Source: Planctomycetota bacterium
GTDB taxonomy: Bacteria; Planctomycetota; OFTM77
Reading direction: 5' to 3'
Length of the DNA: 64,000 bases
NCBI GenBank assembly: GCA_029260795.1
Contig: JAJDCO010000094.1
Coordinates: 161,193-225,192, forward strand
Part shown: in pieces, positions 1-64,000 of the stretch
How the letters are laid out: every line of letters begins with the position of its first letter
Position numbering within the stretch: position 1 is the stretch's first letter
The notes under the pieces: model-generated
Seen by the model: only the letters and a program-made list of their open reading frames with translations
What the model was told of the DNA's origin: nothing
Database searches by the model: none
Program-made: the position numbers and the translations under genes

Positions 1-832
1 GTGGATTGTCGAGCAACGCGATGGAGCCGGATTCCGGGGCGAGGGCACCGATCATGGCGAAGCGGAGCGCGAGCACCGCTCCGAGCGTCACCATCAGCAA
101 GGCATAGGACGTCCAACGCTCCCGCAGGCGTTGCCATCCGCCTCGGAGGGATTGCGACTCGATCCCGCCCCGCAGGAAGTCGGCCGCGATCAGCACGAAG
201 GGAAGGGTCGCGGCCATCTCCTTGCCAAGCATGCCGATCGCGAAGCAACCCGCGGCCCCGAGCTCGCGCACGCGACGCGCACGTCCCGTCATGGCCGCGC
301 CTCGATCGTGAAGCAGCCAAGCCCCGAGAAAGCCGAGCGCCGCAAGGAGATCGGCCCGTCCCGAGATATAGGTCACGGCTTCGGTGTGCACGGGATGCAC
401 GGCGAACAGGGCCGCCGCGAAGAAGGCCGGAGGGCCTCGGAGATCCGGGCGCAGGAACGCGTAGAGCAGCAGCGTGATCAGCACGTGCAGCACGATGTTG
501 ACCGCGCGGTAGCCCTCGACCTCCAGCCCTCCCACCGCGTGGTTCCAGGCGTAGGTCAGCACGGTCAATGGGCGGTACAGTGCCTGCCGCTCGCTGCTCT
601 CGGGGTCGAAACCGGCCCAATACCCGGAGGTCAGAATGTCGCCGGTTCGGTTCTCGGTGACGAATCGATTGCGGCTGATGATGGGAACATCATCGAGCAC
701 AAAGGGCGCACTCAGAGCTGCCAGATAGGGGCCGGCGGCGAGCCCGATCAAGATGAGGATGGCCGGCCAAGCGCTCTCGGCCCACCGGCGACCGACCTCG
801 GTCATCGGCGGCTGCCTCGCGGACTGGGGCAT
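1..832 (-). CDS. Partial CDS (N-terminal ~277 codons; 3' end beyond window start): multi-pass membrane protein resembling GT39/PMT_2-type (TMTC-like, DUF1736) glycosyltransferases
   Basis: ATG at 832 on minus strand, frame open to the window edge (absent from ORF track because no stop falls in the window). Hydrophobic helices and motif YRPLTVLTYAWNHAVGG...NIVLHVLITLLLYAF. Starts 7 nt downstream of the xseB stop. Confidence 0.55.
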   Translation of the reverse strand, partial: MPQSARQPPMTEVGRRWAESAWPAILILIGLAAGPYLAALSAPFVLDDVPIISRNRFVTENRTGDILTSGYWAGFDPESSERQALYRPLTVLTYAWNHAVGGLEVEGYRAVNIVLHVLITLLLYAFLRPDLRGPPAFFAAALFAVHPVHTEAVTYISGRADLLAALGFLGAWLLHDRGAAMTGRARRVRELGAAGCFAIGMLGKEMAATLPFVLIAADFLRGGIESQSLRGGWQRLRERWTSYALLMVTLGAVLALRFAMIGALAPESGSIALLDNP

Positions 833-838
833 CGAGGA

Positions 839-1147
839 TCAGAAGAGCTGGGCATCTTCCTCTTGCCCTTCGGAGTCGGACGGATCGGCGTCCTCTGGGG
901 ATTTCGACTCGCCGACCTCCGGATCCTCGTCGTTCGGATCGGCGACCAGCACCTCCACTCGATGCTCCACCTCCCTCAAGATGCGGTGACATTGGCGCAA
1001 GGACTCGACGCCGAGCTGGTAGCGCTCGAGGGAGTCCTCGAGGGGAAGCTCACCGCTCTCGAGATCGTGAACGATCTGCTCCAGCGTCTCGAGGTGCTCC
1101 TCGAACCGCTTGTCGCGAGACTTCTTCTGGGTCGGGGACGGGCTCAT
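839..1147 (-). CDS. xseB: Exodeoxyribonuclease VII small subunit
   Basis: Translation MSPSPTQKKSRDKRFEEHLETLEQIVHDLESGELPLEDSLERYQLGVESLRQCHRILREVEHRVEVL is a typical XseB. Start taken at the internal ATG (1147), which overlaps the xseA stop as ATGA. Confidence 0.88.
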   Translation of the reverse strand: MSPSPTQKKSRDKRFEEHLETLEQIVHDLESGELPLEDSLERYQLGVESLRQCHRILREVEHRVEVLVADPNDEDPEVGESKSPEDADPSDSEGQEEDAQLF

Positions 1148-2574
1148 GACGATCCTTCCTCGGGCGGCTCTGCAGGTGGATGATTTGACTCGCCCCTCTC
1201 GTCGGGCGGCTCCGTGCTCTCGACGCGGCAACGCAAGCTTCCGTCTCCGAGGCGAGTCACGACCTGATCACCCGGCGTGACCTCGTCGAAACGTCGCACG
1301 GCGCGCCCCTGCGCGTCCAGTGTGATCGAGTAGCCTCGAGACAGCACCGCGAGTGGACTCAGCGCATTCAAGGTTCCGACCGCCGCACGCACTCGAGCCC
1401 GCTCGGTATCCAGGCGCCGCTGCATGGCGTGACGAAGCAGATCCTCGCGCCCGGCGAGGTGACGACGCTCTTCGATCACGAGCCGATGCAAGCGCTCGAG
1501 GGACAGAACGCGCGCATGTCCGTCGACGCGCGAGCGAGCCAGAGCGAGGCGTTGTGCGATGGCTCGCGACATTCCGGACTGCAGCTCGTCGAGACGCTGC
1601 TGAGCCCGTCGCACGCGATCGAACGGATCGCGCATCACCCGTGCCTCCTTGAGGCGAACGAGCCGGTCGCGCGCCCCGGCGAGGTGCTGCTCGATGCGCT
1701 GCTGCAGGCGACGGCGCGTGATGGCCAATCGCTCTTCGAGATCGGCGAGCTCGGGCACCACGAGCTCGGCGGCGGCCGACGGCGTCGGAGCGCGCAGATC
1801 GGCCACCAGGTCGGATATCGTCGTATCGATCTCGTGCCCGACGGCGGAGATGATCGGAATCTCGGCCGTGTGGATCGCGCGCACCACGACCTCTTCATTG
1901 AAGGCCCAGAGATCCTCGAGCGAGCCTCCGCCCCGTCCGACGATCAAGACGTCGGGACGCGGTCGCAGGCGATGAAGACGAGCGATGCCCGCCGCGATCT
2001 CGGCCGCGGCTCGGTCGCCCTGCACGCGGGCGGGAGCCAGCACGATCTCGACACGATGGAATCGGCGGCGGATCACCTTGAGGATGTCCTCGATCGCGGC
2101 TCCGGTCGCGGACGTCACGATACCGATCCGGGCCGGAAGCCGCGGGATCGGCTTGCGGTGGGCCGGATCGAAGAGTCCTTCACGCTCGAGGCGTTCTCGG
2201 AGCTGGCGAAAGGCGAGCTCGAGTGCGCCGACGCCGCGAGGCTCGAGGCGATCGATCACGAGCTGGTAGCTGCCGCGTGGCTCGTAGACGGTGAGCTGTC
2301 CTTCGGCGACGACCTCGAGGCCGTCGCGGGGCTCGAAGCGGATGCCCCGACGTCGAGAACGCCAGACCACGGCCGCCAGCTGAGCGCCGTCGTCCTTGAG
2401 GGTGAGGTACAGATGTCCGGACGCCGGCTGGCGAAGCCCGGAGATCTCACCCACCACGTGCACGCGATCGAAGCGGGTCTCGAGCTCCCCGCGAATCCGA
2501 CGCGTCAGCTCGGTGACCGTGAGCAGAGCGGGCTCCGGCAGCGCGCTCTCCCGGGTATGCGATGGTTGCGCCAT
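1144..2574 (-). CDS. xseA: Exodeoxyribonuclease VII large subunit
   Basis: 476 aa ORF with N-terminal OB-fold-like region and conserved core (IGIVTSATGAAIEDILKVIRRRF...LIVGRGGGSLEDLWAFNEE...). 4-nt overlap with xseB. Confidence 0.92.
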   Translation of the reverse strand: MAQPSHTRESALPEPALLTVTELTRRIRGELETRFDRVHVVGEISGLRQPASGHLYLTLKDDGAQLAAVVWRSRRRGIRFEPRDGLEVVAEGQLTVYEPRGSYQLVIDRLEPRGVGALELAFRQLRERLEREGLFDPAHRKPIPRLPARIGIVTSATGAAIEDILKVIRRRFHRVEIVLAPARVQGDRAAAEIAAGIARLHRLRPRPDVLIVGRGGGSLEDLWAFNEEVVVRAIHTAEIPIISAVGHEIDTTISDLVADLRAPTPSAAAELVVPELADLEERLAITRRRLQQRIEQHLAGARDRLVRLKEARVMRDPFDRVRRAQQRLDELQSGMSRAIAQRLALARSRVDGHARVLSLERLHRLVIEERRHLAGREDLLRHAMQRRLDTERARVRAAVGTLNALSPLAVLSRGYSITLDAQGRAVRRFDEVTPGDQVVTRLGDGSLRCRVESTEPPDERGESNHPPAEPPEEGSS

Positions 2575-2625
2575 GAGCTCAGCGAAAGCGGGCCGACGAG
2601 GGCCCGGGCCTCTCCTCGACCCGAT

Positions 2626-3429
2626 TCACGTGACCGGGACGTCCTCGAGTCGAATCATCACGCGCTCGACCTCGACGGTCTTTCCCGTCTCCGTATCGAT
2701 CGTGAAGCTCGAGCCGCAAATGCGCACGTCCTTCTCCGCCACGTCGAAAGGCGCATGCATCTGGGTGACGAACTTGTGGAGCACGGGCTTGATCTTGCGG
2801 CCCAAGATCGAATCGTGCGGTCCCGTCATGCCGACGTCCGTGATGTATCCGGTGCCCCCCCTGAAGATCTGCTCGTCCGCCGTCTGCACGTGAGTGTGCG
2901 TCCCGAACACGGCGCTCACGCGACCGTCGAGATAGTGCCCGAGCGCCAGCTTCTCGCTGGTCGCCTCGGCGTGGAAGTCGACGATGATCACGTTCGTCTT
3001 GCGGCGCATCTCCTCGACAGCCTTGTCGGCTGCTGCGAACGGGCAGTCGACCGGCTGCATGAAGACCCGGCCCAACAAGTTCAAGACACCGACTTGGATT
3101 CCGAGATCGGTGTTGACGATCGCCCAGCCACGCCCGACGGCCGCAGCCGAGTAGTTGGCGGGCCGAATCAGACGTTCCTCTCGCTCGAGCAACGGGATCA
3201 CCTCGGCCTTGCGCCAGGTGTGGTCGCCCAAGGTGATGAAGTCGACGCCCGCTTCTCGAATCTGCTCCCAGCAGCGCTTGGTGAGACCGGAGCCGCCCGC
3301 GGCATTCTCGGCGTTCGCGATGCAGAAGTGGATCCCGTTCTCTTGGAGATAGCGAGGCAGACACTCCCGGAGGATTCTCCGTCCGGGGCTCCCGACGATA
3401 TCCCCCATGACCAGGACCTTCAAGCGCAT
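2626..3429 (-). CDS. ymdB: YmdB-like metallophosphoesterase (TIGR00282-type 2',3'-cyclic-nucleotide phosphodiesterase family)
   Basis: Start set at internal ATG (3429) giving MRLKVLVMGDIVGSPGRRIL...; GDHTW and metal-binding His/Asp motifs. The ORF-track start at 3774 adds 115 low-complexity residues and is probably a high-GC artefact. Confidence 0.85.
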   Translation of the reverse strand: MRLKVLVMGDIVGSPGRRILRECLPRYLQENGIHFCIANAENAAGGSGLTKRCWEQIREAGVDFITLGDHTWRKAEVIPLLEREERLIRPANYSAAAVGRGWAIVNTDLGIQVGVLNLLGRVFMQPVDCPFAAADKAVEEMRRKTNVIIVDFHAEATSEKLALGHYLDGRVSAVFGTHTHVQTADEQIFRGGTGYITDVGMTGPHDSILGRKIKPVLHKFVTQMHAPFDVAEKDVRICGSSFTIDTETGKTVEVERVMIRLEDVPVT

Positions 3430-3598
3430 CGTGCTCTCCCGTGGGCTTCGACGGGAACCGGCCCCCCTCACGATGGGCTGCGGAACGTCGAAAAAATCAT
3501 TATAGGCACGGCTCCAGAGGCCACCCAGTGGATTCTCTCCCGAGGCGGCGGACGCGGGCGTATCCTCACCGGTTGCCCCACTCTCTTCTCGAGGAACG

Positions 3599-4186
3599 AT
3601 GCTCGACACGATTCGGAAGATCCTCGCGGGTGCCATGCTCATCGGTGTGCCGCCCGCGCTCGCGTACTGGCTAGTCCTCCATCCTTGGGCGAGCTTCTGG
3701 AGGCGGCGGCGTCCGGCCTGGGCCATCGGCACGGCCAGCGCCTCGATGTTGATCGTCGCCACGCCACTGGCCATCCTCGCCCCGGCTTGGCTGGCGCACG
3801 ATCTCGGAAGTCAGCCGCTGCTTTGGGTGCTCGCCACGCCGCTGATGATCGCTTCGGCATGGTTGGACGTCCGGTGCCGTCGTCAGCTCAGCTTGGGGAT
3901 CTTGGCCGGAGTGGCGGAAGTCACCGAAGCGGAGGATCGGCCCCGCCTACTCACCCAAGGCGCGTTCGCACGGATCCGACACCCACGCTATGCCGCGGCA
4001 CTTCTCGGTCTGACGGCGACCGCACTGTTCGCGAACCATATCGCCAGCTGGATCGTCTGGGGACTGTCGCTGCCGGGCCTCTGGCTGATCATCGCTCTCG
4101 AGGAGCACGAGCTCGTCCAGCGCTTCGGTGCGGAGTACGAGCGTTATCGAGAACGAGTTCCGGCTTTGATCCCGCGCCGGCGTTGA
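3599..4186 (+). CDS. Isoprenylcysteine carboxyl methyltransferase / phospholipid methyltransferase family membrane protein
   Basis: 195 aa, multiple TM helices, C-terminal motif RIRHPRYAAALLG...EEHELVQRFGAEYERYRERVPALIP typical of ICMT/PEMT-family enzymes. Confidence 0.78.
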   Translation: MLDTIRKILAGAMLIGVPPALAYWLVLHPWASFWRRRRPAWAIGTASASMLIVATPLAILAPAWLAHDLGSQPLLWVLATPLMIASAWLDVRCRRQLSLGILAGVAEVTEAEDRPRLLTQGAFARIRHPRYAAALLGLTATALFANHIASWIVWGLSLPGLWLIIALEEHELVQRFGAEYERYRERVPALIPRRR

Positions 4187-4213
4187 GACGCCGACGCGCG
4201 TAGAGACCTTCTC

Positions 4214-5776
4214 TTACTTCGCATACTCGATAACGCGGGACTCTCGCATCAATGTCACTTTGATCTCGCCCGGATAGGTGAGCTCCTGCTCGATCTGGGT
4301 CGCGATCTCGCGAGCGATCTTGGTGGCGAGCCCGTCGTCGACCTTGCCGGCATCGACCACGACGCGGATCTCGCGGCCGGCCTGGACAGCGAAGGCGGAC
4401 TCCACGCCCTGATAGGAGCGAGCCAGATCCTCGAGCCGATTGAGCCGCTTGATGTACCGCTCGATGGTCTCACGTCTCGCACCTGGCCGCGCTGCCGAGA
4501 TGGCATCGGCGGTCTGAGCGATCACGGCATAGATCGATTCGAACGGCACGTCCTCGTGATGGGCGGCGATCGCGTTCACGACCTCGGGTGGCTCGCTGGA
4601 GCGGCGAGCCACCTCGGCACCGATGGCGGGATGCCCGCCCTCCATCTCGTGATCGAGAGACTTCCCGATGTCGTGGAGCAAGCCGCAGCGCTTGGCGAGC
4701 TGCGTGTCGAGGTGCAGCTCGGCGGCGATCCCCGAGGCGATGTAGGCGACCTCGATCGCATGGAAGAGCTGGTTCTGCCCATAGCTGGTTCGGTACTTGA
4801 GCCGGCCGACGAGCTTCTGGACGCGCGGGTGCACATCGGGAAGCTCGAGGTCGTAGCAGGTCTTCTTGCCGACCTCGGCAATCTCCTGCTCGAGCTCGTC
4901 GTGCACGCCCGCGACCACTTCCTCGATGCGTGCCGGTTGGATTCGCCCGTCCTGAACCAGGAGCTCGAGAGCCCGGCGCGCCACCTCCCGACGAACGTTG
5001 TCAAAGCACGAGACCACGACCACTCCGGGCGTATCGTCGACGATCACGTCGACGCCGGTCGCTTTCTCGAAGGCGCGGATGTTGCGGCCCTCGCGACCGA
5101 TGATACGGCCCTTCATCTCGTCGCTCGGAATGTCGACCGTCGAGACGACGGTGTCGGACGTGTACTGGACGGCGCAACGCTGAATCGCCACTCCGATGAT
5201 CTTCTGTGCGATGCGGTCGGTCTCCTCCTTGAGGCGAGTCCGGTGCTTCTCGATGAGGCGGTCCGCGTCGTCTCCCAGCGATTGTTCGAGCTGCTCGAGG
5301 AGCTGCTGGCGAGCCTCATCGCGAGAGAAGCCGGCGATCTCCTCCAGCCGACGCTCACGCTCGGTGACGAGCCGCTGGAGCTCTTGCTCCCGCTCGACGC
5401 TCTCGAGGCGCTTTTGCTCGAGATCCCCCGTTCGGCGCTCGAGATCCAACTCTCGGCGCTCCAGGGTGTGTGCCTTCTTCTCTTGCTGCTCTTCTCGACG
5501 ATTCAGCCGACGCTCGGCCTCGCGCTGCTCGCGCAAGCGCTCCTGCTTCTCGGACTCGAGGACCTCGCGCATCTTGATCTGCTCTTCGCGAGCGGCCAGC
5601 TCGCCTTCGCGACGGAGCGCGGCTCCCTCGTGTCGAGCCTCTTCCATCATCTGACGAACTCGCTTGCGGGCCTGCTGGTGAGCCCGTGCGAGTATGACGC
5701 GGCTCAACCCCATCCCCACGACGACCGCGGCCAGGATCGCGATCCAGAAGAGGGGCTCGCTCAAGATCTCAGACAC
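4214..5776 (-). CDS. rny: Ribonuclease Y
   Basis: 520 aa: N-terminal TM helix, long coiled-coil, KH domain (GRIIGREGRNIRAFE) and HD domain (HDIGK...HHED). GTG start at 5776. Confidence 0.93.
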   Translation of the reverse strand: MSEILSEPLFWIAILAAVVVGMGLSRVILARAHQQARKRVRQMMEEARHEGAALRREGELAAREEQIKMREVLESEKQERLREQREAERRLNRREEQQEKKAHTLERRELDLERRTGDLEQKRLESVEREQELQRLVTERERRLEEIAGFSRDEARQQLLEQLEQSLGDDADRLIEKHRTRLKEETDRIAQKIIGVAIQRCAVQYTSDTVVSTVDIPSDEMKGRIIGREGRNIRAFEKATGVDVIVDDTPGVVVVSCFDNVRREVARRALELLVQDGRIQPARIEEVVAGVHDELEQEIAEVGKKTCYDLELPDVHPRVQKLVGRLKYRTSYGQNQLFHAIEVAYIASGIAAELHLDTQLAKRCGLLHDIGKSLDHEMEGGHPAIGAEVARRSSEPPEVVNAIAAHHEDVPFESIYAVIAQTADAISAARPGARRETIERYIKRLNRLEDLARSYQGVESAFAVQAGREIRVVVDAGKVDDGLATKIAREIATQIEQELTYPGEIKVTLMRESRVIEYAK

Positions 5777-6194
5777 GTCCCAGTTCTCCAGTCCAGCACC
5801 GGTCGCTCTCAGAAAGGAGATCGCCGGTTATGTCATGCTCTCGACGTCAGCGTCGCTGGAGGAGTGCGGGTCGGTCGTGCGATGAAGTGAGCGCAGGGAA
5901 GCGCCGGCAACGAAGATGCCGGCTCCACCCTCGGACGGTAGGCCGAGCCTCGACTCTCGGTCGAAGCATGCTCTCGGCGGCGAACTCGACTTGGTTCATC
6001 CGAGAGCCCCTTGAAGGCGTCCGTGACTCGCAGCCATCGCTACCGTCTATCGCTTCCGCGGACGGTGATCACCGTCCCGGTTCGGAGCCGTATCCGCAAG
6101 AAGGTGCCGTTGGCGCCTTCCGATCCCCCTGCAACATCCCCGCCGAGAGTGCTCGGTCAGCTCTCCTCGATTAGGAACGTTCGGATTATAGGCA

Positions 6195-6222
6195 GGGGCG
6201 AGTTCGACGTCAAGAAATGCAA
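6195..6222 (-). promoter_or_regulatory. Sigma70-like promoter candidate (TTGACG - 16 nt - TATAAT read on minus strand)
   Basis: Minus-strand -35 TTGACG (6222-6217) and perfect -10 TATAAT (6200-6195) in an AT-richer island; would direct transcription toward rny (start 5776), implying a ~0.4 kb leader or an independent small transcript. Confidence 0.3.
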
Positions 6223-6255
6223 GTGCCGCAGGTGTTTGGGACGACCATGCCGTCG

Positions 6256-7788
6256 TCAACCGCGATCTTCGACGGGAGGTTCCAGCACTTGGAGCCACTC
6301 GACCTCGAGCGCTCGCCAGCGCACTTCGTCGATGTCGGACACGATCAATCGGAACCCGGTCGGTGTGATCGTCTGGGGAGACCCGTTCGTCGGAAGAATG
6401 CGTCCCTCGTAGAGATCGAGCTGGACCATGCGCTGCCCCGCGAGCAGGGTCACCACGCAGCGACGGGCCTCGAGACGCTGGAGTATCGACTCTTTGGCAT
6501 CTCGGCGGATGAGCTCGACATCGCCGAGCTCGCCGGCTCCCACGGTCCCGACGCTCGCGAACTGATAGTGCGCGCGCTCTCCCGAGCCGAGGAGCCATTT
6601 GTTGATCTGTGTCAGCTCCGAGCCGGCCAGACCGGGAACGATGACGGGAAGAGCCGTGGTGGTGGTCGGCGCGGGCTCGGTGGCCGGTGCGACGGTCACG
6701 TCGTAGCGCGGACCGATCGCGGTCCAAGCAGCCGGAGCAATGTCGACGACGCGAATCCAGTGGAAGGGATCGATCTCCTGACGGAGCCCATCCTCGACGA
6801 CGGTGCCCTCTTCGAAGCGGAAGTCGGCGATCTTCTCATCGACGTCGATCGTGAGGTGACAGCGACGAGCGACGACCGATCCGATCGGGAGACCGCGCCG
6901 ATTCACGACGCTGGCCGAGACGTTGGCCAGGACTCCAGGCTCGACCGACTCGACCTCCAGGAATCGAAAGAGCGCGCCCGAGTCCTCGAGCAAACGGTTG
7001 AGGTTTCGGCGAGCCTGCTCGGCTGGCTGAGATTCTCCCGTCGCGGCGGGCTTCTTGCCGGGACCGTTCAGGAGATCCTGAGTCGCAGCGGCCTGGAGCT
7101 CGGGCGGCAGCCGACCGATCAATCCCTGCAAGGCCTCCGACTGGAGAGCCTCGGCCGAGAGCCCGTCTCCACCGACGACCCGAGTGCCCGGCTCCAGTCC
7201 TGCGCTCGGCGCTGCCGAGACCGAGTCTCCAATCTCGCTCGCGGCATCGCCCTCCACTGCGGGCGAGGTGAGGGTCGTCGCGGCGTCGGTGGGCGGCTCG
7301 GTGGAGGTCGGGGCATCCCGGGTCGCCGCCAAGTTCGATTGCGCGAGCTTGGCTTGAAGACGCCGAAGCTGCGAGCGCGTCTCCTCGTGGCGAACTTGTC
7401 TTTTGGAGAGAGCGTCTTCCAGGCGCGTCACCTGCTCACGGGCCTCGGACTCCCGCTCGAGCGTCTGATCGAGCTCGAGCTGAAATCGGGCGAGCTGCCG
7501 ATGCACCTCACCCTGAGCGATCAGGATCTTCTGAAAGCGATCGTCGTTTCGCAGCTCGCCTTCTTCGAGGTAGCTGGACGCGACGAGACTCAAGCGCTGC
7601 AGCTCGGTGCGGGCGATCCAGGGCAATGCGACCGCGACCACCAATGCCGTCACACACCAAGCCACGGCCACGATCCAGCCGGCCGAGCGAGCCCGTTCGG
7701 ACGCGGCTCGGTCCTTCGCCTCATTCGTCACGGTCGACCTCTCTGGCGGAATCTCCGCCATCGCCGGGTTCGTCGTCGAGCTCATCAC
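6256..7788 (-). CDS. Hypothetical membrane-anchored protein (N-terminal TM helix, long coiled-coil, Pro/Thr-rich linker, C-terminal globular domain)
   Basis: 510 aa ORF; TM segment WIVAVAWCVTALVVAVALPWIA followed by heptad-like charged region; no family recognised. Start uncertain (7788 or 7761). Confidence 0.55.
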   Translation of the reverse strand: MMSSTTNPAMAEIPPERSTVTNEAKDRAASERARSAGWIVAVAWCVTALVVAVALPWIARTELQRLSLVASSYLEEGELRNDDRFQKILIAQGEVHRQLARFQLELDQTLERESEAREQVTRLEDALSKRQVRHEETRSQLRRLQAKLAQSNLAATRDAPTSTEPPTDAATTLTSPAVEGDAASEIGDSVSAAPSAGLEPGTRVVGGDGLSAEALQSEALQGLIGRLPPELQAAATQDLLNGPGKKPAATGESQPAEQARRNLNRLLEDSGALFRFLEVESVEPGVLANVSASVVNRRGLPIGSVVARRCHLTIDVDEKIADFRFEEGTVVEDGLRQEIDPFHWIRVVDIAPAAWTAIGPRYDVTVAPATEPAPTTTTALPVIVPGLAGSELTQINKWLLGSGERAHYQFASVGTVGAGELGDVELIRRDAKESILQRLEARRCVVTLLAGQRMVQLDLYEGRILPTNGSPQTITPTGFRLIVSDIDEVRWRALEVEWLQVLEPPVEDRG

Positions 7789-8449
7789 CGTAGAAACTGC
7801 TCACGGGCCGCTCGAGGTAGTCCTCGATCTCGCCGCGCGGTAGACGCCTCGCCCCGAGAAGGACTTCCCCGTTTTCGGTCTTCAGAGCGGGGGAAAGCAG
7901 CTCGCGGGTTCGAGAGGGTATTCCCAACATCAAGGCGCGGCTGGAAGACGGAGGCAGCTCGAAGCGTCCGAGGCTGGCGCCGAGCCCATCCAGGATCAAC
8001 CGATCTCGCGGGGCGATCTCGCCGACTCCCTTTCGCAGATCCACGTTGCCGACACGCTCTGAGCCCGAGCCGGTCGTGAGGGTTCCCGGCTGCAGCTCGA
8101 AGACGGTCGGCCTCTCCGCGTCGAAGTTTGCGACGTGGAGGCGCCAGTAGGAATGTGCCTCGCCGTCACCGAGGATTCCGTCGAGCACTCGCTGATCGTA
8201 CGCCGCCGTTTCTCCTCCTCGTCCGCTCGGAATCAACAGGTAGCCGACGGCTCCCTCGAGGTGCGACCAGACGGTCAGCTCCTCTCGATCAGCCGCGGAC
8301 GGATCGGCTGGCGCACTGCCGTCGGAGGTTCGCCCGCTGAAGCAGGGAGCGAGTGCAATGCCACCGACGAGGACGACCAGAGCGAAGGCCGCGTACTGAA
8401 GGCCGATCGCGACCTGTTTTCCCATCGATGAAGACCCTCGGCTGCTCAT
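7721..8449 (-). CDS. Hypothetical secreted protein
   Basis: 242 aa ORF with N-terminal hydrophobic signal-like segment (GLQYAAFALVVLVGGIALAPCFS); no family recognised. Overlaps the start region of the downstream ORF, so boundaries are uncertain. Confidence 0.45.
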   Translation of the reverse strand: MSSRGSSSMGKQVAIGLQYAAFALVVLVGGIALAPCFSGRTSDGSAPADPSAADREELTVWSHLEGAVGYLLIPSGRGGETAAYDQRVLDGILGDGEAHSYWRLHVANFDAERPTVFELQPGTLTTGSGSERVGNVDLRKGVGEIAPRDRLILDGLGASLGRFELPPSSSRALMLGIPSRTRELLSPALKTENGEVLLGARRLPRGEIEDYLERPVSSFYGDELDDEPGDGGDSAREVDRDE

Positions 8450-8464
8450 GGGCTCGACTCTCGC

Positions 8465-9037
8465 TCAATCCTGGACACTCGGCTCGCGGGTCGTGGGCTT
8501 CTCGTCGCCCGCAGCGCCTCGGCGCCGATAGTAGCGATTCAACAGCACGTACGTGACGGGATAGCCGATCAGGGCACCGAGGGTCGCCACCAAGAGGGAG
8601 CCGATCAGAAGCGGCTCGAAGAGCTCCATGCCCAAGTTCCAGAGCTCGCGCAGGCCAGCGATGAATCCCTCACGGCCGAACGACTCCAATCGTACCGCGA
8701 AACTCGAGTATCCGAGCAGCTTCCGTCCGAGGATGAGACTCCCCAGCCAGTAGTAGCCGTAGTACATCGGAATCATCGTCAGCGGATTCGAGATCCAGAC
8801 CCAGGCGCAGGCGACGAACCGGTTCGCCTTGATCAGGGTTCCCAGCAAGAAGACGACGACCATCTGGAAGCCGACAGTCGGCGTCAAGCCCACGAACAGC
8901 CCGAGCGAGACTCCCAAGGAAACGGAGTGCACGGTGGTCTGAAGAGTGAGCATGGGCTGGATGAAGCGGGCGTGAATCCAGCCCATCAGGCGTCCACGCG
9001 GGGTGGGTGATTCGGAATCGGGGAGTTTCGCCATCAC
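8465..9037 (-). CDS. DUF2062-family membrane protein
   Basis: 190 aa; pattern SLGVSLGLFVGLTPTVGFQMVVVFLLGTLIKANRFVACAWVWISNPLTMIPMYY matches my recollection of DUF2062. Confidence 0.65.
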   Translation of the reverse strand: MMAKLPDSESPTPRGRLMGWIHARFIQPMLTLQTTVHSVSLGVSLGLFVGLTPTVGFQMVVVFLLGTLIKANRFVACAWVWISNPLTMIPMYYGYYWLGSLILGRKLLGYSSFAVRLESFGREGFIAGLRELWNLGMELFEPLLIGSLLVATLGALIGYPVTYVLLNRYYRRRGAAGDEKPTTREPSVQD

Positions 9038-9103
9038 TCAGTCGGAAGTCGGGCCCGACACCTCCGAAAGGCAGGGAAGGCACCCCAGAGCTCTGCGAGT
9101 CGA

Positions 9104-9850
9104 TCAGGAGTCGGACTCGTCCTTCTCCTTCGGCCAAACGCGAGGGTTCTTCTTGGCGTCGCCGTACCACTTCCAGTAAGCATCGGCCGAATCCAGCCCT
9201 TGACCGGTCAGCTTGTAGAGTGCCGCATTCATCGGGGCCTTGATGATGTTGTTCTTGCGGACGGCCGTCGAGTTCTTCGGATCGCGAGCCGAGTTCTCGG
9301 CGGACGTGTACACCTTCAACATCTCGCCCACGATCTTGACCCGATACCCGAGCTTCGTCCCCTCGTAGCCACCCAGCGATTCGGCAGCAGTGGCGATGAT
9401 CGAGAAGTCCTTGTCGTTGAGCAGCTTCGTCAGCTCGCCGATCAGGCTGACGTCGGCATTCTTGCCCATGGCCTGAACGATCTTGATTCGAAGGTCTTGG
9501 TCCTTCTTGGCCTTCCTCAAGCTCGACCGCAGCTCCTTGGCGCCGTCCTCACCGAGCTCGCCCAGCGCGCCGGCCGCTTCGAGACGGACGTCCGCGTTGC
9601 GCGAGCCCATGCCGCTGGCGACCTCGTTGGCGATCTGCTTGCGGATCTTCTTGTCGTCGATCTTCTGATACAGCGCCGTCAGCTCGGCGATGACCGCCGG
9701 GGCCGGTCCGTCGGCGCGAGCCGCCTCGAGCGCTTCGATCTGTGCCTCGACGACCGCTCCCAGGTCTTCCTCGTCTTGCTGACACCAGGCGGTCGGCACC
9801 CATGCCATCGCGATCCCGAGGATCACGATGCTGCTCAAGAATTTCGACAT
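9104..9850 (-). CDS. Secreted HEAT/ARM-like repeat protein
   Basis: 248 aa; signal peptide (MSKFLSSIVILGIAMAWVPTAWC), then Ala/Leu-rich helical repeats. Repeat class is judged from composition only. Confidence 0.6.
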   Translation of the reverse strand: MSKFLSSIVILGIAMAWVPTAWCQQDEEDLGAVVEAQIEALEAARADGPAPAVIAELTALYQKIDDKKIRKQIANEVASGMGSRNADVRLEAAGALGELGEDGAKELRSSLRKAKKDQDLRIKIVQAMGKNADVSLIGELTKLLNDKDFSIIATAAESLGGYEGTKLGYRVKIVGEMLKVYTSAENSARDPKNSTAVRKNNIIKAPMNAALYKLTGQGLDSADAYWKWYGDAKKNPRVWPKEKDESDS

Positions 9851-10006
9851 CAGGTTCTAGCTCCCGAAGGGGGAATCCGTTTTTAGGCCCTTGGCACGGC
9901 CGCCTTTGAATCGCCGACGCGCCAAGCGCCCATCATAGCCCTCACCATCACCAACGTCAAAACGACGTCGAATGCTCCTTCGTCCGTCAGATTCCGATCT
10001 TCCGGA

Positions 10007-10855
10007 TCAACTGGACTCTCGCGAGAGCCAACCCTCGTAGAGCTCGAGAGCCCGCAGCGTCCACGGACCCGGTGCGCCTTTGCCGATCAGCTCCCCATCG
10101 AGCTTCACCACCGGAACCACTCCACCGATCGATTGCGTGAGCCAGAGCTCGTCGCACCTCCGAAGCTCGTCGAGTCCAACCGGCTGCTCCTGCACGGGCC
10201 ACCGCGCCTCATCCGCCAGCTCGAGAAGGCGCCTTCGAGTCACGCCGGCCAGCGCCCGATCTCTCACGGGTGGAGTCCGAACGACGCCGTCGATCACGGC
10301 GAAGACGTTGCTGCTCGCTCCCTCGAGCAGGCTGTCCGACGTGTCGACGAGCAAGATCTCCTCCACGTCTCGGCGGGCCCGAGATGCGAGCCACCAGGGC
10401 AGGTAGGAAGTCGTCTTGTGACCGGCGAGCGAGCCACCGTCGAAACGAGTCGTGCCCGCCGTCACTCCTCGCCGGAAGCGTTCGCTCTCGGCAGGCGATC
10501 GAGGACTACCCATCACGAGGGTCACGGGTTCTCGCGGCTCGAATCGTGAGCCGCCTGCGATCGAGCCGGCGGTGATGGTCAATCGCACCCGACCGTCTCG
10601 AAGTTGCGTTCGCTCTCGCCACTGCTCGATCCGGTCTCGGAGACGATCCGCGGGTGGAACCGTCAGGCCGAGAGTGCGAGCCGAGCTCTCCAGCCTCGCC
10701 AGATGGCGATCGCGATCGACGACCCAACGACGCGCGATGCGCATCGTCTCGAACAGACCGGCTCCGTAGAGGAGCGCCGCGTCGAACACCGAGACCCGTG
10801 CGTCCTCGGCCGGAACGAGCTCTCCGTCCAGCGAGACCCAATCGACGTCCGTCAT
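10007..10855 (-). CDS. pabC: Class IV aminotransferase family, aminodeoxychorismate lyase-like
   Basis: 282 aa; fold-type IV PLP enzyme signatures (FETMRI..., conserved Lys region HKTTSYL, ...NVFAV...). ATGA overlap with the upstream PabB-like gene supports a pabBC pair. Confidence 0.78.
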   Translation of the reverse strand: MTDVDWVSLDGELVPAEDARVSVFDAALLYGAGLFETMRIARRWVVDRDRHLARLESSARTLGLTVPPADRLRDRIEQWRERTQLRDGRVRLTITAGSIAGGSRFEPREPVTLVMGSPRSPAESERFRRGVTAGTTRFDGGSLAGHKTTSYLPWWLASRARRDVEEILLVDTSDSLLEGASSNVFAVIDGVVRTPPVRDRALAGVTRRRLLELADEARWPVQEQPVGLDELRRCDELWLTQSIGGVVPVVKLDGELIGKGAPGPWTLRALELYEGWLSRESS

Positions 10856-12243
10856 TCCGAGCTCGCCTCGAACGCGATCGCCTCGGCCGGCGTTTCCCCC
10901 AACAATGCCCGGGCCAACCCGCGCCCCTTAGCTTCCGTCTCGGACCACTCGCTCTCCGGATCGGAGTCCGCGACGATGCCGCTCCCGACATGGAAGGCGC
11001 CGTGCCCTCGCGATGCCATGACGGTCCGGATCGCGATGTTCAAGTCGAGGCGCCCATCGGCTCCGAGGTAGCCAATGGCACCCGTGTAAGCCTCCCGCGG
11101 CACCGGCTCGAGCTCGTGAATGATCTCCATCGCACGCACCTTGGGGGCCCCGGTGATCGAGCCGCCGGGGAAGGTCGCACGCAGCAGCTCCGCTAGCCCG
11201 ACCTCCGCTCGGAGGAACCCCGTGACTTGCGCCTCGAGATGATGGACGGTCGGAAAGCTCTCGAGCCGGCGAGCGGTCTCGACCCGAATGCTCCCGTACT
11301 CGCAAACGCGACCCAGGTCGTTGCGCTCCAGATCGACGATCATGGTGAGCTCGGCGGCATCTTTCGCACTGGCGAGAAGCCGCTCGCGCGCTCGAGCGTC
11401 CGCCGCCGCATCGGCCTCGCGGGGAACGGTCCCCTTGATGGGTCGGGTCTCGACTCGCCGTCCGTCCGTGGCGAGGAAGCGCTCGGGCGACGTCGACCAG
11501 ATCCAGCGTTCATCGCCCAAATCGAGACAGGCGGTGAACGGCCCTCCGTTGAAGCGCCGCAGGCGACGAAAGGGAGCCCCCCCCCGCGTGTCGAGCTCGA
11601 AGTCGAGCCGGCGAGCCAGGTTCACCTGGAAGATGTCACCGGCCGCGATGTACTCGAGCGCCCGCTCGACCGCCCGATGATAGGCGTCGGCCGTGAGGCT
11701 TTCGCGCAAGATGCCTTCGCGGATCCGCCGTCCACTCGACTCCGAAACCGCCCCCGGAAAGGCAACCGCTTCGTGCAGTGATTCGGCCGAAGCGCCTTCG
11801 AGGGCCACCTGCCAGGTGCGCTGCTCTGCATGATCAATGACGAGCGCCGAGTCGTAGTAGCCGAACCAGAGATCGGGTAGGCCGAGCCCCCCCGGGCGCG
11901 GCGTCGGCAGACACTCGACGTGGCCGCCCAGCTCGTATCCGAGGTAGCCGATCGCGCCGCCGGCAAACGGTAGGGCCGAGGAGGGATGCTGACCAAAGCT
12001 CGCGTGCCAGGCCGCCAAGGCATCGAAGGGATCGGACCGCAGGTGGCGCTCGGACCGGCCGCTCCGAATCGTGATGCCGCGTCCACGTGCTTCGATGACC
12101 GAGCGCGGACGCGTCGCGAGCACACTATATCGACCGAGCTCGGGGTATTGGCCGTCGACGCTATCGAGCCAAACGGTACCGGGAGACCGGGACAGACCGG
12201 CCCAGACCGATTCGACGTCTTGGATGTGCGGGATCTCTTCCAT
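10852..12243 (-). CDS. pabB: Aminodeoxychorismate synthase component I (chorismate-binding enzyme family; TrpE/PabB type)
   Basis: Chorismate-utilising enzyme motifs (FPGGSITGAPKVRAMEII..., GAIGY...). Start chosen at internal ATG 12243 (MEEIPHIQ...); ORF-track start 12387 adds 48 residues. PabB rather than TrpE is inferred from coupling to the class-IV aminotransferase. Confidence 0.8.
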   Translation of the reverse strand: MEEIPHIQDVESVWAGLSRSPGTVWLDSVDGQYPELGRYSVLATRPRSVIEARGRGITIRSGRSERHLRSDPFDALAAWHASFGQHPSSALPFAGGAIGYLGYELGGHVECLPTPRPGGLGLPDLWFGYYDSALVIDHAEQRTWQVALEGASAESLHEAVAFPGAVSESSGRRIREGILRESLTADAYHRAVERALEYIAAGDIFQVNLARRLDFELDTRGGAPFRRLRRFNGGPFTACLDLGDERWIWSTSPERFLATDGRRVETRPIKGTVPREADAAADARARERLLASAKDAAELTMIVDLERNDLGRVCEYGSIRVETARRLESFPTVHHLEAQVTGFLRAEVGLAELLRATFPGGSITGAPKVRAMEIIHELEPVPREAYTGAIGYLGADGRLDLNIAIRTVMASRGHGAFHVGSGIVADSDPESEWSETEAKGRGLARALLGETPAEAIAFEASSE

Positions 12244-12420
12244 GTGAAGGCTCGATTCGGTGGCGAGGATCGCTGGACGAGCGAGACAGACTAACACCGA
12301 GTGAGGAAGTGCAGCCAGGGCAGCTCGCAGCGCATTCGCTTCCCAGACATTTCGGCTCCCGGTCGAGGTGAGCCTGTGGGCACTCAACCCGCACGCTGGC
12401 GCACTCCGCGAGAGGGAGGT

Positions 12421-13347
12421 CTACTCGCGATCCTTGCGACCGCGTCCTCGAGGATGGGCTCGCTCATAGACCTCGCGATGCCGCTCCTTGGAAACGTGCG
12501 TGTAGATCTGGGTGGTGGTGAGCCGCTGATGACCGAGCAGCTCTTGCACGGCACGCAAATGGGCTCCCGCGTCCACGAGATGAGTGGCGAAGCTGTGCCG
12601 CAAGGTGTGTGGGCTGATCCGATCCGCGAGGCCGCTTCGAAGCACGTGCTTATCGAGGATCTTGCGCACGCCCCGATCGGTGAGGCGGCCTCCGCGACGA
12701 TTCACGAAGACCGCCACCGGCTCCCTCCCATCGGAGGGGAATCTCCGAACACGCTCCGGGAGGTAGGCCCGCAGACTCTGCGACGCGGAGCGACCGAGGG
12801 GGGCGAGGCGCTCCCGTTTGCCCTTACCGCGCACGCGGGCGACACCATCGATCAAGTCGAGGTCCGTCTCGTCGAGGCCGACCAGCTCGCTGACGCGCAG
12901 GCCGCCACCATAGAGAACCTCGAATAGCGCGCGATCGCGACGCCCCCAGAGCGTCTCGGCTTCGACCGACTCGATCAGGTGATCGATGTCACGAGGTACC
13001 AAGATGTGAGGCAGCTGCTTCTCGCGGCGCGGCGAGCGAATCATCGTCAGCGGATCGTGCTCGATCACGCCTTCACGGATGAGGTATCGAAAGAAGCTCC
13101 GCAGCGACGCGAGACGTCGAGCAATGGTGGCGTCGGCATACCCGTCCTCACGCAGCCCTCCGAGGTAGGCGCGGATCAGCGGGCGCTCGACGCCCTCGAG
13201 GCCCTTCACGCCTCGTCCGCCAGCGAACCGCTGGAAGCCTTGGAGATCCGTCGAATAGGCACGCACCGTGTGCTCGGAGAAGCCCCGACGATGGATCAGA
13301 TGATCGATGAAGCGGTCGACGTGCTCGTCGAGCATGAGGCTCCCCAT
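12421..13347 (-). CDS. Tyrosine site-specific recombinase, XerC/XerD-like
   Basis: 308 aa; C-terminal catalytic region HTLRHSFATHLVDAGAHLRAVQELLGHQRLTTTQIYTHV closely resembles XerC/XerD, with an N-terminal SAM-like core-binding domain. XerC and XerD cannot be distinguished by eye. Confidence 0.85.
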   Translation of the reverse strand: MGSLMLDEHVDRFIDHLIHRRGFSEHTVRAYSTDLQGFQRFAGGRGVKGLEGVERPLIRAYLGGLREDGYADATIARRLASLRSFFRYLIREGVIEHDPLTMIRSPRREKQLPHILVPRDIDHLIESVEAETLWGRRDRALFEVLYGGGLRVSELVGLDETDLDLIDGVARVRGKGKRERLAPLGRSASQSLRAYLPERVRRFPSDGREPVAVFVNRRGGRLTDRGVRKILDKHVLRSGLADRISPHTLRHSFATHLVDAGAHLRAVQELLGHQRLTTTQIYTHVSKERHREVYERAHPRGRGRKDRE

Positions 13348-13445
13348 CCAACGGGCCCTTGCGGGAGCGACCCGCCCGGATCGGTCCCAGGTTCAGCATA
13401 CGGGCACGGGCCCGAGCTGGGCAACCACCCTGGCTCAAAGGCAAA

Positions 13446-13475
13446 GCGCCTCGGGGTCGTGTGACTCCGAGGCGC
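13446..13475 (-). terminator. Hairpin downstream of tRNA-Glu (candidate terminator)
   Basis: Inverted repeat GCGCCTCGG ... CCGAGGCGC (9-bp stem, 12-nt loop) immediately 3' of the tRNA on its strand, followed by a modest U-containing tract (CUUUGCCUUUGAG). Confidence 0.3.
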
Positions 13476-13479
13476 TCGT

Positions 13480-13557
13480 TGGTGACCCCGACGGGATTTG
13501 AACCCGTGTTACCGGCGTGAAAGGCCGGTGTCCTGGACCTGACTAGACGACGGGGCC
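13480..13557 (-). tRNA. tRNA-Glu (anticodon UUC), CCA encoded
   Basis: Minus-strand sequence GGCCCCGTCGTCTAGTCAGGTCCAGGACACCGGCCTTTCACGCCGGTAACACGGGTTCAAATCCCGTCGGGGTCACCA folds as a cloverleaf: 7-bp acceptor stem (one G-U), anticodon stem CCGGC/GCCGG with loop CTTTCAC, T-loop TTCAAAT. Confidence 0.9.
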
Positions 13558-13652
13558 TCACCGACGGTCGATCGACCGCAATCCAGGGGCGATCGTTTTA
13601 ATGGATCGCTCAGAATCGGGAAAGCCCTTTTTGGAAAGGGCGCTCCCGACGG

Positions 13653-15710
13653 CTACCGCAGCTGCCGCTCCAGCGCCGACGCTCGGGAGGCACCGCCCGG
13701 AAGTGCGGCCGCTCGCCTCAGCAGCCCCCGCGCCGTCTCGACCTCGCCATGTCGAGCCTCCCATCCTGCGCGCGCCAGAACGACCTCTAGATCCTGTGGC
13801 CACTTGGCCTCGGCTTCTCGAAGGAGCTCGCCAGCACGGACCACGTCCTGATGGCGCTCCCAGTGTTCGGCCAACGCCACCGAGACGGCCGGTCGCCGAT
13901 AGCGTGCGGCGATCTCGAGGATCGGTCTTGCCTCCCCTTCCGGGAGACCCTCGGCGGCGGCAACCAAGAGCTCGGGACGATCGAGCTCGGCCGAGGCTTG
14001 CCGATAGGCGCGCGAGGCGGACTCCCGCTGCCCCAGTCGCTTCAGCCCCTCGGCGATATCGAGCAAGCGCGCTCCCCGAGTCCAAGTACTGCCTCCCGCG
14101 AAAGGCGGCGAGGCCTCGACACCGAGCCGCAACGCCTCCTCGTAGGCCGCGATGGCCAGCTCCGACTCTTCGACGCGTTCATGGTAAAGGGCTCGCAGGA
14201 AGGCTCCCCCACCACCGGCCGGAAGCCGGTCCAGCTGCCAACGCGCCAGATCCAGTCGGCCTCGCTCCAGGAATGCGAGCATCTCTTCCTGCATGAGCTG
14301 GCGCCCGACATCGGCGACGTACGGTCTCGGGTCGAGCTCGCGATCAGGCTCCCAATCGAGAGGACGCGAGCTCTTCCCACCCAGGTAGCCCAGGCGCCGC
14401 AGAGCCTCCTGCTCACTGGACGACAACGGACGATCCTGGGCACTCGTGCTCGGGGTCCGGAGCGAGGCGACCAAGGACCGATACGTCTCTTCGAGCTTCT
14501 CGCTGCGCGACGAGTCGGCTCGTCCCAAGTCGACCGTCTCGCCGACATCCAGCGCCAGGTCGTAGACTTCCGGAGCCTCGCGATGGTGAACGTACTTCCA
14601 GGACGAGCTGCGCATCCCACGCGCTGGCGTCGTGTTGAACAAGGCCGACAGCATCGCTGCTTCGAGATACACGAAGGGCGTGATGGCGGGTGCCCCTCCG
14701 GCGAGCCAACCCGCGAGCGAGCGTCCTTGAACGGCGGATCCGGCCGGGAGACCGAGCAGATCGAGCACGGTCGGAAAAAGATCGGCCAAGGTGACTTGCC
14801 CATCCAAGATCCGGCCCGCCGGGATTCCGGCCGGCCACCGAATCGCCAACGGGACTCGCTGCGTCGCGTCGTAGATCAGGCTGCCGTGATAGGCTTCGCC
14901 ATGCTCGCCGAGCGCTTCGCCATGATCAGACGTGATGATGACGATCGTGTCGTCGAGACGCTGCCAGCTCTCGAGCTGATCGATGATTCGGCCGAGCTCC
15001 CGATCCGTGTAGGCAATCTCCCCGGCGTACGGATCGTCTCGGTAGGTCTCGTCGAAAGGAGGAGGCGGCAAGTAGCCGAAGTGGGGATCGTAGTAGTGCA
15101 CCCACTGCAGGAACGGAACACCAGATTCTGCGGGCATGGTCAATGCTCGGAGAGCCGCATCGGTCACCTCGGTCGCCCGGCGTTGGTGGTACTCGAACGG
15201 GAAGGGCGCCTCGTTCTCAGACCACTCGTCGTCGTAGACGTCGAAGCCTTGATCGAGTCCATAGTCGCTCGCCAAGGGCAAGGCCCCGATGACTGCCGAC
15301 GTCCAGTAGCCGCGCTTCTGAAGGATCTCGGCCAGCGTCTCGGCCTCGTCCGCCAGCACCGAGACACCGTTGTTGTGGATCCCGTGCGAGATCGGAAAGC
15401 GCCCCGTCCAGATCGTCGCGTGCGCCGGCAGGGTGATGGGACAGGGCGATATCGCTTCGGTGAAGCGGGCCCCTTCCCGAGCGATGCGATCGAACGTCGG
15501 CACCGGCGCGGTGCCCCCCTGGCTCTCGAGCGCATCGGCTCTCACCGTGTCCCAGGTGACGATCAGCACCGAAGGCGGTCGATCCGGCGAGCACCCGATG
15601 AGCAGGAGAAGCACTCCCCACGCGACACATCCGATCGAAGACACACGAAGTCTCACGGTCTGCAAGAGGACCGGCTCCTGGAAGAGAGGGAATCGAGGTG
15701 GCCCAGCCAT
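13653..15710 (-). CDS. Alkaline-phosphatase-superfamily lipoprotein, nucleotide pyrophosphatase/phosphodiesterase (NPP)-like catalytic domain with C-terminal TPR-like repeats
   Basis: Start set at ATG 15710 (MAGPP...LLLLIGCSPD lipobox-like signal). Motifs VLIVTWDTVRADAL, CPITLPAHATIWTGRFPISHGIHNN and ITSDHGEA fit NPP-type enzymes; the sulfatase CxPxR signature is absent. C-terminal 250 aa Ala/Leu/Arg-rich helical repeats. Confidence 0.75.
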   Translation of the reverse strand: MAGPPRFPLFQEPVLLQTVRLRVSSIGCVAWGVLLLLIGCSPDRPPSVLIVTWDTVRADALESQGGTAPVPTFDRIAREGARFTEAISPCPITLPAHATIWTGRFPISHGIHNNGVSVLADEAETLAEILQKRGYWTSAVIGALPLASDYGLDQGFDVYDDEWSENEAPFPFEYHQRRATEVTDAALRALTMPAESGVPFLQWVHYYDPHFGYLPPPPFDETYRDDPYAGEIAYTDRELGRIIDQLESWQRLDDTIVIITSDHGEALGEHGEAYHGSLIYDATQRVPLAIRWPAGIPAGRILDGQVTLADLFPTVLDLLGLPAGSAVQGRSLAGWLAGGAPAITPFVYLEAAMLSALFNTTPARGMRSSSWKYVHHREAPEVYDLALDVGETVDLGRADSSRSEKLEETYRSLVASLRTPSTSAQDRPLSSSEQEALRRLGYLGGKSSRPLDWEPDRELDPRPYVADVGRQLMQEEMLAFLERGRLDLARWQLDRLPAGGGGAFLRALYHERVEESELAIAAYEEALRLGVEASPPFAGGSTWTRGARLLDIAEGLKRLGQRESASRAYRQASAELDRPELLVAAAEGLPEGEARPILEIAARYRRPAVSVALAEHWERHQDVVRAGELLREAEAKWPQDLEVVLARAGWEARHGEVETARGLLRRAAALPGGASRASALERQLR

Positions 15711-15843
15711 CGTTGCGCAAGCACACGGCCTCGGCAAGCACCTGTCTCGGACGGACGTCGGCGGCGGCTCCGCCTCGCCCTGCGAACGGTTCCCGGTTAA
15801 GTTGGGCCCTCCTCGATGACACAGTGATTGGAGCCCCTCGAAG

Positions 15844-17196
15844 ATGGATCCACTTCCCGCGCCCCCGCCGAGTGAAGAAGGCGTGCCACCTGAGCCGCGA
15901 CTGACCTGGCCCGGCCGGAATCCGTACGGCTTCGATCCGGCTCGTCCGGCCATCGAGCCGATCGCGCTCGAGATCTGCGATCCGCGCGGCGAGCTCGAAG
16001 GACAAGCCTCCGGCCTGCCCGACGACCGTTTGATGATCGGTGACAATCTCGATGCGGCAGCCACCTTGATCCACCGCGGATACTCAGGCCGATTCCAGCT
16101 CGTCTACATCGATCCGCCCTTTGCGAGTGACGTCGAGTACGGACACGAGGTGCAGGTCGAGGAGCGTCCGGAGAGCTGGCAGCGCTCGTCGTACTCCGAC
16201 GCCTGGCCGGGCGGGCTCGGCAGCTACCTCGAGATGCTCGGACCGCGCCTCGAAGCGATTCATCGGCTCCTGCACGACGAAGGCAGCCTGTATGTGCACC
16301 TCGATCATCACAGCGTCCACTACGTCAAAGTGCTGCTCGACGAGATCTTCGGCCGTGAGAACTTCCAGCGCGAGATCATCTGGCGCATCGGATGGATCTC
16401 GGGCTTCAAGAGCGCGGCCCGCAACTGGATTCGCAACCACGACACGGTGCTCTTCTACGTCAAGGACCGAGCGCGCTTCTTCTTCGACAAGGCGTACTTG
16501 CCGTACCCGCCCGGCTATCGTCGGCGTGACGGGCAGCTTCCCAAAGGGAAGGGCATTCCCTTGGAAGACGTCTGGAACGGAAGCGCGGCCGATCCGCTGG
16601 ACTCGATTCAAATCAAGTCCTTCTCGGGTGAGAAGACCGGTTTCAACACCCAAAAGAACCTCGCGTTACTCCAACGAATTATCCAAGCCTCCTCGCGCCC
16701 CGGCGATCTCGTCGGCGATCTCTTCGCGGGATCGGGCACGACAGCAGTGGCGGCAGCCACCATGTCGAATGCGGGCGGCGAGCCGGCTGCTCGACGTTGG
16801 ATCGGAGTCGAGCGCGGGCCACTCGGTGCGGCGCTCGCCCGAACGCGACTCCTCGACGCGGGAGCGCCGCCGTTCGCGATCGAAGGCCACGCCCGAGGAC
16901 AGGTCCTCGAGGAAGCGTCGCCCTATCGCTTGATCGTCGAGCCGACGACGAGCGATTCGTTGGAGGTCGTCTTGGAAGACCGGGAGGACGACGCTCCGCC
17001 CGTCGAGGCCTGGAGCCTCGATCCGAGCTTCGACGGCCTGCCGTTTCGGGGTCGGCTCCATCGCTGGAGATCGCTGGGTCGCAAGCGTCGCGCGCCCGAG
17101 CGCCGAATCGTCTTCGATCGAGTGATTGGCGGCGGAACGATCGCGGCGCGCGTGATCGACATCTTCGGGCAGACCACTCACGTCGTCGCGGATTGA
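15844..17196 (+). CDS. DNA methyltransferase, beta-class (N6-adenine/N4-cytosine family; motif IV before motif I)
   Basis: 450 aa; motif IV LVYIDPPF (DPPF favours N6-adenine) followed much later by motif I DLVGDLFAGSGTTAVAA. About 130 aa C-terminal extension of unknown function. No restriction endonuclease candidate adjacent. Confidence 0.82.
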   Translation: MDPLPAPPPSEEGVPPEPRLTWPGRNPYGFDPARPAIEPIALEICDPRGELEGQASGLPDDRLMIGDNLDAAATLIHRGYSGRFQLVYIDPPFASDVEYGHEVQVEERPESWQRSSYSDAWPGGLGSYLEMLGPRLEAIHRLLHDEGSLYVHLDHHSVHYVKVLLDEIFGRENFQREIIWRIGWISGFKSAARNWIRNHDTVLFYVKDRARFFFDKAYLPYPPGYRRRDGQLPKGKGIPLEDVWNGSAADPLDSIQIKSFSGEKTGFNTQKNLALLQRIIQASSRPGDLVGDLFAGSGTTAVAAATMSNAGGEPAARRWIGVERGPLGAALARTRLLDAGAPPFAIEGHARGQVLEEASPYRLIVEPTTSDSLEVVLEDREDDAPPVEAWSLDPSFDGLPFRGRLHRWRSLGRKRRAPERRIVFDRVIGGGTIAARVIDIFGQTTHVVAD

Positions 17197-17638
17197 CGGC
17201 CTGCGGGGTGGAGGCGGTCGCCCCCCACCGGCCGAAGGGTCTGTCGGAGGGCGGACTTCCGCCGAGCTTTGCAGAGGATCGCCGAGGCAGGTGCGTCAGA
17301 TGCCCATCGGATGGATGCTTGGGCCCTTTCGAGGGCATGTGCGCAGGAATCACCGTCCGTTCGGTTCGGAGACGCCCGGAGTCGGCACTTCTGCCAGACC
17401 CGTCAGGCATTGTCCGTCGCGACGTGAACCTCTTCTGCAACGCCCGGGTTCAGCGCCTTGTCGGGCGGCTCAGGTATTCCATCATTTGATACTTGTGAGC
17501 CTTGATTCGAGGGATCGTGAACCGACCTCTTGGACACCCACCGACTGGATTCGGGAACGACGTGCGTTTATAGCTGAGACACGCTGGCGCTCCGAAGACC
17601 GCTGGCCGTGCCGCCTTTCTCTCGTGGAGACCGCCCCG

Positions 17639-18817
17639 ATGTCCAAGCCCGATCGAGGCACCGCCACCCGTTGTGTTCATCCGGGTCCCGGACGCTCCAA
17701 GCCCTTCGACGTCCTCGCCGAGCCGCTCTTTCAGACATCGACCTTCTCCTTCCCTCGCTTTTCCGACCTCGACCGCTACCTCGAGGATCCGACGAGCCAT
17801 CATCTCTACACGCGGTACGAGAACCCGACGACCGACACGCTTCAGTCAGCCCTGGCCGACCTCGAGGGCACGGAGTCCGCCTTGGCCTTGGGGAGCGGCA
17901 TGGCCGCCATCAGCACGGCCCTCTTGGCCGGGCTCGAGCACGGCGATCACGTGATCTTCATGCAGGACACGTATGGAGGCACCCAAGAGCTCGCGCGGAG
18001 CTGGCTGCCGCGCCTGGGCATTGAGACGACCCGCGTCGCGGAAGCCACACCGGACGCCTTCGAGGCGGCTCGACGAGAGAACACCCGGCTGGTCTACCTC
18101 GAGTCCCCCACCAACCCGGTGCTGAAGATCGTCGATCTGACGGCCGTGTCGGATTGGGCGAGCGGTCACGGGCTGACGACGCTGATCGACAACACGATCG
18201 CAGGGCCGATGACCCAGCGCCCCCACGACTTGGGAATCGATGTCGTGCTGCACAGCGCAACGAAGATCCTCGGCGGTCACTCGGATCTCCTGGCGGGTGC
18301 GATCTGCGGCCGATCCGAGTACCTGCGCCGCTGCCGCGAGACGCTGCGTGTGTTCGGCGCCGTGATCGATCCCTTCGTGGCCAGCCAGCTGATTCGAAGC
18401 TTGAAGACGTTGCCGCTCCGGAACGAGCACATCAATGCTTCCGCGCTCCGGGTCGCCCGATATCTCGAAGCGCGGCCCGAGGTCGAGCGCGTGCATTACC
18501 CGTTTCTCGAGTCCCACGCCCAACACGCGGTCGCTCGCCGTCAGATGTCCGGCGGTGGATGCCTGGTGAGCTTCTCGCTCGGTGACGATCTCGAGCGGGT
18601 GCGCCGCTTCGTCGATGCGCTGCAAGTGTTCACGCATGCGGCCAGCCTCGGCTCGGCCGAGAGCTTGGTCTCGGTGCCGGTCACGATGAGCCACTATCAC
18701 GTGCCGCGTGAGCAGCGACTCCAGATGGGTGTGACGGACGGACTGGTGAGGCTGTCCGTCGGCCTCGAAGACGTGAATGATCTCGAGGCCGATCTGGAGC
18801 GAGCCTTGGCGAGCTGA
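17639..18817 (+). CDS. Cys/Met-metabolism PLP-dependent enzyme (cystathionine gamma-synthase/gamma-lyase/beta-lyase family)
   Basis: Start set at ATG 17639 (MSKPDRGTATRCVHPG...); PLP-lysine motif HSATKILGGHSDLLAG. Exact reaction is not assignable by eye. Confidence 0.85.
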   Translation: MSKPDRGTATRCVHPGPGRSKPFDVLAEPLFQTSTFSFPRFSDLDRYLEDPTSHHLYTRYENPTTDTLQSALADLEGTESALALGSGMAAISTALLAGLEHGDHVIFMQDTYGGTQELARSWLPRLGIETTRVAEATPDAFEAARRENTRLVYLESPTNPVLKIVDLTAVSDWASGHGLTTLIDNTIAGPMTQRPHDLGIDVVLHSATKILGGHSDLLAGAICGRSEYLRRCRETLRVFGAVIDPFVASQLIRSLKTLPLRNEHINASALRVARYLEARPEVERVHYPFLESHAQHAVARRQMSGGGCLVSFSLGDDLERVRRFVDALQVFTHAASLGSAESLVSVPVTMSHYHVPREQRLQMGVTDGLVRLSVGLEDVNDLEADLERALAS

Positions 18818-18827
18818 CGCGGATTCC

Positions 18828-20234
18828 TCAGCGACGCATGTGACAGTACTTCACGAACTCTTCCTCGAACTCATCGAGGGAGAGCCCGAGCGTGCTTTGA
18901 ATGGCCCGCTCGATGGCCGGGAGATCGTTGCGCCTGGTCTTCCCAACCGCATGGAGGAACTCCTGGAAGCTCTTCCGGGTGCTCTTGCTTCGGTGAACGA
19001 ACTCGATCACCAACGCGGCCTGCGTGTAGTTGTCACTCGCCTCGTTGCCGCCCTTCGTCTGCTTGGCGGCCGCCGAGTAGAGCATGCTCGTGATGACGAA
19101 GAACTCGCGAAGCGCGACGTGCTCGCGGTCCTTCACGGCTCGAGCGACGACGTTGAGCTCGTTCTTCGACGTCGAGATGTACTCGGCTACGCCCTCCTGG
19201 AACCAGGACCCGCCCCCTGACAGACGAAGCCGGTTCCTGAAGATCTGGTGCGTGGCCTCGTGGAGGTGCGTCGGGTCGTTGGGCGCCTCATACCAGGTTG
19301 CGTAGTAGTCTCGCCAGGCGTGTCCCTTGGAGCGCCTGGCCGCCTCCTTGCTGGTCTTGGCGATCTTCACGTAGAAGTCGTAGTACTCGTCCGCATTGCG
19401 GAAGAGGAACACCGGCATCAAGCGGTTGCCCTTCACCTCCTCGAACGGATACTGCTTTTGAATCTTCCGATAGAACTCCTCCATGTACTTGGCGAAGGAC
19501 TGACCGCCCGAGGAGTTCGTGAAGATGATGTAGTGCTTGGTGCGGATGATCTTGAAGTCGCCCTTGTATCCCTCGGGCGCATCGTGCAGCCAACGGTCTC
19601 GGGCCTCCTCCTCGGTCCACTTGACGTTCCAGACCTCGCCGCTGTATCGAACGCCCTTCTCGAGGAAGTCCAGGATCGCTTGCTCGTGCTCGCCGGTCGC
19701 GGCCGGTCGGCACTCGACCTCGACCATGTAACCGTTCTCGCGAAGCAAGGCGGCGAGGAAGTAGGTGTTGCCCGCGGCGCTGGTCTCGCCTTCGAGCCGG
19801 ATGTCTGAGCGCGCGAAGCTCGCAAAGGGCGCATATCCGAACTCGCCGTCTGCGATCTCCTTGTCCGTGAAGTGAAAGTCCTTCTCGCGGCGCTGCCGAT
19901 TCTCCTCGATGATCTCGAGGACGTCTTCGGGCGCCTGAAACCCGAACTGGGAGTTGGGCAGCAGCCAAAAGCTGATCGCGACCTGAGCAGGGCCGAGCTG
20001 GCCGGTCCACAGGCCACGCCGCTGATTGCTGATCCCTTCCTCGCGAGACTGAAGCTCTGCCAGATCGGGCAGGGTGAGATTCAGGCCCAAGTCCTCGAAC
20101 TCCACCAGTCGAGGCGTGTCATCGATCGAGCTCGGCTTCGGAGCCGCAGACGCCAACGGCGCGAGAAAGGTGACGGTCATCAGCGCCAGTCCGAGTCGGT
20201 GAACCGAGAATCGCGCGCGCACCTTGCCGATCAT
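18828..20234 (-). CDS. Secreted HEXXH-motif protein, putative zinc metallopeptidase (DUF1570-like)
   Basis: 468 aa; signal peptide (LALMTVTFLAPLASA); HEATH followed ~20 aa later by EGVAEY, a gluzincin-like HEXXH...E arrangement. Confidence 0.65.
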   Translation of the reverse strand: MIGKVRARFSVHRLGLALMTVTFLAPLASAAPKPSSIDDTPRLVEFEDLGLNLTLPDLAELQSREEGISNQRRGLWTGQLGPAQVAISFWLLPNSQFGFQAPEDVLEIIEENRQRREKDFHFTDKEIADGEFGYAPFASFARSDIRLEGETSAAGNTYFLAALLRENGYMVEVECRPAATGEHEQAILDFLEKGVRYSGEVWNVKWTEEEARDRWLHDAPEGYKGDFKIIRTKHYIIFTNSSGGQSFAKYMEEFYRKIQKQYPFEEVKGNRLMPVFLFRNADEYYDFYVKIAKTSKEAARRSKGHAWRDYYATWYEAPNDPTHLHEATHQIFRNRLRLSGGGSWFQEGVAEYISTSKNELNVVARAVKDREHVALREFFVITSMLYSAAAKQTKGGNEASDNYTQAALVIEFVHRSKSTRKSFQEFLHAVGKTRRNDLPAIERAIQSTLGLSLDEFEEEFVKYCHMRR

Positions 20235-20371
20235 GGAGACTCCTTCGTGGGGTTGCGGATGAGTACGCGGGGATTCGACACTCCAGGTCGGTCACGCCAG
20301 GCGCGTGCCCGAGACTCCGGACCACGAGCTCGGCGCGCATCTCTTTCCGCGGACGGCATTCGATCTGGTCA

Positions 20372-20389
20372 CGAGAATCTCAATTCTCG
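20372..20389. promoter_or_regulatory. Inverted repeat CGAGAAT-CTCA-ATTCTCG in the divergent intergenic region upstream of the CDF transporter (operator candidate)
   Basis: Perfect 7-bp inverted repeat with 4-nt spacer, ~150 nt upstream of the 20538 start codon and within the 303-nt divergent region. Confidence 0.2.
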
Positions 20390-20537
20390 AAGGCTGGGCT
20401 CGATTTGCAAGGCGAAGCTCGGGGATGTCGGAACGATCTGTTTGACGGAGTCCCGCGGACCGCGGTAAACCTGGCAGCCCGCTCCCGGGTCCGGGAGCGC
20501 GGCGACCGACTCTCCCGATCCCCGGAGCCCCCGACTC

Positions 20538-21488
20538 ATGGCCGCCTCCACGAAGAAGGTGATCCTCGCTGCCTTGATCGGCAACTCGCTGATCTCGGTC
20601 ACCAAGTTCATCGCCGCCGCCATCACGGGCAGCTCGGCGATGCTCTCCGAAGGCATCCACTCGGTCGTCGACACCGGCAATCAGATCCTGCTCCTCTACG
20701 GGCTCCGCCAGGCCAAGAGACCCGCCGACGAGCGGTTTCCGTTCGGGCACGGCAAGGAGATCTACTTCTGGAGCTTCGTGGTCGCGATCCTGATCTTCGC
20801 CGTCGGTGCCGGCATCTCGATCTACGAGGGGATTCTGCATCTCATCTACCCCCAGACCGTCGAGAGCCCGCTCATCAACTATCTGGTGCTCGGCATGGCC
20901 ATGGTCTTCGAAGCCGGCGCCTGGTGGTTCGCTTACAAGGAGTTCCGTGTCCTCAAAGGGGATCGAAGCTACTTCGCCGCCGTCAATGAAGGCAAAGACC
21001 CCTCGCTCTTCGTCGTGCTCTTTGAAGACACGGCCGCCCTGCTCGGCTTGCTGGTGGCCTTCGTGGGTCTTCTGTTGGGACAGATTCTCGAGAGCCCCTA
21101 CTTCGACGGGGCCGCGTCGATCGTAATCGGTCTGATCCTCGCCGGAACGGCCATCTGGCTCGCCTATGAGACCAAGAGCCTGCTGATCGGTGAAGCCGCC
21201 GAGCCTCAGGTCGTCGAGGGCATCCGGCAGATCGCCGATGCGGAGAGCCGCATCGAGAGCGTCAACGAGATCCTCACCTTGCACATGGGCCCCGACTTCA
21301 TCCTGGTCAACATGAGTGTCGATTTCATCGACACCGTAAAGGCCGAAGAGGTCGAGATGACCATCGTTCTGCTCAATCGGCAGATCAAGCAGCATCACCC
21401 TCGCGTGCGGCGAGTCTTCATCGAAGCCGAGCCTTGGAAGCGAGCCGATGAGACTCCGAGGCCGGACTCACCCGGAGCAAGCACATGA
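20538..21488 (+). CDS. Cation diffusion facilitator (CDF) family metal efflux transporter
   Basis: 316 aa; six predicted TM helices, conserved H/D-containing TM2/TM5 regions (SEGIHSVVDTGNQ...), C-terminal cytoplasmic domain. Confidence 0.88.
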   Translation: MAASTKKVILAALIGNSLISVTKFIAAAITGSSAMLSEGIHSVVDTGNQILLLYGLRQAKRPADERFPFGHGKEIYFWSFVVAILIFAVGAGISIYEGILHLIYPQTVESPLINYLVLGMAMVFEAGAWWFAYKEFRVLKGDRSYFAAVNEGKDPSLFVVLFEDTAALLGLLVAFVGLLLGQILESPYFDGAASIVIGLILAGTAIWLAYETKSLLIGEAAEPQVVEGIRQIADAESRIESVNEILTLHMGPDFILVNMSVDFIDTVKAEEVEMTIVLLNRQIKQHHPRVRRVFIEAEPWKRADETPRPDSPGAST

Positions 21489-22108
21489 AAAGGCCGCGCC
21501 GAATCGTCCTCACCGGAGGCCCGGCCGCCGGAAAGACCGCCATCACCGAGGTCCTGCGGCGCGAGCTCTCGGAAGAGGTCGCCGTCGTGCCCGAGTCCGC
21601 CACGATCCTCTTCGGGGGCGGCTTTCCTCGACCCACCAATCCCAAGGGCCGACGCCACGTGCAACGCGCCATCTTCGCGGTGCAGCACGAGCTCGAAGAT
21701 CTCCACTCGGACATGCATCCTCGCCTGACCCAGATCTGCGATCGCGGCAGCCTCGATGGCGCCGCCTACTGGCCGGGCGGAACCAAGCGCTTCCTCGATG
21801 CCGTCGACACGACGCTCGAGCGCGAGTTCGCGCGCTACGACGCCGTCGTCTTTCTCGAGACGTCCGCTTACACGGCAGACGGTTACGACACAGAGGGTAG
21901 CCTCCTCCGGATCGAGGACGCTGCCGAGGCACGCCGCCTGGACCGCCGCCTGCGCAAGGTCTGGTCCGGGCACCCGCGGTTCTTCCTCATCGGGCATGCG
22001 CAGCGCTTCTATCAAAAGGTGGCCTCGGTGCTGATCATGCTGCACCGTACGCTCGGCATCGGAGTCGGCAACCATTCTCCGGAAGGAGAGGGTCATGGCG
22101 AGTCCTGA
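21485..22108 (+). CDS. P-loop NTPase (AAA_28 / NadR-kinase-like ATPase)
   Basis: 207 aa; Walker A LTGGPAAGKT; ATGA overlap with upstream CDF gene; 14-nt overlap with downstream ankyrin gene. Confidence 0.68.
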   Translation: MKRPRRIVLTGGPAAGKTAITEVLRRELSEEVAVVPESATILFGGGFPRPTNPKGRRHVQRAIFAVQHELEDLHSDMHPRLTQICDRGSLDGAAYWPGGTKRFLDAVDTTLEREFARYDAVVFLETSAYTADGYDTEGSLLRIEDAAEARRLDRRLRKVWSGHPRFFLIGHAQRFYQKVASVLIMLHRTLGIGVGNHSPEGEGHGES

Positions 22109-23120
22109 AGATTGCCAACGCGAAGAGTACACGCCGCTCGACGAGGCCGAAGCGCGTTTCGAGCGGGCGGCGGATGCCGTCGTCACCGGCGATCGGGAGA
22201 CCTTGGCTCGACTTCTCGACGAGGACCCGTCCCTCGCCTGGCGCCCTTCGCCGCGCCCCCATCGTGTCACGCTACTGCATTACGTCTCGGCAAACGGCTT
22301 CGAGCCGCGACGCCAGAAGAGTCCGTCCAATGCCGTGACGATCGCCGAGCTGCTCTTCGAACGCGGTGCCCAGCCCGATCCGACCTGCGAGTTCGGCGAG
22401 GGCGGTCCCAACACGACACCTCTGATCGGAGTGGTCACGAGCGTCTGGACTCATCGCGCCGGAGTTCAGGCCGATCTGGTCGATGTCTTCGTCGCCAACG
22501 GGGCCAAGGTGAATGGGCTCGAGGACGATGCCGCGCCGCTGGAGTTGGCCTTGGGCTTCGGCTACACCGTGGCCGCCGAGGCGCTCGCGCGCGGGGGCGC
22601 CCGAGTCTCTCATGTCATCCATTCGGCCGGGCTGGGTGACCTCGAAGCCGTGCGAGCCGCGTTCGACGAGAAAGGCCAGCTCCGCTCGGAGCACGTCGGA
22701 CCCGCCGGTTGGTGTACCCGTGAAATCCGAACGCCCGACGAGTCCGTCGACCTCGCGTTCGTGGCGGCGTGCCGGCATCGACGCCTCGAGGTCTGCAAGC
22801 TCCTTCGAGACCGCGGCGCCGATCTCGGTGCTCACGGGAATCAGGGCTTCACTCCCCTGCACACGGCCGCCTGGTATGGGCATGGCGAGATCCTCGAGTG
22901 GCTGCTCTCGCTGGCGGCACCGCTCGAAGAGCTCAACGCCTATGGAGGAACCGTGCTCGATGGTACCTGCTGGGGCGCGATCAATGCGGCCGAGCCCGGT
23001 GTCGACCACGCCGCCATCATCGAGCGTCTCTGTCAGGCCGGGGCGAGCGTCCAAGCGATCGACCCGTTCCCGACGGGTGACTCGGAGCTCGACGCGATCC
23101 TGCGACGCCATGGGCGTTGA
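22095..23120 (+). CDS. Ankyrin-repeat protein
   Basis: 341 aa; repeats containing TPLH-like motifs (FTPLHTAAWYGHGEILEWLL, VTLLHYVSANG...). Confidence 0.72.
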   Translation: MASPEDCQREEYTPLDEAEARFERAADAVVTGDRETLARLLDEDPSLAWRPSPRPHRVTLLHYVSANGFEPRRQKSPSNAVTIAELLFERGAQPDPTCEFGEGGPNTTPLIGVVTSVWTHRAGVQADLVDVFVANGAKVNGLEDDAAPLELALGFGYTVAAEALARGGARVSHVIHSAGLGDLEAVRAAFDEKGQLRSEHVGPAGWCTREIRTPDESVDLAFVAACRHRRLEVCKLLRDRGADLGAHGNQGFTPLHTAAWYGHGEILEWLLSLAAPLEELNAYGGTVLDGTCWGAINAAEPGVDHAAIIERLCQAGASVQAIDPFPTGDSELDAILRRHGR

Positions 23121-23437
23121 GCGCTCGACGATCAGCGTGAGATCGCGTGGCTGGCGCACGACGGGCATTCTTCATCGGGTCGACGAAGGACCGCCGTGCC
23201 CATTCGAAGGGACGAACGGAAGCACAAGCCATCAGCCACGGGGCTCTTCGCCTGGCCAGGACCTTCGGCGGTTCGCTTCCGCGTCGACTCGAGATGCCCC
23301 ACATCCTCTGCCTGGCGGTACTTGCATCAGAGGGCGTGGTCCGCGACCATGAGGCGCCCCCCAGTTCACCAGCACTGTCCGCGCCCTGACCGCGCGCTTG
23401 GATTCTCACACGTCGGACCCACTCGACAGGAGATCGC

Positions 23438-26266
23438 ATGTCCCTGACCGCCCTCGGATGGTGGCTCGGAATCTGGACCTGCATGGTTGCCCCCGCGGAC
23501 GAAACACCGTCCCTCTACACGGCAATCCCACCGGGAGAGGCCTTGCTCAGCGAGCGAGGTTGCTTGTCTTGCCACGCGGCGACGCCCGAGGTGGAATCTC
23601 GACTCCACCCCAATCCGGCACCGCACCTCGATCAGGTCGGGGCCCGGCTGTCGCCCACCTACATGAGACGATACCTGACCGACCCCCACGCGACTCGACC
23701 CGGCACGCGCATGCCGGACCTGCTCGCCGGGCTCACCGACTCCGAGCGATCCGAGCGCATCGAGGACCTCGTCCACTTCTTGGTTTCGCGCGGCGGTCCG
23801 CTCGCGAATCCGACGACTGCGGTCACCGGCGACGCACTCGCCGCGGGTCGACGCCTGTACCACGAGGTGGGATGCATCGCGTGTCACCAGCCCGTGGAGC
23901 CCGCCGCCGCTCTCGAGCACGTGATGGGGACCCTGTCAGCGGCCCAGCTGGCCGAGATGAGTGAAGAGGACGAAGGGCTGTTCGAGGTGGAGCCGATTCC
24001 CGGAGCCTGGGTTCCGACCGACGTCCGTCTCGACGATCTCGCCTATCGCACGACCGTGCCCGCGCTGGCTCGCTTCCTCGCGAACCCGAATGCGGTCCGG
24101 CCGGGAGCGCGCATGCCGTCGCTCGACCTGACCGACCGCGAAGCCGAGCAGATCGCGGTGTATCTCTTGCGCGATCGCGCCGAGCGCACGCGTACACCCG
24201 GCATCGGCTTCGAGTACTTCGAAGCTCCCTTCGACACGCCGGTCGGATCGTTCGAGGACCTCTCGCCCGTCCGCCGCGGCTCGATGACGCAGATCGATCG
24301 CTTGCCCGATCACCGACCGGATCACTTCGGATTCCGCTTCAGCGCGACGATGGCGATTCTCGAGGCAGGCTCCTATCGCTTCTTCGTCACTTCGGATGAT
24401 GGCTCGCGCCTCTGGATCGACGACGAGCTCGTGGTCGCGAATGACGGCTTCCATCCGATGCAAGAGCGCTCGGGCCAGATCGACCTCGGCGCCGGCGCCT
24501 ATCGATTCGTCGTCGAGTCGTTCGAACGCGACGGCGGTGAAGGGCTACGAGTGGATTGGGAAGGCCCCGGACGGGAGCGTTCGCCGGTCGGCGGCGAGTC
24601 TTTCACTCACGAAGGCCTCGGCTTCCGACTGCCTGAGGAAGAGGTGAGCCTCTCGCCCGACGCGGCTCGCGTCGAGCGAGGCCAGCAGCACTTCGTCGAG
24701 CTGGGCTGTGCGAGCTGCCACCCAGGCGTGGTCGATGCTCCCGCGGCTAGCGCGCCGGCACTGGGGCGACTCGATCCGCGGCGCGGTTGCCTGGCCGCGG
24801 CACCGGCCGCGACCCTCCCGCAGTATGCACTGGATGCGGTCGAGCGCACCGCCCTTCGGGAGGCGATCGGCCAAGTGGCCGGCTGGCAGCAAACCGCCCC
24901 GACCGCCGAAGAGCGGGTCGTGCGCACGCTCGCCCGACATCAATGTCTGGCGTGCCACCGGCGGGACGATCTCGGAAGCCCCCGCGACGACCGGCGCAGC
25001 TACTTCGTGATTCGAGGCGATGCCGAGCTGGGTGACGAGGGACGTATTCCTCCTCACCTCGATCACGTCGGCAACAAGCTCAGGCCCAGCTCGCTCGAGT
25101 CCGTCCTGTTGGAGTCGAGTCGCGTTCGTCCCTACATGGCAGCCCGCATGCCCCAGTACGGCGCCGAGCACGTGGGCGAGCTCATCACCGATCTGATCGC
25201 GGTCGACGCACGCCCCGAGGACGCGATCGAGCCGCCCTTCACCGCGGAGTCGGTGCAGCAGGGACGTCAGCTCGTGGGCACCGACGACGGGCTGGGCTGC
25301 ATCAACTGTCACACGCTCGGGCCCTACGAGTCCTTGGGTGTCCCCGCGGTCGATCTGGCGACGATGACCGAGCGGCTCCGTCCGGGGTGGTTCCGCCAGC
25401 TCTTGCTCGATCCCATGTCGGTGAACATGATCACGCGCATGCCGAAGTTCTGGTTGGAAGACCGGAGCCCGGTCGACATCGCCGAGGGTGCGCCAGGTCC
25501 CCAAATCGACGCCATGTGGTCGTATCTCTCTCTCGGCGATGCGATGCCCTTGCCCAAGGGCCTGGTGGTGCCCGAGGCCGAGTTCGAGCTGGCCGTCCTC
25601 GACGAGCCGGTGCTGTGCGGTGTCTTCATGGCCGGCGTGAGCCCTCGCACCTTGGTGGTCGGCAACCCCGAGAGCTTGCATTACGCGTTCGACCTTCAAG
25701 GGTCGCGATTGGCCAAGGCTTGGCGTGGGCGGTTTTTCAATGCGAAGGGGACTTGGCACGCTCGGGCCGGTGCGCTCGAATCACCGCCGACAGACGACGT
25801 CCTCGAACTCGCCCCCGGGGCACCCTTCGCTCTCTTGCCGAACGACGAGGCTGCTTGGCCGGACCCGGAATCCGATACCGGCTATCGCACCTTGGGACGT
25901 CGCTTCGACGACCGACGCCGGCCGTCCTTCCGCTATCGATTTGAAGGCATGACGATCGAAGAGAAGCCGGTGCCTCGGCGCGAGCGTCGCAATACTTGGC
26001 TTCAGCGCTCGTTTCAGATCGAGAGCGAGAATGACCAGCAGAACCTCTGGTTCCGGGCAGCAGTCGGCCGCTCGATTCAAGCGATCGCACCCGGGGTCTG
26101 GCTCGTCGATGACCGTTCACTGGTCGAGGTGCCGGTAGGAGCGGAAGCGACCGAGCAGTCGCGGCGCCGCACTCGAGGTGAGTGGCAGGAGATCCTGGTT
26201 CCGGTTCGTTTCGTGGAGTCCGAGAGCGGCTGGACGGCCGCATTCGAAGTGGAGCTGACCTGGTGA
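23438..26266 (+). CDS. Multi-heme c-type cytochrome with PA14-like domain (PVC-type heme-binding protein)
   Basis: 942 aa; five CxxCH motifs (CLSCH, CIACH, CASCH, CLACH, CINCH); central PA14-like segment (GSYRFFVTSDDGSRLWIDDELVVANDG...GAYRFVVESFERDGGEGLRVDWEGP); N-terminal signal/TM. Confidence 0.85.
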   Translation: MSLTALGWWLGIWTCMVAPADETPSLYTAIPPGEALLSERGCLSCHAATPEVESRLHPNPAPHLDQVGARLSPTYMRRYLTDPHATRPGTRMPDLLAGLTDSERSERIEDLVHFLVSRGGPLANPTTAVTGDALAAGRRLYHEVGCIACHQPVEPAAALEHVMGTLSAAQLAEMSEEDEGLFEVEPIPGAWVPTDVRLDDLAYRTTVPALARFLANPNAVRPGARMPSLDLTDREAEQIAVYLLRDRAERTRTPGIGFEYFEAPFDTPVGSFEDLSPVRRGSMTQIDRLPDHRPDHFGFRFSATMAILEAGSYRFFVTSDDGSRLWIDDELVVANDGFHPMQERSGQIDLGAGAYRFVVESFERDGGEGLRVDWEGPGRERSPVGGESFTHEGLGFRLPEEEVSLSPDAARVERGQQHFVELGCASCHPGVVDAPAASAPALGRLDPRRGCLAAAPAATLPQYALDAVERTALREAIGQVAGWQQTAPTAEERVVRTLARHQCLACHRRDDLGSPRDDRRSYFVIRGDAELGDEGRIPPHLDHVGNKLRPSSLESVLLESSRVRPYMAARMPQYGAEHVGELITDLIAVDARPEDAIEPPFTAESVQQGRQLVGTDDGLGCINCHTLGPYESLGVPAVDLATMTERLRPGWFRQLLLDPMSVNMITRMPKFWLEDRSPVDIAEGAPGPQIDAMWSYLSLGDAMPLPKGLVVPEAEFELAVLDEPVLCGVFMAGVSPRTLVVGNPESLHYAFDLQGSRLAKAWRGRFFNAKGTWHARAGALESPPTDDVLELAPGAPFALLPNDEAAWPDPESDTGYRTLGRRFDDRRRPSFRYRFEGMTIEEKPVPRRERRNTWLQRSFQIESENDQQNLWFRAAVGRSIQAIAPGVWLVDDRSLVEVPVGAEATEQSRRRTRGEWQEILVPVRFVESESGWTAAFEVELTW

Positions 26267-26274
26267 ACCGAACG

Positions 26275-27753
26275 ATGCTGCTCATCTCGTTGATGGTGGG
26301 AATCGGCGCCGTTCAGGCGCTGGCTCAGGCTCCCGCCGGCGACGACGATCCGAACGTCGAAGCGCTGTCGTACCGCATCGTCTCAATGCCCCAGCCCGAG
26401 GGGATCTCGCTCGAGGTCAGCGGTCTGGCCTGGCTGCCCGACGAACGACTGATGATGGCGACGCGGCGCGGCGAGATCTTCATCGCACAGAACCCGCTGG
26501 CAGCTTCGGGTGAGACGCTCGAGCTGGTGCGCTTCGCCCACGGCCTTCAGGAGCCTTTGGGTCTGCTGGTGCACGACGGATGGATCTACTGCGTGCAGCG
26601 CGGTGAGCTGTCACGCCTTCGAGACGTCGATGGCGACGATCGCGTCGACGAGATCGAGACCGTCTGCGACACCTGGCGTGTGAGCGGGAACTACCACGAG
26701 TACAACTTCGGTCCGCGCATCGACGCCGAGGGAAACTTCTGGATCACGACCAACAAGCCGTTCGGTGGCGAGCCCTTCGGACGAGTCGATTGGCGTGGTT
26801 GGGCGCTTCGCATCACCCCCGACGGGGAGATGATCCCGACCGCCTGCGGTCTCCGATCTCCCGCCGGCATCGAGATCAGCCCTTGGGGAGATGCCTTCTA
26901 CACCGACAATCAGGGCGAGTGGTGCGGCGCGAGCAAGCTCAGCCACCTCGAGCCCGGCGACTTCCACGGGCACCCCTGGGGCCTGCCGTCGGCTCGCCGT
27001 GAGGAGTGGGCCTACGACTATCCCGGAGATCCTCCCAATGGCAAGCTGATGCCGGACGTGGTCCAGGACATTCCGACCTTCAAGCTCCCAGCGGTCTGGT
27101 TCCCGTACGACAAGATGGGCAAGTCTCCGGCCGGGATGACTTGGGATCAATCGGGCGGCCGCTTCGGCCCCTTCTCCGGACAGCTCTTCGTCGGGGATCA
27201 GCACCACGCCTCGGTCATGCGTGTCTTCCTCGAGCGCGTCAACGGCCACTGGCAGGGAGCCTGCTTCCCCTTCCGCTCGGGCTTCCAGTCCGGTGCGCTC
27301 CGCCTCGCCTGGGGGCCGGACGCGCAGCTCTTCGTCGGCATGACGAATCGGGGATGGGGCTCACGCGGGAATCAAACCGACGGCTTGCAGCGTCTCGAGT
27401 GGACAGGACACGTGCCCTTCGAAGTGCGTGAGATGCAGGCGCGGCCGCACGGCTTCCGGTTGGTGTTCACGGTTCCTGTCGACCTCGAGCGCGCCCAAGA
27501 CCCCGCCTCCTATCGTATGGAGAGCTACACCTACCGATTGCATGCCCAATACGGCAGCCCGGAGGTCGAGCAGAAGACACTCTCGATCGAATCGATCACG
27601 GTCTCCGAGGACGGGTTGGCCGCCGACCTGAAGATCGCCGGCCTACGACGCGGCTACGTGCATGAGCTCCATCTTCCGGGCATTCGAGCCGAAGACGATC
27701 GACCGCTGGCGCATGCCGTGGCTTATTACACTCTCATCGAGCAACCTCGCTGA
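26275..27753 (+). CDS. Beta-propeller protein of the sorbosone/glucose dehydrogenase-like (DUF7133-type) family, secreted
   Basis: Start set at ATG 26275 (MLLISLMVGIGAVQALA signal peptide); a GTG at 26263 overlapping the cytochrome stop is an alternative. Tight coupling to the upstream cytochrome gene. Confidence 0.78.
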   Translation: MLLISLMVGIGAVQALAQAPAGDDDPNVEALSYRIVSMPQPEGISLEVSGLAWLPDERLMMATRRGEIFIAQNPLAASGETLELVRFAHGLQEPLGLLVHDGWIYCVQRGELSRLRDVDGDDRVDEIETVCDTWRVSGNYHEYNFGPRIDAEGNFWITTNKPFGGEPFGRVDWRGWALRITPDGEMIPTACGLRSPAGIEISPWGDAFYTDNQGEWCGASKLSHLEPGDFHGHPWGLPSARREEWAYDYPGDPPNGKLMPDVVQDIPTFKLPAVWFPYDKMGKSPAGMTWDQSGGRFGPFSGQLFVGDQHHASVMRVFLERVNGHWQGACFPFRSGFQSGALRLAWGPDAQLFVGMTNRGWGSRGNQTDGLQRLEWTGHVPFEVREMQARPHGFRLVFTVPVDLERAQDPASYRMESYTYRLHAQYGSPEVEQKTLSIESITVSEDGLAADLKIAGLRRGYVHELHLPGIRAEDDRPLAHAVAYYTLIEQPR

Positions 27754-27870
27754 CACTCCCGGGCTCCGAATCTCCACCCTGCGGTGATTCTTCCCACGCG
27801 TCTTGGCAATGCTCCGTAACCAGGAGAGCGCTGCCGCCCGAATGACCTGACGAGAACGGAATCCAACGCC

Positions 27871-29166
27871 ATGTTGCGTCTCAGCCTCGCCCTCTCTTGC
27901 TCACTGCTCTGCGTGTCGCCGGCCTTGGCTCAGGAAGGCAGTGATTGGCCTCAGTTCCAGGGGCCCGATCGCTCGGGCGCTTCCACCGAGACCCAGCTGG
28001 CTTGGAGCTGGGGCGAGAGAGGCCCGAAGGTGATGTGGTCGACTGAGCTCGGCCCCGGCTACGGCGGAGCGGCGGTCCTGGGTGACGAGGTCTTCGTGCT
28101 CGATCGGATCGCGGAAGAGCAAGACATCCTGCGATGCTTCGACTTGGCGACCGGCAGCGAGAAGTGGAACTTCGCCTACGCCGCTCCGGGGCGACTGGAC
28201 TACCCGGGCTCGCGCGGAGTGCCGGCCGTGACCGCGGATCACGTGTACACGATCGGCGGATTCGGCCAGGTGCTGTGCGTCGACCGCAAGACGCATGAGC
28301 CGGCTTGGAGAGTCGACCTGGCGGACCAATACGAGGCTCACATCCCGCAATGGGGCTGGGCGCAGTCGCCCTTGGTCACCGAGAAGTCGGTCATCGTGGC
28401 GCCCCTGGCCCGAGACGCGGGGCTCGCCGCCTTGAACCTCCGGACGGGCAAGGAAGTCTGGCACTCCCCGGGACTGGGCACGACGCACTCCTCTCCGGCA
28501 TTGCTACACATCCAAGGGAAGGACCAGGTCCTCTTGGTCACGACCAAGGGTCGCACCGGTCTGATCACGAGCGTGGATCCGAAGACGGGGCAGATCCTGT
28601 GGCAGCACGACCAGTACTTCTGCCGTTTCCCCATCACGGCACCCATTCGAATCGACGACGAGCGCGTGTTCGTAACGGGCGGCTACGGAGCCGGCTCACT
28701 CATGCTGAAGGTCGCACGGGGCTCGAGCAAGAGCTGGTCGGTAACCGAGCTCTATCGGCTGGAGAAGGGCTCTCAGGTTCACCTCCCGATGCTGATCGAC
28801 GATCATCTCTATCTCATGGCGAACGAGAACGGCACGGACAGTCCTCGGCGGCGCCAGAATGGCGGCCTGATGTGTGTCGATCTGAAGGGCAACGTGAAAT
28901 GGCGCACCGGCGCCGAGCCCTACTTCGGTCGCGGAAACTCGATCGTGGTCGGTGGCCAGCTGATTACGCAGGACGGCCTCAGCGGCACGCTGCGAGTCAT
29001 CGAGCCGTCGCCTTCCCAGTACCGTGCCATTGCCGAGGCGAATGTGTTCGGCACCGAGACGCAGCGCGACGAGCACATGTGGGCGCCGATGGCGCTGAGC
29101 CGAGGTCGTCTGCTGATGCGGAGCCAAGATCGGATGCTCTGCCTGGACGTCCGCGCCAGCCAGTGA
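27871..29166 (+). CDS. PQQ-like beta-propeller repeat protein (BamB/PQQ_2-like), secreted (paralog 1)
   Basis: 431 aa; signal peptide; N-terminal WPQFQGPDRSG motif shared by the six paralogs; repeated propeller blades (G..YA.D..TG...W). Confidence 0.82.
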   Translation: MLRLSLALSCSLLCVSPALAQEGSDWPQFQGPDRSGASTETQLAWSWGERGPKVMWSTELGPGYGGAAVLGDEVFVLDRIAEEQDILRCFDLATGSEKWNFAYAAPGRLDYPGSRGVPAVTADHVYTIGGFGQVLCVDRKTHEPAWRVDLADQYEAHIPQWGWAQSPLVTEKSVIVAPLARDAGLAALNLRTGKEVWHSPGLGTTHSSPALLHIQGKDQVLLVTTKGRTGLITSVDPKTGQILWQHDQYFCRFPITAPIRIDDERVFVTGGYGAGSLMLKVARGSSKSWSVTELYRLEKGSQVHLPMLIDDHLYLMANENGTDSPRRRQNGGLMCVDLKGNVKWRTGAEPYFGRGNSIVVGGQLITQDGLSGTLRVIEPSPSQYRAIAEANVFGTETQRDEHMWAPMALSRGRLLMRSQDRMLCLDVRASQ

Positions 29167-29179
29167 GGCCGAGAAGAGG

Positions 29180-29214
29180 ATCAGCCCCGACCGATCGAAT
29201 GGTACGGGGCTGAT
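29180..29214. terminator. Hairpin between convergent genes (candidate bidirectional terminator)
   Basis: ATCAGCCCCG ... CGGGGCTGAT, 10-bp stem with 15-nt loop, 14 nt after the stop of the 27871-29166 gene. Confidence 0.3.
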
Positions 29215-29272
29215 TCGTGCTTGCGAGCGGGGTTGAGAGCGATCCACCCGCAGATTCTCGGTCAGGCGATCG

Positions 29273-29641
29273 TCAATCCGAGACGAGGGTCGTGCTCGTT
29301 CCATCCAGTCGGATGGAGAAGTGCGGCCGACCTCCGGTCTCGCGATTCAAATAGGCGACGAGGTCCATCCAACGATCGAGCTCGGACCCGGAGCTAGTCT
29401 CCAGATCGAAGGCCTCTGATCGTGTCGTCGCGCGCTTCGGAGCCGACAGGGTGCTCGTCGATTGCCGACCGGCTTGACTCGCCTTCTTCTTTCGTTGCGC
29501 GCGCTTTGCAGGGCTCGTTCCGAACACCTCACCCAGGTTGGCGGGCGGAATGCCCTTTCCGAACTTCTTCTTCACCTGGCTCTGAAGCGCACCCACGTTG
29601 CGCGCTTTGCCCTGTTGGAAGATCTTCTTACCGTAGGCCAT
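29273..29641 (-). CDS. Hypothetical small basic protein
   Basis: Start set at ATG 29641 (MAYGKKIFQQGKARNVG...); Lys-rich N-terminus and C-terminal ELDRWMDLVAYLNRETGGRPHFSIRLDG; no family recognised, so coding status is uncertain. Confidence 0.35.
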   Translation of the reverse strand: MAYGKKIFQQGKARNVGALQSQVKKKFGKGIPPANLGEVFGTSPAKRAQRKKKASQAGRQSTSTLSAPKRATTRSEAFDLETSSGSELDRWMDLVAYLNRETGGRPHFSIRLDGTSTTLVSD

Positions 29642-29809
29642 GCGTTCTTGCAGAGTCGCTTCAGCCAAAATTCCACCCTCTCGCAATCGGGAATGTCTCA
29701 ACTTCATTCCCCCTTCGTCGGCCCTTATAACAGGCCACTCCGAGAAGGTCTCTCACGTATTTGAGCGGAATTGCGAAACGCGAGCATCTCGTCCCACAAT
29801 CCACGAGCT

Positions 29810-31084
29810 TCATTGCCAGGAGTATGCCGCCAGGCCGGTGAGCTCTCGAATGAAGATCTCGCGGCCGGACATTGCCAAATGAGCCCAGGTCTCCTGCTCC
29901 GAGACTCCGGCCTGATCCAGAACCTGGTAGGACTCGGGATTCGCCCGCAGCAAGTACAGCCGACCCGAGTCGGCCAACGCCAGGATACGGTCGCCCTGAC
30001 GTACCAGAGACCAGTAGGAGTCGCCAGTCGGAGGCGAGGTCCAACACGTCTCGCCGGTCGGAAGGTGAATGCAGGTGAATCGATTCGCACGCGTGAACAG
30101 ATAGGCATGCTCGTCGATGATCACCGGCGAGGTCATGTAGCCTTGGGTGGAGTTCTGCCAACCGGCCTCGATGTTCCAGCCGGCCTCGAGTCGACTCACG
30201 TTCAGCAGACGAGCCCTCGCGCCGTATGCGGCCGTGAAGATCCCTTCGTCAAAGACGATCGGCGTCAGGATGTTCATGCCGCGAAACGATGGCGTTTGCA
30301 TTCGCCACAGCACCGCGCCCTCCGACTCGCTCACGCCCTGGAGGTGAGTCCGCGACTGCACAACGAGCTGAGGGACACCACCCAGCGTGACACGGACTGG
30401 AGAGGCGAAGGCGCTGCCGTTCATGCCGCCCCCATCTCCCAGCGAGCGCCAGATCTCCTTGCCGGTCTCCTTGTTCAGCTTGACGAAGGCTCCGCCCGCT
30501 TGCACGTAGACCGCGTCGCCCACGACCAGCGGAGAGCAAACGAAGCCAAAGGCCGGGAGGTCGGTGCCTTGATCTTCGGAAAAGTCGACTCGCCAAACCA
30601 CTTCACCCGTCTTCGCGTCGAGGCACACGAGCAGGTCGCACATGCCGGCCACGTAGAGGCGTTGCCCGTCGAACGCAGGCGTCGAGCGCACCCAGGATCC
30701 GTTGCGAGCCGCGAAGAAGGGCACCTTCATGGCCCCCTCCCACTCAATCTTCCACAGCTCGTGCCCCGTTCGACGGTCCAGGGCGCGGACGACCTCGTGC
30801 GTCTCGTCTCGCGTCTCGACCGAGAAGACTCGGTCCGCGGTCACGATCGGCCCCGCGTAGCTCTCCCCGAGCTCGACTCGCCATTGCAGCTTCAGTCGCG
30901 CGTCTCCAAAGCCCTCCGGCCAGGTCGGCCCCGTGAACGTCCCGTCTCGCACCGGCCCTCGCCACTGGTTCCAATCCACGGGAGCGTCGGTCGTCAAAGT
31001 CTCGGCCGTCTTTTGGACGTCGTCATCCGAGAGACCGAATCCGAGTAGCGACAGGAGTCCAGAAGTCAGTGCCAGCGTGATCAT
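29810..31084 (-). CDS. PQQ-like beta-propeller repeat protein (paralog 2)
   Basis: Start set at ATG 31084 (MITLALTSGLLSLLGFG signal); WNQWRGPVRDG motif; propeller repeats. Confidence 0.8.
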   Translation of the reverse strand: MITLALTSGLLSLLGFGLSDDDVQKTAETLTTDAPVDWNQWRGPVRDGTFTGPTWPEGFGDARLKLQWRVELGESYAGPIVTADRVFSVETRDETHEVVRALDRRTGHELWKIEWEGAMKVPFFAARNGSWVRSTPAFDGQRLYVAGMCDLLVCLDAKTGEVVWRVDFSEDQGTDLPAFGFVCSPLVVGDAVYVQAGGAFVKLNKETGKEIWRSLGDGGGMNGSAFASPVRVTLGGVPQLVVQSRTHLQGVSESEGAVLWRMQTPSFRGMNILTPIVFDEGIFTAAYGARARLLNVSRLEAGWNIEAGWQNSTQGYMTSPVIIDEHAYLFTRANRFTCIHLPTGETCWTSPPTGDSYWSLVRQGDRILALADSGRLYLLRANPESYQVLDQAGVSEQETWAHLAMSGREIFIRELTGLAAYSWQ

Positions 31085-31189
31085 GAACCGCTCCAGGGAG
31101 ATGTCGACGACTGAGAGCACCCCGAGATGGGGGACGCGCTGACGTTCGACGGACAGCTCGGGGCAGATTCAGGCAGCGGCGAGGCTCCC

Positions 31190-31909
31190 TCAGTTCGAGC
31201 GCGCCCCGATCGGAATCAGGTAGAGCGGGAGCTCGCGAGGAGACCCCCCCAGCGCCGCACGCACGAGATCGGAATCGATCCCTCCGACGGGCACGGCCCC
31301 CAGATCGAGCGCAGTCGCTTGCAGCAACAGGTTCTGGGCCGCGTGCCCGGCCTCGAGCTGCACGTAACGGGGCGCGATCTCGGCGTCGTACTCCGCGGCC
31401 ATGCGGTCGACGACGCCACACAGCACGAAGACCGCGGGCGCTTGGGCGAGGACCTTCTGATCGTAGGCGGCCGCAGGCAGCGCCGAACGCAGGTCTCCTC
31501 GGCGGTACAAGATCAGGCGATGGTCCTGCGGCTCGTAATGATAAAGGCCTTCCGGCAGCACGATCCACAGCTCGAGTGGGTAAGCGGGTCCAGCCGACGG
31601 CGCCGTGCGATGCCCATCGGCGTCCGTCGTCCCCTGTGCAGCCCAGGCGAGCTGCGAGATCTCTTCACGGCTCAGAGAGCGACCTCCGAACTCACGAATC
31701 GAGCGCCGTTGAGCCAAGACCTCTTCGAGCGACCGCTCCCCTTTCAATCGGGGTGCGGGAAGCTCGATCGTCTCCAGAGCCTCGCCTCGCTCGATCGGTC
31801 CCGAGCCGGTCTCGTCGCCACAGCTCGCCAGCCCGGCGAGCCCAATCAGGAGCACGAGACGACACAGGCCCGTCACTCGGATCACTGAGACTCCCCGGCT
31901 TGGAGGCAC
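31190..31909 (-). CDS. SagB-type dehydrogenase / nitroreductase-family protein (lipoprotein-like signal)
   Basis: 239 aa; nitroreductase-like N-terminal motif RRSIREF...LSREEISQLAWAAQG and SagB-like PSAGPAYP; N-terminal LAGLASCG lipobox-like signal. Confidence 0.78.
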   Translation of the reverse strand: MPPSRGVSVIRVTGLCRLVLLIGLAGLASCGDETGSGPIERGEALETIELPAPRLKGERSLEEVLAQRRSIREFGGRSLSREEISQLAWAAQGTTDADGHRTAPSAGPAYPLELWIVLPEGLYHYEPQDHRLILYRRGDLRSALPAAAYDQKVLAQAPAVFVLCGVVDRMAAEYDAEIAPRYVQLEAGHAAQNLLLQATALDLGAVPVGGIDSDLVRAALGGSPRELPLYLIPIGARSN

Positions 31910-33147
31910 AGCAAGGCTCCGCGCGTCCGGACGAAGAGACGTCCCTGGGACCAGGCGGGAGTCGCCTGTGTGGGCTCACCGAGCTCGAGTCGCTGCAGCA
32001 GGCCAAACTCGGCTGCCGCACGAAGCACGAGCAGCTCGCCCGACGTGGTTCCGATGACGAAACGCTCGCCGATGCGAATCGGGGAGCCGAAGGTCTCGCC
32101 CCCCTCGACGCGCTCGCGCCAGTGGACCTCACCGGTCGAGCGGTCCAAGCAAGACGCCACTCCCGAGTCGCTCCAAAGAAACAGAGCGTCTCCGAGTCCG
32201 ATCGGGCTCGGAACGTAGGGGAGCGCCTGCTGGGCGCGAAAGAGGATCTCGGGCGCTTCCTTCGCCGGGTCGAGTGGGAGACGAACCGTGACGCTCTCCT
32301 TGCCCCCTCCACCGGAGCCTGCAGCCTGGATGAGTGTCCTCCCGACCAAACCAGATGATCCCACGCAGCGTTGCTCGAACAGGTCCTCCAAGGACCACAA
32401 GACCCGCCCGGTGCTCGGCTCGATCCCCGTCAAGCCGTGAGCCGTGCTCGCCGTGACGATCTGGATCGGTCCCCCATCGGGCTCGAAGGCCACGGGCGTC
32501 GCGTACGAGGCGCGAACGCTTCGACGGGGAATCCGCCATCGATCACGACCGGTCGCGGGGTCGAGACCGACGAGAAAGCCGTCTTCGCCCTCGTGCTCCT
32601 TCGCGACGATGAGGACGCCTTGAACGAGCAAGGGCGAAGCGCCACTACCGTGCTGGGCCTGGAAGGCACCCAGGTCTCGACGCCAAGCGGGCTCGCCGTC
32701 CAGCTTCAGAGCCAGCAGCTCGAGCTTCTCACCACTCGTCCAAGAGACATAGAGACGCTCACCGTCCACGGCCGGTGTCGAGGCCGCGAAGCTGTTGAGC
32801 CGGTGTTGCGAGTGGGACTGAAACTCGTACGAGCGCGACCACTGGACGGTGCCCGTTCGCACGTCGAGACAAGTGACGCGGCGTTTTCCGGTGTCGGGCA
32901 TCTCCTCGGTGAGGAAGAGCCGGTCGCCGCGGACCACGGGCGACGAGTGCCCTTGTCCTCCGGTCTTCACGCGCCACACGATCTCGAGCGGTCCCGCGTC
33001 GGCGGGCCATCCGGCATCGACCTGTCCGCGGGCGCCAGGCCCTCGGAAACCGGGCCAGTCCTGACTCGGCCAGCCGAGGCTTCCAAAGAGCAACGAGAAC
33101 ACCAGCAGGCTCATGAGCCACCGGACGAGCCGAACGCCGTGGCTCAT
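31882..33147 (-). CDS. PQQ-like beta-propeller repeat protein (paralog 3)
   Basis: Start set at ATG 33147 (MSHGVRLVRWLMSLLVFSLLFGSLG signal); WPGFRGPGARG motif. Confidence 0.8.
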   Translation of the reverse strand: MSHGVRLVRWLMSLLVFSLLFGSLGWPSQDWPGFRGPGARGQVDAGWPADAGPLEIVWRVKTGGQGHSSPVVRGDRLFLTEEMPDTGKRRVTCLDVRTGTVQWSRSYEFQSHSQHRLNSFAASTPAVDGERLYVSWTSGEKLELLALKLDGEPAWRRDLGAFQAQHGSGASPLLVQGVLIVAKEHEGEDGFLVGLDPATGRDRWRIPRRSVRASYATPVAFEPDGGPIQIVTASTAHGLTGIEPSTGRVLWSLEDLFEQRCVGSSGLVGRTLIQAAGSGGGGKESVTVRLPLDPAKEAPEILFRAQQALPYVPSPIGLGDALFLWSDSGVASCLDRSTGEVHWRERVEGGETFGSPIRIGERFVIGTTSGELLVLRAAAEFGLLQRLELGEPTQATPAWSQGRLFVRTRGALLCLQAGESQ

Positions 33148-33181
33148 GGACCATCTCCTCCTCGAGGGTGAGTCTTCTCGT

Positions 33182-34510
33182 TCAGGCTCCGCTCGCCTCA
33201 CCTTCGCCGCCGCCACTTCGGTGGATTCGCGGGCTCGCCTGACTCGGTGCCAGCGGGCGACCGTGCGAGAGCGGCTCGGGCAGAGTAGCAAAGGCCCTCA
33301 TGTCCTCGAACATCTGACCGAGGCTTTCTTGATAGACATTGCCGATCAGGCAATCCGTCAACGCCCGCCCGTGACTCGGGTGCGCCTTGAGGAAGTCACC
33401 AAAGTTGAAGCTCGAATCATAGAAGGCATAGACCAGTCGGCGCATGGCCTCGATGCCTTCGCAGAACCGATCGCCGTACTCGGTGAAGCGAGCGGCGCTG
33501 CAGTCTCCGTCCTTCAGGGCTTGCTCGACGGCATCCGCAGCCATGACCCCGGACTGCAAGGCCAGGAAGACACCGGAAGAGAAGACCGGGTCCAGGAAGG
33601 CGAAGGCATCGCCGGCGAGCAACAGGCCGTTGGCCGCGCAATGTCGCGATCGGTAGGAGTAGTCACCGGTCACCCGGAAGCTGCCGGCCTGTCGGCCTCC
33701 TCGAACGTGATCCCGAACCCACGGTTGAATGGCGAGCTCGCGCCGAAAGATCTCCTCGGGGTCGCGCGTGCCGCGGTACAGATACTCGCGGTCGGCGACG
33801 ACTCCGACGCTCACGCGATCATTCGCCATCGGGATGTACCAGAACCAGCCCTTCTCGGGCAGGTATGCGACCGTGGTCGCACCGGCATCGACACCGGTGT
33901 CGCGCTGAGCTCCGTCGAAGTAGGTCCAGATCGCGATCTTCTTGAGCACCTGATCCGGGATGCGCCACGAGTTCCGGAGCTGGGAGAAGGTATCCCGACC
34001 GCTGGCATCGATGGTGATGGGCGCATAGACCTCGTAGGTGCCGAGGTCCTTGGAATCGACCTCGAGGCCGGCCACCGAGTCTCCGTCCCAGATCAGCTGC
34101 CGGGCGGAGGTTTCGAACCGAGCCTCGGCTCCTTTCTCCACGGCATTGTCGACCATCAGAGTGTCGAAGTCGCTGCGCACGACCTGCCAGGTCCGCGAGC
34201 TGGGGTGATCGTCATGGTCGACGAAGTAGAAGGGTTTCGAGAGCTTGCCGCCAGTGTCGACGAACTGCACGCTCAGCTTCGGAAAGGCGAAGGCCGCCTG
34301 GTTCATCTTCTCCACCAGGCCCAGCCGATCGAGCGCGAACCAACAGTACGGGATCAAGGACTCCCCGACTCGGTAGCGAGGAAAGCTCTCCCGCTCGAGA
34401 ATGAGGACGGATCGACCGTACTCGGCCAAGACGGCGGCTGTCGCAGATCCTGCCGGTCCGGCGCCAATGACGATGGCGTCGAACTCGACCGGATGAGTCT
34501 TCGAGTTCAT
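33182..34510 (-). CDS. Flavin-dependent halogenase-like FAD enzyme (tryptophan-halogenase family)
   Basis: 442 aa; GxGxxG (IVIGAGPAGSATA), GESLIP region, Lys-containing AAFAFPKLSVQF segment, WxWxIP motif (GWFWYIP), C-terminal FLDPVFSSG motif. Confidence 0.8.
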   Translation of the reverse strand: MNSKTHPVEFDAIVIGAGPAGSATAAVLAEYGRSVLILERESFPRYRVGESLIPYCWFALDRLGLVEKMNQAAFAFPKLSVQFVDTGGKLSKPFYFVDHDDHPSSRTWQVVRSDFDTLMVDNAVEKGAEARFETSARQLIWDGDSVAGLEVDSKDLGTYEVYAPITIDASGRDTFSQLRNSWRIPDQVLKKIAIWTYFDGAQRDTGVDAGATTVAYLPEKGWFWYIPMANDRVSVGVVADREYLYRGTRDPEEIFRRELAIQPWVRDHVRGGRQAGSFRVTGDYSYRSRHCAANGLLLAGDAFAFLDPVFSSGVFLALQSGVMAADAVEQALKDGDCSAARFTEYGDRFCEGIEAMRRLVYAFYDSSFNFGDFLKAHPSHGRALTDCLIGNVYQESLGQMFEDMRAFATLPEPLSHGRPLAPSQASPRIHRSGGGEGEASGA

Positions 34511-34578
34511 GGAGCAAGCTCTTCTGGAGGATCAGGACTCGGAAGCGATCGAGTCGATCCCGGGTGACCGGGACAGCG

Positions 34579-36405
34579 TTATCCGTCTCTTCGTTCACCC
34601 ACGGCAATGAGATGATGCTGAGTCCGAAAATACAAAACACCTTCCGAGAGGGCGGGCGACGCCATCGTCGGATCCTTCAATGAGTTGACCTCGAGAATCT
34701 CGAACTCCGGTCCCAGCTTCACGACGTAAACCTCCCCGTCCTCACTCGCCTGGTACAGCTTCCCGTCTCCAGAAACGCCCGAAGCCGTGAAGCCGTAGCC
34801 GCCCATCTGGGTGTTGGCGAGTCGCTCGCGATAGATCTCGTCGCCCGTTTTGGCGTCGAAGCACGACAGGACACCGAGATCGTTGCAGCAGTAGAGAAGG
34901 TCGCTCGCGACCAACGGCGTCTGCATGTAGTTGCCGCGCCGCATGTGGAACCAGGCGAGGTCCTTACTGGTCGGCAGCGTCGAGAGCTTACCGCTGGCAT
35001 CGAGCGGAATCGCATAGATCGGCGCGTGGCGTCCATGCGCATTCGTGATGTAGGCGAGGTCATTCGCGACGATCGGTGTCGGGACCGGGATGTCCCCGCC
35101 CCCTTCCAACCACCAGAGCGCCTCTCCCGTCTCGAGGTCATATCCGCCGATGTGCTTCCAGCCATTGCAGATCACCTGCGACCGCTGCTTCCCGACGTGC
35201 ACGGTCGGCGTTCCCCAGGTGGGCACTTCCTCACGCTCGGTGCGCCAGAGGTCTTCGCCCGTCTCGAGCGACAAGGCCCCCACCCACGACTGCGCTTGAA
35301 TGTCGACCTGAAGGATGATCTTGTCCTCGTGGATGACCGGTGAGCTCGCGAAGCCCCACTGAGCCTGCGGCATCGAGAAGTAGCCCGAGTCCAGGAGACC
35401 GAAGTCCTCGCGCTTCCACAGCAGCTTGCCATCGCGGTCGTAGCAGTAGAGCCCTTCCGAGCCGAAGAACGCGACCACACGATCGCCGTTCGTCGCGACC
35501 GACGAGGCGGCGTGGCTGCCCTTGGGATGCCGCTTCACCTGGGGCATCCCGCCCCACGCCGTCTGCGACCACAGCAGATTGCCCGTGTGCTTGTCGTAGC
35601 AGAGCACACGAAACGTCTGAGCGCCTTCGTCTTCCACCGGCGCGATCGAGCCGTACAACCCGACCTTGAGCTCGGCCTCACCTTCGTTCGCACCGACCGC
35701 CGTCGTCAGGTAGAGACGTTCGCCCCAGATCACGGGGCTCGAGTGCGCCAAGCCCGGAACGTCGATCTTGAAGACGACGTTCTCGCCGCTTTCGACGTTC
35801 CACTTCGTCGGCAGCGGATACCCGTCGGAGTGGCCTCGAGCCTGCTCGCCGCGGAAGGCCGGCCAGTTGCCGTCGCCCTTATCTGTGGGAGCCGGACCGT
35901 CACTCGCCTCGGCCCGCTTCTCGAGGCGCCCATACATCTGGCCACCATGGTCGCCCGCATCCCAGATGCCCGCGTATTGTCCGCGGAAGAACACGACGCG
36001 CGCGGAGAACGTGCCCATGCCCGGCACCGGCACGTCCGTGAGCGTGATGACGGGCGTATCTCCTGCCCACTTCACCTTGACGGGTGCCGGCCAGACCGAG
36101 TCCGTCTTGCCGTACTGGATCCGGGCCGTGATCAGCCAGAGGTCCCCGATCATCTTGCGCGCACCCTGAATCGAGTAGCGCTCCTCTTGCGGGGCCGTCT
36201 TTTGACCCGTGACGGTGAAATGTCCGACCAGGTCGACTCCGGTCAGCATCTGGGCGAACTCGTCCTCGAGACGCTCACGGTCGTTCGGCTTGGCCGTCTC
36301 GGGGGGCGGAGCCGACTCGTCGGTTTCGGTTTGAGCGATCAACGGCAACGTGCCGACACCCAAGACCAGCAGAACGACAGCCCGGGCGAGCCAGTGGCGG
36401 ATCAT
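34579..36405 (-). CDS. PQQ-like beta-propeller repeat protein with ~170 aa N-terminal extension (paralog 4)
   Basis: 608 aa; signal peptide; extra N-terminal domain, then WPAFRGEQARG and propeller repeats. Confidence 0.8.
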   Translation of the reverse strand: MIRHWLARAVVLLVLGVGTLPLIAQTETDESAPPPETAKPNDRERLEDEFAQMLTGVDLVGHFTVTGQKTAPQEERYSIQGARKMIGDLWLITARIQYGKTDSVWPAPVKVKWAGDTPVITLTDVPVPGMGTFSARVVFFRGQYAGIWDAGDHGGQMYGRLEKRAEASDGPAPTDKGDGNWPAFRGEQARGHSDGYPLPTKWNVESGENVVFKIDVPGLAHSSPVIWGERLYLTTAVGANEGEAELKVGLYGSIAPVEDEGAQTFRVLCYDKHTGNLLWSQTAWGGMPQVKRHPKGSHAASSVATNGDRVVAFFGSEGLYCYDRDGKLLWKREDFGLLDSGYFSMPQAQWGFASSPVIHEDKIILQVDIQAQSWVGALSLETGEDLWRTEREEVPTWGTPTVHVGKQRSQVICNGWKHIGGYDLETGEALWWLEGGGDIPVPTPIVANDLAYITNAHGRHAPIYAIPLDASGKLSTLPTSKDLAWFHMRRGNYMQTPLVASDLLYCCNDLGVLSCFDAKTGDEIYRERLANTQMGGYGFTASGVSGDGKLYQASEDGEVYVVKLGPEFEILEVNSLKDPTMASPALSEGVLYFRTQHHLIAVGERRDG

Positions 36406-36515
36406 CCGTCCTTCTCCTCAAATCGATCGGCGTCACGGGGAGGCGCCGAGGTCCGGACCCCGGCGAGCGAGCGAAGTGCCCATTCTACGGTCAACTCGTT
36501 GCCGATGTTGAATCT

Positions 36516-39500
36516 CTATTCGCTGCGCAGAGCCGCGAGAAGGGGGCCTCGGAGGGCGAGCCAGGTCGCGGCCACGACCCAAGCGACTCCCGAGATGGCG
36601 ACGCCGATCACCAGGATGCCGGCCGCACCCCATGGGCTCTCGGCGCCCGGATCCGCCAGCGCCGGCCAGACCGCCACCGCTGCCGCCAGGATTCCGCTGA
36701 GCAACCCCAAGGCGAGCAAGGCGCCGTGCTCGCTCCACACGAGCCAGCGCACGGCCGAGCGCCGATATCCGACGGCCCGAACCAGCGCGAGCTCTGAGCG
36801 ACGCTCGAGCACGTTGCGAAGCACCACCGTCCCCAAGCCCGCCGCGCCCAACAACAATCCAAGCCCCCCCAGCATCTGAAAGATGACCAAGTAGGTGTTC
36901 TGCACCGAGTTGAAGGCGGCCAGCCGTTCCGCGGTGTCGGTCACCTCCAGGCCCATGTCCGCAAGCCCGCGGGTCAGCTCCCGCTCCACCTCGTCGGTTC
37001 GCGCCGGTGCCACGTCGAACAGAAACCAGCGATAGCCGCTCTCCGACGGGAACAGCTCCTCAAAGTGATCGCCGCCGATGACCAGATTGCCTTGGAGGAT
37101 CGAGTTGGCGACCGTCCCGACGATGCGAACCTGAAAGGGCCGACCCCGCTCATCCAGGTAGTCGATGGTGCCCCCGACCGACTTGTGGAGGGCCCACTGC
37201 ACGCTGGCGGCATCACCGATGGCCGGGATCGCGCCATCGGCCCGCTGCTCGAGCAACGTCCACGGGCTCCTGCCTTCCGCCAGGCCGAGATGGTCCGTGA
37301 ATCGAAACGCCTCGCGCTCTGCGAGCCGGGCCGGGTTCACGCCGACCAGACGCGGCTGCTGCGTTTGGTTGAGATTCAAGCAGCTCGCCTCGTCACCGTC
37401 CCGCACCCGGAACGACACGACGCTTCCAGGTGCCAAGAGGTCCTTGGGCAAAGCGTAGGCGTCGATCGCGTCCTGCGAGTCGAGGTCGTGGAGCACGCCG
37501 ATCGTCGCGCGCGCCTGCAGCGTGAAGCCCCCCGTGCCGGAGTCGCGCCGCGTCGGATCCTCGGGCTCTCCCAGACGGTTCGCTCCGACCGCGACGACCA
37601 GAAACGTCCCCGATGCTAGTAGCGAGATGGTGGCCAAGCTCCGCCCCGGGCGCCGCGTGCTGTTGCGCAGACCCAAACGACCGACGGTCTCCTTCTCCGG
37701 GAGCCCTTCGGAGCTCCAACCGGCCAGAAGCAGTCGGCTACCGAACAGGCCGGCCATGAGGAGCAGAGCCCCGACGCCGAAGAACGCCCCAGCTGCCGCC
37801 GTGCCTCGGCCCGGTCCGACCGCCACCGCGATGGCGATCGCCGCCACGACGCAGACGAGCGTCAGTATCACCAATGCCTTCCGTCGGCTCGCCGACAGCA
37901 CTCCCCCGCTCTCGCCAACGCCGCCTCGACGACCGAGCAGCTCTCTCGCCGAGCTCTTGGCCTGACGGCGCAAGGTCCCGGCGAGGGCCGCGAGTGCGGC
38001 CAGGATCGAGATCCCAGCGCCGAGGACGAGCGTCATCGGAGAGATCGCGACCGAGATCGCCGCGGAGGCGACGGCTTCTTTCCACACGCTCGCCAACGCG
38101 CCGAGCACGAGGCGGGTGTACCCGAGCGCGCCGAGAACACCGAGAGAGGCTCCGAGCACCGCGAGCACCAGGCCTTCACCGAGGAGGAGGCGCCGCACCT
38201 GCCGCGGTGTCCAGCCGACGGCGAGGAGAAGCCCGACCTGCGAAGCCCGCTGCTCGACGCCGAAGACGAAGAGCAACGCCGTCAGCAGGAAGGCCGCGAT
38301 CAGGAGGAAGGAGCTCAAACCGAGGAACAGGCCCCCAAAGTCCGTCGTCGCACGTCCCGAGGCGAGCGCCTGGCCGCGCAGATCCTGAAAGAAGAGCCCC
38401 AGGGCGGCCGGCCGGAGTGCGGACACGAGGTCCTGCTCGAGCGCGGTCCGATCCGTCTCGGAGAAGCGAACGGCCGTCAGGGCTCCGAAGCGATTGCCCC
38501 ACATCCCTTGCGCCGTCTCGAGCGTGATGAAGGCCTTGGGCGTGCCGTGGTGATCGTCCCAGTAGGCCTCGTCTTCGTCGCGGATGCGCTCGAGGTCGAC
38601 CGGGATACCCGGCTCCCAGTCGCGGCAGTCCTCGGTATCGGCCAGCCCGGGAAAACCGGGCATCAGCGAAGGATCGCCCGCGAAGCCCTCGAGCGGTGTC
38701 ACTCGCCCGACGGTGAAGACGTGCTCCTTCTCGACCAGTCGGCGATCGCGACCAATGGCGAAGTAGCGGATGCTCAGTCGGTCTTGTGCTTTGGCGCCGA
38801 GATCCGTTGCGAGCCAGCGGCCGAGGATCGTCCCATCGTTTGCCAGACCAGTTCCATAGAGGACGTGCCAGTCGGGAAAGTCTTCGGGCGCTCCGGCGAG
38901 CAGGCCAGCGCCGGCGACCATCGAGTACGGAGTCGCGCGATCACCGATCCGGAGCTCGTTGACGAAGTAGGTGAGAATGCCGAGCGCCGAGCGCGAGCCG
39001 CTTCGTACAGCCTCCTCCACCGGTGGATCGAGGAAGATGCGCTCACTGCGGAGCTCGAGCAAGCCGCTCTCGTGATCATGGAGGCTCAGCTCACCGTCCT
39101 CGAGCTTCCAATGCTGGGCGAGCGCTTCGTCGAGAGCTTCCGACGCGGGCGCCGAGTCTTCGGAAGCACCGGCGACGAGCAGCAAGTTGGCGCGCCCCGC
39201 GCGCTCGACGGTGCGCTGCAGCCAGTCGAGATCGACGAAGGCATTGAAGGGCGGAATCTGGTCGGCCTCGAGCGCGAACCGTCCGAATGTTTCGTCGGTC
39301 ACGATGGCGACGACCTCGACCCGCAACGCGGTCGCGACGTCGTCGCTGGTTGCGAGCGCCATGTCCCGCGGGAGTCCACTCGGCTTTTCGACTCGGAGCA
39401 AGATCGTGTCACCGACGGCGACCTCGAGCTGGCTCGCGAGCCGCTCGCTCACCAGCACTTGCCGAGGCCCAGGGAGCGGGCCGTTCCAGGCTGCCGCTCC

Positions 39501-39857
39501 GAGCGCCGGAAAGCGTGCATCGATGCCGGTGACGCGCACGTCGTTCGCGCGCCGTTCCCCTCCCGGCACCGATCCGACTCCGCTGAGCCGCAAGGCGGGA
39601 ACCACGCGGAGGTCTCGGAAGCTGGCCGCGAGCTCGTCGGCCAAGGCGGCTCGAAAAAAGCGATCGTGCGACACGAGCACACGATCGGTGCGACCAATCC
39701 GCTGCCGCGCCTGCGATTGCAAGCTCGCCTGCACGGAGTCGCCGACCACCAGGGCACCCACCAAGACGGCGGTTCCGATGGCGGTTCCCAGCAGGACGCC
39801 CAGATGGCTTCGCCAATAGTAGAGCGCGCTGCGGAGAACGAGCCGAAGCCGAGTCAT
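36516..39857 (-). CDS. ABC transporter permease, FtsX/MacB-like, large (two FtsX-type membrane domains with large extracytoplasmic domains)
   Basis: 1113 aa; N-terminal TM, large periplasmic regions, C-terminal 4-TM FtsX-like bundle; 4-nt overlap with the upstream ABC ATPase. Confidence 0.83.
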   Translation of the reverse strand: MTRLRLVLRSALYYWRSHLGVLLGTAIGTAVLVGALVVGDSVQASLQSQARQRIGRTDRVLVSHDRFFRAALADELAASFRDLRVVPALRLSGVGSVPGGERRANDVRVTGIDARFPALGAAAWNGPLPGPRQVLVSERLASQLEVAVGDTILLRVEKPSGLPRDMALATSDDVATALRVEVVAIVTDETFGRFALEADQIPPFNAFVDLDWLQRTVERAGRANLLLVAGASEDSAPASEALDEALAQHWKLEDGELSLHDHESGLLELRSERIFLDPPVEEAVRSGSRSALGILTYFVNELRIGDRATPYSMVAGAGLLAGAPEDFPDWHVLYGTGLANDGTILGRWLATDLGAKAQDRLSIRYFAIGRDRRLVEKEHVFTVGRVTPLEGFAGDPSLMPGFPGLADTEDCRDWEPGIPVDLERIRDEDEAYWDDHHGTPKAFITLETAQGMWGNRFGALTAVRFSETDRTALEQDLVSALRPAALGLFFQDLRGQALASGRATTDFGGLFLGLSSFLLIAAFLLTALLFVFGVEQRASQVGLLLAVGWTPRQVRRLLLGEGLVLAVLGASLGVLGALGYTRLVLGALASVWKEAVASAAISVAISPMTLVLGAGISILAALAALAGTLRRQAKSSARELLGRRGGVGESGGVLSASRRKALVILTLVCVVAAIAIAVAVGPGRGTAAAGAFFGVGALLLMAGLFGSRLLLAGWSSEGLPEKETVGRLGLRNSTRRPGRSLATISLLASGTFLVVAVGANRLGEPEDPTRRDSGTGGFTLQARATIGVLHDLDSQDAIDAYALPKDLLAPGSVVSFRVRDGDEASCLNLNQTQQPRLVGVNPARLAEREAFRFTDHLGLAEGRSPWTLLEQRADGAIPAIGDAASVQWALHKSVGGTIDYLDERGRPFQVRIVGTVANSILQGNLVIGGDHFEELFPSESGYRWFLFDVAPARTDEVERELTRGLADMGLEVTDTAERLAAFNSVQNTYLVIFQMLGGLGLLLGAAGLGTVVLRNVLERRSELALVRAVGYRRSAVRWLVWSEHGALLALGLLSGILAAAVAVWPALADPGAESPWGAAGILVIGVAISGVAWVVAATWLALRGPLLAALRSE

Positions 39858-40582
39858 GCGCCGCTCTCCGCACGCACGAGCAAGCGACCTGCGCGGAGCT
39901 CGCGAATGCTCCCCAGCCGGGACGCGAGATCTTTGGAATGCGTCACACAGACCAACGTCAGCCCTCGCTCTCGACAGAGTCGCTCGAGCAAGTCGGCGAG
40001 GTCATCGGCCGAGCGGGCATCGAGTGACCCCGTCGGCTCATCGGCGAGAAGGATGGACGGCTCGTTCACGAGGGCGCGCACGACCGCGACCCGTTGACAC
40101 TCGCCACCCGAGAGCTGGGCCGGCCGATGATCGAGGCGAGCACTCAGTCCGACGGCGCTCAAGAGCTCGCGGGCGCGCTCGACCGTAGTGGCCCGACTGG
40201 CGCGATCGCGATGCACGAGCGTCGGGACGAGGACATTCTCGAGAGCGCTACATTGAGGCAGAAGATGATGGAGCTGAAAGACGAACCCGACCGCATCGTT
40301 GCGGAAGCGCGCCAAGTCCTCGGCGTCCACGCGCGTCAAGTCGATGCCCGCGACCTGCACCGAGCCCCGCGTGGGAAGCTCGAGCCCGCCGAGGATGTTG
40401 AGGAGCGTGCTCTTTCCCGAGCCCGAAGGCCCGACGATCGCGACCGACTCGCCGCGCGCCACCTCGAGATCGACGCCGCGCAGCACCTCGGTCGTGATCG
40501 AGCCGCGCTGAAACTCCTTGGTCACGCCTTCCAAGTGGATCCAATGCTCTTGTCCGGCACTTGATCGGGTTGGTTCATTCAA
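39854..40582 (-). CDS. ABC transporter ATP-binding protein (LolD/MacB-type)
   Basis: 242 aa; Walker A GPSGSGKST, ABC signature LSGGECQRVAVVRAL, Walker B ILLADEPTGSLD. Confidence 0.9.
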   Translation of the reverse strand: MNEPTRSSAGQEHWIHLEGVTKEFQRGSITTEVLRGVDLEVARGESVAIVGPSGSGKSTLLNILGGLELPTRGSVQVAGIDLTRVDAEDLARFRNDAVGFVFQLHHLLPQCSALENVLVPTLVHRDRASRATTVERARELLSAVGLSARLDHRPAQLSGGECQRVAVVRALVNEPSILLADEPTGSLDARSADDLADLLERLCRERGLTLVCVTHSKDLASRLGSIRELRAGRLLVRAESGA

Positions 40583-40597
40583 GCTCGGGATCTCCGC

Positions 40598-41152
40598 TCA
40601 GCGTTGTTCGGTCTCGGCCGGTCTCTCGATGGACGCCGTCGACTTCTTGGGCGATGGCCCCGGCTTGTAGAGCATCACCAGCATCCCTCCGACTGCGGCC
40701 AACAGGATGCCGAGGAAGAACTGGGGCTTGATGCTCGAGAAGCCAGCGGCCGGGGGATGCAGCGCAAGCGAGACGACCGCGTTCACGACCGGCGCCCCGG
40801 CGAAGATGATCGACATCACGACGGCGGGCTTGCCGTTGGCACCGAAGGCGAGCAGAACGCCGAAGGCACCGATCGCACCGGCGACGCCCGCGACCAGGGA
40901 CCAGGTGATGCCCTTGCCACTCATCGACCAGTCGCTGCCCTTGAGAAGGAGCAGGAGAGCGGGCGCCAAGACGGCGGCGAGGAAGTAGGCGATGCCGACC
41001 CAGAGGAATGCCTTGTAGCGGGCATTGGGATCATTCACCCCCATGGTCGTCTGTCCGGTGTGGAGCAGAATGCCGTAGAGGCCCCAACAGGCGACAGTCA
41101 GCATCGCGTAGGCGAGCCAGAGGTTGCTTTCTTGTCCAGAGCTCCCGGGCAT
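40598..41152 (-). CDS. Hypothetical small integral membrane protein (4-5 TM helices)
   Basis: 184 aa, strongly hydrophobic; 16 nt upstream of the ABC ATPase start; no family recognised. Confidence 0.55.
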   Translation of the reverse strand: MPGSSGQESNLWLAYAMLTVACWGLYGILLHTGQTTMGVNDPNARYKAFLWVGIAYFLAAVLAPALLLLLKGSDWSMSGKGITWSLVAGVAGAIGAFGVLLAFGANGKPAVVMSIIFAGAPVVNAVVSLALHPPAAGFSSIKPQFFLGILLAAVGGMLVMLYKPGPSPKKSTASIERPAETEQR

Positions 41153-41178
41153 GGGGCACGTGTCCTTTCAGTTCATTC

Positions 41179-41670
41179 TCAGTTCCGACGCGCCGACTCA
41201 GGCGTCGTCAGCTTCAGCTCTTTCAATCGACGGCTCGGAGCGGCCTCGAGTGACGCGTCGACGTCCGCTGACATCGGCACGGCGCGAAAGTCGCGATCCC
41301 CGGGTCTCTTCTCGACATGCACGACCGTCATCATCCCGCGAGCGATCTCGGCGCCCGCTTCTCCTCCTTCGCCGATCCGACGGAACAGCACGGCGTGACG
41401 CAGTACCTTGGAGCGCTTCTCCAGGACCACGAGGTGAAGTGAGACGTGATCGAGATATCGGAGCGGCTCGCGATAATCACACTCGGCCCGCACGCGTACC
41501 CACCCTCGCATGACGCCCTCTTCCTCCCAGTGAAGGGCGAGACCGAGCGAGTGGAAGAAATAATGCTCGGTCGCCTCCATGAACCGGAAGTAGTTCGAGA
41601 AGTGCATGATGCCGGCCATGTCGGTCTCGGCAAACTCGACCTGGCGTTGGGTGATGAACTCGTGGGCCAT
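41179..41670 (-). CDS. Hotdog-fold acyl-CoA thioesterase (4-hydroxybenzoyl-CoA thioesterase/YbgC-like)
   Basis: Start set at ATG 41670 (MAHEFITQRQVEFAETDMAGIMHFSNYFRFMEATEHYFF...), the typical 4HBT N-terminal motif; ORF-track start 41904 adds 78 low-complexity residues. Confidence 0.72.
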   Translation of the reverse strand: MAHEFITQRQVEFAETDMAGIMHFSNYFRFMEATEHYFFHSLGLALHWEEEGVMRGWVRVRAECDYREPLRYLDHVSLHLVVLEKRSKVLRHAVLFRRIGEGGEAGAEIARGMMTVVHVEKRPGDRDFRAVPMSADVDASLEAAPSRRLKELKLTTPESARRN

Positions 41671-41731
41671 GTTCACTCGACCGGAGAAAGGGAATCGTTC
41701 GCGCACAACGTGACGCCGACGACCTCGGGGG

Positions 41732-43078
41732 TCAAGCCGATACGGAGCGGCGGCAGAAGGCCTCGAACTCGTCGGCCATTCTCTCCATCGTGAAGTACTC
41801 ACGGGCCGCGCGTTGGCCCGCTGCCGACAAGCGATCGGAGAGGCAGCGGTCTTCGAGGACCCGGCGCAACCCGTCGGCCAGGGAAGCGGTATCGTTGGCT
41901 TCACAGAGCAGGCCCGCCTCGGTCGCCTCGATCAGCTCGAGGAAGGAGCCGTGCCGGGGTTGAACGACCGGAACGCCCGCCGCCCAGGCTTCCACCAGGT
42001 AGAGCCCGAACGACTCGCCATAGGTGGCCGGCACCGACATCACCGACAGCTCGCCGAGGAAGCGCAGCTTCTCCGCTTTGGTGCAGTTCGGAAGCCAGGT
42101 GACCTCGCTGCCGAGACCGGCCGAGCGAAGCTGCTCCTGAAGCTGTCGGACGAATGGCCGGTCCTCGGCCAGCTGCACGCCGGCGACCTGCAACCTCGCC
42201 TCGGTGCCCGAGGCCCGCAAGGCCACGAAGGCCGCGACCAGCCTGTCGAGGCCCTTGTCGGCACACATGCGAGCCAGGTAGCCGATGACTGGCGGACTCG
42301 CATCTCGGGCAGCGGTCGGGATCCCTTCCAGCGCGATTCCATTGTGAATGACCGACACTCGCTCGGGCGGTAGCTGCAGCCGCTCGCTCATCAAGTCGGC
42401 CGTGTAGCGGCTGACGGCGACGAAGGCGTCCAGGTCGCCCGCCCGCCGCTGGAGCTCGCTCCAAGCCTGGTCTCGGTGGACCTTCGGCAGCGCGTCCAAG
42501 AAAGGAGCCTCCCCCTGCAGGGTTCCGACCACAGGGCATTCGATGGCCTCGCGCAGGCGCCGCGCCAACCCGCTGAGCAGGGCATTCGACAGACAGATCA
42601 GGTCAGGGCGCTCGTGATCCCGAAGCCAGGTGATGAGCTCGTCGAGGCCCGCCTGCTGTGGACCGCTCTCACCGCGCAGCATGGCGACCGTCAGGGCTCC
42701 GAGGTCCTTGGCCTCGGTCATCGAGCCGCGTGACGCCGCCCAGCGCAAGAAAGACGGCCGATCGAGCCAGTGACGAACGAATCGAGGCAACCAGTGCCAC
42801 CAACGAAGCCGGTGCTCGAGGTACACGTTCACGCCGCCGAGGAAGACGGGATCCTCCGTCTTCTCCGCAGAGTCGTCCTCGAGGACGAAGGGCAAGTAGA
42901 CGGGAATCATCATCACGTCGTGCCCGCGCGCCCGGAGTGCCCGCACGAGCAGCTCGTCTCGCAAGCAGCTTCCGCAGTAGAAGTGGCCCGTCCCGGGGGT
43001 GATCTGGACGATCTTCAGAGGTGCCGAAGCGCGGTTGGCCTCGAGCGCGACGCGCTCGAGCTCATCGCTGCCCTTCAT
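41732..43078 (-). CDS. Glycosyltransferase family 4 (GT-B, group-1 glycosyl transferase)
   Basis: 448 aa; C-terminal GT4 pattern (VPATYGESFGLYLVEAWAAGVPVV...) with the E-x7-E-type motif. Confidence 0.83.
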   Translation of the reverse strand: MKGSDELERVALEANRASAPLKIVQITPGTGHFYCGSCLRDELLVRALRARGHDVMMIPVYLPFVLEDDSAEKTEDPVFLGGVNVYLEHRLRWWHWLPRFVRHWLDRPSFLRWAASRGSMTEAKDLGALTVAMLRGESGPQQAGLDELITWLRDHERPDLICLSNALLSGLARRLREAIECPVVGTLQGEAPFLDALPKVHRDQAWSELQRRAGDLDAFVAVSRYTADLMSERLQLPPERVSVIHNGIALEGIPTAARDASPPVIGYLARMCADKGLDRLVAAFVALRASGTEARLQVAGVQLAEDRPFVRQLQEQLRSAGLGSEVTWLPNCTKAEKLRFLGELSVMSVPATYGESFGLYLVEAWAAGVPVVQPRHGSFLELIEATEAGLLCEANDTASLADGLRRVLEDRCLSDRLSAAGQRAAREYFTMERMADEFEAFCRRSVSA

Positions 43079-43099
43079 CTCGGCCCACTCCAGACGGCC

Positions 43100-44434
43100 T
43101 CACGCATAACGCGCATTGCGGTGCTCCGAGCGGAAGAAGCGCGGCAACAGCTCATCGATGCGAAGTAGAGCGTCGCGCGTCACGTCAACCGCCTGCTCCG
43201 TCACCTTGAAATCACCCTGCGCCTCGAGCTCGGCCAGAGGCTCGGCGAAGCGTTGGCGCGGATCCTCCCCAAACTTCTGACGGAAGTACTCCAGCGGCAA
43301 GTGGCCGAGCTTGAGCTGCAAGATGAACTCTCGCACGAACTGCTCATCCTTCGTGAGCACCAGCGCCCGATGAATCGGAAGCTCGCCTCGCTCGACGCGT
43401 TCCACGTAGGGCTCGTAACGATGCTCGTTCTGCAGATGAACACCGCCGAGATGGCCGAACGACGACACGCCCAGGCCGATCAGATCTGCGCCCGTCCACA
43501 GCGCATCGCGATACCGGAACTCGATCCCCTCACCCTTCTTGGCCGTGGTGACCGAACCGATCTGGTATCCCGCCCGCTCCAGGGCAGCGTAGGCCTCTTG
43601 AGTCCAGCGTCGCTTGGTGGGCCAGTCGGCGACGGGAGCGACCTGCGTTCCGCCCTCTTGCATGCGCTGATAGATCGTCGTGTTGTACGGGACCTCGAGC
43701 TGATAGATGGTCACGTTGTCCGGCTCGAGCTTCAGCGTCTCCTCGATACAGCGGCGCCAGTTCTCATCCGTCTCGCCGACCATGCCGGCGATCAGATCGA
43801 TGTTGATCTGTTCGAAGCCGACATCCCGCGCCGTCTGGTAGGCGCCGTAGATCTCCTTGGCTCGATGGGCGCGGTTGTTGAGCGCGAGGATCTCGGCATT
43901 GAAGTTCTCGACACCCAGGCTCAGTCGCGTCACACCCAGCTCGTGAAGGACCTCGATCTTCTTCGTCTGCAGCGTGCCCGGCTCACACTCGAAGGTGACC
44001 TCCTCGGCCTCTGACCAGTCGAAGATGTCGCGCAACCCTTCGAACAGGAATCGGAGCTGATCCGGGGAGAGGTAGGACGGCGTGCCACCCCCGAAGTAGA
44101 CGAGCTTCGGTTGGCGACCTACGAGATAGGGCTGCTCGGCGTAGAGCCGTGACTCGGTCAGGACCGCATCGAGGTAGCGACGAACGTCTTGGGCGTTCTT
44201 GTCGGTGTAGACCTTGTAGTAACAGAAGTCGCAGCGCTTTCGGCAGAACGGAATGTGCACGTAGAGACCGAGCATCGGCGGAGACTCGGCCCCTTCCGAG
44301 AGAAGCTGGAGGACTCTCGGGACTTGGTCTTCTCGCCAGAACGAGAAGGGCGGGTAGTTGGCGATGAAGTAGTTACCGACCGTCGTCTCTTCTGTGGAAG
44401 GACCTGGGCTCTTCGGCTCATCGGAGCTCATCAA
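43100..44434 (-). CDS. Radical SAM enzyme, HemN-like (oxygen-independent coproporphyrinogen-III oxidase family; class-C radical SAM methyltransferases share this fold)
   Basis: 444 aa; CxxxCxxC cluster motif (CRKRCDFCYY), GGGTPS motif, C-terminal HemN_C-like region. Confidence 0.83.
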   Translation of the reverse strand: MMSSDEPKSPGPSTEETTVGNYFIANYPPFSFWREDQVPRVLQLLSEGAESPPMLGLYVHIPFCRKRCDFCYYKVYTDKNAQDVRRYLDAVLTESRLYAEQPYLVGRQPKLVYFGGGTPSYLSPDQLRFLFEGLRDIFDWSEAEEVTFECEPGTLQTKKIEVLHELGVTRLSLGVENFNAEILALNNRAHRAKEIYGAYQTARDVGFEQINIDLIAGMVGETDENWRRCIEETLKLEPDNVTIYQLEVPYNTTIYQRMQEGGTQVAPVADWPTKRRWTQEAYAALERAGYQIGSVTTAKKGEGIEFRYRDALWTGADLIGLGVSSFGHLGGVHLQNEHRYEPYVERVERGELPIHRALVLTKDEQFVREFILQLKLGHLPLEYFRQKFGEDPRQRFAEPLAELEAQGDFKVTEQAVDVTRDALLRIDELLPRFFRSEHRNARYA

Positions 44435-45630
44435 CGACCTCGTTTCTTCTCACCGGACTTCTGATCCGACTCACCGAACACGTACAGCAGTCCGTCATTG
44501 GCGCCGATCAGGATGCGACCGCCCGCCACGGCGGGCGAGGAGAAGATCGACTGGCCGATGTCGTACGACCACGTCTCTTCGCCCGTTGCGGCATTCAAGA
44601 CATACAGGCGGCCATCCGCCGAGCCGAAGACCACGCGGTCGCCACAGAGCACCGGCGAGGCGTCGATCTTGCGTCGCGTCTTGAACGCCCACACCTCTTC
44701 GCCATCGGCGAAGCGAACGCAGTGCAGCTTCTTGTCACGACCCCCGAAGTAGACGAGGTCCTCGCCGATCGCGGGTGACGAGAAGAAGGCGTTCCGGCCG
44801 TCGCCGAACGACCAGACCTCCTCGCCTTTGTTCAGATCGAGGCGCACGAACGCGTTGCCGTAGTGGCCGAAGAACGCTTGGTCGCGATCGACTCCGACCG
44901 AGCCCGCGATGTAGCTCTCGGCTCCCATGTCGAGCTGCGACTGGGCTTGCCCCTCGGCGAGGGACACCACGTGCAGGCGAGCGTCACAGCCGCCAAACAC
45001 GATCTGATCGTTCCAAACCGCCGGCGTTCCGTTGACGTAGTTCTCCGTCTCGTAGCGCCACACCGGCTCGCCCGTCTTCGCATCCAGACAGTAGAGAGCG
45101 GAGTCGTAGCTCCCGAACACGACGCGACGGCCCTCAGCCGACTCGAAGAGCGTCGCTCCCCCTTGAACCTTGTCTCCGGTCTCGAACTTCCAGCGCAGAT
45201 CCCCCGTCTTCTTGTCGAGGGCGTAGAAGAAGCCGTCCGTGGAGCCGACGTAGACCGTGTCCCCGCTTACGGTCGGGGGCGCCTCGATCATGTCCTCCGT
45301 CGCGAATCGCCAGAGGCCGCGGCCGGTCTCGAAGTCGATCGCGTGGAGGTGGTAGTCGTCGGAGCCCACAAACACTCGCCCGCCCTCGATCACTGGAGAA
45401 GAGGCGATGGCGGCTTCCGTTGCGTACGTCCAGAGCAGTCGAGGCTCCGCTGGGAGTCGCCCCGAGGCGACTCCGGTCTGACTCGGATTCCCGCGGAAGC
45501 TGGGCCACTCGCTCGAGGTCGGGGAGGCAACCGGCTTCGCCGTCGGCTCTTGAGCGCAGATGGCTCCGGACACCAGCATGCCGACCATCAGGAGCGCCAA
45601 CGCCAGAATGCGATCGCCTCGTCGATTCAT
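44431..45630 (-). CDS. PQQ-like beta-propeller repeat protein (paralog 5)
   Basis: Start set at ATG 45630 (MNRRGDRILALALLMVGMLVSGAICA signal); WPSFRGNPSQTG motif; 4-nt overlap with the HemN-like gene. Confidence 0.8.
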   Translation of the reverse strand: MNRRGDRILALALLMVGMLVSGAICAQEPTAKPVASPTSSEWPSFRGNPSQTGVASGRLPAEPRLLWTYATEAAIASSPVIEGGRVFVGSDDYHLHAIDFETGRGLWRFATEDMIEAPPTVSGDTVYVGSTDGFFYALDKKTGDLRWKFETGDKVQGGATLFESAEGRRVVFGSYDSALYCLDAKTGEPVWRYETENYVNGTPAVWNDQIVFGGCDARLHVVSLAEGQAQSQLDMGAESYIAGSVGVDRDQAFFGHYGNAFVRLDLNKGEEVWSFGDGRNAFFSSPAIGEDLVYFGGRDKKLHCVRFADGEEVWAFKTRRKIDASPVLCGDRVVFGSADGRLYVLNAATGEETWSYDIGQSIFSSPAVAGGRILIGANDGLLYVFGESDQKSGEKKRGR

Positions 45631-45702
45631 CTCCACCTCACTCGTCAACCGGGTCTTTCGGGGGTTCATCGGGTCTAAACCATGATCTGCCAAGGTGCAA
45701 GC

Positions 45703-46881
45703 TCAACGAGTGCCATGGAGGGCCTCGCCGTACAAGGCCCGCAGCGAAGCCCGATCGACCGGCCGCGGATTGAAGCCGCCCGTCCACTGCTCGGCGGCCA
45801 GCTCGGCGAGCCCATCCAAGTCGGATTCAGCCACGCCGCATTCGGCCAACGATTCGGGCATCCCCGCCGCGTCCAGAAGCGCACCGATCCGTCGAGCCAG
45901 GCGATCGGCGGACTCGGAAGCCTGTCGGTCCCCGACAGCTGATGGATCGAAGAGCTCGGCGTAGAGCCGGGCGACGGCAGGATCCTCGGCATTGAAGCGC
46001 ACCACCGTGGGCAGCATCAGCCCGACGGCTCGACCGTGCTCGGTGTCGAAGCGAGCGGTGAGCGGATTGGCGAGCGCATGCGCCGCGCCCAGCATGCTCG
46101 CCTCGATCGCGAGACCCGCGAAAGCCGAGGCGAGGAGCATTCCACCGCGAGCCGTGTGGTCGCTCGGCGCCGAGAGCACCGTCTCCAAGTGTCGATTCAC
46201 AAGGCGAAATGCCTCCTTCGCCCAGAGCGACGAGACGGGATTTCGGCGGCTGGTGACGAAGGACTCGACGGCGTGCGTCAGGGTATCGATACCGGTGTGG
46301 GCGGTAACGTGAGTCGGCATCGTCTCGGTCAGCACCGGATCGAGCAGGGCGATGCGCGGCTGGGCGCTCGGGTCCCCGCACGCCATCTTGCGGTGGGATT
46401 CCAGCTGCGAGATCAGCGCGAAGGATTGTACCTCGCTGCCCGTGCCTGCGGTCGTCGGGACCGCGATCATCGGGAGGAGAGGCGTCGCGACCGGCCCACT
46501 TCGCCAGTAGTCCTTCATGCTTCCACCATTGGTCAGCAGGAAGTTCGCACCCTTGGCGGTATCGAGGCTGCTCCCGCCACCGAGGCCGAGGATCAGGTCC
46601 GGAGCGTGTGGCGCCGCGGCCGCTCGACAGCGCTCGACATCCTCGGTGGTCGGATTCTGATGAACCTCCGAGAAGACGGCGGTCGGCAAGCCGGCGGCCT
46701 CGAGCGCGGCTCGCACGGGCTCGACGTGCCCCGCGGCGACCAGACCGGCATCACTCACGAGCAGGACGCGCCGCGCGCCCAGCGATCGACAGAGCTCGGG
46801 AATCCGGGCGGCCGCGCCTACACCGAAGACGAGACGCGGGCCGAGCGCGAGATCGAATTCGGCAGGCGGATCCGGAGTCAT
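45703..46881 (-). CDS. Iron-containing (group III) alcohol dehydrogenase
   Basis: Start set at ATG 46881 (MTPDPPAEFDLALGPRLVFGVG...); Fe-ADH motifs (GLGGGSSLDTAKG, metal-binding His region HTGIDTLTHAVESF). Confidence 0.85.
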   Translation of the reverse strand: MTPDPPAEFDLALGPRLVFGVGAAARIPELCRSLGARRVLLVSDAGLVAAGHVEPVRAALEAAGLPTAVFSEVHQNPTTEDVERCRAAAAPHAPDLILGLGGGSSLDTAKGANFLLTNGGSMKDYWRSGPVATPLLPMIAVPTTAGTGSEVQSFALISQLESHRKMACGDPSAQPRIALLDPVLTETMPTHVTAHTGIDTLTHAVESFVTSRRNPVSSLWAKEAFRLVNRHLETVLSAPSDHTARGGMLLASAFAGLAIEASMLGAAHALANPLTARFDTEHGRAVGLMLPTVVRFNAEDPAVARLYAELFDPSAVGDRQASESADRLARRIGALLDAAGMPESLAECGVAESDLDGLAELAAEQWTGGFNPRPVDRASLRALYGEALHGTR

Positions 46882-46891
46882 GGACGGTCGA

Positions 46892-48334
46892 TCACCATTG
46901 GGCGGCACGCTGGATGGCCCGACGCGCGTAGAGGAACTCGAACAGGTTGCCTTCGTGGGGCTGATCCCACTCGACATGGCCGGTCGGAACGGGACCCAGG
47001 TTGAGCCGATGGATCTCCGGCGAGCGCAGCAGCCGGCTCTGCAGCACGGTGTTCTTCGTGATCGCCGAGACGACCAAGGACGGGCCGAGCGTCTCGATCC
47101 ACTCGTCTTCGGGCAGCTCGACCACACTGACGTACGGAAACAGGAACTCGGTGTTGGCAAGTGGGTGATCGAAGCGTTGGCAGCGGACCACGGTCGGAAG
47201 CAGGTAGGTGGAGCCCTCGACCTCGACTCGGCGCGGCCCGGTTCGAAATCGTGCGGTCAGGTCTTCGGCGCCGCCTTGGGCCAGACCGGCATCGATCGTA
47301 CTGTCAATCCACTCGGCGACCTTGGGGTTGGCGAAAGCCGAGAGCTGCGCCTCGGGATCGGCCGCCGGTCGAGCTTCGATGCGGGCGAGGCGCTCGGCGA
47401 GCGCCTCGGCGATCTCGTCGCCGTGCGCGGGCACGATGATGGCCGAGGCGTTGACGCAGCTGCGCCCGCCGTTCGCCGCGACCGAGTCGGCGAGGACGTC
47501 CAGGTGATCTCGCCACCGCTCGATCTCGTCGGACCCGACGAGCACCTTGCTCCAGCCGGGACCATGGATCTCGATGCCCGGGTTCTGCGCATACTGAGCG
47601 GTCGTCTTCGCATCACCGAAGATCAAGCCGCGTCCACACTGCTCGAGGATCGACGCCGCGCCCTCATGATCGGTCGGGTAGTAGCTGAAGGCCTCGCGGG
47701 GCGCCCCCGCCTCGATGAAGGCCTGCATGATGCGGAGGGGTGTCCAGGGCTCCTCGCGGCCCGGCTTGAGCACGACCGGTATCTTGAGCGCCAGCGCCGG
47801 AATCCAGAGCGAGTTCACGCCCGGCGAGTTGCTCGGGAGCACGATGCCCAGGCTGTTCGTCTGCGGAACGTAGGAGACCGGGACGCCGTCCTGCTCGCCG
47901 ATCCCCGCCTCGAGCACCGACAGATCGAGGCCCCGTGTGAGGCCTTTCAGGATGCGCGGCATCTCCGCGAAGACGCTGTGGATCTTGTCCATGTTGCGGC
48001 GACACAGCACATGGGGAAGACCGCTGGTAGCGCTGAGCGTCTCGACGTACTGCTCGGGACCCTGTCGATCGCCCTGGTCGTTGAGCGGCAGCTCGGCCTG
48101 CATGAACAGCTCACCGGCTCGGCGACAGACGTCGATCATCTCGACGACGCTGAGGTCGGCGAATGGATCGGGACTGCGCTCTTGCTTACGCAGATCGCGA
48201 CGCACCAGGCCGGCATTGACCTGGCTGACCAGGGCGAGGGGTGTGCCATCGCGATGCGAGCGGACCTCGTTGGTCTCGAGGCTCTCATAGAACTGGCCCG
48301 CACGCAGTGCCGGAATGGGAATCGGCTTCGACAT
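46892..48334 (-). CDS. Aldehyde dehydrogenase-superfamily protein, acyl-CoA reductase (LuxC)-like
   Basis: Start set at ATG 48334 (MSKPIPIPALRAGQFYESLE...); ALDH-like fold with candidate catalytic Cys (GGRSCVNAS). LuxC-like assignment is by family recollection and the LuxE/PaaK-like neighbour. Confidence 0.75.
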   Translation of the reverse strand: MSKPIPIPALRAGQFYESLETNEVRSHRDGTPLALVSQVNAGLVRRDLRKQERSPDPFADLSVVEMIDVCRRAGELFMQAELPLNDQGDRQGPEQYVETLSATSGLPHVLCRRNMDKIHSVFAEMPRILKGLTRGLDLSVLEAGIGEQDGVPVSYVPQTNSLGIVLPSNSPGVNSLWIPALALKIPVVLKPGREEPWTPLRIMQAFIEAGAPREAFSYYPTDHEGAASILEQCGRGLIFGDAKTTAQYAQNPGIEIHGPGWSKVLVGSDEIERWRDHLDVLADSVAANGGRSCVNASAIIVPAHGDEIAEALAERLARIEARPAADPEAQLSAFANPKVAEWIDSTIDAGLAQGGAEDLTARFRTGPRRVEVEGSTYLLPTVVRCQRFDHPLANTEFLFPYVSVVELPEDEWIETLGPSLVVSAITKNTVLQSRLLRSPEIHRLNLGPVPTGHVEWDQPHEGNLFEFLYARRAIQRAAQW

Positions 48335-48339
48335 GGTGC

Positions 48340-49416
48340 TCAGTACACTCCTTCGACGATCTTCTCTTCGTTGGCCCGAAAGGGTCGGACCTCGCCGACG
48401 CCATCCCACGGGTATTCGTCGTAGGGCCGGCGCCGGATGGCCTCATCTCGCTCGAGAAAGCGCGGCATGAAGAACTCGCGCGTCAGCGTCGTGAGCTCGA
48501 CTCGACCCCAGGCATCGTAGTCGACCAGCTCGTCGGTCGCTTCGGGCTGAACCACGCGCAGAACCGCCCGTGGCTGAGGCGCATGATAGGTCACCGAGTA
48601 GCCGTCCTCGCGCAGGGTCGGCTTGGAGTGCGCCAGACCCATCAGCGTGTTGCCGTAGGTCGGAACGAGCTTGACCTCGTCCTCGAGCACCTCCTCGACC
48701 AGGAAGCGCAGGATCTGCGGGGACATCTCGGTGCCTCCACAGAAGACTCCCTGGATGCCGGCTTCGGGGATCGAGACGCGCTCGCTGAGCGCCTCGAGGA
48801 GCTTGGGCGTCGTGAACAGCGCACTCACCTTCCGATGCTTCAAGATCGTGACGGCCTGATCGACGACGTGGACCATGTAGGCCTTGGCTTGATCCCCATG
48901 CCCTTCACGAATCAGCCGCTTCACCCAGCGCGGATCGAGATCGATGAAGTAGCAAGAGCAGCCGCGGACGTTGGCGAGGTGCTCGATCGAGAGGCGAAGA
49001 CGTCGCGGCCCGGTCGGGCCCATCATCAGCCAGTAGTGGTTCCGCGGGAACGCGTCGTCGTCGAGCGTCTCCGAGAACTCGCTGTAGTCGATCTTGTAGT
49101 CTTCCCAGCCGATCCGCTGCTTGGGCATGCCGGTCGTGCCGCCGGTCTCGAAGATGGTGAACGGCTTCCCCGCGTAGGCTTTCGGCGCAAAGCGCTCCGG
49201 TTGCTCGACGCGCAGGTGCTCCCCATCGAAGTGGCCGAAGCGGACGAGATCGTCGAAGCCTTGCACTTCGTGCGCGGGATCCCAGCCCGCCTTCTGTGCC
49301 CACTCGAGCCAGAAGGGGCTGCCCGTCTCGGGCGAGAAGTGCCACGGGACGATCTCGCGGATGTGCGCATCCAGCTGGGCGCGAGCTTGCTCCGGATCCT
49401 GGGGACGCGTGCTCAT
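48340..49416 (-). CDS. LuxE/PaaK-family adenylate-forming enzyme (acyl-protein synthetase / phenylacetate-CoA ligase-like)
   Basis: 358 aa; PaaK-type nucleotide-binding motif FETGGTTGMPK; 4-nt overlap with the upstream symporter. Confidence 0.72.
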   Translation of the reverse strand: MSTRPQDPEQARAQLDAHIREIVPWHFSPETGSPFWLEWAQKAGWDPAHEVQGFDDLVRFGHFDGEHLRVEQPERFAPKAYAGKPFTIFETGGTTGMPKQRIGWEDYKIDYSEFSETLDDDAFPRNHYWLMMGPTGPRRLRLSIEHLANVRGCSCYFIDLDPRWVKRLIREGHGDQAKAYMVHVVDQAVTILKHRKVSALFTTPKLLEALSERVSIPEAGIQGVFCGGTEMSPQILRFLVEEVLEDEVKLVPTYGNTLMGLAHSKPTLREDGYSVTYHAPQPRAVLRVVQPEATDELVDYDAWGRVELTTLTREFFMPRFLERDEAIRRRPYDEYPWDGVGEVRPFRANEEKIVEGVY

Positions 49417-51020
49417 TGAGGGTTCTCCACGATGCGTGCCGCCTCATGGACGGCGAAGAAACGATCGACGACGGCGGGGCTGGGGGGCTTCGTCACGAGC
49501 GAGACTCCGACCAGAGTCAGCGCGGAAGCGGCAAAGATATAGACGACGGGCAGCACGCCACCGAGGACGAGGTACTCGTCGGCACCGCGCAGCGTTCCCG
49601 CGATCGCGGGCGCGATGAGCCCGTCATAGAAGAAGGCCGACCACACTCCGACCATCACGAGGACGGAAGCGATAGCGCCTGCCTTGGTCGTGCGTCGCCA
49701 GTACACGGCACAGAACACGAGCGGGAACAGGCTGGCGAAGCCGCTGAAGCACCAGACCGCGAGGTCGAAGATGTTGGGCGGCTTGAGCAGCGACAGAAAG
49801 TAGGTGATCGCGACGATGGCGACGATGAAGCCGCGTCCCAAGAGGAGCTTCCCCCGATCAGTGAGACGGTCCTCACCCACCGCGTGCAGGACGATGTCGT
49901 GCGTGAACATCGTGCCCAGGCAAACGAACTGCGAGTCCATCGAGGACATGATCGCCGCCAGGATGCCCGCCGTGAGGAGCCCGGTCAGAATCGGATTGTG
50001 GAGCAGCTGGTTCACCATCAACGACAAGACGGCGTTCGGGGTGGGCGCCTTGATCCCGTGGCCGGCCGCCCAGATGCCGATCAAGATGCAGGGCACCCAC
50101 ACGATCATGATGAAGATCGGGTGCGCGATGATACTGAGCCGGAAGGTCTTCGCGCTGCGAGCGGTCAGCCAATGCTGGAAGAGGTGCGGAAACATCCCCA
50201 CCGAGAACGGGACCAGCATGTAGCTGAGGAACTGGGCCTTCCCGATCATGCCGTCACGGGTGAGATGATCCTTCGCGTTGTCCTTCACCGCTTGGGTCGC
50301 CGCTTCGAGTCCCCCGAGCCGATCGGAGATCAGCAGGAAGGCGACCACTCCCATGATCATGAAGACCAACGTCTGGAAGGTGTTCGCCCAGGCGGCGCCG
50401 CGCAGCCCGCCACCCGAGATGTAGAAGAGCACTACGGCGCAGACGACCAGGCCTGAGAGCCAGGGGGGCACCGAGCCCACCATGATCATCTTGCCGGCCG
50501 GGTTCAGACGCCCTTCGAAGACGTCCGGGAACATGCCCTGCGTCACGCCTTCCATCACCACTCCGGCGCCCAGCACCCCGATCAAGAGGTACGGGATCAC
50601 CAGCAGGACGAGGATCGGAAACAGTAGGTAACCCAGGCCGTTCGATTCGAAGCGATCGCGGAAGTACTGGATCTGCGTGACGTAGCCGTAGCGCTTGCCG
50701 ATCGCCCACAGCTTGATGCCGACCACGAAGAAGATCAGCGAGTGGATGATGCCCGACGAGGACGCCATCAATCCGTATACGCCGACGCCGAGCTGGTAGG
50801 CCTTGCCCGTCGATCCGACCAGTGCGAACGCGGTCATGGTCGTGCCGAACACGCTCATCAGGAGCAGGAACGGACCGATCGAGCGCGTGGCGACGAAGTA
50901 ATCCGAGCTCGTCCCGCGAAAGAAGCGCTTCGAAACGACGCCGAGCCCGATCAGCAGCATCAGGTACCCGGCGATGACCCACAAGGGACCCAAGTCGCCG
51001 ATCACGGCCAGCGGAGTCAT
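49413..51020 (-). CDS. Sodium:solute symporter family (SSF) transporter
   Basis: Start set at ATG 51020 (MTPLAVIGDLGPLWVIAGYL...); ~13 TM helices with SSF-like organisation. Confidence 0.87.
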   Translation of the reverse strand: MTPLAVIGDLGPLWVIAGYLMLLIGLGVVSKRFFRGTSSDYFVATRSIGPFLLLMSVFGTTMTAFALVGSTGKAYQLGVGVYGLMASSSGIIHSLIFFVVGIKLWAIGKRYGYVTQIQYFRDRFESNGLGYLLFPILVLLVIPYLLIGVLGAGVVMEGVTQGMFPDVFEGRLNPAGKMIMVGSVPPWLSGLVVCAVVLFYISGGGLRGAAWANTFQTLVFMIMGVVAFLLISDRLGGLEAATQAVKDNAKDHLTRDGMIGKAQFLSYMLVPFSVGMFPHLFQHWLTARSAKTFRLSIIAHPIFIMIVWVPCILIGIWAAGHGIKAPTPNAVLSLMVNQLLHNPILTGLLTAGILAAIMSSMDSQFVCLGTMFTHDIVLHAVGEDRLTDRGKLLLGRGFIVAIVAITYFLSLLKPPNIFDLAVWCFSGFASLFPLVFCAVYWRRTTKAGAIASVLVMVGVWSAFFYDGLIAPAIAGTLRGADEYLVLGGVLPVVYIFAASALTLVGVSLVTKPPSPAVVDRFFAVHEAARIVENPQ

Positions 51021-51292
51021 GCCGCACCTCCCGAGCTCGCGTCGTCTTCTTGGGCCGCCCACGCTTCGAGCTCACTCGGCCAGGCGAAGCGCACCACCAA
51101 GGCCCAGACGATCCCGGCAGCAATCGAGATCCCGGCGTGGTAGGCCAGCCCCAGCGGCAGAAAGCCGAAGATCAGCGAGTCGTTCGACCAGTTCCACAGG
51201 TCCTGGCGCAGGATGGCGAGCACCCCGACCAACGACCACACGATCCACCACGCCGTTGGGCGACGGCTTCCACTCATTCCATCGACTCCCAT
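51017..51292 (-). CDS. Small membrane protein, DUF3311-like (class commonly encoded upstream of sodium:solute symporters)
   Basis: 91 aa; two hydrophobic helices (WWIVWSLVGVLAIL..., GLAYHAGISIAAGIVWALVV); ATGA overlap with the symporter start. Confidence 0.55.
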   Translation of the reverse strand: MGVDGMSGSRRPTAWWIVWSLVGVLAILRQDLWNWSNDSLIFGFLPLGLAYHAGISIAAGIVWALVVRFAWPSELEAWAAQEDDASSGGAA

Positions 51293-51441
51293 TCCGGAGC
51301 ACCGGCGATCGAGGAAGTCGAGGGGCCTGGCTCCTTCCCGATCGAGCGCGCACGTCAGTGACGTCCCTCGCGGACGATTGGCGCGTAATCTAGCGAAAAC
51401 AGCCCCGCTTCGCGACGATGTTCGGACGGCACGCGGTCAAT

Positions 51442-51463
51442 CGACCTCCCACCCGATTCGGGG
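51442..51463 (+). repeat. Degenerate copy of dispersed repeat module B (CGACCTCCCACCCGA-TTCGGGG)
   Basis: Matches the core of the modules at 51664-51716, 63442-63479 and 63586-63667 with a short internal deletion. Confidence 0.5.
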
Positions 51464-51566
51464 TCTGTCCAAGAGGTGTCCGAACAAGTGGTCCCGTGAG
51501 ATTCACGAAGGCCACTTCGGACCTTTGGCTTTCAGCCGGCACTTCGACCCTTCGACGAGCCGAATC

Positions 51567-51592
51567 GGAGGGCGGACTTCAGTCCGCTGGAA
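51567..51592 (+). repeat. Dispersed repeat module A (GGAGGGCGGACTTCAGTCCGCTGGA; contains palindrome GCGGACT-TC-AGTCCGC)
   Basis: Near-identical copy at 63524-63550; partial copy at 63491-63506; related GGAGGGCGGACTTCCGCC at ~17240. Confidence 0.6.
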
Positions 51593-51663
51593 GGTCGATC
51601 GACATCAGGCCGCTGCGGTGCGAGTCTAGGGGCGGCCGATGCCCCGACGAACCGACTCGAGGC

Positions 51664-51716
51664 TGACGACCTCCCACCCGAATGAATTCGGGCCTCCGAG
51701 GGGCGGTCTGGAAGCA
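51664..51716 (+). repeat. Dispersed repeat module B (TGACGACCTCCCACCCGAATGAATTCGGGCCTCCGAGGGGCGGTCTGGAAGCA; contains palindrome CCCGAAT-GA-ATTCGGG)
   Basis: Copies at 63442-63479 and, expanded by internal tandem duplication, at 63586-63667; same orientation and same A-then-B order at both loci. Confidence 0.6.
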
Positions 51717-51762
51717 GCCGGCTGTCCGTAATCATCGTCGGTCGACCGCCGGCTTCCCGTCC

Positions 51763-53157
51763 CTACCGATCCACCGCATCACCGACCGCGCGACGACACA
51801 GCTCTTCAGCACGCTTCACCAGCTCGTCGTCCCTCAGCGTCGCGTTCGAGAACACCATCTCGACCGCGATGCTGCCGCGCGCTCCGACCAAGCTCAGAGT
51901 CTCGATCCGATCGGGCCCGGCTCCCTCCAGCCCCTTGGCTGCCAGCACTGCCTGGAAGCCCGGGCGGCGGATCGACTCGTAGCGTGGATCGACGATCCGG
52001 ATGGAGCCGGTCTTCATCGCCTCGTCTTTCAGCTTGCCCAGCTGCTCGAAAGCAGCGACGTAGCCGAGCGCACCGGCCGCGTCCTTGAACTCGTACAGCC
52101 CCACGATGACCTGCTGAGCCGGATTCTCGGCCGGGGCCATCACCAGCAATCGGTTGTGCAGGAGCGATCCGACGACCTGCTCGACGGACTCCTTGGGCAG
52201 GAGGGCGAGCGCGGCCGCGATCTGCGGCTTCACTGCCACGGCTTGCTGCGCATTCCAGCCCTCGAAGGTCTTCGAGAACTCGGTGAGAGCTCCTTCGAAG
52301 TCGTGTTTCAGCTCCGGACGCTTGGAGGGATCGAGATACCACTCGGGATGGAGGATCACGTCGAGATCTGCCGGCGGCTCGCGAAACAGTCGCCCAACCA
52401 GCTCCGCCTGCTCGGCGTCTCCTTGCCCCTCCAGGAGGGTCGCCACGAAGCGCTCGCCGTCGTAGTACGCGACGCTCATCGACGCCGCCGCGACTCGGCT
52501 GAGCAACTTCGTCGCCTCGTCACCCTTTTCGGGAACCCAACCGATGGCCGACGTGAACTGATCGAAGGCCTCTTTCCAGCCCTGCTGCTCGCACACCTGG
52601 CGAGCTCGATGCTGGGCGTATCCTTCGATGATCGCCTGATAGGCCTGAAAGCGGCCGGCCGTCGACAGGGTGTCGAGCACCTTGCCGAACTCGTGCCGCT
52701 GGTCGTCGAGCGCGTGCATCGCCTCGTGGACCAACACGGCTTGCAGGCACTGACGTGAGTTGAGCTCCGGCTTCTCCATGAGCTTCGAGAGGTTCTCGAA
52801 GTTGGTCGCACAGATCAGGATCGTCTGCGAGTCGAATGCATACTTCCCGAGCAGAGCCATCGAGAGCGCGCCGGCACCGAGCCGAGCTTGCGTTTCGGGA
52901 TCTTCGATCCCCTGTGCCCGGAGCTGTCGCTCCAGCTCGGGCCGGAGCACCTTCGCGATGTCCGCCGGCTCGGCGAGGCGCACCTTCGTCTCCGGCATCT
53001 CGAGCTCGAGCGCTGCCTCGATGGCCCGCTCGGCCTCCGACCAGCATTCGCGCAGCAACGCGGCGTCGATCTCGAAGGCATCGGAAGCCTCGAGATCCTG
53101 GCTGCAGGAGAGGGGCGACAGCAACAGGACCGCGATCAGGACAGGAAGGGCACGCAT
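51763..53157 (-). CDS. Secreted HEXXH-motif protein, putative zinc metallopeptidase (paralog-like to 18828-20234)
   Basis: Start set at ATG 53157 (MRALPVLIAVLLLSPLSCS signal); VHEAMHAL followed ~25 aa later by EGYAQH, the same HEXXH...EGxA arrangement as the 18828-20234 protein. Confidence 0.65.
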   Translation of the reverse strand: MRALPVLIAVLLLSPLSCSQDLEASDAFEIDAALLRECWSEAERAIEAALELEMPETKVRLAEPADIAKVLRPELERQLRAQGIEDPETQARLGAGALSMALLGKYAFDSQTILICATNFENLSKLMEKPELNSRQCLQAVLVHEAMHALDDQRHEFGKVLDTLSTAGRFQAYQAIIEGYAQHRARQVCEQQGWKEAFDQFTSAIGWVPEKGDEATKLLSRVAAASMSVAYYDGERFVATLLEGQGDAEQAELVGRLFREPPADLDVILHPEWYLDPSKRPELKHDFEGALTEFSKTFEGWNAQQAVAVKPQIAAALALLPKESVEQVVGSLLHNRLLVMAPAENPAQQVIVGLYEFKDAAGALGYVAAFEQLGKLKDEAMKTGSIRIVDPRYESIRRPGFQAVLAAKGLEGAGPDRIETLSLVGARGSIAVEMVFSNATLRDDELVKRAEELCRRAVGDAVDR

Positions 53158-53365
53158 CGGGATTCTCCTGGAATTCGTCGCAGCGGCGTTGGGCGAGCCG
53201 CGATCATCGCAAAGGAACGCGGGTCCGAGAAGCGCCGTTCGGCCTCGAGGTGACGCCACGACGTTCCCACCACGGCTCTCGACGGAGCCCCTTGCCCCGA
53301 CTGCGGTGCCCGAGGACACTAGGGGCCGGTCCGACGCGCTCGCCCACCGATTCGGGAGGCTGTCC

Positions 53366-54640
53366 GTGCTGTTTTCGCAGGTGATGCTCTTTTCCGTCCT
53401 CCTAGGGACCTCGACCATCCGCGACGAAGAAGCGGCCGCTTGGCCGGACTTTCGTGGACCGCGCGGCGACGGGCACGCCATCGCCACTGCTCGCCCGCCC
53501 GTCGAATGGAGCGAAGAGCGGTACGTGACCTGGAAGACACCCGTTCACGGGCTCGGCTGGTCGTCGCCGGTCGTCGTCGACGGTCAGGTGTGGATGACCA
53601 CCGGCACCGAAGATGGGCACCGACTCTCGGTGGTTGCCGTCGATCTCGCGTCGGGCGCGGTCGTGCACGATCGCGTGCTGTTCGAGGTCGATGAGCCCCA
53701 GTTCCGGAATGCGCTCAATAGCCATGCCTCCCCCTCACCCGTCGCGATGCCTGGCCGCGTGTTCGTCCACTTCGGCGCCTACGGAACGGCGGCCTTGGAC
53801 TCCCGGACGGGCGAGACGGTTTGGCAACGACGCGATCTCCCCTGCCAGCACCTGATGGGACCCGGTTCCTCTCCCGTGCTGGTCGACGGTCGCCTCGTGC
53901 TCACTTTCGACGGGGCCGATCGTCAAGTGGTCGTGGGACTGGACCCGGCGACTGGCGAGACGCTCTGGGAGACGCCGCGCTCGACCGACTTCACGAACAT
54001 CATCCCGGACCAACGCAAGGCTTACGGAACGCCCTTCGTCGCCGAGGTCGACGGCCAGCGGCAGCTGGTGAGCGTGGGCGCGCAGGCGGCGTTCGGACTC
54101 GATCCCCGCACCGGCGTCGAGCTGTGGCAGGTGCGAATCCCCGGCTACTCCATGTCCTCGCGCCCCTTCGCGGGCCGCGGCCTGACCTTCATCAACACCG
54201 GCTTCGATCGACCGCAGCTCTGGGCAATTCGCCTGGGTGGTCTGGGCGATGTGACCGAATCCCACGTAGCATGGAAGGAGACGCGCAGCCTCCCGACCAT
54301 CGCCTCGAAGGTGCTCGTCGACGACCGAATCTACCTGGTCAGTGACGGAGGCGTGCTGGGCTGTTTGAAGGCGGACACCGGCGAGACGATCTGGCGCGAG
54401 CGCATCGGGGGCCGCTTCTGCGCCTCGCCGATCGTGGCCGGCGGACACGTCTACTTCTTCGACCGCGAGGGCATGGCCACGGTGATCGTACCCGAGGACG
54501 AGTATCGCCTCGTCGCCCAGAACAGCCTCGAGGCGGGCTGCATGGCATCGCCCGCCGTCATCGGAAACGCCCTCATCGTCCGCACGACCTCCCACCTCTA
54601 TCGGATCGAGGGCCCGAAGCGGGCCGACTCGAAACGCTAG
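53366..54640 (+). CDS. PQQ-like beta-propeller repeat protein (paralog 6)
   Basis: Start tentatively GTG 53366, preceded by GGGAGG 6 nt upstream (ATG 53384 is an alternative); WPDFRGPRGDG motif; propeller repeats. Confidence 0.78.
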   Translation: MLFSQVMLFSVLLGTSTIRDEEAAAWPDFRGPRGDGHAIATARPPVEWSEERYVTWKTPVHGLGWSSPVVVDGQVWMTTGTEDGHRLSVVAVDLASGAVVHDRVLFEVDEPQFRNALNSHASPSPVAMPGRVFVHFGAYGTAALDSRTGETVWQRRDLPCQHLMGPGSSPVLVDGRLVLTFDGADRQVVVGLDPATGETLWETPRSTDFTNIIPDQRKAYGTPFVAEVDGQRQLVSVGAQAAFGLDPRTGVELWQVRIPGYSMSSRPFAGRGLTFINTGFDRPQLWAIRLGGLGDVTESHVAWKETRSLPTIASKVLVDDRIYLVSDGGVLGCLKADTGETIWRERIGGRFCASPIVAGGHVYFFDREGMATVIVPEDEYRLVAQNSLEAGCMASPAVIGNALIVRTTSHLYRIEGPKRADSKR

Positions 54641-54663
54641 CCTCCGTCGGGTTCACACTTGCC

Positions 54664-55611
54664 ATGACATCGCCGATCGATCCCCGCGAAGATCCCCGCG
54701 CCTTCTTCCAACGTCCCGAGCTCATGGCCCTGCCCTGGGTCGAGTCGCCTTTCTTCGAGCAGCTCCTGGTGAACAGCGGGCTGCCGGAGTCCCAGCAGGA
54801 CCAAGCCCGGCGATTCTCGCGCGATGGTCTCCTGACCCTCGAGCTGGGCGATGAGCAATTCCAGGACACGGCTGGTCGCATCATCGCGCGCCTGGCCGAT
54901 CGTTATCCCGAAGGGAACCGGCGAGTGGCTGAGGCGTGGACGTTCCATGAAGACGTGCGCGGCCTCGCGGGCCACCCGATTGTCATCGACACGCTTCGCA
55001 TGCTGTACGGTCGCGAGCCACTTCCGTTCCAGACGCTGAACTTCGACGCCGGCACCCAGCAGCTCGGGCACAGCGATGTCGTTCATTTCTACGCGCGACC
55101 CCGGCGTTTCATGTGCGGCGTCTGGATCGCGCTCGAGGACATCGACGGCGACAACGGGCCACTCTTCTACTACCCGGGCAGCCACCGCCTACCCGAGTAC
55201 GACTTCAGCGACCTGGGACTGAAGCCCGACATCAGCGAGTAAGCGACCTACGAGTCGTTCGTGCGCGCGCTCGTGCACGTCGAGGGCTTCGAGCGGCAGG
55301 AGCTCCACCTCCGCCGCGGGCAGGCCGTCATCTGGGCCGCCAACCTCGTGCATGGCGGCACCCCGGTGAAGGACTCGGCGCGCACACGGCACAGCCAAGT
55401 CACCCACGACTACTTCGACGGCGGCGCCTGGTACATGCCGCTCGGCTCCGACCCCTTCGGGGGCCAGGTCTGCTTCCGAGAGGTCATCGACATTCGAACG
55501 GGCCGCATGGTCCCCCCCCACCTGGCCGGACAGGTGCTCGACCTCGACGCTCAGCCGACCGTCTGGCGCTACCCGCGTCCCCTGCCCGACTGGGTCGTCG
55601 TCGATCGATGA
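54664..55611 (+). pseudogene. Phytanoyl-CoA dioxygenase (PhyH) family Fe(II)/2-oxoglutarate oxygenase interrupted by one in-frame TAA (55240-55242)
   Basis: ORFs 54664-55242 and 55261-55611 are in the same frame, separated only by TAA. Upstream part carries the HxD region (GHSDVVHFYARP...YYPGSHRL); downstream part carries the distal-His region (GQAVIWAANLVHGGTP...RTRHSQVTHYF). Together they make one ~315 aa PhyH-like protein. Confidence 0.65.
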
Positions 55612-55632
55612 GCTTCGAGGGGACATTCGACG

Positions 55633-56727
55633 TCAGGCGAAGTACTTCCCAAACCGGTTCTCGATGAAGGCTCGGAACGGGATCTCTTCCTGGCGCACGA
55701 AGCCGCGGGCCGGAATCTTGCCTTCGCGGAGGAGGTCCACCAGGGCACAGACCCCGGCGGCGGTCGTGACCTGGATGCCGCTCCAATTCTCGCCGTCGAT
55801 CTCTTGGTGGTAGATCGTGTTGGCGTAGGTGCGCTCGGTGAGTCGGTCTTGGTAGACGCCGACGGCGCTGACGACGATGACGATCTGGTCGTGCAGCGTG
55901 AGCGGGAGGCAACGCTCAAAGATGTCGCGGAGCACATCCGGCTGATCGCGCATCTGCAAGTCTTGCACCAGGAACTTGATCAGATCACAGTGGCCGGGAT
56001 ATCGGATCGACTTGTAGTTGACGTTGCGGACGCGCCCCTGGAGCGAGTGTGCGAAGCTGCCGAGCCCACCCGAGGTGTTGAAGGCCTCGTACTCGACACC
56101 GTCGATCGTCAGATGCTCGAGGTTCTCGAGCGGCTGCACTTGCCGGAACTCACCATCGAGGAGCACTTCACACGGGTTGAGGTACTCATTGATGAGACCT
56201 TCGGTGCTCCAGGTCAGGTTGTACTTCAGACGGTTGGAGGGGTATCGCGGCAAAGCACCGACGCGCATCTGGATGTCCGTGACCTCGGTCATCGGTGCGA
56301 TCAGATCGTTGGCGATGATCGTGATAAAGCCTGGCGCCAGGCCACACTGCGGGACGAAGGCCGTCTCGGCGCCGTCGGCGAGCGCTTCGACCTTGTTGGT
56401 GACGGCGACATCCTCGGTCAGGTCGAAGTAGTGCAGGCCGAGCTCCCGGGCGCGCTCCGCGATCAGCGGGTTGCAGTGGAAGGGCGCGCAAGAGATCACG
56501 ATGTCGGCGCCCTCGAGGATGCCGTCCAGGCTCGTCGCGTCCGAAAAGTCCACGGTTCGAGGGTCGACGCCGGTCAAGCGGCTGGCGATCCGTTGGGCGG
56601 CACCTTCCGCCGCATCACCGACCCTCAGGGAGTAGTCTCCCGAGGTGGCCAAGAAGTGGGCCACCATCCGGCCGATCTTTCCGGCGCCCAGCAGTACCAC
56701 GTTTTTCAAGTCAATCGCTCCGCTCAT
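55633..56727 (-). CDS. Saccharopine dehydrogenase-family NAD(P)-binding oxidoreductase
   Basis: Start set at ATG 56727 (MSGAIDLKNVVLLGAGKIGRMVAHFLA, Rossmann GxGxxG); remainder consistent with the Sacchrp_dh fold. Substrate unknown. Confidence 0.78.
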   Translation of the reverse strand: MSGAIDLKNVVLLGAGKIGRMVAHFLATSGDYSLRVGDAAEGAAQRIASRLTGVDPRTVDFSDATSLDGILEGADIVISCAPFHCNPLIAERARELGLHYFDLTEDVAVTNKVEALADGAETAFVPQCGLAPGFITIIANDLIAPMTEVTDIQMRVGALPRYPSNRLKYNLTWSTEGLINEYLNPCEVLLDGEFRQVQPLENLEHLTIDGVEYEAFNTSGGLGSFAHSLQGRVRNVNYKSIRYPGHCDLIKFLVQDLQMRDQPDVLRDIFERCLPLTLHDQIVIVVSAVGVYQDRLTERTYANTIYHQEIDGENWSGIQVTTAAGVCALVDLLREGKIPARGFVRQEEIPFRAFIENRFGKYFA

Positions 56728-56885
56728 CACGCTCTTTGGCCCGGCCGGGCCTCGAATTCGAAGACCGCACACGGTAGACGGGTTGGATCGAGAACGCAAC
56801 GATCGCCAAGATGTGGAGCGGCCGACTGGGTCGGCGAAGACTTCGTGAGGCGACCTCGCCTCGCCGGCACTCTGAAAGGACTCCC

Positions 56886-57647
56886 ATGCCCCGACTCGGC
56901 ACGCTCCACCGCTGGTTCGCATTCGTGGCGGGAATCCAGCTGCTGCTCTGGACCGTCAGTGGCCTGATCTTCACGCTCGACCCGATCGCGGTCGTCCGAG
57001 GCGAAGACACGCTGCCGGTGCCGGTGCCGGTTCCTCTCGATCCCGAGCGCGTCCGCGTGACGGTACCGGAAGCGTGCCAGGCGGCTCGGGCGAGCGGTCG
57101 ACTCGAGGAGCCGATCCGGGGCGTCTCGTTGGGCCTCGATCGCGATCGCTTGACCCTGGCGGTGCTGGGAGCCCAGGACCGCACGGTGCTCGTCGATGCG
57201 GAGACCGGAGTCGTGCTCGATCCCTTGACGCCCGTCGAGGCGGGCGAGCTCGTCCAACGCCGCTATCGCGCCGAGACGCCGCCGGCCGTCGTGGACAGCC
57301 AGCTCATCGAGGACGAGGCGCCGTTCGAGTTTCGCGGTGGGCGGCTGCCCGTCTTGAGAGTGGACCTCGACGACGGGCGCGACACGCACGTCTACGTGGA
57401 CCCCGAGACGGGCCGCATCCTCAAGCGCCGGAATGCCACCTGGAGACGCTTCGATTTCTTCTGGATGCTGCACATCATGGACTACTCGGAGCGCGAGGAC
57501 TTCTCGACGCCGTGGCTGAAGATCTTCGCCGGTTTGGGCGTGCTCACGGCGCTGTCGGGCCTCGGAATGGTCGTGATCCACGTTCGACGGCGCTGGCGGC
57601 GGTGGCGCTATCGAAACGCCTCCCCCATCTCCATCGTCACGGACTGA
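56886..57647 (+). CDS. Membrane protein with two TM helices flanking a periplasmic domain (PepSY-associated TM-like)
   Basis: Start set at ATG 56886 (MPRLGTLHRWFAFVAGIQLLLWTVSGLIF); C-terminal TM (LKIFAGLGVLTALSGLGMVVIHV); family assignment tentative. Confidence 0.5.
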   Translation: MPRLGTLHRWFAFVAGIQLLLWTVSGLIFTLDPIAVVRGEDTLPVPVPVPLDPERVRVTVPEACQAARASGRLEEPIRGVSLGLDRDRLTLAVLGAQDRTVLVDAETGVVLDPLTPVEAGELVQRRYRAETPPAVVDSQLIEDEAPFEFRGGRLPVLRVDLDDGRDTHVYVDPETGRILKRRNATWRRFDFFWMLHIMDYSEREDFSTPWLKIFAGLGVLTALSGLGMVVIHVRRRWRRWRYRNASPISIVTD

Positions 57648-58160
57648 GCTGGATGGCAGTGGGTCGCGCCCAACGCCGAATCGCGCCCGACCAGGCGGGG
57701 CTCGCGATCATCGAGACAGCGATGATCAGGTGCGTCACCCAACGGGTATCTCGAGTCATCGCGACCAACATCCCGCCCACGAACGCCCCCACAGGATCGG
57801 CAGGATCGGATCGAGATGCATGCCGTCCCCTTCCCTCGAGCCAGCTTCCACGAACCGCGCCCCCACCCATAACCGACGACATCGGGAGGCGTCCACCTTC
57901 GGGTCCGCCGGGAACGACTGGCAGCGCCCGATTTCGAATCGGTCCGGATCTCGTGTTGCGCGGCTCGACGGTTTCCGTTTCCGACCGGGCTCGGCACTCC
58001 AGGAGGCGGCCCGCGGCGCGTGTTCGGACGCAGCGGCTTGATCGGGTGAACATGGAGTGCCAGACTCCCTAGCGGAAGGGGCGAATCTCATCCGAACCCG
58101 ACCACGGTCCAAACCGGGACACCGACCTTTCCGCAGCACCCTCATCAGGAGAGCAAGACA

Positions 58161-58793
58161 ATGTCAATCAAGCTCGGCGATACGGCTCCGGACTTCACGG
58201 CACCCTCGACTCAAGGTGATATCAAGTTCCACCAGTGGATCGGCGACGGCTGGGCCGTGCTGTTCTCACATCCGAAGGACTTCACGCCCGTCTGCACGAC
58301 CGAGCTGGGCGAAGTGGCCAAGCTCAAGAGCGAGTTCGAGAAGCGCCACTGCAAGGTGATCGGGTTGAGCGTGGACTCGGTCGACGAACACGAGAAGTGG
58401 GCGAGCGACATCGAGGAGACCCAAGGGGTCGCGCTGAACTTCCCGCTGATCGGTGATCCCGATCGCTCCGTGGCCAACCTCTACGGGATGATCCATCCCA
58501 AGGCGCTCGACACTCTGACCGTCCGCTCGGTCTTCGTCATCGGACCGGACAAGAAGGTCAAGCTGACGCTCACCTACCCGGCGAGCACCGGCCGCAACTT
58601 CCAAGAGATCCTCCGCACGATCGACTCCCTGCAGCTCACGGCCAAACACCAGGTGGCGACGCCGGTGAACTGGAAGCACGGTGAGGACGTGATCATCGTC
58701 CCGGCGCTGTCCGACGAGCAAGCCAAGGAGAAGTTCCCGGGCGGGTGGAAGACCTTGAAGCCCTACTTGCGGGTCGTGGCACAGCCGAAATGA
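58161..58793 (+). CDS. Peroxiredoxin, 1-Cys (Prx6-like) type
   Basis: 210 aa; peroxidatic Cys motif FTPVCTTE; good RBS (AGGAGA) 8 nt upstream of ATG. Confidence 0.9.
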   Translation: MSIKLGDTAPDFTAPSTQGDIKFHQWIGDGWAVLFSHPKDFTPVCTTELGEVAKLKSEFEKRHCKVIGLSVDSVDEHEKWASDIEETQGVALNFPLIGDPDRSVANLYGMIHPKALDTLTVRSVFVIGPDKKVKLTLTYPASTGRNFQEILRTIDSLQLTAKHQVATPVNWKHGEDVIIVPALSDEQAKEKFPGGWKTLKPYLRVVAQPK

Positions 58794-58802
58794 TTCATGT
58801 GC

Positions 58803-58836
58803 GAGGACGATGTCGCCATCCGGCGGCGTCGTCCTC
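58803..58836. terminator. Hairpin between convergent peroxiredoxin and gdhA genes (candidate terminator)
   Basis: GAGGACGA ... TCGTCCTC, 8-bp stem with 18-nt loop, 10 nt after the peroxiredoxin stop. Confidence 0.25.
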
Positions 58837-58857
58837 GGACTCGTTCCCTCGTCGGGC

Positions 58858-60228
58858 CTAACAGATCCCGTAGGCGAGCATCGCATCCGCGACGCGCACG
58901 AATCCGGCCCGGTTCGCACCCGTGACGTAGTCGACGGCGCCGGAGTCCCCGTTCCGACCGTGCTCGACACACTGCTCGTGGATGCGGGACATGATGCCGC
59001 GGAGTCGACTGTCGACCTCCTCGCGGGTCCAGGAGAGACGCAAGGCGTTCTGGCTCTGCTCGAGACCCGAGACGGCCACCCCGCCCGCATTGGCGGCCTT
59101 GGCCGGACCGAACAGCACGCCGGACGACTGGAAGAGGTGCATGCCTTCGAGCGTGGTCGGCATGTTGGCCCCCTCCGCCACGGTCCGGACGCCGTTGTCG
59201 ATCAGGCGCGCCGCGTCCTCCCCATCGAGCTCGTTCTGGGTTGCACAGGGAAACGCGACGTCGCAGGCGACACCCCACGGTCGACGGTCCCTGTGGAACT
59301 CGGCCTTTTGAAAGCGCTCCGCGTACTCGTGAATGCGGCCGCGCCGCACCTCCTTGAGATCCTTGAGAAAGGCGAGCTTCTCGGCGTCGATGCCGTCAAC
59401 GTCATGGACGAAGCCACTCGAGTCGGAGACCGTCACGACCCGGCAGCCGAGCTCGTTCAGCTTCTCGATGCAGTAGAGGGCGACATTGCCCGATCCGGAA
59501 ACCGTCGCGATCTTGCCCTCCAGGCTGTCGTCCTTCGCCTGCAGCATGTTTTGTGCAAAGTAGACCGTTCCGTAGCCGGTCGCCTCGGTTCGCACGTGGC
59601 TGCCACCGTAGGAGATGGCTTTCCCGGTCAGGATCCCGCTGAAGCGTGCGTGCAAGCGCTTGTACTGGCCGAAGAGGTAGCTGATCTCGCGCGAGCCGAC
59701 ACCGATGTCGCCGGCCGGCACGTCGATGTCGGCTCCGATGTGTCGGTGGAGCTCGATCATCATCGCCTGGCAGAAGCGCATGACCTCGCGATCGCTCTTG
59801 CCCTTGGGATCGAAGTTCGAGCCCCCCTTGCCTCCGCCGAGGGGCAACGTCGTCAACGCGTTCTTGAAGCACTGCTCGAAGCCCAGGAACTTCAACACGC
59901 TCAGGTTCACCGACGGGTGAAAGCGCAGCCCGCCCTTGTAGGGTCCGATCGCATTGTTGAACTGCACTCGCCAGGCTCGGTTGACGCGCACCTTTCCATG
60001 GTCGTCCTCCCAGACGACTCGAAAGATGACGACCCGGTCCGGCTCGGTCATGCGCTCGAGTATGCGCGCCTCCTGATAGACCGGGTTCTCGACGATGAGC
60101 GGCATCACGGAGTCGGCCACCTCTCGAACCGCCTGGTGGAACTCGACCTCACCCGGGTTCCGGGCGATGACGCCTTCCATGAAGTCGTCGACCTTCTGGC
60201 GGCAGGTGTCAGCCAGCGTGCGGGTCAT
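58858..60228 (-). CDS. gdhA: NADP-specific glutamate dehydrogenase
   Basis: Start set at ATG 60228 (MTRTLADTCRQKVDDFMEGVIARNPGEVEFHQAVREV...); catalytic motif GGGKGGSNFDPKGKSD; Rossmann region. Confidence 0.92.
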   Translation of the reverse strand: MTRTLADTCRQKVDDFMEGVIARNPGEVEFHQAVREVADSVMPLIVENPVYQEARILERMTEPDRVVIFRVVWEDDHGKVRVNRAWRVQFNNAIGPYKGGLRFHPSVNLSVLKFLGFEQCFKNALTTLPLGGGKGGSNFDPKGKSDREVMRFCQAMMIELHRHIGADIDVPAGDIGVGSREISYLFGQYKRLHARFSGILTGKAISYGGSHVRTEATGYGTVYFAQNMLQAKDDSLEGKIATVSGSGNVALYCIEKLNELGCRVVTVSDSSGFVHDVDGIDAEKLAFLKDLKEVRRGRIHEYAERFQKAEFHRDRRPWGVACDVAFPCATQNELDGEDAARLIDNGVRTVAEGANMPTTLEGMHLFQSSGVLFGPAKAANAGGVAVSGLEQSQNALRLSWTREEVDSRLRGIMSRIHEQCVEHGRNGDSGAVDYVTGANRAGFVRVADAMLAYGIC

Positions 60229-60368
60229 GTCCGCTCTCCTCGGTGATTCCATTCGAGTTCGTGGGCGGCTTTGTCGGCGCACGGTCAAGCCCTGCTCGCA
60301 GCCGCGCACTCGGTTACAATGCCGGGCCGAAGGCTCCGGCGCCAGATGCTGTCTGAGAGGGTTTTCTC

Positions 60369-62726
60369 ATGCTCGCCGTTCTGTGGTCCACGTTGCTCCC
60401 GCTCGCGATCGCCTTCCACGACCCCGAGACTCCACCTGCGCTCGAGCTCCGCTACGACCGCCCCGCCTCCCAATGGGTCGAGGCTCTCCCGATTGGAAAC
60501 GGTCGGCTGGGTGCCATGGTCTTCGGGGAGCGTGCTCGAGAGCGGCTCCAGCTCAACGAGGATACGGTTTGGGCAGGCCCTCCGTTCCCGACTGCTCGAG
60601 AAGGGGCCGCCGAAACCATTCGAGAGGCGCGCCAGCTGTTCTTCGCGGGGCGAGCCGCCGAGGCCGAAGCCCTCGTTCAGGCGAAGGTGATGAATCCGAG
60701 GATATCCCCCCGCAGCTATCAGCCCCTCGGCGACCTGCGAATCACTTTCGACGACCCGCTGCCTGAGGATGCCGAGTATCTGCGCACCCTCGACCTCGAC
60801 ACGGCCATCGCCACCGTTCGACTCGAGTCCGGCGCCGATTGGCAGCAGCGCGAGTTTCTCTCGAGTGTCCCCGATCAGGTCATCGCCGTTCGCCTGACCG
60901 GCAGCCAGCCTCTGAGCCTGAGCGTGAGCCTGACGCGAGCCCTGGGCGCCCAGACGACGGCTCTCGGTCCGGATCGGCTCGAGATGCGCGGCCAGGCCAG
61001 CCACGGAGAGAAGCACCTCGGCGTGCAGTTCGTCTCGCAGCTCCAGGTCGTCAACCAGGGCGGAACGCTGTCCATCCTGGACGGAGCTTTGCGCGTGGAA
61101 GACGCCGACGCCGTCACGCTGCTGCTCGTCGCTGAAACCAACTACTCCGGAGCCCGCGACCTGTCCCAGGGGTGTGCCAACACCCTCGCCGCGCCGAGTG
61201 GGAAGACCTGGGAGCAGATTCGAGACGCCCATGTCGTCGAGCACCGTCGGTTGTTCCGACGCGTCTCGCTCGACCTCGGTGGTCCATCGAGCGAGAACCG
61301 AACGACCGACGCCCGGCTGGCGGCCGTCCGCGCCGGGGGCGTCGACCCCGGCCTCGAAGCCCTTCACTTCCAGCTCGGTCGCTACCTCTTGATGTCGTGC
61401 TCCCGGCGCGGCAGCTTGCCGGCCAACCTCCAAGGGCTCTGGAACGAGCACTTCGAAGCGCCCTGGAACGCCGACTACCACACCAACATCAACCTGCAGA
61501 TGAACTACTGGCCGGCCGAGGTGACCGGCCTGGCCGAGTGCCATGAGCCCCTGCTCCAGTTCATCGAGTGGCTGAGCGCCTCCGGACGGTCGGTGGCCCG
61601 CACGCATTACGATTGCGATGGTTGGGTCGCCAATCACACCACCGACGCCTGGCTAGGTACCGCCCCGCACGGTCGAGTCGAGTGGGGCATGTGGCCGATG
61701 GGCGGCGGCTGGCTGGTTCAGCATCTCATGGAGCACTATCGCTTCGGTGGGGACGAGGTCTTCCTGCGCCGGGAGGCCTGGCCTCCCCTGAAAGGTGCGG
61801 CCGAGTTCTTCCTCGACTGGCTCGTCGAGCATCCCGAGACGAAGAAGCTCGTGTCGGGACCTTCGACGTCGCCCGAGAACCGATACGTGCTTCCCGATGG
61901 GCAGGAGGCCTGCCTCTCCATGGGCGCGGCCATGGACCAGCAGATCATCTGGGACACCTTCTCGAGCTGCATCGAAGCGGCCGAGATTCTCGAGATCGAG
62001 GACGACTTCGTGAAGCGCGTCGCCGCGGCCAGAGAAAGGCTGGCCGGACCGCAGATCGGATCCGATGGACGCCTACTCGAATGGGATCGAGAGTATCAGG
62101 AGAAGTGGCCCGGACACCGACACATCTCACACCTGTACGCCCTGCACCCGGGTCATCAGATCGATCGGCACCGGACGCCGAAGCTGGCTGCCGCCGCGCA
62201 CAAGTCGCTCGAGCATCGCCTCGCGAACGGCGGCGGACACACCGGCTGGAGCCGGGCTTGGATCATCAACTTCTTCGCCCGCCTGGGTGACGGAGACAAG
62301 GCCCACGAGAACCTCATCGCGCTGCTGCGCAAGTCGACCTTGCCGAACCTTTTCGACGACCATCCCCCCTTTCAGATCGACGGCAACTTCGGCGGCACGG
62401 CCGGCATCGCCGAGATGCTGCTCCAAAGCCAAGCGGGTGTGATCGAGCTCTTGCCGGCACTTCCCAAGGCCTGGCCACAGGGGAAAGTCTCGGGCCTGCG
62501 CGCGCGCGGAGGCTTCGTCGTCGACATCACGTGGGCGAACGGTCAGCTCGTGAAGGCCGAGCTCACCTCACTCCGTGGCGAGCGATGCCGTCTGGTTCCC
62601 GGGTCGACGGGACGACTTCGCACGGCGGACGGCGAGCCAGTCGAGGTCAACGGCGAGGCGTTCGGAAGCTGGCTCTTCGAAACGGTGCCGAATCAGACCG
62701 TGGTCTTCGAAGCGGTCCGGCGGTAG
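60369..62726 (+). CDS. Glycoside hydrolase family 95 (alpha-L-fucosidase-like), secreted
   Basis: 785 aa; N-terminal signal; GH95-type N-terminal motif ([18 protein letters not shown]) and (alpha/alpha)6 catalytic region. Confidence 0.87.
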
Positions 62727-62750
62727 CCGGCGGACTCCGTTCAGGTCCTT

Positions 62751-62824
62751 CGGACCCGCCGGCTTTCAGAGTCTGTCCAACAAGTGTGCGAGTCGAGGTG
62801 ACTCTTTGGACCGCCGGCTTTCAG
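62751..62824. repeat. Short palindromic element flanked by direct repeats (GGAC(C)CGCCGGCTTTCAG x2 around AGAGTC...GACTCT)
   Basis: Direct repeats at 62751-62769 and 62807-62824; inverted repeat AGAGTC (62771-62776) / GACTCT (62803-62808) between them; related GGCTTTCAGCCGGC at 51527-51540. Confidence 0.4.
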
Positions 62825-63044
62825 CCGGTGCGTTACGCCTCGTGATTCGTGAACTCTCCGGACGACTTCGTCCCGGGTCGAGCCTGCGGAAAGTACAAAT
62901 GTTGCCGAACACGTAACGATCCCGGCTGAAGCCCAAGGTTGCAAAAACCGAGGCCTGTCGGGGCCTCTTGGCCAGCCTTGTCAGGGGAGGAGGCCTGTTG
63001 GCTAGCCGCCACCCCGACGAACGGAAGGTGATTCGGGCCGACTT

Positions 63045-63065
63045 GGTAATCATATGATATTTACC
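63045..63065. promoter_or_regulatory. AT-rich palindromic site GGTAA-TCATATGA-TATTTACC (operator/promoter candidate)
   Basis: Central perfect palindrome TCATATGA flanked by inverted GGTAA/TTACC arms, inside the only strongly AT-rich island of a gene-free repeat region. Confidence 0.3.
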
Positions 63066-63128
63066 TCATTTTAGTGCAACAAGAGAGCCCGTTCGGTCAC
63101 GACGCTCCGCTCCCCAGAAAACACCGTC

Positions 63129-63146
63129 TCGTTTTGCAAAGCTGGG
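63129..63146 (+). repeat. 18-bp direct repeat TCGTTTTGCAAAGCTGGG (copy 1)
   Basis: Identical 18-mer recurs at 63671-63688; the two copies bracket the segment carrying the module A/B repeats. Confidence 0.5.
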
Positions 63147-63390
63147 ATTCAGTCGAGCGGGAGGGCTTCTCGCGCACCGCTCTCTCACCCACGCTCTTCG
63201 AAGGCGAATCGCCCCGCCGACAGGCCACGAGGATGAAGTGGCGCGACCTGTCGAACTCCGTTCGGGTCTCTGTACCCCATGCACGTGCGAGAAGGCAGAG
63301 CCTCCGACGGTAATCGTCACGCGAGACCGACTGCGAAGCGGACTGAAAACCCGAGCGTTGAAAAAGCTCCAGCGCGCCGACTTGAAGATC

Positions 63391-63416
63391 TGAACGTTGA
63401 ACGTTGAACGTTGAAT
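63391..63416 (+). repeat. Tandem heptamer repeat (TGAACGT x3, then TGAATCC)
   Basis: Three perfect 7-mer copies at 63391-63411 followed by a degenerate fourth. Confidence 0.6.
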
Positions 63417-63441
63417 CCGCCTGATCGAGCGGAGGCGAGGT

Positions 63442-63479
63442 TGACGACCTCCCACCCGAATGAATTCGGGCCTCCGAGG
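63442..63479 (+). repeat. Dispersed repeat module B, copy 2
   Basis: TGACGACCTCCCACCCGAATGAATTCGGGCCTCCGAGG, identical to the core of 51664-51701. Confidence 0.6.
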
Positions 63480-63490
63480 AGCCGGGTGGG

Positions 63491-63552
63491 TTCAGTCCGC
63501 TGGATACTCGCCGACTGAAAACCGGAGGGCGGACTTCAGTCCGCTGGATACG
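63491..63552 (+). repeat. Dispersed repeat module A: partial copy plus full copy (TTCAGTCCGCTGGATAC duplicated 44 nt apart)
   Basis: 63524-63550 matches 51567-51592; 63491-63508 repeats its 3' half. Confidence 0.55.
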
Positions 63553-63585
63553 CCCTCGGCGATCACGACGGCTTCGCAAGGGCGA

Positions 63586-63667
63586 ACGACCTCCCACCCG
63601 AATGAATTCGGGCCTCCGAGGAGCCGGGCCTCCGAGGAGCCGGGCCTCCGAGGGGACGGTCTGGAGC
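63586..63667 (+). repeat. Dispersed repeat module B, copy 3, expanded by internal tandem duplication (GGGCCTCCGAGGAGCC x2.75)
   Basis: Same ends as 51664-51716 (ACGACCTCCCACCCGAATGAATTCGGG ... GG(G/A)CGGTCTGGA(A)GCA) with the 16-mer tandemly repeated. Confidence 0.6.
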
Positions 63668-63670
63668 ATT

Positions 63671-63688
63671 TCGTTTTGCAAAGCTGGG
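63671..63688 (+). repeat. 18-bp direct repeat TCGTTTTGCAAAGCTGGG (copy 2)
   Basis: Identical to 63129-63146. Confidence 0.5.
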
Positions 63689-63911
63689 CTGAAGCCGGCG
63701 GTCCAAGAACGGTGGTCAACAAGCAACTCGGGCCCCTTCATTTGATATCCCTGAGACTGGATCGAGGGATCGTGATCCGACTTCGTGGACAGGCCCTGAA
63801 AACCGCGATCCCGGCCAATGATCAAGCGGCCGACCACTCCTCGCCGATAGATCCGAGAGATTCCGGACCCGGAGCGGGGCCGGTTCCTTCGATCTCTACG
63901 GCGACTGGCCA

Positions 63912-64000
63912 ATGCTGCTCACTTCTGGGCTGGCGCGCGCGCTGCTCATCGTTGCCGCCCTCGCCGGACTGACGGCGATACTGCTGCCGATTGCCGAGGC
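63912..64000 (+). CDS. Possible 5' end of a CDS running off the window (signal peptide/TM-like N-terminus)
   Basis: ATG at 63912 followed by MLLTSGLARALLIVAALAGLTAILLPIAE..., open to the window end; only ~29 codons visible. Confidence 0.3.
   Translation, partial: MLLTSGLARALLIVAALAGLTAILLPIAE

Follow-up and report, generated by a model that had tools for sequence, protein, structure and literature searches.

Several described systems resemble parts of the locus reported here. BamB (YfgL), a lipoprotein subunit of the beta-barrel assembly machine that docks on BamA and serves as a periplasmic docking scaffold, is a cofactor-less eight-bladed propeller of ~350–400 amino acids in the Pfam family PQQ_2. 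YxaL of Bacillus (PDB 7DXN, 7EQ5) is a secreted, stand-alone eight-bladed PQQ-like propeller without PQQ; another PQQ-family propeller, the tetrathionate hydrolase of Acidithiobacillus ferrooxidans (PDB 6L8A), acts without PQQ as well. The PQQ-dependent alcohol and methanol dehydrogenases, which are eight-bladed quinoproteins, belong to the same superfamily. On the membrane side, the MacB-type (type VII) ABC machines LolCDE–LolA, MacAB–TolC, DevBCA–HgdD and FtsEX transport substrates, or act on them, at the periplasmic face and depend on periplasmic partners; DevBCA exports a glycolipid. The new result of our analysis is one of synteny, namely an unnamed gene cluster, present in many bacterial phyla, around a giant Lol/MacB-type exporter and a glycosyltransferase.

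The genes in question are listed in Table 1. The 64,000-nt stretch of planctomycete DNA analysed here (the window) had been annotated in a first pass as carrying six PQQ-like propeller genes, here called P1 to P6, and this was borne out. All six open reading frames were confirmed with coding-type GC3 (0.79–0.83), their exact sequences are called genes in a public protein collection on one 227,939-bp NCBI contig, and every one exceeds the PQQ_2 (PF13360) threshold (61–155 bits against a cut-off of 27.6). The proteins are mutually homologous along their full length (blastp E-values 1e-6 to 1e-39). Four of them (P5, P4, P3 and P2) are indeed interleaved in a co-directional minus-strand array in which no gap exceeds 110 nt; this tight packing, together with overlapping stop and start codons, suggests operons. 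P1 is convergent on the end of the array, and P6 sits on the opposite strand, 2.3 kb past its start.

Table 1. Propeller genes P1–P6 and the genes of the minus-strand array, in order of position in the window
Feature	Position (nt)	Strand	Description
P1	27871..29166	+	431-aa PQQ_2 propeller; motif WPQFQG, W codon at 27946
P2	29810..31084	-	424-aa PQQ_2 propeller; motif WNQWRG; last gene of array
Nitroreductase-fold protein	31190..31909	-	Pfam PF00881, 98.7 bits
P3	31882..33147	-	421-aa PQQ_2 propeller; motif WPGFRG; between FAD enzyme and nitroreductase
FAD-dependent oxidoreductase	33182..34510	-	Pfam Trp_halogenase and FAD_binding_3
P4	34579..36405	-	608 aa; signal-like segment, lipocalin-like barrel, linker, motif WPAFRG, 8-bladed propeller
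Fused double FtsX/MacB-type permease	36516..39857	-	1113 aa; Pfam MacB_PCD and FtsX
LolD/MacB/DevA-like ABC ATPase	39854..40582	-	4-nt overlap with permease gene
Small 5-TM membrane protein	40598..41152	-	184 aa; kept in long cluster form
Hotdog (4HBT_2) thioesterase	41179..41904	-	orthologue in locus L004 is 155 aa
GT4 glycosyltransferase	41732..43078	-	core partner of P5-type propeller
HemN/HemW/ChuW-class radical SAM protein	43100..44434	-	start overlaps P5 stop
P5	44431..45630	-	399 aa; signal-like segment, motif WPSFRG, eight regular ~40-aa blades
Iron-containing alcohol dehydrogenase family protein	45703..47160	-	true start later than longest ORF
Aldehyde-dehydrogenase-superfamily protein	46892..48409	-	Pfam Aldedh, 55.5 bits
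Weakly AMP-binding-like (adenylate-forming) protein	48340..49416	-	Pfam 28.7 bits, slightly under cut-off
Sodium:solute symporter family protein	49413..51062	-	first gene of array
P6	53366..54640	+	424-aa PQQ_2 propeller; motif WPDFRG

The pattern W-[PN]-x-[FW]-[RQ]-G occurs in frame six times in the six-frame translation of the window, once in each propeller gene and nowhere else. Among 200 sequences drawn from a first-order Markov model of the window, which keeps its dinucleotide frequencies, the mean number of occurrences was 0.12 and the maximum 2. Other proteins share the motif: it was found in 86 of 120 propeller ORFs of other phyla, in 118 of 120 P4-family proteins and in 77 of 120 P5-family proteins, and is typical of the entire family in different phyla. 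It forms a family-wide N-terminal cap and is followed at once by the N-terminal strand, which complements the last blade, closing the ring; in P5, which parses into eight blades, the closing strand comes from residues 41–69. The claim that each protein starts with a signal peptide followed by the motif held in part. An N-terminal hydrophobic segment is present in all six, with signal peptides judged from hydrophobicity only (P2 and P6, at their annotated starts, are without a positively charged n-region), but in P4 the motif begins only at W181 (nt 35865), past a 180-residue leader, and the propeller occupies residues 181–608. The leader includes an eight-stranded, lipocalin-like barrel of ~120 amino acids (residues ~42–163, nt 35917–36282), matched to lipocalins at the fold level only (Foldseek E ≥ 0.006, TM ~0.5).

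Comparison with the characterised propellers places P1–P6 among BamB-type proteins and makes them very unlikely to be PQQ enzymes, in agreement with the first-pass annotation. On the PQQ-dehydrogenase model TIGR03075 they score 20–96 bits, far under its cut-off of 480. The window propellers measure ~370–430 amino acids compared with ~570–600 in the solved quinoproteins and fall ~150–200 residues short of them, and in 7WMD and 4CVB the six-propeller profile, starting at its motif region, matches only the N-terminal ~300 residues. The predicted structure of P4 has eight blades, and its nearest structures are cofactor-less, namely tetrathionate hydrolase (the top match of the model, Foldseek E 2e-16), BamB, on which the modelled propeller superposes with TMt ~0.78, and YxaL. 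P5, which scores 202 bits for Beta-prop_ACSF4 and 155 bits for PQQ_2, has sequence matches in the PDB to Cake designs, 3HXJ, BamB and YxaL. YxaL thus appears among both the sequence and the structure matches of the window propellers; it differs from them in its Gram-positive host and gene context, with only ~15% identity. The tetrathionate hydrolase shares 12–15% identity, is a sulfur enzyme of an acidophile and is not found in an ABC/GT4 context, and no link of the window proteins to tetrathionate was found. BamB differs in that the genomic partners here are an ABC/FtsX exporter and a GT4 enzyme rather than BAM, in the additional lipocalin-like domain of P4, and in its lipobox, which is absent in five of the six window propellers (P1 has ALSC at residues 7–10, too close to the N-terminus).

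The six copies had been taken for a lineage-specific expansion, which our comparisons do not support. Pairwise identity among P1–P6 is only 21–30%, with three groups (P1/P2, P3/P4/P6 and P5 alone), and at such low identity they are old subfamilies rather than products of a recent expansion. For each of P4, P5 and P2, other genomes contain thousands of orthologues at 50–70% identity, and in a tree with propellers of other phyla each of P1–P6 clusters with proteins of foreign genomes and not with one another. The six are anciently diverged paralogues that stand for five or more old subfamilies. In the closest relative the array is the same except that P3 and P2 are missing; the lineage-specific feature is the arrangement of the array, not a gene expansion.

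The exporter genes share with the MacB-type machines a LolD/MacB/DevA-like ATPase and a permease with a MacB periplasmic core domain and FtsX modules. They differ in that the double permease is fused into one protein of ~1100 amino acids, which carries two FtsX modules and for which a TM scan predicted ~10 TM segments and two large extracytoplasmic loops, and in that beta-propellers occupy the neighbouring positions instead of a membrane-fusion protein or LolA/LolB, none of which was encoded in the array among the genes scanned. The ATPase is closest to LolD (TIGR02211, 252 bits against a cut-off of 307.75); neither it nor the permease reached a curated family cut-off. The permease has 368 relatives in GTDB genomes, and these, not any propeller, were used to choose the loci for comparison. 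A P5-type propeller and GT4 lie upstream of FtsX in 36 of the 50 FtsX-selected loci with at least 9 kb of upstream flank, and a propeller starts within 1.7 kb after FtsX in 23 of 64. The loci with the cluster come from more than 10 phylum-level lineages. As a reciprocal check, two P5 orthologues taken from a P5 search sit in the same cluster. About 30% of the FtsX-selected loci have no propeller.

The core of the cluster consists of a P5-type propeller, GT4, the LolD-like ATPase, the ~1100-aa fused FtsX/MacB permease and a second propeller, of which P5 and P4 are the representatives here and are fixed parts. A long form adds the HemN-class radical SAM protein, the FAD oxidoreductase (found repeatedly), the hotdog thioesterase, the 5-TM protein, the iron-containing alcohol dehydrogenase, the Aldedh-like and adenylate-forming-like proteins and the symporter. 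The propeller tree shows position-specific clades. Every one of the 52 members of the P5 clade lies upstream of GT4/rSAM, and the lipocalin-like extra domain is confined to the propeller positioned after FtsX. Relatives of P1, P3 and P6 turn up repeatedly in the cluster: those of P1 (300–380 bits) adjoin it in Opitutales, Desulfatiglandales and Pirellulales loci, P3 groups with cluster-linked propellers of loci L008, L059 and L066, and P6 groups with propellers directly adjoining ABC/FtsX in KSB1, Aminicenantes, Vicinamibacteraceae and Planctomycetaceae loci. P2 has more than 4400 homologues, and its orthologues (55–65% identity) are usually stand-alone, as in both examined (n = 2). Since these and one P4 orthologue lie outside any such cluster, linkage is optional for some subfamilies.

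The first-pass annotation also implied that propellers are enriched beside the array, and the enrichment is strong. The clusters contain 11.7 propellers per 100 kb, compared with 1.6 at FtsX loci that lack the cluster. For a background rate we assumed a genome size of ~6.7 Mb. The whole genome of Tuwongella immobilis contains 28 BamB paralogues (PMC8567305). The six copies in the window lie within 27 kb. With 28 paralogues per genome of the assumed size, ~0.27 propellers are expected per 64 kb against the six observed (Poisson P(≥6) ~4e-7).

Our best reading of these results, to which we give about an even chance, is of a Lol/MacB-type machine that would export a glycosylated amphiphile with the propellers as its periplasmic partners. 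P1–P6 are eight-bladed BamB/PQQ_2-type propellers, probably exported and cofactor-less, that have gathered around one conserved envelope cluster, whose cytoplasmic enzymes would assemble the amphiphile. The ABC machine could drive it out of the inner membrane by mechanotransmission, like LolCDE, MacB and DevCA, while the propellers may bind the two large periplasmic domains of the permease, much as BamB binds BamA, and there take up, keep or hand on the cargo, with the lipocalin-like barrel of P4 as a possible cargo pocket. The earlier suggestion that such propellers act as scaffolds or substrate-presenting partners is plausible, and the conserved synteny with the ABC/FtsX machine agrees with it. 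The stand-alone P2 orthologues, the unlinked P4 orthologue and the propeller-free FtsX loci are points against a partner role.

The main rival, a real if unlikely candidate, is that the propellers are periplasmic enzymes modifying the exported product or an external substrate, either redox enzymes that need a metal or a quinone, or cofactor-less hydrolases or lyases of the tetrathionate-hydrolase type. Their substrate would come from the ABC/FtsX machine, or else that machine would activate them, as FtsEX does its partners. Besides the first rank of tetrathionate hydrolase among the structural matches of P4, it is favoured by residue conservation. Invariant residues in the P4 and P5 families include His, Cys, Arg, Asp and Lys, with H221, R292, H293, K295, E317, D368, D438, H457, R528 and E555 as invariant polar residues in the P4 family and a Cys/His/Asp patch in the B–C hairpins of blades 4–6 in the P5 family. 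Judged by sequence, these residues fit a catalytic or metal site and a binding site equally, however, and a protein- or ligand-binding surface predicts conserved patches just as well. Redox hints come from two neighbourhoods, as P1 is preceded by a cytochrome c/PA14 gene and a DUF7133/GSDH-like gene in what resembles an operon, and the neighbours of a related foreign propeller clade include ferredoxin and NuoF-like genes (L043). The low identity to tetrathionate hydrolase, the quinoprotein scores and the missing residues argue against enzymes of these types.

That the propellers are neighbours without functional meaning, members of a very large planctomycete family with unrelated jobs, seems improbable. 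Planctomycetes do hold dozens of BamB-like paralogues, P1 and P6 belong to separate transcription units on the opposite strand, and orthologues of P2 and one of P4 stand alone elsewhere. Nevertheless, the P5-type and post-FtsX propellers recur at the same positions across those more than 10 lineages, the density gap to control loci is seven-fold, and P5 overlaps the radical SAM gene; for P5 and P4 the conserved synteny already argues against chance. We think it more doubtful still that the propellers are clients, that is, exported (lipo)proteins that depend on a Lol-like ABC machine of their own to leave the inner membrane. The closeness of the ATPase to LolD and the lipobox-like pattern near the N-terminus of 39 of 120 P5-family proteins would agree with this, but the lipobox is missing from the window proteins as described, and the constant GT4 partner and the tailoring enzymes would be left unexplained. 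Hardly to be expected, finally, is that one or more propellers, most plausibly the conserved and usually stand-alone P2, is the genuine BamB of the host in outer-membrane protein assembly, for although the fold agrees and public pipelines name relatives "outer membrane protein assembly factor BamB", the window propellers score 27–153 bits against BamB equivalog cut-offs of 285 and 423, a lipobox is absent and no BAM genes lie nearby.

Among the accessory enzymes, the nitroreductase-fold protein passes the SagB-family domain threshold (TIGR03605, 83.3 bits against 78.4). The FAD oxidoreductase resembles halogenases, geranylgeranyl reductases and QhpG, every NCBIfam match being under its cut-off, and the 5-TM protein gave no family match. 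The true start of the hotdog thioesterase is probably near nt 41670. The aldehyde-dehydrogenase-superfamily and adenylate-forming-like genes are both kept in loci L025, L032, L077 and L089.

The six genes encoding BamB/PQQ_2-type propellers (P1–P6, positioned in the table) are real genes. The reading frames at all six coordinates show a GC3 of 0.79–0.83 and a coding-type codon-position G+C within a window of 63–68% G+C, and the six exact protein sequences, with the starts of the first-pass annotation kept, are called genes in a public protein collection, on a single NCBI contig of 227,939 bp. All six exceed the PQQ_2 (PF13360) gathering threshold of 27.6 bits, with scores of 93.0, 122.9, 88.4, 61.0, 154.9 and 97.8 for P1 to P6. 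The motif W-[PN]-x-[FW]-[RQ]-G near the propeller N-terminus occurs six times in the six-frame translation of the window, once in each propeller gene, compared to a mean of 0.12 in 200 first-order Markov simulations of the window that keep its dinucleotide frequencies. Six propeller genes sharing this motif, as annotated in the first pass, are thus confirmed, and no further members of the family were found among the other scanned reading frames of the window. The accompanying description of a signal peptide followed by the motif holds in part: a hydrophobic N-terminal segment is present in all six, but the motif of P4 starts only at residue 181, well past that segment, and the export of P2 and P6 is less certain because both lack a charged n-region with the annotated starts. 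The motif is not particular to the source genome, being present in 86 of 120 propeller reading frames at loci of other phyla, 118 of 120 P4-family proteins and 77 of 120 P5-family proteins.

Positions of the propeller genes, the minus-strand array and neighbouring genes (window coordinates)
Feature	Array position	Coordinates	Strand	Remark
XerC/D-type tyrosine recombinase		12421-13347	-	
Sulfatase		13653-16064	-	
N6/N4 DNA methyltransferase		15844-17196	+	
Multi-haem cytochrome c, then DUF7133/GSDH-like protein		23438-27753	+	cytochrome c of 942 aa with PA14 domain
P1		27871-29166	+	
Sodium:solute symporter	1		-	
Adenylate-forming-like protein	2	48340-49416	-	AMP-binding (Pfam) sub-threshold
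Aldehyde-dehydrogenase-like protein	3	46892-48409	-	modest Aldedh match (Pfam)
Iron alcohol dehydrogenase	4		-	
P5	5	44431-45630	-	
HemN-class radical SAM protein	6		-	
GT4 glycosyltransferase	7		-	
Hotdog thioesterase	8		-	
5-TM protein	9	40598-41152	-	184 aa
LolD-like ABC ATPase	10		-	
Fused FtsX/MacB permease	11	36516-39857	-	1113 aa, two large extracytoplasmic loops
P4	12	34579-36405	-	
FAD oxidoreductase	13		-	
P3	14	31882-33147	-	
SagB-type nitroreductase-fold protein	15		-	
P2	16	29810-31084	-	end of array at nt 29810
Protein divergent from P6		51763-53160	-	signal-like segment, no Pfam domain
P6		53366-54640	+	

Four of the propellers, P5, P4, P3 and P2, belong to a minus-strand array of co-directional genes that spans 21 kb (nt 29810–51062), where they are interleaved with the enzyme genes, as had been noted in the first pass. 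All gaps in the array are at most 110 nt, and several stop and start codons overlap. In a promoter/terminator scan, terminator-like sites are no more frequent than expected from shuffled sequences. The permease, with two predicted periplasmic domains at about residues 36–504 and 758–987, scores 70.2 bits against FtsX (cut-off 25.5) and 47.6 bits against MacB_PCD (cut-off 27). The best match of the ATPase is the LolD equivalog, with 252.1 bits below a cut-off of 307.75, and it scores 184.7 bits against the DevA family (cut-off 295.8); no gene for a membrane-fusion protein was found among the array genes scanned. No NCBIfam model was matched above its cut-off by the transporter, glycosyltransferase, radical SAM, FAD, thioesterase, alcohol-dehydrogenase or 5-TM genes. 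The cut-off was exceeded in two cases only, by the SagB domain of the nitroreductase-fold gene and, in the cytochrome c gene that precedes P1, by a SoxX-type module (66 bits, cut-off 61). A LuxC/LuxE fatty-acid reductase identity for the aldehyde-dehydrogenase-like and adenylate-forming-like proteins was considered and rejected, given their Pfam matches and nothing specific in NCBIfam. PADLOC made no defence-system assignment; it gave no specific model match for the propellers, the GT4 or the permease, and reported only generic ABC-ATPase matches and one 19.8-bit LolE-TM match. The 5-TM protein, which has no Pfam or NCBIfam match, recurs in different phyla wherever the cluster takes its long form, and may be likened in size and topology to small flippase-type or DMT-half proteins. 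In the first periplasmic loop of the permease, residues ~400–450 contain an invariant acidic and aromatic stretch, [EA][DN]CRDW[EN]P ... IRD[KE]DE[AQ]YW, a candidate functional or docking site. This stretch is conserved enough across phyla that we used it as a search pattern, which retrieved 368 relatives.

The arrangement around the permease recurs widely. We selected 80 comparison loci from GTDB species genomes by their permease rather than by a propeller, in order to avoid circularity, and searched their reading frames with the window proteins. A P5-type propeller and a GT4 gene were found on the same strand in 36 of the 50 loci with at least 9 kb of upstream flank, 16 of the 36 also carrying the radical SAM gene, and a propeller starts within 1.7 kb after the permease in 23 of the 64 loci with at least 3 kb of downstream flank. 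The deposited labels place the cluster-positive loci in Planctomycetota (several orders), Verrucomicrobiota, Armatimonadetes, Aminicenantes, KSB1, Calditrichota, Bacteroidales relatives, Desulfatiglandales, Poribacteria, Sumerlaeia and Anaerolineales. This shows that the P5-type propeller is a fixed neighbour of the GT4 gene and the giant Lol/MacB-type permease in more than 10 phylum-level lineages, and that a further propeller often comes after the permease. In the reverse direction, two orthologues taken from a search with P5 are both located within the cluster, and one of their loci has four PQQ_2 genes within 21 kb. The nearest relative identified, a Planctomycetota MAG (P4 67% and permease 66% identical), has the same gene order from the symporter to the nitroreductase, without P3 and P2. 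The link between propellers and cluster is not universal: elsewhere, two orthologues of P2 and one of P4 stand alone.

The six propellers had been thought to represent a lineage-specific expansion, and the comparisons speak against it. Their pairwise identity is 21–30% (blastp E-values 1e-6 to 1e-39), and they fall into three groups: P1 with P2; P3, P4 and P6; and P5 alone. P4, P5 and P2 have thousands of homologues each, including full-length orthologues at 50–70% identity, the labels of which, where given, are mostly Planctomycetota or Phycisphaerales. In a neighbour-joining tree of the six window propellers and 113 propellers from other genomes, every window propeller groups with proteins of other genomes and no two are sisters. 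The tree also contains a 52-member P5 clade always located upstream of a GT4 or radical SAM gene and, immediately after the permease, a clade that is sister to the P1-containing clade. In Planctomycetota a P4 clade takes the position immediately after the permease, and in other phyla relatives of P3 and P6 are immediate neighbours of the ATPase or permease. The six are old subfamilies that have come together at a conserved exporter cluster, to which P3 and P2 were added locally.

Propellers are strongly enriched near the array. Cluster-positive loci contain 0–4 propellers each, or 11.7 per 100 kb, compared with 1.6 per 100 kb at permease loci without the cluster. At the rate found in the planctomycete Tuwongella immobilis, with a genome size assumed at ~6.7 Mb, about 0.27 propellers would be expected per 64 kb, and the Poisson probability of six or more is ~4e-7, a rough figure because the rate is that of a different organism. 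The rate derives from the 28 BamB paralogues recorded in that genome (PMC8567305).

P1–P6 are members of a known family, and many "BamB" paralogues of Planctomycetes are already on record (PMC8567305). Both names that suggest themselves are excluded by curated models. The BamB equivalogs TIGR03300 and NF008351 (cut-offs 285.2 and 423 bits) are missed by all six, the best scores being those of P5 (153.3 and 117.3) and the others reaching 27–79 bits. The curated PQQ-dehydrogenase model of the methanol/ethanol family, TIGR03075 (cut-off 480), gives 20.1–95.7 bits over partial alignments, and the propellers measure ~370–430 aa compared to ~570–600 aa in quinoproteins. Two tempting annotations, BamB and PQQ enzyme, are thereby corrected. 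A "PLuB system PQQ-binding repeat protein" model matches P1 weakly; the term "PLuB system" was not found in the searched literature. Against Beta-prop_ACSF4 (PF13570, cut-off 133 bits), P5 scores 202.4 and the other five 34–45.

P5 parses into seven complete ~40-aa blades and an eighth in which three C-terminal strands (residues 357–386) are completed by residues 41–69, which open with WPSFRG. In the AlphaFold model of P4 (pLDDT 88), 31 strands follow residue 205, in addition to N-terminal bridges, and no more than three C-terminal strands make up the last blade. P4 and P5 are accordingly modelled as eight four-stranded blades in a ring shut by an N-terminal strand, and full-length alignment suggests the same eight-bladed fold for P1, P2, P3 and P6. 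The blade parse of P5 and the strand count of P4 lead us to predict that the motif forms a cap ahead of the N-terminal closing strand of the eight-bladed ring. A profile built from the six propellers aligns, starting at the motif region, to the N-terminal portions of PQQ alcohol dehydrogenases of known structure, where those enzymes have a comparable W-x-x-(Y/P)-G segment. A residue-level search with the N-terminus of P6 matched only BamB blades among solved proteins and left the motif region unaligned. The nearest structural neighbour of P4 is tetrathionate hydrolase, which works without PQQ, followed by BamB (TMt ~0.78) and YxaL; the sequence neighbours of P5 are, in order, the designed "Cake" propellers, 3HXJ, YxaL and BamB. 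Within residues 215–304 of P5, two invariant Cys and three invariant His lie in equivalent hairpins of three adjoining blades (GGCDxxLH, GHYGN, GGRDxxLHC), which looks like a metal site or redox-active patch.

To our knowledge, the dozens of "BamB" or "PQQ-binding-like repeat protein" genes in Planctomycetes, Verrucomicrobia and several candidate phyla have no known role, and the linkage to the cluster gives these genes a concrete, testable context. The propellers are old paralogues of one fold and family whose genes are tightly packed, in conserved synteny, with those for a type VII ABC machine and for a glycosyltransferase. Type VII (MacB/Lol/Dev/FtsX-like) machines act periplasmically via large periplasmic domains and need periplasmic partners. 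This synteny and this need lead us to propose that the propellers are partners of the exporter. The cluster enzymes would make a glycosylated amphiphile, the ABC machine would expel it, and the exported propellers would dock on the periplasmic domains of the permease and receive, hold or relay the cargo, for which the putative lipocalin-like barrel of P4 could provide a pocket. We regard this scheme as a whole as having an even chance of being correct. Of the earlier suggestion that the propellers are scaffolds rather than PQQ enzymes, the second half is supported by the PQQ-dehydrogenase scores, and the scaffold or partner role may hold, in keeping with the synteny with the exporter. If the propellers are indeed periplasmic partners, they would represent a new coupling of a type VII ABC machine to the periplasm, and the cluster might hint at an envelope glycolipid that has gone unrecognised in little-studied diderm phyla. 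The cluster is a MacB/Lol-type ABC system in which beta-propellers, and not membrane-fusion or LolA-type proteins, are the conserved neighbours. In a broader and doubtful version, the fused Lol/MacB-type permease and dedicated BamB-like propellers, one with a lipocalin-like cargo barrel, would form an envelope machine of many phyla, a Lol/Lpt-like periplasmic relay for a GT4-made glycolipid with propellers in place of LolA, membrane-fusion or Lpt proteins, and part of the "BamB paralogues" of Planctomycetes and neighbouring groups would be subunits of such machines. No description of the cluster was found in curated models, defence-system models or the searched literature, an absence which is no proof of novelty.

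The chief alternative is that the propellers are periplasmic enzymes, and we consider it unlikely. It is favoured by residues invariant in the P5 family (C215, D216, H220, H256, Y257, N259, R298, D299, H303 and C304, on the B–C hairpins of blades 4–6) and kept in the P4 family (H221, R292, H293, K295, E317, D368, D438, H457, R528 and E555), by the position of P1 after the cytochrome c and GSDH-like genes, and by a related Pirellulales clade situated among ferredoxin and NuoF-like genes. Less likely is chance co-location of the propellers, to be set beside their density at cluster-positive loci. It is also less likely that they are client lipoproteins of the ABC machine: a regular-expression test found no lipobox pattern in P2–P6 and, in P1, an ALSC at residues 7–10, ahead of the end of the hydrophobic core, so that none of the six appears to have a convincing lipobox. 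A true BamB role, conceivable for P2 only, is less likely as well, and no bam genes were found in the window. Comparison locus L004 has an Omp85/TamB pair on the opposite strand at a distance of ~5 kb, which is neutral as to BAM association.

The additional N-terminal domain of P4 retrieved, as a profile, about 1000 cluster representatives among 1.84 billion proteins, and among the fetched loci it occurs only in P4-type proteins. The same profile found no separate N-domain gene in loci L089 and L005, where the small unassigned genes after FtsX are something other than this domain. In the Planctomycetota locus L025 (13123–15276), the P4-type lipocalin-like N-domain and the propeller occupy separate adjoining reading frames, and in another, L072 (15613–16338), the N-domain frame stops after 242 codons; split genes, frameshifts or assembly errors may account for these cases.

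P1 is immediately preceded, on its own strand, by the cytochrome c and GSDH-like genes and may therefore be part of a redox operon rather than of the array. The GSDH-like protein has a weak likeness to the "PVC-type haem-binding" N-terminal domain. In a Pirellulales MAG (L043, 14844–22099), the genes after the short form of the cluster encode an NHL-repeat protein, a 2x[4Fe-4S] ferredoxin, a polyferredoxin-type protein (Fer4_5), a PQQ_2 propeller of 580 aa and a flavoprotein that is a NuoE/NuoF-like fusion, and a pyruvate:ferredoxin oxidoreductase is encoded upstream. Because of these ferredoxin and NuoF-like neighbours, the clade of propellers that many loci carry ~4 kb downstream of the permease may belong to an electron-transfer context. 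The recombinase, sulfatase and methyltransferase genes upstream of the region show no sign of a relation to the propellers. The protein encoded divergently from P6 matches the Hvo_1808 surface-protein family weakly, with 40.9 bits against a cut-off of 200.

Follow-up and report, generated by a model that had tools for sequence, protein, structure and literature searches.

A run of 17 genes encoding a symporter, reductases, tailoring enzymes, a glycosyltransferase, an ABC/FtsX module and several secreted beta-propellers raises the question of whether these genes form one system and, if so, what it does. The genes occupy 29810-51292 of the window, a 64,000-nucleotide stretch of a Planctomycetota contig; all are on the minus strand, and neighbouring ORFs overlap or are separated by short gaps, as the first-pass annotation had described. 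We assigned gene families with Pfam and NCBIfam profiles, and took starts from independent gene calls together with manual start choice. For g5, g9 and g15 (genes are numbered g1 to g17 in the direction of transcription), the longest ORF extends beyond the real start; the likely lengths are 392, 163 and about 421 aa. The junctions measure -4 nt (g1/g2), -4 (g2/g3), +5 (g3/g4), +10 (g4/g5), +72 (g5/g6), -1 (g6/g7), +21 (g7/g8), +61 (g8/g9), +26 (g9/g10), +15 (g10/g11), -4 (g11/g12), +110 (g12/g13), +68 (g13/g14), about +34 (g14/g15), -28 (g15/g16, provided that the GTG start is used) and +69 nt (g16/g17), with start/stop overlaps at four junctions. Of the overlaps reported earlier, the three of 4 nt at g1/g2, g2/g3 and g11/g12 hold, as does that of g15 with g16 if the GTG start applies, but the one at g6/g7 is a single nucleotide. 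Promoter and terminator scans of the array gave no signal over shuffled background, so a single transcript is plausible.

Conservation answers the first part of the question. In a comparison with about 90 related loci (L-numbered), with tblastn among the methods used, 15 of the 17 genes (g1-g14 and g17) were found together repeatedly, sometimes in rearranged order, in Planctomycetota, Verrucomicrobiota and a few Acidobacteriota. The order DUF3311-SSF-g3-g4-g5-propeller-radical SAM-GT4-4HBT-g10-ABC-FtsX is repeated in Phycisphaerae, other Planctomycetota and Opitutaceae (L022); in L015, L017 and L021 the modules are inverted or shuffled, yet the genes remain linked. Because the synteny is conserved in other phyla, the arrangement is not due to chance, and sequence comparison shows that the array is a real gene cluster maintained in Planctomycetota and Verrucomicrobiota. 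The earlier idea of one functional neighbourhood, for which neighbourhood conservation had been suggested as a check, stands: 15 of the 17 genes stay linked across phyla, even where their order has changed. A literature search found no published description of the cluster. The cluster is also modular. The reduced Verrucomicrobiota locus L004 has only an MFS transporter, g3, g4, g5, a g6-like propeller, the radical SAM gene and a UbiC-like gene (f3), and L088 has only g10-ABC-FtsX-propellers, while Gemmataceae loci pair the radical SAM gene with different partners. A basal version comprises a transporter, the reductase pair, the alcohol dehydrogenase, a propeller, the GT4 enzyme, the small membrane protein, the ABC ATPase, the 10-TM FtsX permease and two propellers. 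The basal loci L087 and L091 have no radical SAM enzyme, halogenase or thioesterase; judged by gene content, these three enzymes are optional accessories.

From the observed family assignments, motifs, conserved synteny and modularity, we infer a substrate, an order of steps, a direction of transport and a role for the propellers. We propose, with a probability of roughly 0.4, that the array is a multi-module locus turning an organic acid, likeliest of the 4-hydroxybenzoate type, into an exported product. The DUF3311/SSS symporter (g1-g2) would import the acid, and sister loci would also derive it from chorismate via a UbiC-like lyase. Optional tailoring, probably as a CoA thioester, may follow through the halogenase-type g14 and the HemN-like g7, after which the thioesterase g9 would free the tailored acid. 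The EhpF-type g3 would adenylate the carboxylate, its EhpG-type partner g4 would reduce it to the aldehyde, and the iron-containing dehydrogenase g5 would convert the aldehyde to a benzyl-type alcohol, to which g8 could add a sugar to give a glycoside. The product may then cross the inner membrane via g10 and be handled in the periplasm by the LolD-like ATPase g11 and the double-FtsX permease g12, whose periplasmic partners would be the secreted propellers g6, g13 and g17, perhaps together with g15 and two flanking propellers. The first-pass interpretation is partly supported: all family assignments fit its scheme of uptake, activation/reduction, tailoring, glycosylation and FtsX/MacB-type export, and most of its domain calls were borne out by Pfam/NCBIfam, the LuxE and LuxC labels of g3 and g4 being the exception.

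The symporter lies next to the acid-reduction genes. g1 (51017..51292, minus strand, as are all g genes; likely start 51277, 86 aa) is the symporter's small membrane subunit, of the DUF3311 family (Pfam, 32.9 bits; cut-off 30), and g2 (49413..51062; likely start 51020, 535 aa) is a sodium:solute symporter (Pfam SSF, E 1.6e-33) that is 58-70% identical to its sister-locus counterparts. This pair also occurs in L002, L006, L007, L087 and L091; in L004, g2 is replaced by the MFS transporter, which scores best, weakly, with the aromatic acid/H+ symporter family. g3 (48340..49416) has the ANL N-terminal domain only, with a weak AMP-binding/PaaK-F390-like match in Pfam/NCBIfam. Its closest solved structure is EhpF (3l2k/3hgu; E 7e-42, full-length alignment), and it is 35% identical to an EhpF-like protein encoded on an E. 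coli phenazine plasmid. It has more than 8000 homologs, the best 120 at 71-88% identity, and identity across phyla is 72-74%, which is unusual for a specialised-metabolite enzyme and counts against our proposal. g4 (46892..48409; likely start 48334, 480 aa) has an aldehyde-dehydrogenase (ALDH) fold (Pfam Aldedh) and aligns full-length with the ALDH-like gene found downstream of EhpF-like genes (E 3e-33, 1e-33), always in this order in Streptomyces, Burkholderia and E. coli plasmids. Both keep the Cys (GGRSC, 289-293 in g4), and both carry a Gly/Pro-rich motif (HGPGWSK in g4) at the position of the ELGGK motif of ordinary ALDHs. Neither g3 nor g4 matches Pfam LuxE or LuxC, and PGAP labels some homologs 'arylcarboxylate reductase'. 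Instead of the LuxE/LuxC-type activation and reduction first suggested, homology identifies the two as an EhpF/EhpG-type ATP-dependent aryl-carboxylate reductase. g5 (45703..47160; likely start 46881; Pfam Fe-ADH and ADH_Fe_C) reached no NCBIfam equivalog cut-off; it is 47-55% identical in sister loci and comes after g4 every time. On a Halalkalicoccus plasmid, an SSS gene lies upstream of an EhpF/EhpG-like pair; this haloarchaeal trio stands alone, adjoining an IclR regulator and catabolic-looking genes, and supports uptake coupled with reduction.

The clue to the substrate comes from accessory genes here and in sister loci. g14 (33182..34510; Trp_halogenase/CmlS-like) is a flavin-dependent halogenase-type enzyme with the halogenases 8zop, CndH, Bmp2, PltA and CmlS as PDB relatives (E 1e-43 to 6e-56), and every halogenase motif checked is present (GAGPAG at 16, K78, WFWYIP at 222). 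Its counterparts in 29 sister loci share 48-60% identity and mostly lie directly downstream of f3, a family that adjoins the halogenase in 31 sister loci. The AF2 model of f3 (pLDDT 93) has the chorismate-lyase fold, and SMT, R76, PLG, GR and E155 are retained in an alignment with E. coli UbiC; by sequence and model, f3 is a UbiC-like chorismate lyase. A route that combines lyase and halogenase in this way has been suggested for the 3,5-dibromo-p-anisic acid of a planctomycete (bioRxiv 10.1101/723874). g9 (41179..41904; likely start 41670; 4HBT_2, E 2.6e-10) is a hotdog 4HBT/YbgC-type thioesterase with ETDMAGIMH close to the N-terminus, and is found in the same sister loci as f10, a PaaK-type aryl-CoA ligase. 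The lyase, ligase and thioesterase make a hydroxybenzoate-type aromatic acid more likely than the acyl chain suggested earlier, for which we found no evidence, and an acid of the 4-hydroxybenzoate type is the most likely substrate. Both the UbiC-like gene and the PaaK-type ligase are absent from the window, so the CoA-dependent tailoring step has no visible ligase here. No carrier protein or flavin reductase is encoded, which also counts against our proposal. Radical SAM and halogenase tailoring, as first proposed, is confirmed at the level of families, but both are accessories; since L087 and L091 have neither these nor the thioesterase, the aromatic evidence comes from accessory genes and not from the core. 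g7 (43100..44434; Radical_SAM and HemN_C; motif CRKRCDFC) has HemN (1e-44) and the class C methyltransferase NocN (7e-30) as PDB relatives. It is HemN-like but not HemN itself: its 203 bits on the hemN model fall short of the cut-off (325), and the fourth Cys of HemN is missing.

The glycosyltransferase and the membrane module belong to the basal set. g8 (41732..43078; Glycos_transf_1 and Glyco_transf_4), with no NCBIfam equivalog above cut-off, has counterparts at 40-52% identity in most full clusters, basal loci included. g10 (40598..41152), DMT-like by JGI naming, is a 5-TM small membrane protein with no Pfam or NCBIfam family match; its AF2 model has five helices (pLDDT 69) and found no match in Foldseek. 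Its 6636 homologs are 63-83% identical, and it invariably sits immediately upstream of the ABC/FtsX pair. g11 (39854..40582; ABC_tran) is an ABC ATPase of the LolD/MacB/YbbA type, scoring 252 bits with LolD (cut-off 308) and 206 with both YbbA and MacB. g12 (36516..39857; two FtsX domains and MacB_PCD) is a 1113-aa duplicated permease with about 10 TM helices by hydropathy and two large domains predicted to be periplasmic, around residues 43-504 and 761-987; its identity is 42-49% in L006, L060, L087, L088 and L091. This permease fits the MacB-type export suggested before; however, because genes for a MacA-type adaptor (membrane-fusion protein) and a TolC outer-membrane channel are absent, classical MacB-type efflux is not established.

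In L087, L088 and L091, g10-ABC-FtsX is followed by g17-like and g13-like propellers, and synteny marks out the secreted propellers as core partners of the ABC/FtsX module, a role that did not appear in the first-pass interpretation. g6 (44431..45693; likely start 45630) is an 8-blade PQQ_2/Beta-prop_ACSF4 propeller (PF13570, 202 bits; cut-off 133) with a clear ortholog (32-57% identity) immediately upstream of the radical SAM gene in most loci; all orthologs have signal peptides, many a lipobox-like Cys, and the family conserves a GGCD..H motif in blade 4, with an invariant polar Cys-Asp...His cluster. The 608-aa g13 (34579..36405; PQQ_2) carries some 180 additional residues as an N-terminal domain and has orthologs at 54-58% identity in L006, L087 and L088, 3' of FtsX in the latter two. 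g17 (29810..31120; about 430 aa; PQQ_2, E 2.3e-35) has orthologs at 52-55% immediately 3' of FtsX in L087 and L091. g15 (31882..33291; likely start 33147; PQQ_2, E 1.4e-24), also a secreted propeller, reaches only 22-31% identity with propellers of other loci, with no clear ortholog, and its membership is uncertain. Two plus-strand PQQ_2 propeller genes flank the array and are possible further members: 27871..29166 (E 2.9e-26, signal peptide), convergent with g17 and sharing 25-30% identity with the ~430-aa propellers found in L002, L004 and L024, and 52760..54640 (E 5.7e-27), weakly similar (24-30%) to the large propellers that lie upstream in sister loci. Each locus carries four to six secreted propellers, with three conserved orthologous lines (g6, g13 and g17), a need for which our proposal does not account. 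In L002, a siderophore-type TonB receptor is located among the upstream propellers. g16 (31190..31909) is a SagB-domain nitroreductase (Nitroreductase, E 5e-28; TIGR03605, 83.3 bits, cut-off 78.4) with a LASC lipobox, hence a predicted lipoprotein. tblastn found no homolog in the 84 loci L001-L084 or in L087-L091, so that this gene, counted earlier as a member, is probably outside the conserved system.

Considering that symporter and g3 are coupled by a 4-nt overlap, that L004 swaps in a different importer class, and that the haloarchaeal trio keeps a regulator and catabolic-looking neighbours, the locus might instead assimilate or detoxify an exogenous organic acid. The propellers, with the TonB receptor in some relatives, would capture or process the external compound, the symporter would import its acid form, g3-g5 would reduce it for use or disposal, and ABC/FtsX would serve the periplasmic side with no product export. 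Basal loci without any biosynthetic tailoring genes suit this reading. We nevertheless consider it rather unlikely: spending ATP and NAD(P)H to turn an acid into an alcohol is expensive and atypical of catabolism, ring-cleavage and beta-oxidation genes are absent, the basal set includes a GT4 enzyme, and sister loci have a biosynthetic halogenase and would produce their own acid. Closer to the first-pass idea, and quite improbable, is an envelope glycolipid pathway, in which a lipid acid or terpenoid would become a lipophilic alcohol, be glycosylated by g8, flipped by g10, extracted by the Lol/MacB-like g11-g12 and carried by propellers to the outer membrane. Indeed, LolD is the top-scoring model for g11, g12 has an extractor-type architecture, many g6 orthologs look like lipoproteins, and in some relatives a squalene-hopene-cyclase-like protein and a polyprenyl synthase are encoded together with g10, f10, f3 and GT4, which hints at a lipid aglycone and counts against the aromatic model. 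There is also a precedent in the heterocyst glycolipids of cyanobacteria, fatty-alcohol glycosides whose export runs through the MacB-type DevBCA system. Against this stand the aryl-acid reductase as nearest relative of g3/g4, the aromatic signature of lyase, ligase, thioesterase and phenol/pyrrole-type halogenase, and the absence of acyltransferase, ACP and KS genes; moreover, no SSS transporter is known to import long-chain fatty acids.

The abundance of propellers suggests that the cytoplasmic enzymes could make a ligand or prosthetic group, delivered by g10 and g11-g12 to the periplasm, where PQQ-like 'empty' propellers would bind it and become active. No propeller passes the PQQ-dehydrogenase models, the Cys-Asp...His cluster sits in one blade of the g6 family, and the conservation of g3 (72-74%) and g10 (63-73%) is nearer to that of core functions. 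Ligand binding by the propellers is hypothetical, however, BamB-like propellers are typically scaffolds rather than enzymes, and the locus-to-locus variation of tailoring genes is ill-suited to a fixed cofactor; we hold this reading still less likely than the glycolipid one. Scarcely credible is the reading that unrelated operons just happen to be neighbours on the same strand, although the 110-, 72- and 68-nt gaps leave room for internal promoters, g15 and g16 lack clear counterparts, and sub-modules also occur separately, as in L088 and Gemmataceae. The start/stop overlaps and the synteny, with 15 of 17 genes re-associating after rearrangement in several phyla, largely refute it.

The array at 29810-51292 on the minus strand (g1-g17, numbered in the direction of transcription) consists for the most part of a conserved system. 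All 17 ORFs that the first-pass annotation had described are present by ORF listing and translation, and the gene calls of Logan SRR15505515, an independent assembly of the same DNA, agree with those made here. Fifteen of them recur together in related loci of several phyla, which answers the question of neighbourhood conservation; the conserved system is set at 15 of 17 because g16 (SagB-like) has no homolog in any related locus by tblastn and g15, a secreted propeller, has no clear ortholog among these loci. With the Logan starts, the junctions from g1/g2 to g8/g9 are -4, -4, +5, +10, +72, -1, +21 and +61 nt, and those from g9/g10 to g16/g17 are +26, +15, -4, +110, +68, about +34, -28 and +69 nt. 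Translational coupling, which had been claimed for the array, is thus real at g1/g2, g2/g3, g6/g7 and g11/g12, where the genes overlap by 4, 4, 1 and 4 nt. The G+C content is uniform (63-68%), and scans for promoter and terminator consensus sequences gave no signal exceeding the shuffled background. Rfam detected no riboswitch or leader RNA upstream of g1, and the only RNA gene found in the window is a tRNA-Glu (anticodon TTC; 13480-13557, minus strand). On NCBIfam equivalog models, all 17 genes stay below the cut-off.

The loci compared were the neighbourhoods of homologs of g3, the EhpF-type gene, together with 78 loci from a scan of species-representative genomes with the HemN-like radical SAM protein g7; they were compared by tblastn and ORF clustering, and further loci were anchored on g10, the gene of a 5-TM protein. 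The recurring order is [propellers]-DUF3311-SSF-g3-g4-g5-g6-g7-(f3-g14)-g8-g9-g10-(f10)-g11-g12, in which f3 (UbiC-like) and f10 (PaaK-type) are families of the sister loci, and it is found in Phycisphaerae, other Planctomycetota, Opitutaceae, other Verrucomicrobiota, Kiritimatiellia and a few bins labelled Acidobacteriota. The linkage survives block inversion or permutation in L015, L017 and L021. The nearest relatives are Planctomycetota MAGs. There are more than 8000 homologs of g3, the best 120 being 71-88% identical and including Phycisphaeraceae and Verrucomicrobiota, and 6636 of g10, the best 120 being 62-83% identical; the named sources of g3, g10 and f3 homologs are Planctomycetota and Verrucomicrobiota, plus one Acidobacteriota MAG among those of f3. 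Between the window and Phycisphaerae, Verrucomicrobiota and an Acidobacteriota-labelled bin, g3 is 72-74% identical, whereas its neighbours g4-g7 are down at 42-64% in the same loci, so that g3 is under extreme constraint; Gemmataceae and Pirellulales carry a second g3 subtype (49-59% identity). In the Phycisphaeraceae version, a siderophore-type TonB-dependent receptor lies amid the upstream propellers (L002, 2024-4192; 198 bits against a cut-off of 223.5).

The system can be divided into module M1 (g1-g6), an optional tailoring module M2 (g7, g14 and g9, joined in relatives by f3 and f10), M3 (the GT4 gene g8) and M4 (g10-g13 and g17). A basal version, L087 and L091, contains only the transporter, g3, g4, g5, g6, GT4, g10, ABC, FtsX and two propellers. 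In L088, the block g10-ABC-FtsX-propeller-propeller stands alone, next to a VAO/ALO-type oxidase; there (8526-17780) an FAD_binding_4/ALO gene of the vanillyl-alcohol-oxidase family precedes the block and replaces the reductase and GT4 genes, which may be another way to feed the same export module. The propellers that follow FtsX in the g10-anchored loci are orthologs of g17 (52-55% identity) and g13 (54-58%).

On sequence grounds, g3 and g4 are predicted to form an EhpF/EhpG-type, ATP- and NAD(P)H-dependent aryl-carboxylate reductase. The best solved relative of g3 is EhpF (PDB 3l2k, 3hgu; E 7e-42) from the D-alanylgriseoluteic acid phenazine pathway of Pantoea agglomerans, and the alignment runs end to end (residues 18-358 of the 358 aa of g3 with 23-366 of the 366 of EhpF). 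Because both proteins are of ~360 aa, there is no room in them for a C-terminal ANL domain; Bera et al. are said to have reported in 2010 that EhpF has none. The g3 protein gives only a weak match to AMP-binding; its resemblance is to PaaK/F390 synthetases. Identity to plasmid-encoded relatives is only about 35% for g3 (EhpF-like) and 24% for g4 (EhpG-like), and on E. coli, Burkholderia and Streptomyces plasmids an ALDH-family gene invariably comes after the EhpF-like gene. Likewise, 5 nt downstream of g3, g4 encodes a divergent aldehyde-dehydrogenase-fold protein, which can be aligned with EhpG-like proteins along its whole length (E 3e-33 and 1e-33) and only partially with its best match among ordinary ALDH structures (E 7e-13). 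It has the nucleophilic Cys in common with EhpG-like proteins (GGRSC in g4), and where ordinary ALDHs have ELGGK it reads HGPGWSK, the EhpG-like proteins also having a Gly/Pro motif there. With the Cys kept and a Gly/Pro motif in place of ELGGK, whose Glu is the general base of hydrolysis, g4 would look more like a reductase than like an oxidising ALDH. The pair thus combines an N-terminal-only ANL enzyme with an adjacent, Cys-keeping ALDH-fold partner, as EhpF/EhpG does, and PGAP labels some homologs 'arylcarboxylate reductase'. The standard Fe-ADH g5 would convert the aldehyde to the alcohol; griseoluteic acid chemistry, too, includes a later reduction to a hydroxymethyl group.

The substrate must differ from that of the phenazine pathway. 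Bera et al. reportedly proposed that EhpF and EhpG convert phenazine-1,6-dicarboxylate to the 6-formyl compound, and this acid cannot be the substrate of g3-g4 in the window. The EhpF/EhpG system comes with the phenazine core genes phzA-G, whereas the g1-g17 locus is without them, and g3-g4, unlike EhpF/EhpG, sits among transporter, Fe-ADH and propeller genes. The family names of the first-pass annotation were mostly borne out by Pfam and NCBIfam, with g3 and g4 as the exception. They had been called LuxE- and LuxC-like, an identity we dropped because neither matches Pfam LuxE (PF04443) or LuxC (PF05893) at E<=0.01 and the kinship with EhpF/EhpG is far stronger. LuxCDE does share the chemistry, in that an acid is activated with ATP and an ALDH-fold protein then reduces it with NAD(P)H to the aldehyde, but LuxCDE is a fatty acid reductase, whereas the nearest relatives of g3/g4 act on aromatic acids; a LuxD-type acyltransferase is not found in the array. 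Plasmid 2 of the haloarchaeon Halalkalicoccus jeotgali B3 (L094, 7508-11566) carries the same unit as g2-g3-g4 in Archaea, i.e., a sodium:solute symporter, an EhpF-like protein annotated as hypothetical and an EhpG-like ALDH; the coupling of uptake to reduction is thus an old, portable unit. A little-studied type of reductase is thereby extended beyond phenazine antibiotics to a role that is broad and possibly physiological.

Judging from the companion genes, the substrate is most likely a 4-hydroxybenzoate-type acid; f3, f10, g9, g14, the scoring of an MFS transporter and the logic of the baa genes all point to this class. The f3 protein (about 190 aa) is almost always encoded between the radical SAM gene and the halogenase, and a similar lyase-halogenase logic underlies Bmp6/Bmp5 and ambigol Ab5/Ab10. 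Its Pfam scan is essentially empty, and JGI calls many members chorismate-pyruvate lyase. Its AF2 model (pLDDT 93) retrieved the DUF98 structure 2nwi (TM 0.65/0.77) and UbiC (1jd3/1fw9) with Foldseek, and the alignment with E. coli UbiC retains the SMT motif, Arg76, PLG, GR and Glu155. Arg76 and Glu155 are the product-binding residues of UbiC; in the alignment, R77 and E156 of the E. coli protein are invariant. In having the UbiC fold and both product-binding residues, f3 qualifies as a chorismate lyase (UbiC-like). In addition, f10 is a PaaK-type aryl-CoA ligase and g9 is a 4HBT-type hotdog thioesterase. The predicted flavin-dependent halogenase-type enzyme g14 has all three sequence motifs (GxGxxG as GAGPAG at 16, the Lys as K78, WxWxIP as WFWYIP at 222); the PDB structures most closely related to it are those of halogenases (E 1e-43 to 6e-56), and it is closest to the phenol/pyrrole-type Bmp2, CndH, PltA and CmlS. 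Among the genes of the array, none was recognised as coding for a flavin reductase. In a verrucomicrobial locus, where an MFS protein replaces the symporter, the top score is to the aromatic acid/H+ symporter family, far below the cut-off.

In Planctomycetales strain 10988, the lyase and halogenase encoded by baaA/baaB have been proposed for 3,5-dibromo-p-anisic acid (bioRxiv 10.1101/723874). The sister loci have a chorismate lyase and a flavin halogenase as baaA/baaB do, with the UbiC-like gene directly upstream, whereas the window has the halogenase-type gene without a lyase. BaaB is described as Bmp5-like, whereas g14 is Bmp2/CndH/PltA-like by its PDB relatives. The baa locus is presented as a two-gene core, and reductase, GT, ABC and propeller genes do not figure in that account (bioRxiv 10.1101/723874). 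Genes for f3 and f10 recur in sister loci, and none is found in the 64-kb window; considering that the window has an importer without a lyase or a ligase, the acid is probably imported or made elsewhere in the genome of this organism.

The radical SAM protein g7 carries CxxxCxxC at residues 64-71, GGGTP at 115 and the Pfam Radical_SAM domain (E 2.3e-22), all as expected of the superfamily. It has a HemN_C domain and is similar to HemN over its full length; among solved structures, its relatives are HemN and NocN, a class C methyltransferase. We dropped its identification as a true HemN or HemW, because it scores 203 bits on TIGR00538 (hemN) against a cut-off of 325, stays below the NCBIfam cut-offs for hemN, HemW, HutW, HemZ and STM4012, and its motif CRKRCDFCYY is without the fourth Cys of HemN's CxxxCxxCxC. 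CxxxCxxC, GGGTP and the HemN_C domain are shared with HemN and the class C radical SAM methyltransferases (NocN/NosN, ChuW/HutW, HemW). Unlike HemN, g7 has fixed neighbours, a secreted propeller and, in relatives, the chorismate lyase and halogenase. We infer that g7 may act on the aromatic substrate, either by methylating a carbon or by altering a side chain as HemN does. The gene is missing from the basal loci and hence dispensable there. A variant neighbourhood of g7-like radical SAM genes occurs in Gemmataceae and other Planctomycetota (L033, L038, L040, L045, L074, L075, L078), in the order radical SAM, GcvH-like protein, 4Fe-4S protein, squalene-hopene-cyclase-like protein, polyprenyl synthase, UbiC-like f3, two GT4 genes and 4HBT thioesterase; this points to a pathway for an aryl-terpenoid or a terpenoid glycoside, one that has parts in common with the window's system.

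The other half of the system faces the envelope. The ATPase g11 matches ABC_tran with MacB/LolD/YbbA-like scores and is coupled to g12, a permease with two FtsX domains and MacB_PCD, ~10 TM helices and periplasmic domains of ~460 and ~225 residues, which lies below every NCBIfam cut-off. The proposed MacB-type export holds as far as two hallmarks of MacAB-TolC are encoded, an FtsX permease carrying the MacB periplasmic domain and its cognate ATPase; it fails for the adaptor and outer-membrane channel, since no HlyD/MFP or TolC/OEP family matched in the 17 genes, the flanking genes or the sister loci. Type VII ABC systems (MacAB-TolC, LolCDE, FtsEX, YbbAP, BceAB) share with g11-g12 the LolD/MacB/YbbA-like ATPase and FtsX permease, and BceB and YbbP are likewise duplicated FtsX permeases of about 10 TM helices. 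With 1113 aa and two large periplasmic domains, g12 is larger than E. coli YbbP, which has 804 aa. No MacA-type adaptor, TolC, LolA or EnvC-type partner is encoded in the array; the conserved neighbours of g11-g12 are, unlike these, the 5-TM protein and two or three secreted beta-propellers. Since type VII ABC systems work on partners or substrates in the periplasm, dedicated periplasmic partners being the rule, we propose by analogy that the propellers may be the partners of g12. For g10, five helices are predicted (AF2 pLDDT 69), Foldseek found no structural relative in the PDB, and the only label is JGI's 'DMT-like permease'.

The propellers are BamB-like in size. The g6 orthologs all have a signal peptide, many with a lipobox-like Cys, and the mature N-terminus carries a conserved DWPxFRG motif that is common to the other propellers of the locus. 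In the g6 family (g6 itself at 44431-45630), GGCD..H of blade 4 (C236, D237, H241) is conserved in at least 90% of members, and N221, Y274, R319 and D320 are conserved as well. We dropped the reading of these proteins as genuine PQQ dehydrogenases, because they match only short stretches of PF01011 and miss the quinoprotein cut-offs (20-90 bits against 480 for TIGR03075; at most 47 against 833 for TIGR03074). For many secreted 'PQQ-like' propellers, the synteny provides a first functional context, a specific ABC/FtsX machine together with a small-molecule pathway.

The best-supported model leads from acid through tailoring to alcohol, glycoside and envelope transfer to the propellers. An acid would be taken up or synthesised and, as a CoA ester, could undergo optional halogenation and radical SAM tailoring; the tailored acid would then be released and reduced to the alcohol, the alcohol would be glycosylated, and the glycoside would be transferred via g10 and g11-g12 to the envelope and on to the propellers. 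Rivals of this model are assimilation of an exogenous acid and a system that provides the propellers with a ligand or cofactor. A pathway to an envelope glycolipid stays alive as a further one because SHC-like cyclase and polyprenyl synthase genes adjoin cluster homologs, namely g7/f3/GT4 in Gemmataceae and g10/f10 in a verrucomicrobium. That the array is a mosaic of unrelated operons is nearly excluded by the synteny data. The boldest version would be a so far unrecognised envelope machine of Planctomycetota and Verrucomicrobiota, in which the type VII ABC system, with its 10-TM double-FtsX permease, and its 5-TM partner energise or load the secreted propellers, the load being an aromatic alcohol glycoside that the enzymes encoded nearby make and that is their dedicated ligand or prosthetic group; we consider it unlikely, and if it were true, the system's real effectors would be the 'empty quinoprotein-like' propellers.

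Every part of the locus comes from a known family, yet the combination maps onto no described pathway, as the first-pass annotation had held: our full-text literature searches found no description of this cluster, and the words halogenase, PQQ and radical SAM are not in the text of a recent review of planctomycetal secondary metabolism. Especially the EhpF/EhpG reductase, the double-FtsX ABC system and the conserved secreted propellers are without a match among known pathways. We rate the locus as one of small-molecule biosynthesis and export, and give the propeller/ABC machine a minority chance of being new in kind. It is among the more widespread conserved loci of the under-studied Planctomycetota and Verrucomicrobiota, with proteins named 'hypothetical' in the sources, and the model makes concrete predictions for it: a hydroxybenzoate-type substrate and, as product, a possibly halogenated benzyl-alcohol glycoside.

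The SagB-type assignment of g16 (31190-31909) stands at the level of the domain model (83.3 bits against 78.4). The protein is a predicted lipoprotein (LASC), which would put a flavoenzyme-type protein outside the cytoplasm, and neither a YcaO gene nor a precursor was found in the array and flanking genes. TOMM/azoline SagB systems, in contrast, are cytoplasmic and work with YcaO and a precursor peptide; on these grounds, and as g16 is not conserved, a RiPP/TOMM reading of g16 with the radical SAM protein was dropped. Upstream, a 358-aa ORF (51682-52758, plus strand) is divergent from g1, abuts the flanking propeller gene and is overlapped on the opposite strand by a 574-aa ORF; it may not be a real gene, because it has no Pfam or NCBIfam family and no homolog among the related loci. 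PQQ_2 propeller genes lie immediately outside the interval on both sides, at 27871-29166 and 52760-54640, both on the plus strand. Downstream (23438-27753, plus strand), a 942-aa protein in which cytochrome c motifs are combined with a PA14 domain is followed by a 523-aa DUF7133/glucose-sorbosone-dehydrogenase-like propeller.

Follow-up and report, generated by a model that had tools for sequence, protein, structure and literature searches.

Related pathways

Flavin-dependent halogenases (FDHs) of the phenol/pyrrole type ("variant B"), such as FasV, CndH, PltA, ChlB4, Bmp2, Mpy16 and CmlS, belong, in individual producers, to pathways with a PKS, an NRPS or a carrier protein. They have in common a GxGxxG motif, the Glu of a GESL motif, a catalytic Lys, a WxWxIP motif, which keeps the substrate off the flavin, and an Fx.Px.Sx.G motif. 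Halophenols derived from 4-hydroxybenzoate are the products associated with Bmp5/Bmp6 and with the ambigol genes Ab6-Ab10, and the mycobacterial p-HBAD/PGL pathway combines the chorismate lyase Rv2949c with FadD22 and glycosyltransferases. The logic of these systems leads from a chorismate lyase to 4-hydroxybenzoate, its activation, its halogenation or glycosylation, and finally to export.

For Planctomycetales strain 10988, the adjacent genes of a chorismate-lyase-like protein, BaaA, and an FDH, BaaB, have been proposed to account for 3,5-dibromo-p-anisic acid (Panter et al. 2019, bioRxiv 10.1101/723874). The fold-recognition templates were 2NWI and UbiC for BaaA, and CmlS and PltA for BaaB; only these two genes were considered, and the proposal was made without a genetic or biochemical test (bioRxiv 10.1101/723874). 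In phenazine clusters, ehpF and ehpG form an adjacent AMP-binding/aldehyde-dehydrogenase gene pair (PMC11278526).

The locus described here lies in a stretch of 64,000 nucleotides from a Planctomycetota bacterium, below called the window, and encodes an FDH that has the fold of the known variant-B enzymes (TM 0.74-0.89) and all of the sequence features named above, at an identity of 27-32%. Its family differs from them by an identity of about 50-60% over at least four phyla, by a context that is always without a carrier protein, and by its coupling to a HemN-like radical-SAM (rSAM) enzyme. The logic of the Bmp, ambigol and p-HBAD systems matches that of its operon, which we take as a lead only; the operon is without ACP, P450 and PKS, and those systems in turn have no counterpart to the rSAM enzyme, the EhpF/EhpG-like reductase, the MacB-type exporter and the secreted propellers. 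In the canonical form of the operon, a chorismate-lyase-fold gene and the FDH gene resemble BaaA/BaaB in that both pairs are adjacent, on the same strand, planctomycete and matched to the same templates, a likeness at the level of description. Unlike in strain 10988, however, the lyase-like gene is absent from the window and the FDH gene is displaced. The likeness to EhpF/EhpG of D-alanylgriseoluteic acid biosynthesis consists in one operon member that can be aligned with the whole of EhpF (E 7e-42) and in the gene behind it, which is of the aldehyde-dehydrogenase family; the operon contains no phenazine genes.

The halogenase

The gene at 33182-34510 on the (-) strand had been described in an earlier note on this DNA as halogenase-like, with intact motifs and a Lys at the catalytic position, and this description was recovered in full, with Pfam, PDB and fold matches in agreement. 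The encoded protein of 442 aa is without a signal peptide and contains VIGAGPAGS, GESLIP, AAFAFPKLSVQF, GWFWYIP and FLDPVFSSG. Among 21 orthologues, the following are invariant: G16, G18 and G21 of the GxGxxG motif (residues 16-21, G16-A-G18-P-A-G21), K78, the residues G221, W222, F223, W224 and P227 at the WxWxIP motif (W222-F-W224-Y-I-P227), and the Fx.Px.Sx.G motif (F305-LDPVFSSG313). K78 is the counterpart of the catalytic Lys of PrnA (K79) and CndH (K76); in HMMER alignments it falls on the Lys of FasV and Bmp2 and one residue off that of CndH. Of the catalytic Lys/Glu pair envisaged earlier, the Lys thus stands, and the conserved Glu is E50 of GESLIP, the GESL-motif Glu that is common to variant-B enzymes such as CndH.

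Pfam Trp_halogenase (PF04820) matches the protein with 92.3 bits (cutoff 21, E 4e-26), and sequence matches in the PDB are FasV (8zop, E 6e-56), CndH (9e-51), Bmp2, PltA and CmlS. When an AlphaFold model (pLDDT 88) was compared with the PDB by Foldseek, the best 33 matches were halogenase chains only, including FasV (TM 0.82/0.88), CndH, PltA and Bmp2. Monooxygenases and geranylgeranyl reductases follow from rank 34 onward with 17-18% identity, the geranylgeranyl reductases at rank 49 or lower. Judged by sequence and model, the product is a genuine two-component FDH of variant B, and the matches of this protein and its neighbors at the positions given here are far beyond chance.

Other assignments were considered and rejected. 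A grouping with geranylgeranyl reductases, named in the note as a possible outcome, was not found, as TIGR02032 scored 117 bits (cutoff 158.8) and halogenases came first in the fold search. The protein is also not a CmlS equivalog (NF033113, 195 bits against a cutoff of 900) and not a protein-Trp/Lys maturase of the QhpG, LodB or GoxB kind (122, 93 and 77 bits against NCBIfam equivalog cutoffs of 240, 400 and 400). Tryptophan halogenases of the PrnA/RebH type match only its N-terminal 70-80 residues (E 1e-4 to 1e-3); the members of that class, with their Glu346-type catalytic Glu and Trp-binding C-terminal module, are longer by about 100 aa.

A conserved operon around the halogenase

More than 7000 homologues of the FDH were found. 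The orthologue family comprises at least 590 species at 49-61% identity among the GTDB representative genomes, spans Planctomycetota, Verrucomicrobiota, Acidobacteriota, Omnitrophota and Lentisphaerae, and has soil, freshwater and marine hosts. The usual picture of FDHs is that of tailoring enzymes which occur sporadically in secondary metabolism; this family, in contrast, has been kept in hundreds of species from four or more phyla, consistently paired with an rSAM enzyme in an operon for aromatic-acid activation and reduction, glycosylation, ABC export and a secreted propeller. For an enzyme that tailors secondary metabolites, about 50-60% identity between phyla is unusually high, which hints at a more central role than the model proposed below accounts for.

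The HemN-like rSAM gene is the most constant partner and lies within 10 kb of the FDH gene in 39 of 48 full-length loci. The order rSAM-FDH or rSAM-lyase-FDH is found in 47 of the 69 loci that are informative, that is, those with enough upstream sequence, and a chorismate-lyase-fold gene directly precedes the FDH gene in 29 of 80 orthologous loci. A canonical order of 15 genes recurs in Planctomycetota and Verrucomicrobiota. It begins with a propeller, an SSF importer, an EhpF-like adenylase, an EhpG-like aldehyde dehydrogenase, an iron-containing alcohol dehydrogenase, a secreted propeller and the HemN-like rSAM enzyme, and continues with the chorismate-lyase-fold protein, the FDH, a GT4 glycosyltransferase, a 4HBT thioesterase, a small membrane protein, a PaaK-like aryl-acid ligase, an ABC ATPase and an FtsX permease. 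We found no paper that describes this operon.

The earlier note had seen no visible partner for the FDH, which does not hold, since nearly all canonical members are present at 36.5-51.1 kb on the strand of the FDH gene. This region is upstream of, and outside, the coordinates that the note covered. The first large gene of the operon encodes a sodium:solute symporter (49413-51062; this and all genes below are on the (-) strand) and is followed by the EhpF-like gene, whose product is a truncated ANL adenylating enzyme of 358 aa (48340-49416; EhpF structure 3l2k). The aldehyde-dehydrogenase-family protein (46892-48409) is EhpG-like by its position beside it. The iron-containing alcohol dehydrogenase (45703-47160) probably has its true start about 100 codons inside the ORF. 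The conserved secreted beta-propeller (44431-45693; PF13570 with 202 bits, PQQ_2) has a signal peptide, and the stop of its gene overlaps the start of that for the HemN-like rSAM enzyme of the class C type (43100-44434). Further conserved members are the GT4 glycosyltransferase (41732-43078), the 4HBT-fold acyl/aryl-CoA thioesterase (41179-41670), a polytopic membrane protein of 184 aa without a family match and with a median identity of 60% across loci (40598-41152), a LolD/MacB-type ABC ATPase (39854-40582) and a duplicated FtsX/MacB-type ABC permease of 1113 aa (36516-39857). No chorismate-lyase-fold and no PaaK-like gene was detected in the window by tblastn, and no flavin reductase gene was found in it. 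We conclude that the true partners of the FDH are the rSAM enzyme and about a dozen genes for aromatic-acid processing, sugar addition and export just upstream, in an operon that is common to hundreds of species of Planctomycetota, Verrucomicrobiota and Acidobacteriota.

In this genome and in its closest relative (L001), the FDH gene is displaced and stands at the operon's 3' end, and further genes for exported proteins, namely propellers and a SagB-like lipoprotein, have been added. The flanking PQQ-like propellers noted earlier are indeed PQQ_2/BamB-like. One of them, of 608 aa with a signal peptide (34579-36405), lies upstream of the FDH gene also in L001; its N-terminal domain, about 180 aa long, has no family match. 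The next (31882-33147) probably starts at M49 of a 469-aa ORF (31882-33291), 34 nt past the FDH stop, and a third, of 436 aa (29810-31120), is the last gene of the run; both are secreted. An assignment of these propellers as PQQ-dependent dehydrogenases was rejected (at most 90 bits against the TIGR03075 and TIGR03074 cutoffs of 480 and 833), and they match general PQQ_2/BamB-like repeat models only. The intergenic gaps at 29.8-36.5 kb measure 34-110 nt, so that there is no room for a precursor-peptide gene, and none of the 47 ORFs scanned over the whole window encodes a YcaO, NRPS, PKS or carrier protein, as the note had stated for the first three.

The SagB-like gene

The gene directly after the second propeller gene encodes a stand-alone nitroreductase of the SagB/ThcOx type with 231 aa (31190-31885, within ORF 31190-31909), probably from a GTG start at 31885 that overlaps the upstream stop codon (GTGA). 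Its description as a SagB/nitroreductase-type protein was correct: RRSIREF and PSAGPAYP are present, there is a match to Pfam Nitroreductase (E 5e-28), and the protein narrowly passes NCBIfam TIGR03605 SagB (83.3, cutoff 78.4). Like SagB/TOMM azoline dehydrogenases, it has a nitroreductase fold and just reaches the TIGR03605 domain threshold, but here it is stand-alone with a core of about 190 aa, exported as a lipoprotein, and without YcaO or precursor in the 64 kb. Signal peptides and lipoboxes were read by eye, no predictor having been run; by this reading, the protein has an N-terminal signal peptide with a lipobox (LAGLAS-C), the L001 orthologue has a lipoprotein signal as well, and among 13 sampled homologues nine have a signal peptide with a lipobox Cys and two more a plain signal peptide.

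The proposed coupling of the FDH to this gene did not stand up. The protein belongs to a stand-alone family with more than 5000 members and no conserved neighbors, which is the generic nitroreductase without conserved linkage that the note had weighed against its own proposal; four loci of SagB homologues had no common neighbors and no YcaO. The gene is near the FDH gene in only one of 48 full-length orthologous loci; in L001 it directly follows it. It encodes a lipoprotein, whereas the FDH has no signal. The SagB-like gene was added to the operon in this lineage and is not a catalytic partner of the FDH; it is an incidental neighbor, and the "missing partner" lies upstream within the window.

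Proposed role and alternatives

An aromatic-acid substrate is suggested because several operon proteins point to it: the EhpF-like adenylating enzyme; the PaaK-like protein, which matches PaaK, BagE and the flexirubin ligase FlxY; the thioesterase, which has the fold of 4-hydroxybenzoyl-CoA thioesterase; and the lyase-like protein, whose fold is that of chorismate lyase/UTRA (2nwi E 3e-8, UbiC 2e-4). The latter two occur naturally fused elsewhere (P0357), and BaaA/BaaB offer a parallel. JGI names many of the lyase-like proteins chorismate-pyruvate lyase. It counts against the model that ligand-binding proteins, too, have the chorismate-lyase/UTRA fold, and that the window lacks the lyase-like gene, the PaaK-like gene and any flavin reductase gene. 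The likeliest role would be the halogenation of a 4-hydroxybenzoate-type aromatic, and we lean, with slight preference over its denial, toward the FDH as the tailoring halogenase of a conserved, PKS-less and NRPS-less operon that processes such an acid. The acid would be made from chorismate, or imported, and halogenated on the ring ortho to the phenol by flavin-generated HOX guided by Lys78. A C1 modification by the rSAM enzyme may occur. The acid would be carried as a CoA thioester by means of the ligase and the thioesterase, and its carboxylate reduced to the aldehyde and the alcohol; glycosylation and export to the periplasm, the site of the co-encoded propellers, would follow. Should the product be a halogenated aromatic, natural organohalogens could come on a wide scale from these phyla, which are abundant and poorly cultured, and heterologous expression would have a clearly delimited target in the pathway. 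It is a rather distant prospect that this product is a halogenated, possibly rSAM-methylated hydroxybenzyl alcohol or aldehyde glycoside that serves as periplasmic ligand, redox shuttle or cofactor of secreted "empty quinoprotein"-like propellers. If true, bacteria would have their own counterpart of the redox cycle that fungi run with chlorinated anisyl alcohol and aldehyde, and Planctomycetota, Verrucomicrobiota and Acidobacteriota would use enzymatic halogenation for housekeeping.

It is unlikely that the FDH is instead a halogenase-like, non-halogenating hydroxylase or reductase of the pathway aromatic, with chemistry of the UbiH, PqsL or geranylgeranyl-reductase type. Such an enzyme would fit the matches, all below threshold, to QhpG (122 bits), the geranylgeranyl-reductase family (117) and LodB (93) as well as a cross-phylum conservation that is atypical for halogenases, and the halogenase assignment itself derives from sequence and a predicted structure; the invariant WxWxIP, Fx.Px.Sx.G and catalytic Lys and the purely halogenase character of the 33 best structural matches argue against it. 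A catabolic operon, in which an imported aromatic or halo-aromatic acid is CoA-activated and degraded and the FDH-like enzyme acts on its ring, would explain the SSF importer, the two adenylating enzymes, the 4HBT thioesterase and the aldehyde and alcohol dehydrogenases, and it would recall the ligase and 4HBT thioesterase of the 4-chlorobenzoate pathway. However, the GT4 enzyme, the MacB/FtsX-type exporter, the HemN-like rSAM enzyme and the chorismate-lyase-fold protein are conserved in the operon, which is without ring-cleavage or beta-oxidation genes, and we consider this reading quite improbable. A maturation of protein cofactors, in which flavoenzyme and rSAM enzyme would modify a propeller residue before export in the manner of QhpG/QhpD/QhpF of quinohemoprotein amine dehydrogenase or of LodB/GoxB, is very unlikely. 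Its attraction is that rSAM enzyme, flavoenzyme, ABC exporter and secreted propeller are co-encoded, with overlapping propeller and rSAM genes, and that QhpG, LodB and GoxB give matches, but these stay far under their cutoffs, no QhpG-type structure is among the top 50 fold matches, the propellers have ordinary signal peptides, and it is a small molecule that the ligase, the thioesterase, the GT4 enzyme and the reductase of carboxylates suggest.

Two further readings involve the SagB-like protein. Nitroreductase-fold flavin reductases exist, and it could be one that feeds FADH2 to the FDH, as the adjacency in L001 and the lack of any other reductase gene in the window might suggest; its lipoprotein signal, here and in the L001 orthologue, would place it outside the cytoplasm, though, and 47 of 48 orthologous loci do without it, which leaves this a scant chance. 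Least credible of all, and already largely refuted, is joint action of the FDH and a SagB-type dehydrogenase on a peptide/azoline-type (RiPP-like) substrate encoded beyond the window. The narrow TIGR03605 pass and the location of both genes in one same-strand run, adjacent in L001, would agree with it, but the linkage occurs in one full-length FDH locus of 48, the four loci of SagB homologues have neither common neighbors nor a YcaO, the lipoprotein signals contrast with a cytoplasmic FDH, the 64 kb hold neither YcaO nor precursor, and the conserved neighbors of the FDH are small-molecule enzymes. The closest solved relatives of the SagB-like protein are the uncharacterized BF3017 (3hoi) and 8cqs.

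The halogenase and its family

The ORF at 33182-34510 (-) encodes a protein of 442 amino acids, the predicted flavin-dependent halogenase (FDH), in which all the strings quoted in an earlier note, VIGAGPAGS, GESLIP, AAFAFPKLSVQF, GWFWYIP and FLDPVFSSG, are indeed present. It scores 92.3 bits with the Pfam Trp_halogenase model (cutoff 21), and its top NCBIfam match is the CmlS model with 195 bits, well under the equivalog cutoff of 900. The sequence matches in the PDB are led by FasV (8zop, E 6e-56) and CndH (9e-51), and further include Bmp2, the Cytophaga protein 3nix, ChlB4, PltA, Mpy16 and CmlS; tryptophan halogenases align in this search at the N-terminal FAD motif only. When the window protein is aligned with 20 orthologues from the database (57-78% identity), G16/G18/G21, E50 of GESLIP, K78, G221-W-F-W224...P227 and F305-LDPVFSSG313 are invariant in all 21 sequences. 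In HMMER alignments, K78 pairs with a lysine of FasV and with one of Bmp2, and it lies one position off K76 of CndH.

An AlphaFold model made from the 21-sequence alignment (pLDDT 88, pTM 0.89) was searched against the PDB, where matches 1-33 are halogenase chains without exception. FasV is the best of them (TM 0.82/0.88, 32% identity), and CndH, PltA, ChlB4, Bmp2, Mpy16, 3nix, RadH, CmlS, PltM and CtcP are the next halogenases. The earlier note had proposed a comparison with characterised halogenases, with a grouping among geranylgeranyl reductases as the alternative outcome. That comparison came out on the side of the halogenases, as the lysine and the motifs are invariant, and flavin monooxygenases, PqsL and geranylgeranyl reductases rank behind at 17-18% identity. 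In NCBIfam, the protein scores under every curated cutoff of the models for the geranylgeranyl-reductase family, QhpG, LodB and GoxB. On all criteria of sequence and fold tested here, it is a bona fide member of the variant-B FDH family with predicted halogenase activity.

A protein database search with the FDH returned more than 7000 homologues, of which the best 120, from Planctomycetota, Phycisphaerae and Bryobacterales, share 57-78% identity with it and are usually annotated as "tryptophan 7-halogenase" or "NAD(P)/FAD-dependent oxidoreductase". Scanning one genome per GTDB species gave at least 590 confirmed loci; the best 80 of these show 49-64% identity over the best-matching segment and belong to Planctomycetota, Verrucomicrobiota, Acidobacteriota (Bryobacterales, Terriglobia, Acanthopleuribacter), Omnitrophota and Lentisphaerales. 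By these counts and sequence identities, the family is very large and highly conserved.

A conserved halogenase operon

The minus strand of the window (G+C 65%) carries a tight gene run that starts near 51.1 kb and ends at 29.8 kb. Upstream of the region 31190-34510 treated in the earlier note, and on the same strand, an eleven-gene stretch occupies 36516-51062 (-). It comprises an SSF symporter (S, 49413-51062), an EhpF-like adenylating enzyme (E, 48340-49416), an aldehyde-dehydrogenase-family protein (L, 46892-48409), an iron-type alcohol dehydrogenase (D, Fe-ADH, 45703-47160), a secreted propeller (P, 44431-45693), a HemN-like radical SAM protein (R, rSAM, 43100-44434), a GT4 glycosyltransferase (G, 41732-43078), a 4HBT thioesterase (T, 41179-41670), a small membrane protein of 184 amino acids (M, 40598-41152), an ABC ATPase (A, 39854-40582) and an FtsX permease (X, 36516-39857). 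These eleven genes are the conserved core of the operon of the halogenase (F). The statement that the window lacks YcaO, NRPS and PKS is borne out, and a carrier protein is likewise absent, by Pfam on 47 ORFs spanning the window and NCBIfam on 18 of them. The halogenase is, however, not missing its partners, which are these upstream genes.

On the 3' side of X follow a 608-aa propeller, the FDH, a second propeller, the SagB-like gene and a third propeller. The closest relative, the Planctomycetota MAG GCA_040219065.1, whose FDH is 78% identical, has the order R-G-T-M-A-X-P-F-nitroreductase. By these two orders, F has in this lineage been displaced from its usual place after R or C, a chorismate-lyase-fold protein, to the 3' end of the operon, and exported genes have been added. 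A tblastn search of the window with C and with the PaaK-like ligase K gave no match. Stops and starts overlap or lie close together, with a GTGA between propeller and SagB-like gene and with P-R, E-S and A-X overlaps, a spacing that is consistent with co-transcription. The intergenic gaps around the FDH and SagB-like genes measure 34-110 nt, and a scan of 28.9-45 kb for promoters and terminators gave no signal over background that would divide the run. Just upstream of the SSF symporter gene, and overlapping it, is a small membrane ORF of 91 amino acids, 51017-51292 (-), at the place where a DUF3311 gene precedes the SSF gene in the Planctomycetota locus L005.

In the neighbourhoods of four database FDH orthologues, a set of genes recurs that consists of the HemN-like rSAM, the GT4, the 4HBT thioesterase, an unannotated protein of about 185 amino acids, the PaaK-like ligase, the ABC ATPase with a 1110-aa FtsX permease, a PQQ_2 propeller, the aldehyde dehydrogenase and the Fe-ADH. 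The window proteins were then compared by tblastn with 88 loci, and presence was counted in the 48 loci of at least 19 kb. Of these 48, 39 have the rSAM gene and 26 that of the PaaK-like ligase; the conserved propeller and the 186-202-aa protein occur in 21 each, the 4HBT and the ABC ATPase in 20 each, and the GT4 in 17. De novo ORF clustering gave the canonical order P-S-E-L-D-P-R-C-F-G-T-M-K-A-X, which is unaltered in Planctomycetota (L005, L048) and Verrucomicrobiota (L014, L020, L025, L082); Acidobacteriota loci retain the core R-(C)-F-K. Among 80 non-redundant loci, out of the at least 590, 69 have at least two upstream genes, and in 47 of these 69 F is preceded either immediately by R (23 loci) or by R-C (24 loci); P-R adjacency occurs in 23 of the 80. 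A conserved operon thus exists and occurs in the window. An apparent 845-aa rSAM-FDH fusion ORF (L063:1160-3697) is an artefact, the junction being a run of masked N that reads as X in translation. Elsewhere, as in L059 and L075, propellers also recur beside the halogenase, but within unrelated gene arrangements.

The SagB-like gene and the exported tail

The ORF at 31190-31909 (-) has a nitroreductase fold (Pfam, E 5e-28) and passes the SagB domain model TIGR03605, the check named in the earlier note, only narrowly (83.3 against a cutoff of 78.4). Among solved structures, its nearest relatives are BF3017 (3hoi, E 1e-24), an uncharacterised protein from Bacteroides, and 8cqs; TOMM dehydrogenases are not among them in the PDB search. 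More than 5000 stand-alone homologues exist, and the 120 listed have 194-295 amino acids. Read by eye, a signal peptide ending in a lipobox cysteine is present in 9 of 13 sampled homologues, including the window protein (LAGLAS-C) and the orthologue of the closest relative, and a plain signal peptide in 2 further ones. On these sequence features, the protein would be a generic exported SagB/ThcOx-type flavoprotein. The coupling of FDH and SagB on which the earlier note had built does not hold: tblastn finds the gene in only 1 of the 48 FDH loci of at least 19 kb, and four homologue loci on long contigs have no common neighbour and contain no YcaO, FDH or propeller. A conserved link is thus absent, and the SagB-like gene and the extra propellers together form an operon tail of exported proteins that is specific to this lineage. 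A role as co-maturase or flavin reductase of the cytoplasmic FDH was considered and set aside as unlikely, because the protein is predicted to be extracytoplasmic. A 253-aa ORF antisense to the gene, 31127-31888 (+), with a GC3 of 0.76 and kept in 3 loci, was rejected as a shadow ORF of high-GC DNA, since the Pfam match and the number of homologues mark the SagB frame as the real one.

With neither the SagB coupling nor the missing partner left, the central puzzle of the earlier note dissolves and the finding as then written is of less interest. What stands is a real, widespread and apparently undescribed halogenase operon; the literature searched on halogenase and radical SAM in these phyla, including the PVC genome-content paper (PMC3542564), yielded no description of it.

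The PQQ-like propellers reported to flank the halogenase are there: Pfam identifies three PQQ_2/BamB-like ORFs around the FDH and SagB-like genes, at 29810-31120 (-) (436 aa), 31882-33147 (-) and 34579-36405 (-) (608 aa). Together with copies at 27871-29166 (+), 44431-45693 (-) and 52760-54640 (+) (626 aa), six divergent paralogues lie within 27 kb, and only the one at 44431-45693 is a conserved operon member. Signal peptides are present in the four propellers checked, at 27871-29166, 31882-33147, 34579-36405 and 44431-45693. Residues 1-185 of the 608-aa propeller form an N-terminal domain of about 180 amino acids with no Pfam or NCBIfam match; the closest relative, L001, has kept it in a protein of 598 aa.

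Proposed chemistry of the operon

E aligns over its full length with EhpF (3l2k, E 7e-42). The EhpF/EhpG pair has reportedly been proposed to reduce an aromatic carboxylate to the aldehyde. EhpF belongs to the phenazine D-alanylgriseoluteic acid pathway, as an adenylating enzyme in truncated form, and ehpF is followed there by the aldehyde-dehydrogenase-family gene ehpG (PMC11278526), just as E is followed by L in the operon. The matches of K are PaaK (209 bits), BagE/FevW and FlxY, a flexirubin ligase, and the fold of T is that of 4-hydroxybenzoyl-CoA thioesterase. R hits HemN (1olt, E 1e-44) as well as NocN, a class C rSAM methyltransferase (E 7e-30), and G is similar to the small-molecule and exopolysaccharide GT4 enzymes BshA, MshA and EpsE.

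C gave no Pfam or NCBIfam match and in the PDB profile search only a weak one (2nwi, E 0.16), so its fold was assigned through AlphaFold and Foldseek. The model is confident (pLDDT 92) and finds the DUF98 structure 2nwi (E 3e-8, TM 0.61/0.75), UTRA domains and the E. coli chorismate lyase UbiC (E 2e-4); many members carry the JGI annotation "chorismate-pyruvate lyase". The 324-aa database protein P0357 is a natural fusion of C with a 4HBT thioesterase, an arrangement that would tie both functionally.

From the matches of E, K, T, R, G and C together we infer an aromatic-acid pathway with a substrate of the 4-hydroxybenzoate type, which would not need a carrier protein. In such a pathway F would halogenate the ring, R might transfer a C1 unit, and K and T would handle CoA thioesters. 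E, L and D would reduce the carboxylate, with D converting the aldehyde to the alcohol, before glycosylation by G and export of the glycoside by M, A and X. Two other readings were considered and set aside, namely a catabolic operon and the maturation of a propeller cofactor, the QhpG, LodB and GoxB scores of the FDH being under the cutoffs.

A related proposal comes from Planctomycetales strain 10988, from which 3,5-dibromo-p-anisic acid was isolated (Panter et al., bioRxiv 10.1101/723874; later ACS Chem Biol 2019). By genome mining alone, the chorismate-lyase-like BaaA and the adjacent same-strand FDH BaaB were proposed to form the dibromo-4-hydroxybenzoate core; in the supplement, the best modelling template for BaaA was 2NWI, with E. 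coli chorismate lyase second, and BaaB was nearest to CmlS and PltA (bioRxiv 10.1101/723874). As C and F independently gave the same templates, the C-F pair in the operon, matched through these reported templates, is very probably the BaaA-BaaB pair. The published proposal comprises two genes, whereas the operon adds the rSAM gene and others, which bioRxiv 10.1101/723874 does not mention.

Other genes of the window

At 10007-12387 (-), the gene of a chorismate-binding enzyme of the anthranilate/aminodeoxychorismate synthase component I type precedes that of a class IV aminotransferase. The two resemble a PabB/PabC pair, which would be another step of the window that uses chorismate, at a distance of 20 kb from the operon. 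The genes at 23438-27753 (+) form a divergently oriented pair, in which a multi-haem cytochrome c of 942 amino acids carrying a PA14 domain is followed by a 523-aa protein that weakly matches DUF7133, the PVC-type haem-binding N-terminal domain and GSDH. The pair resembles the periplasmic redox modules typical of PVC bacteria and occurs near halogenase orthologues in none of the 48 loci. The gene run ends with a 144-aa Lys/Arg-rich ORF, 29273-29707 (-), that matches no family and lacks a counterpart in all of the 88 related loci. The segment 12421-17196 groups genes for an XerC/D-like tyrosine recombinase, an 803-aa sulfatase and a DNA N6/N4 methyltransferase, and the remaining window is housekeeping, with exonuclease VII, YmdB, RNase Y, a cystathionine-type PLP enzyme, glutamate dehydrogenase, a GH95 fucosidase and a peroxiredoxin.
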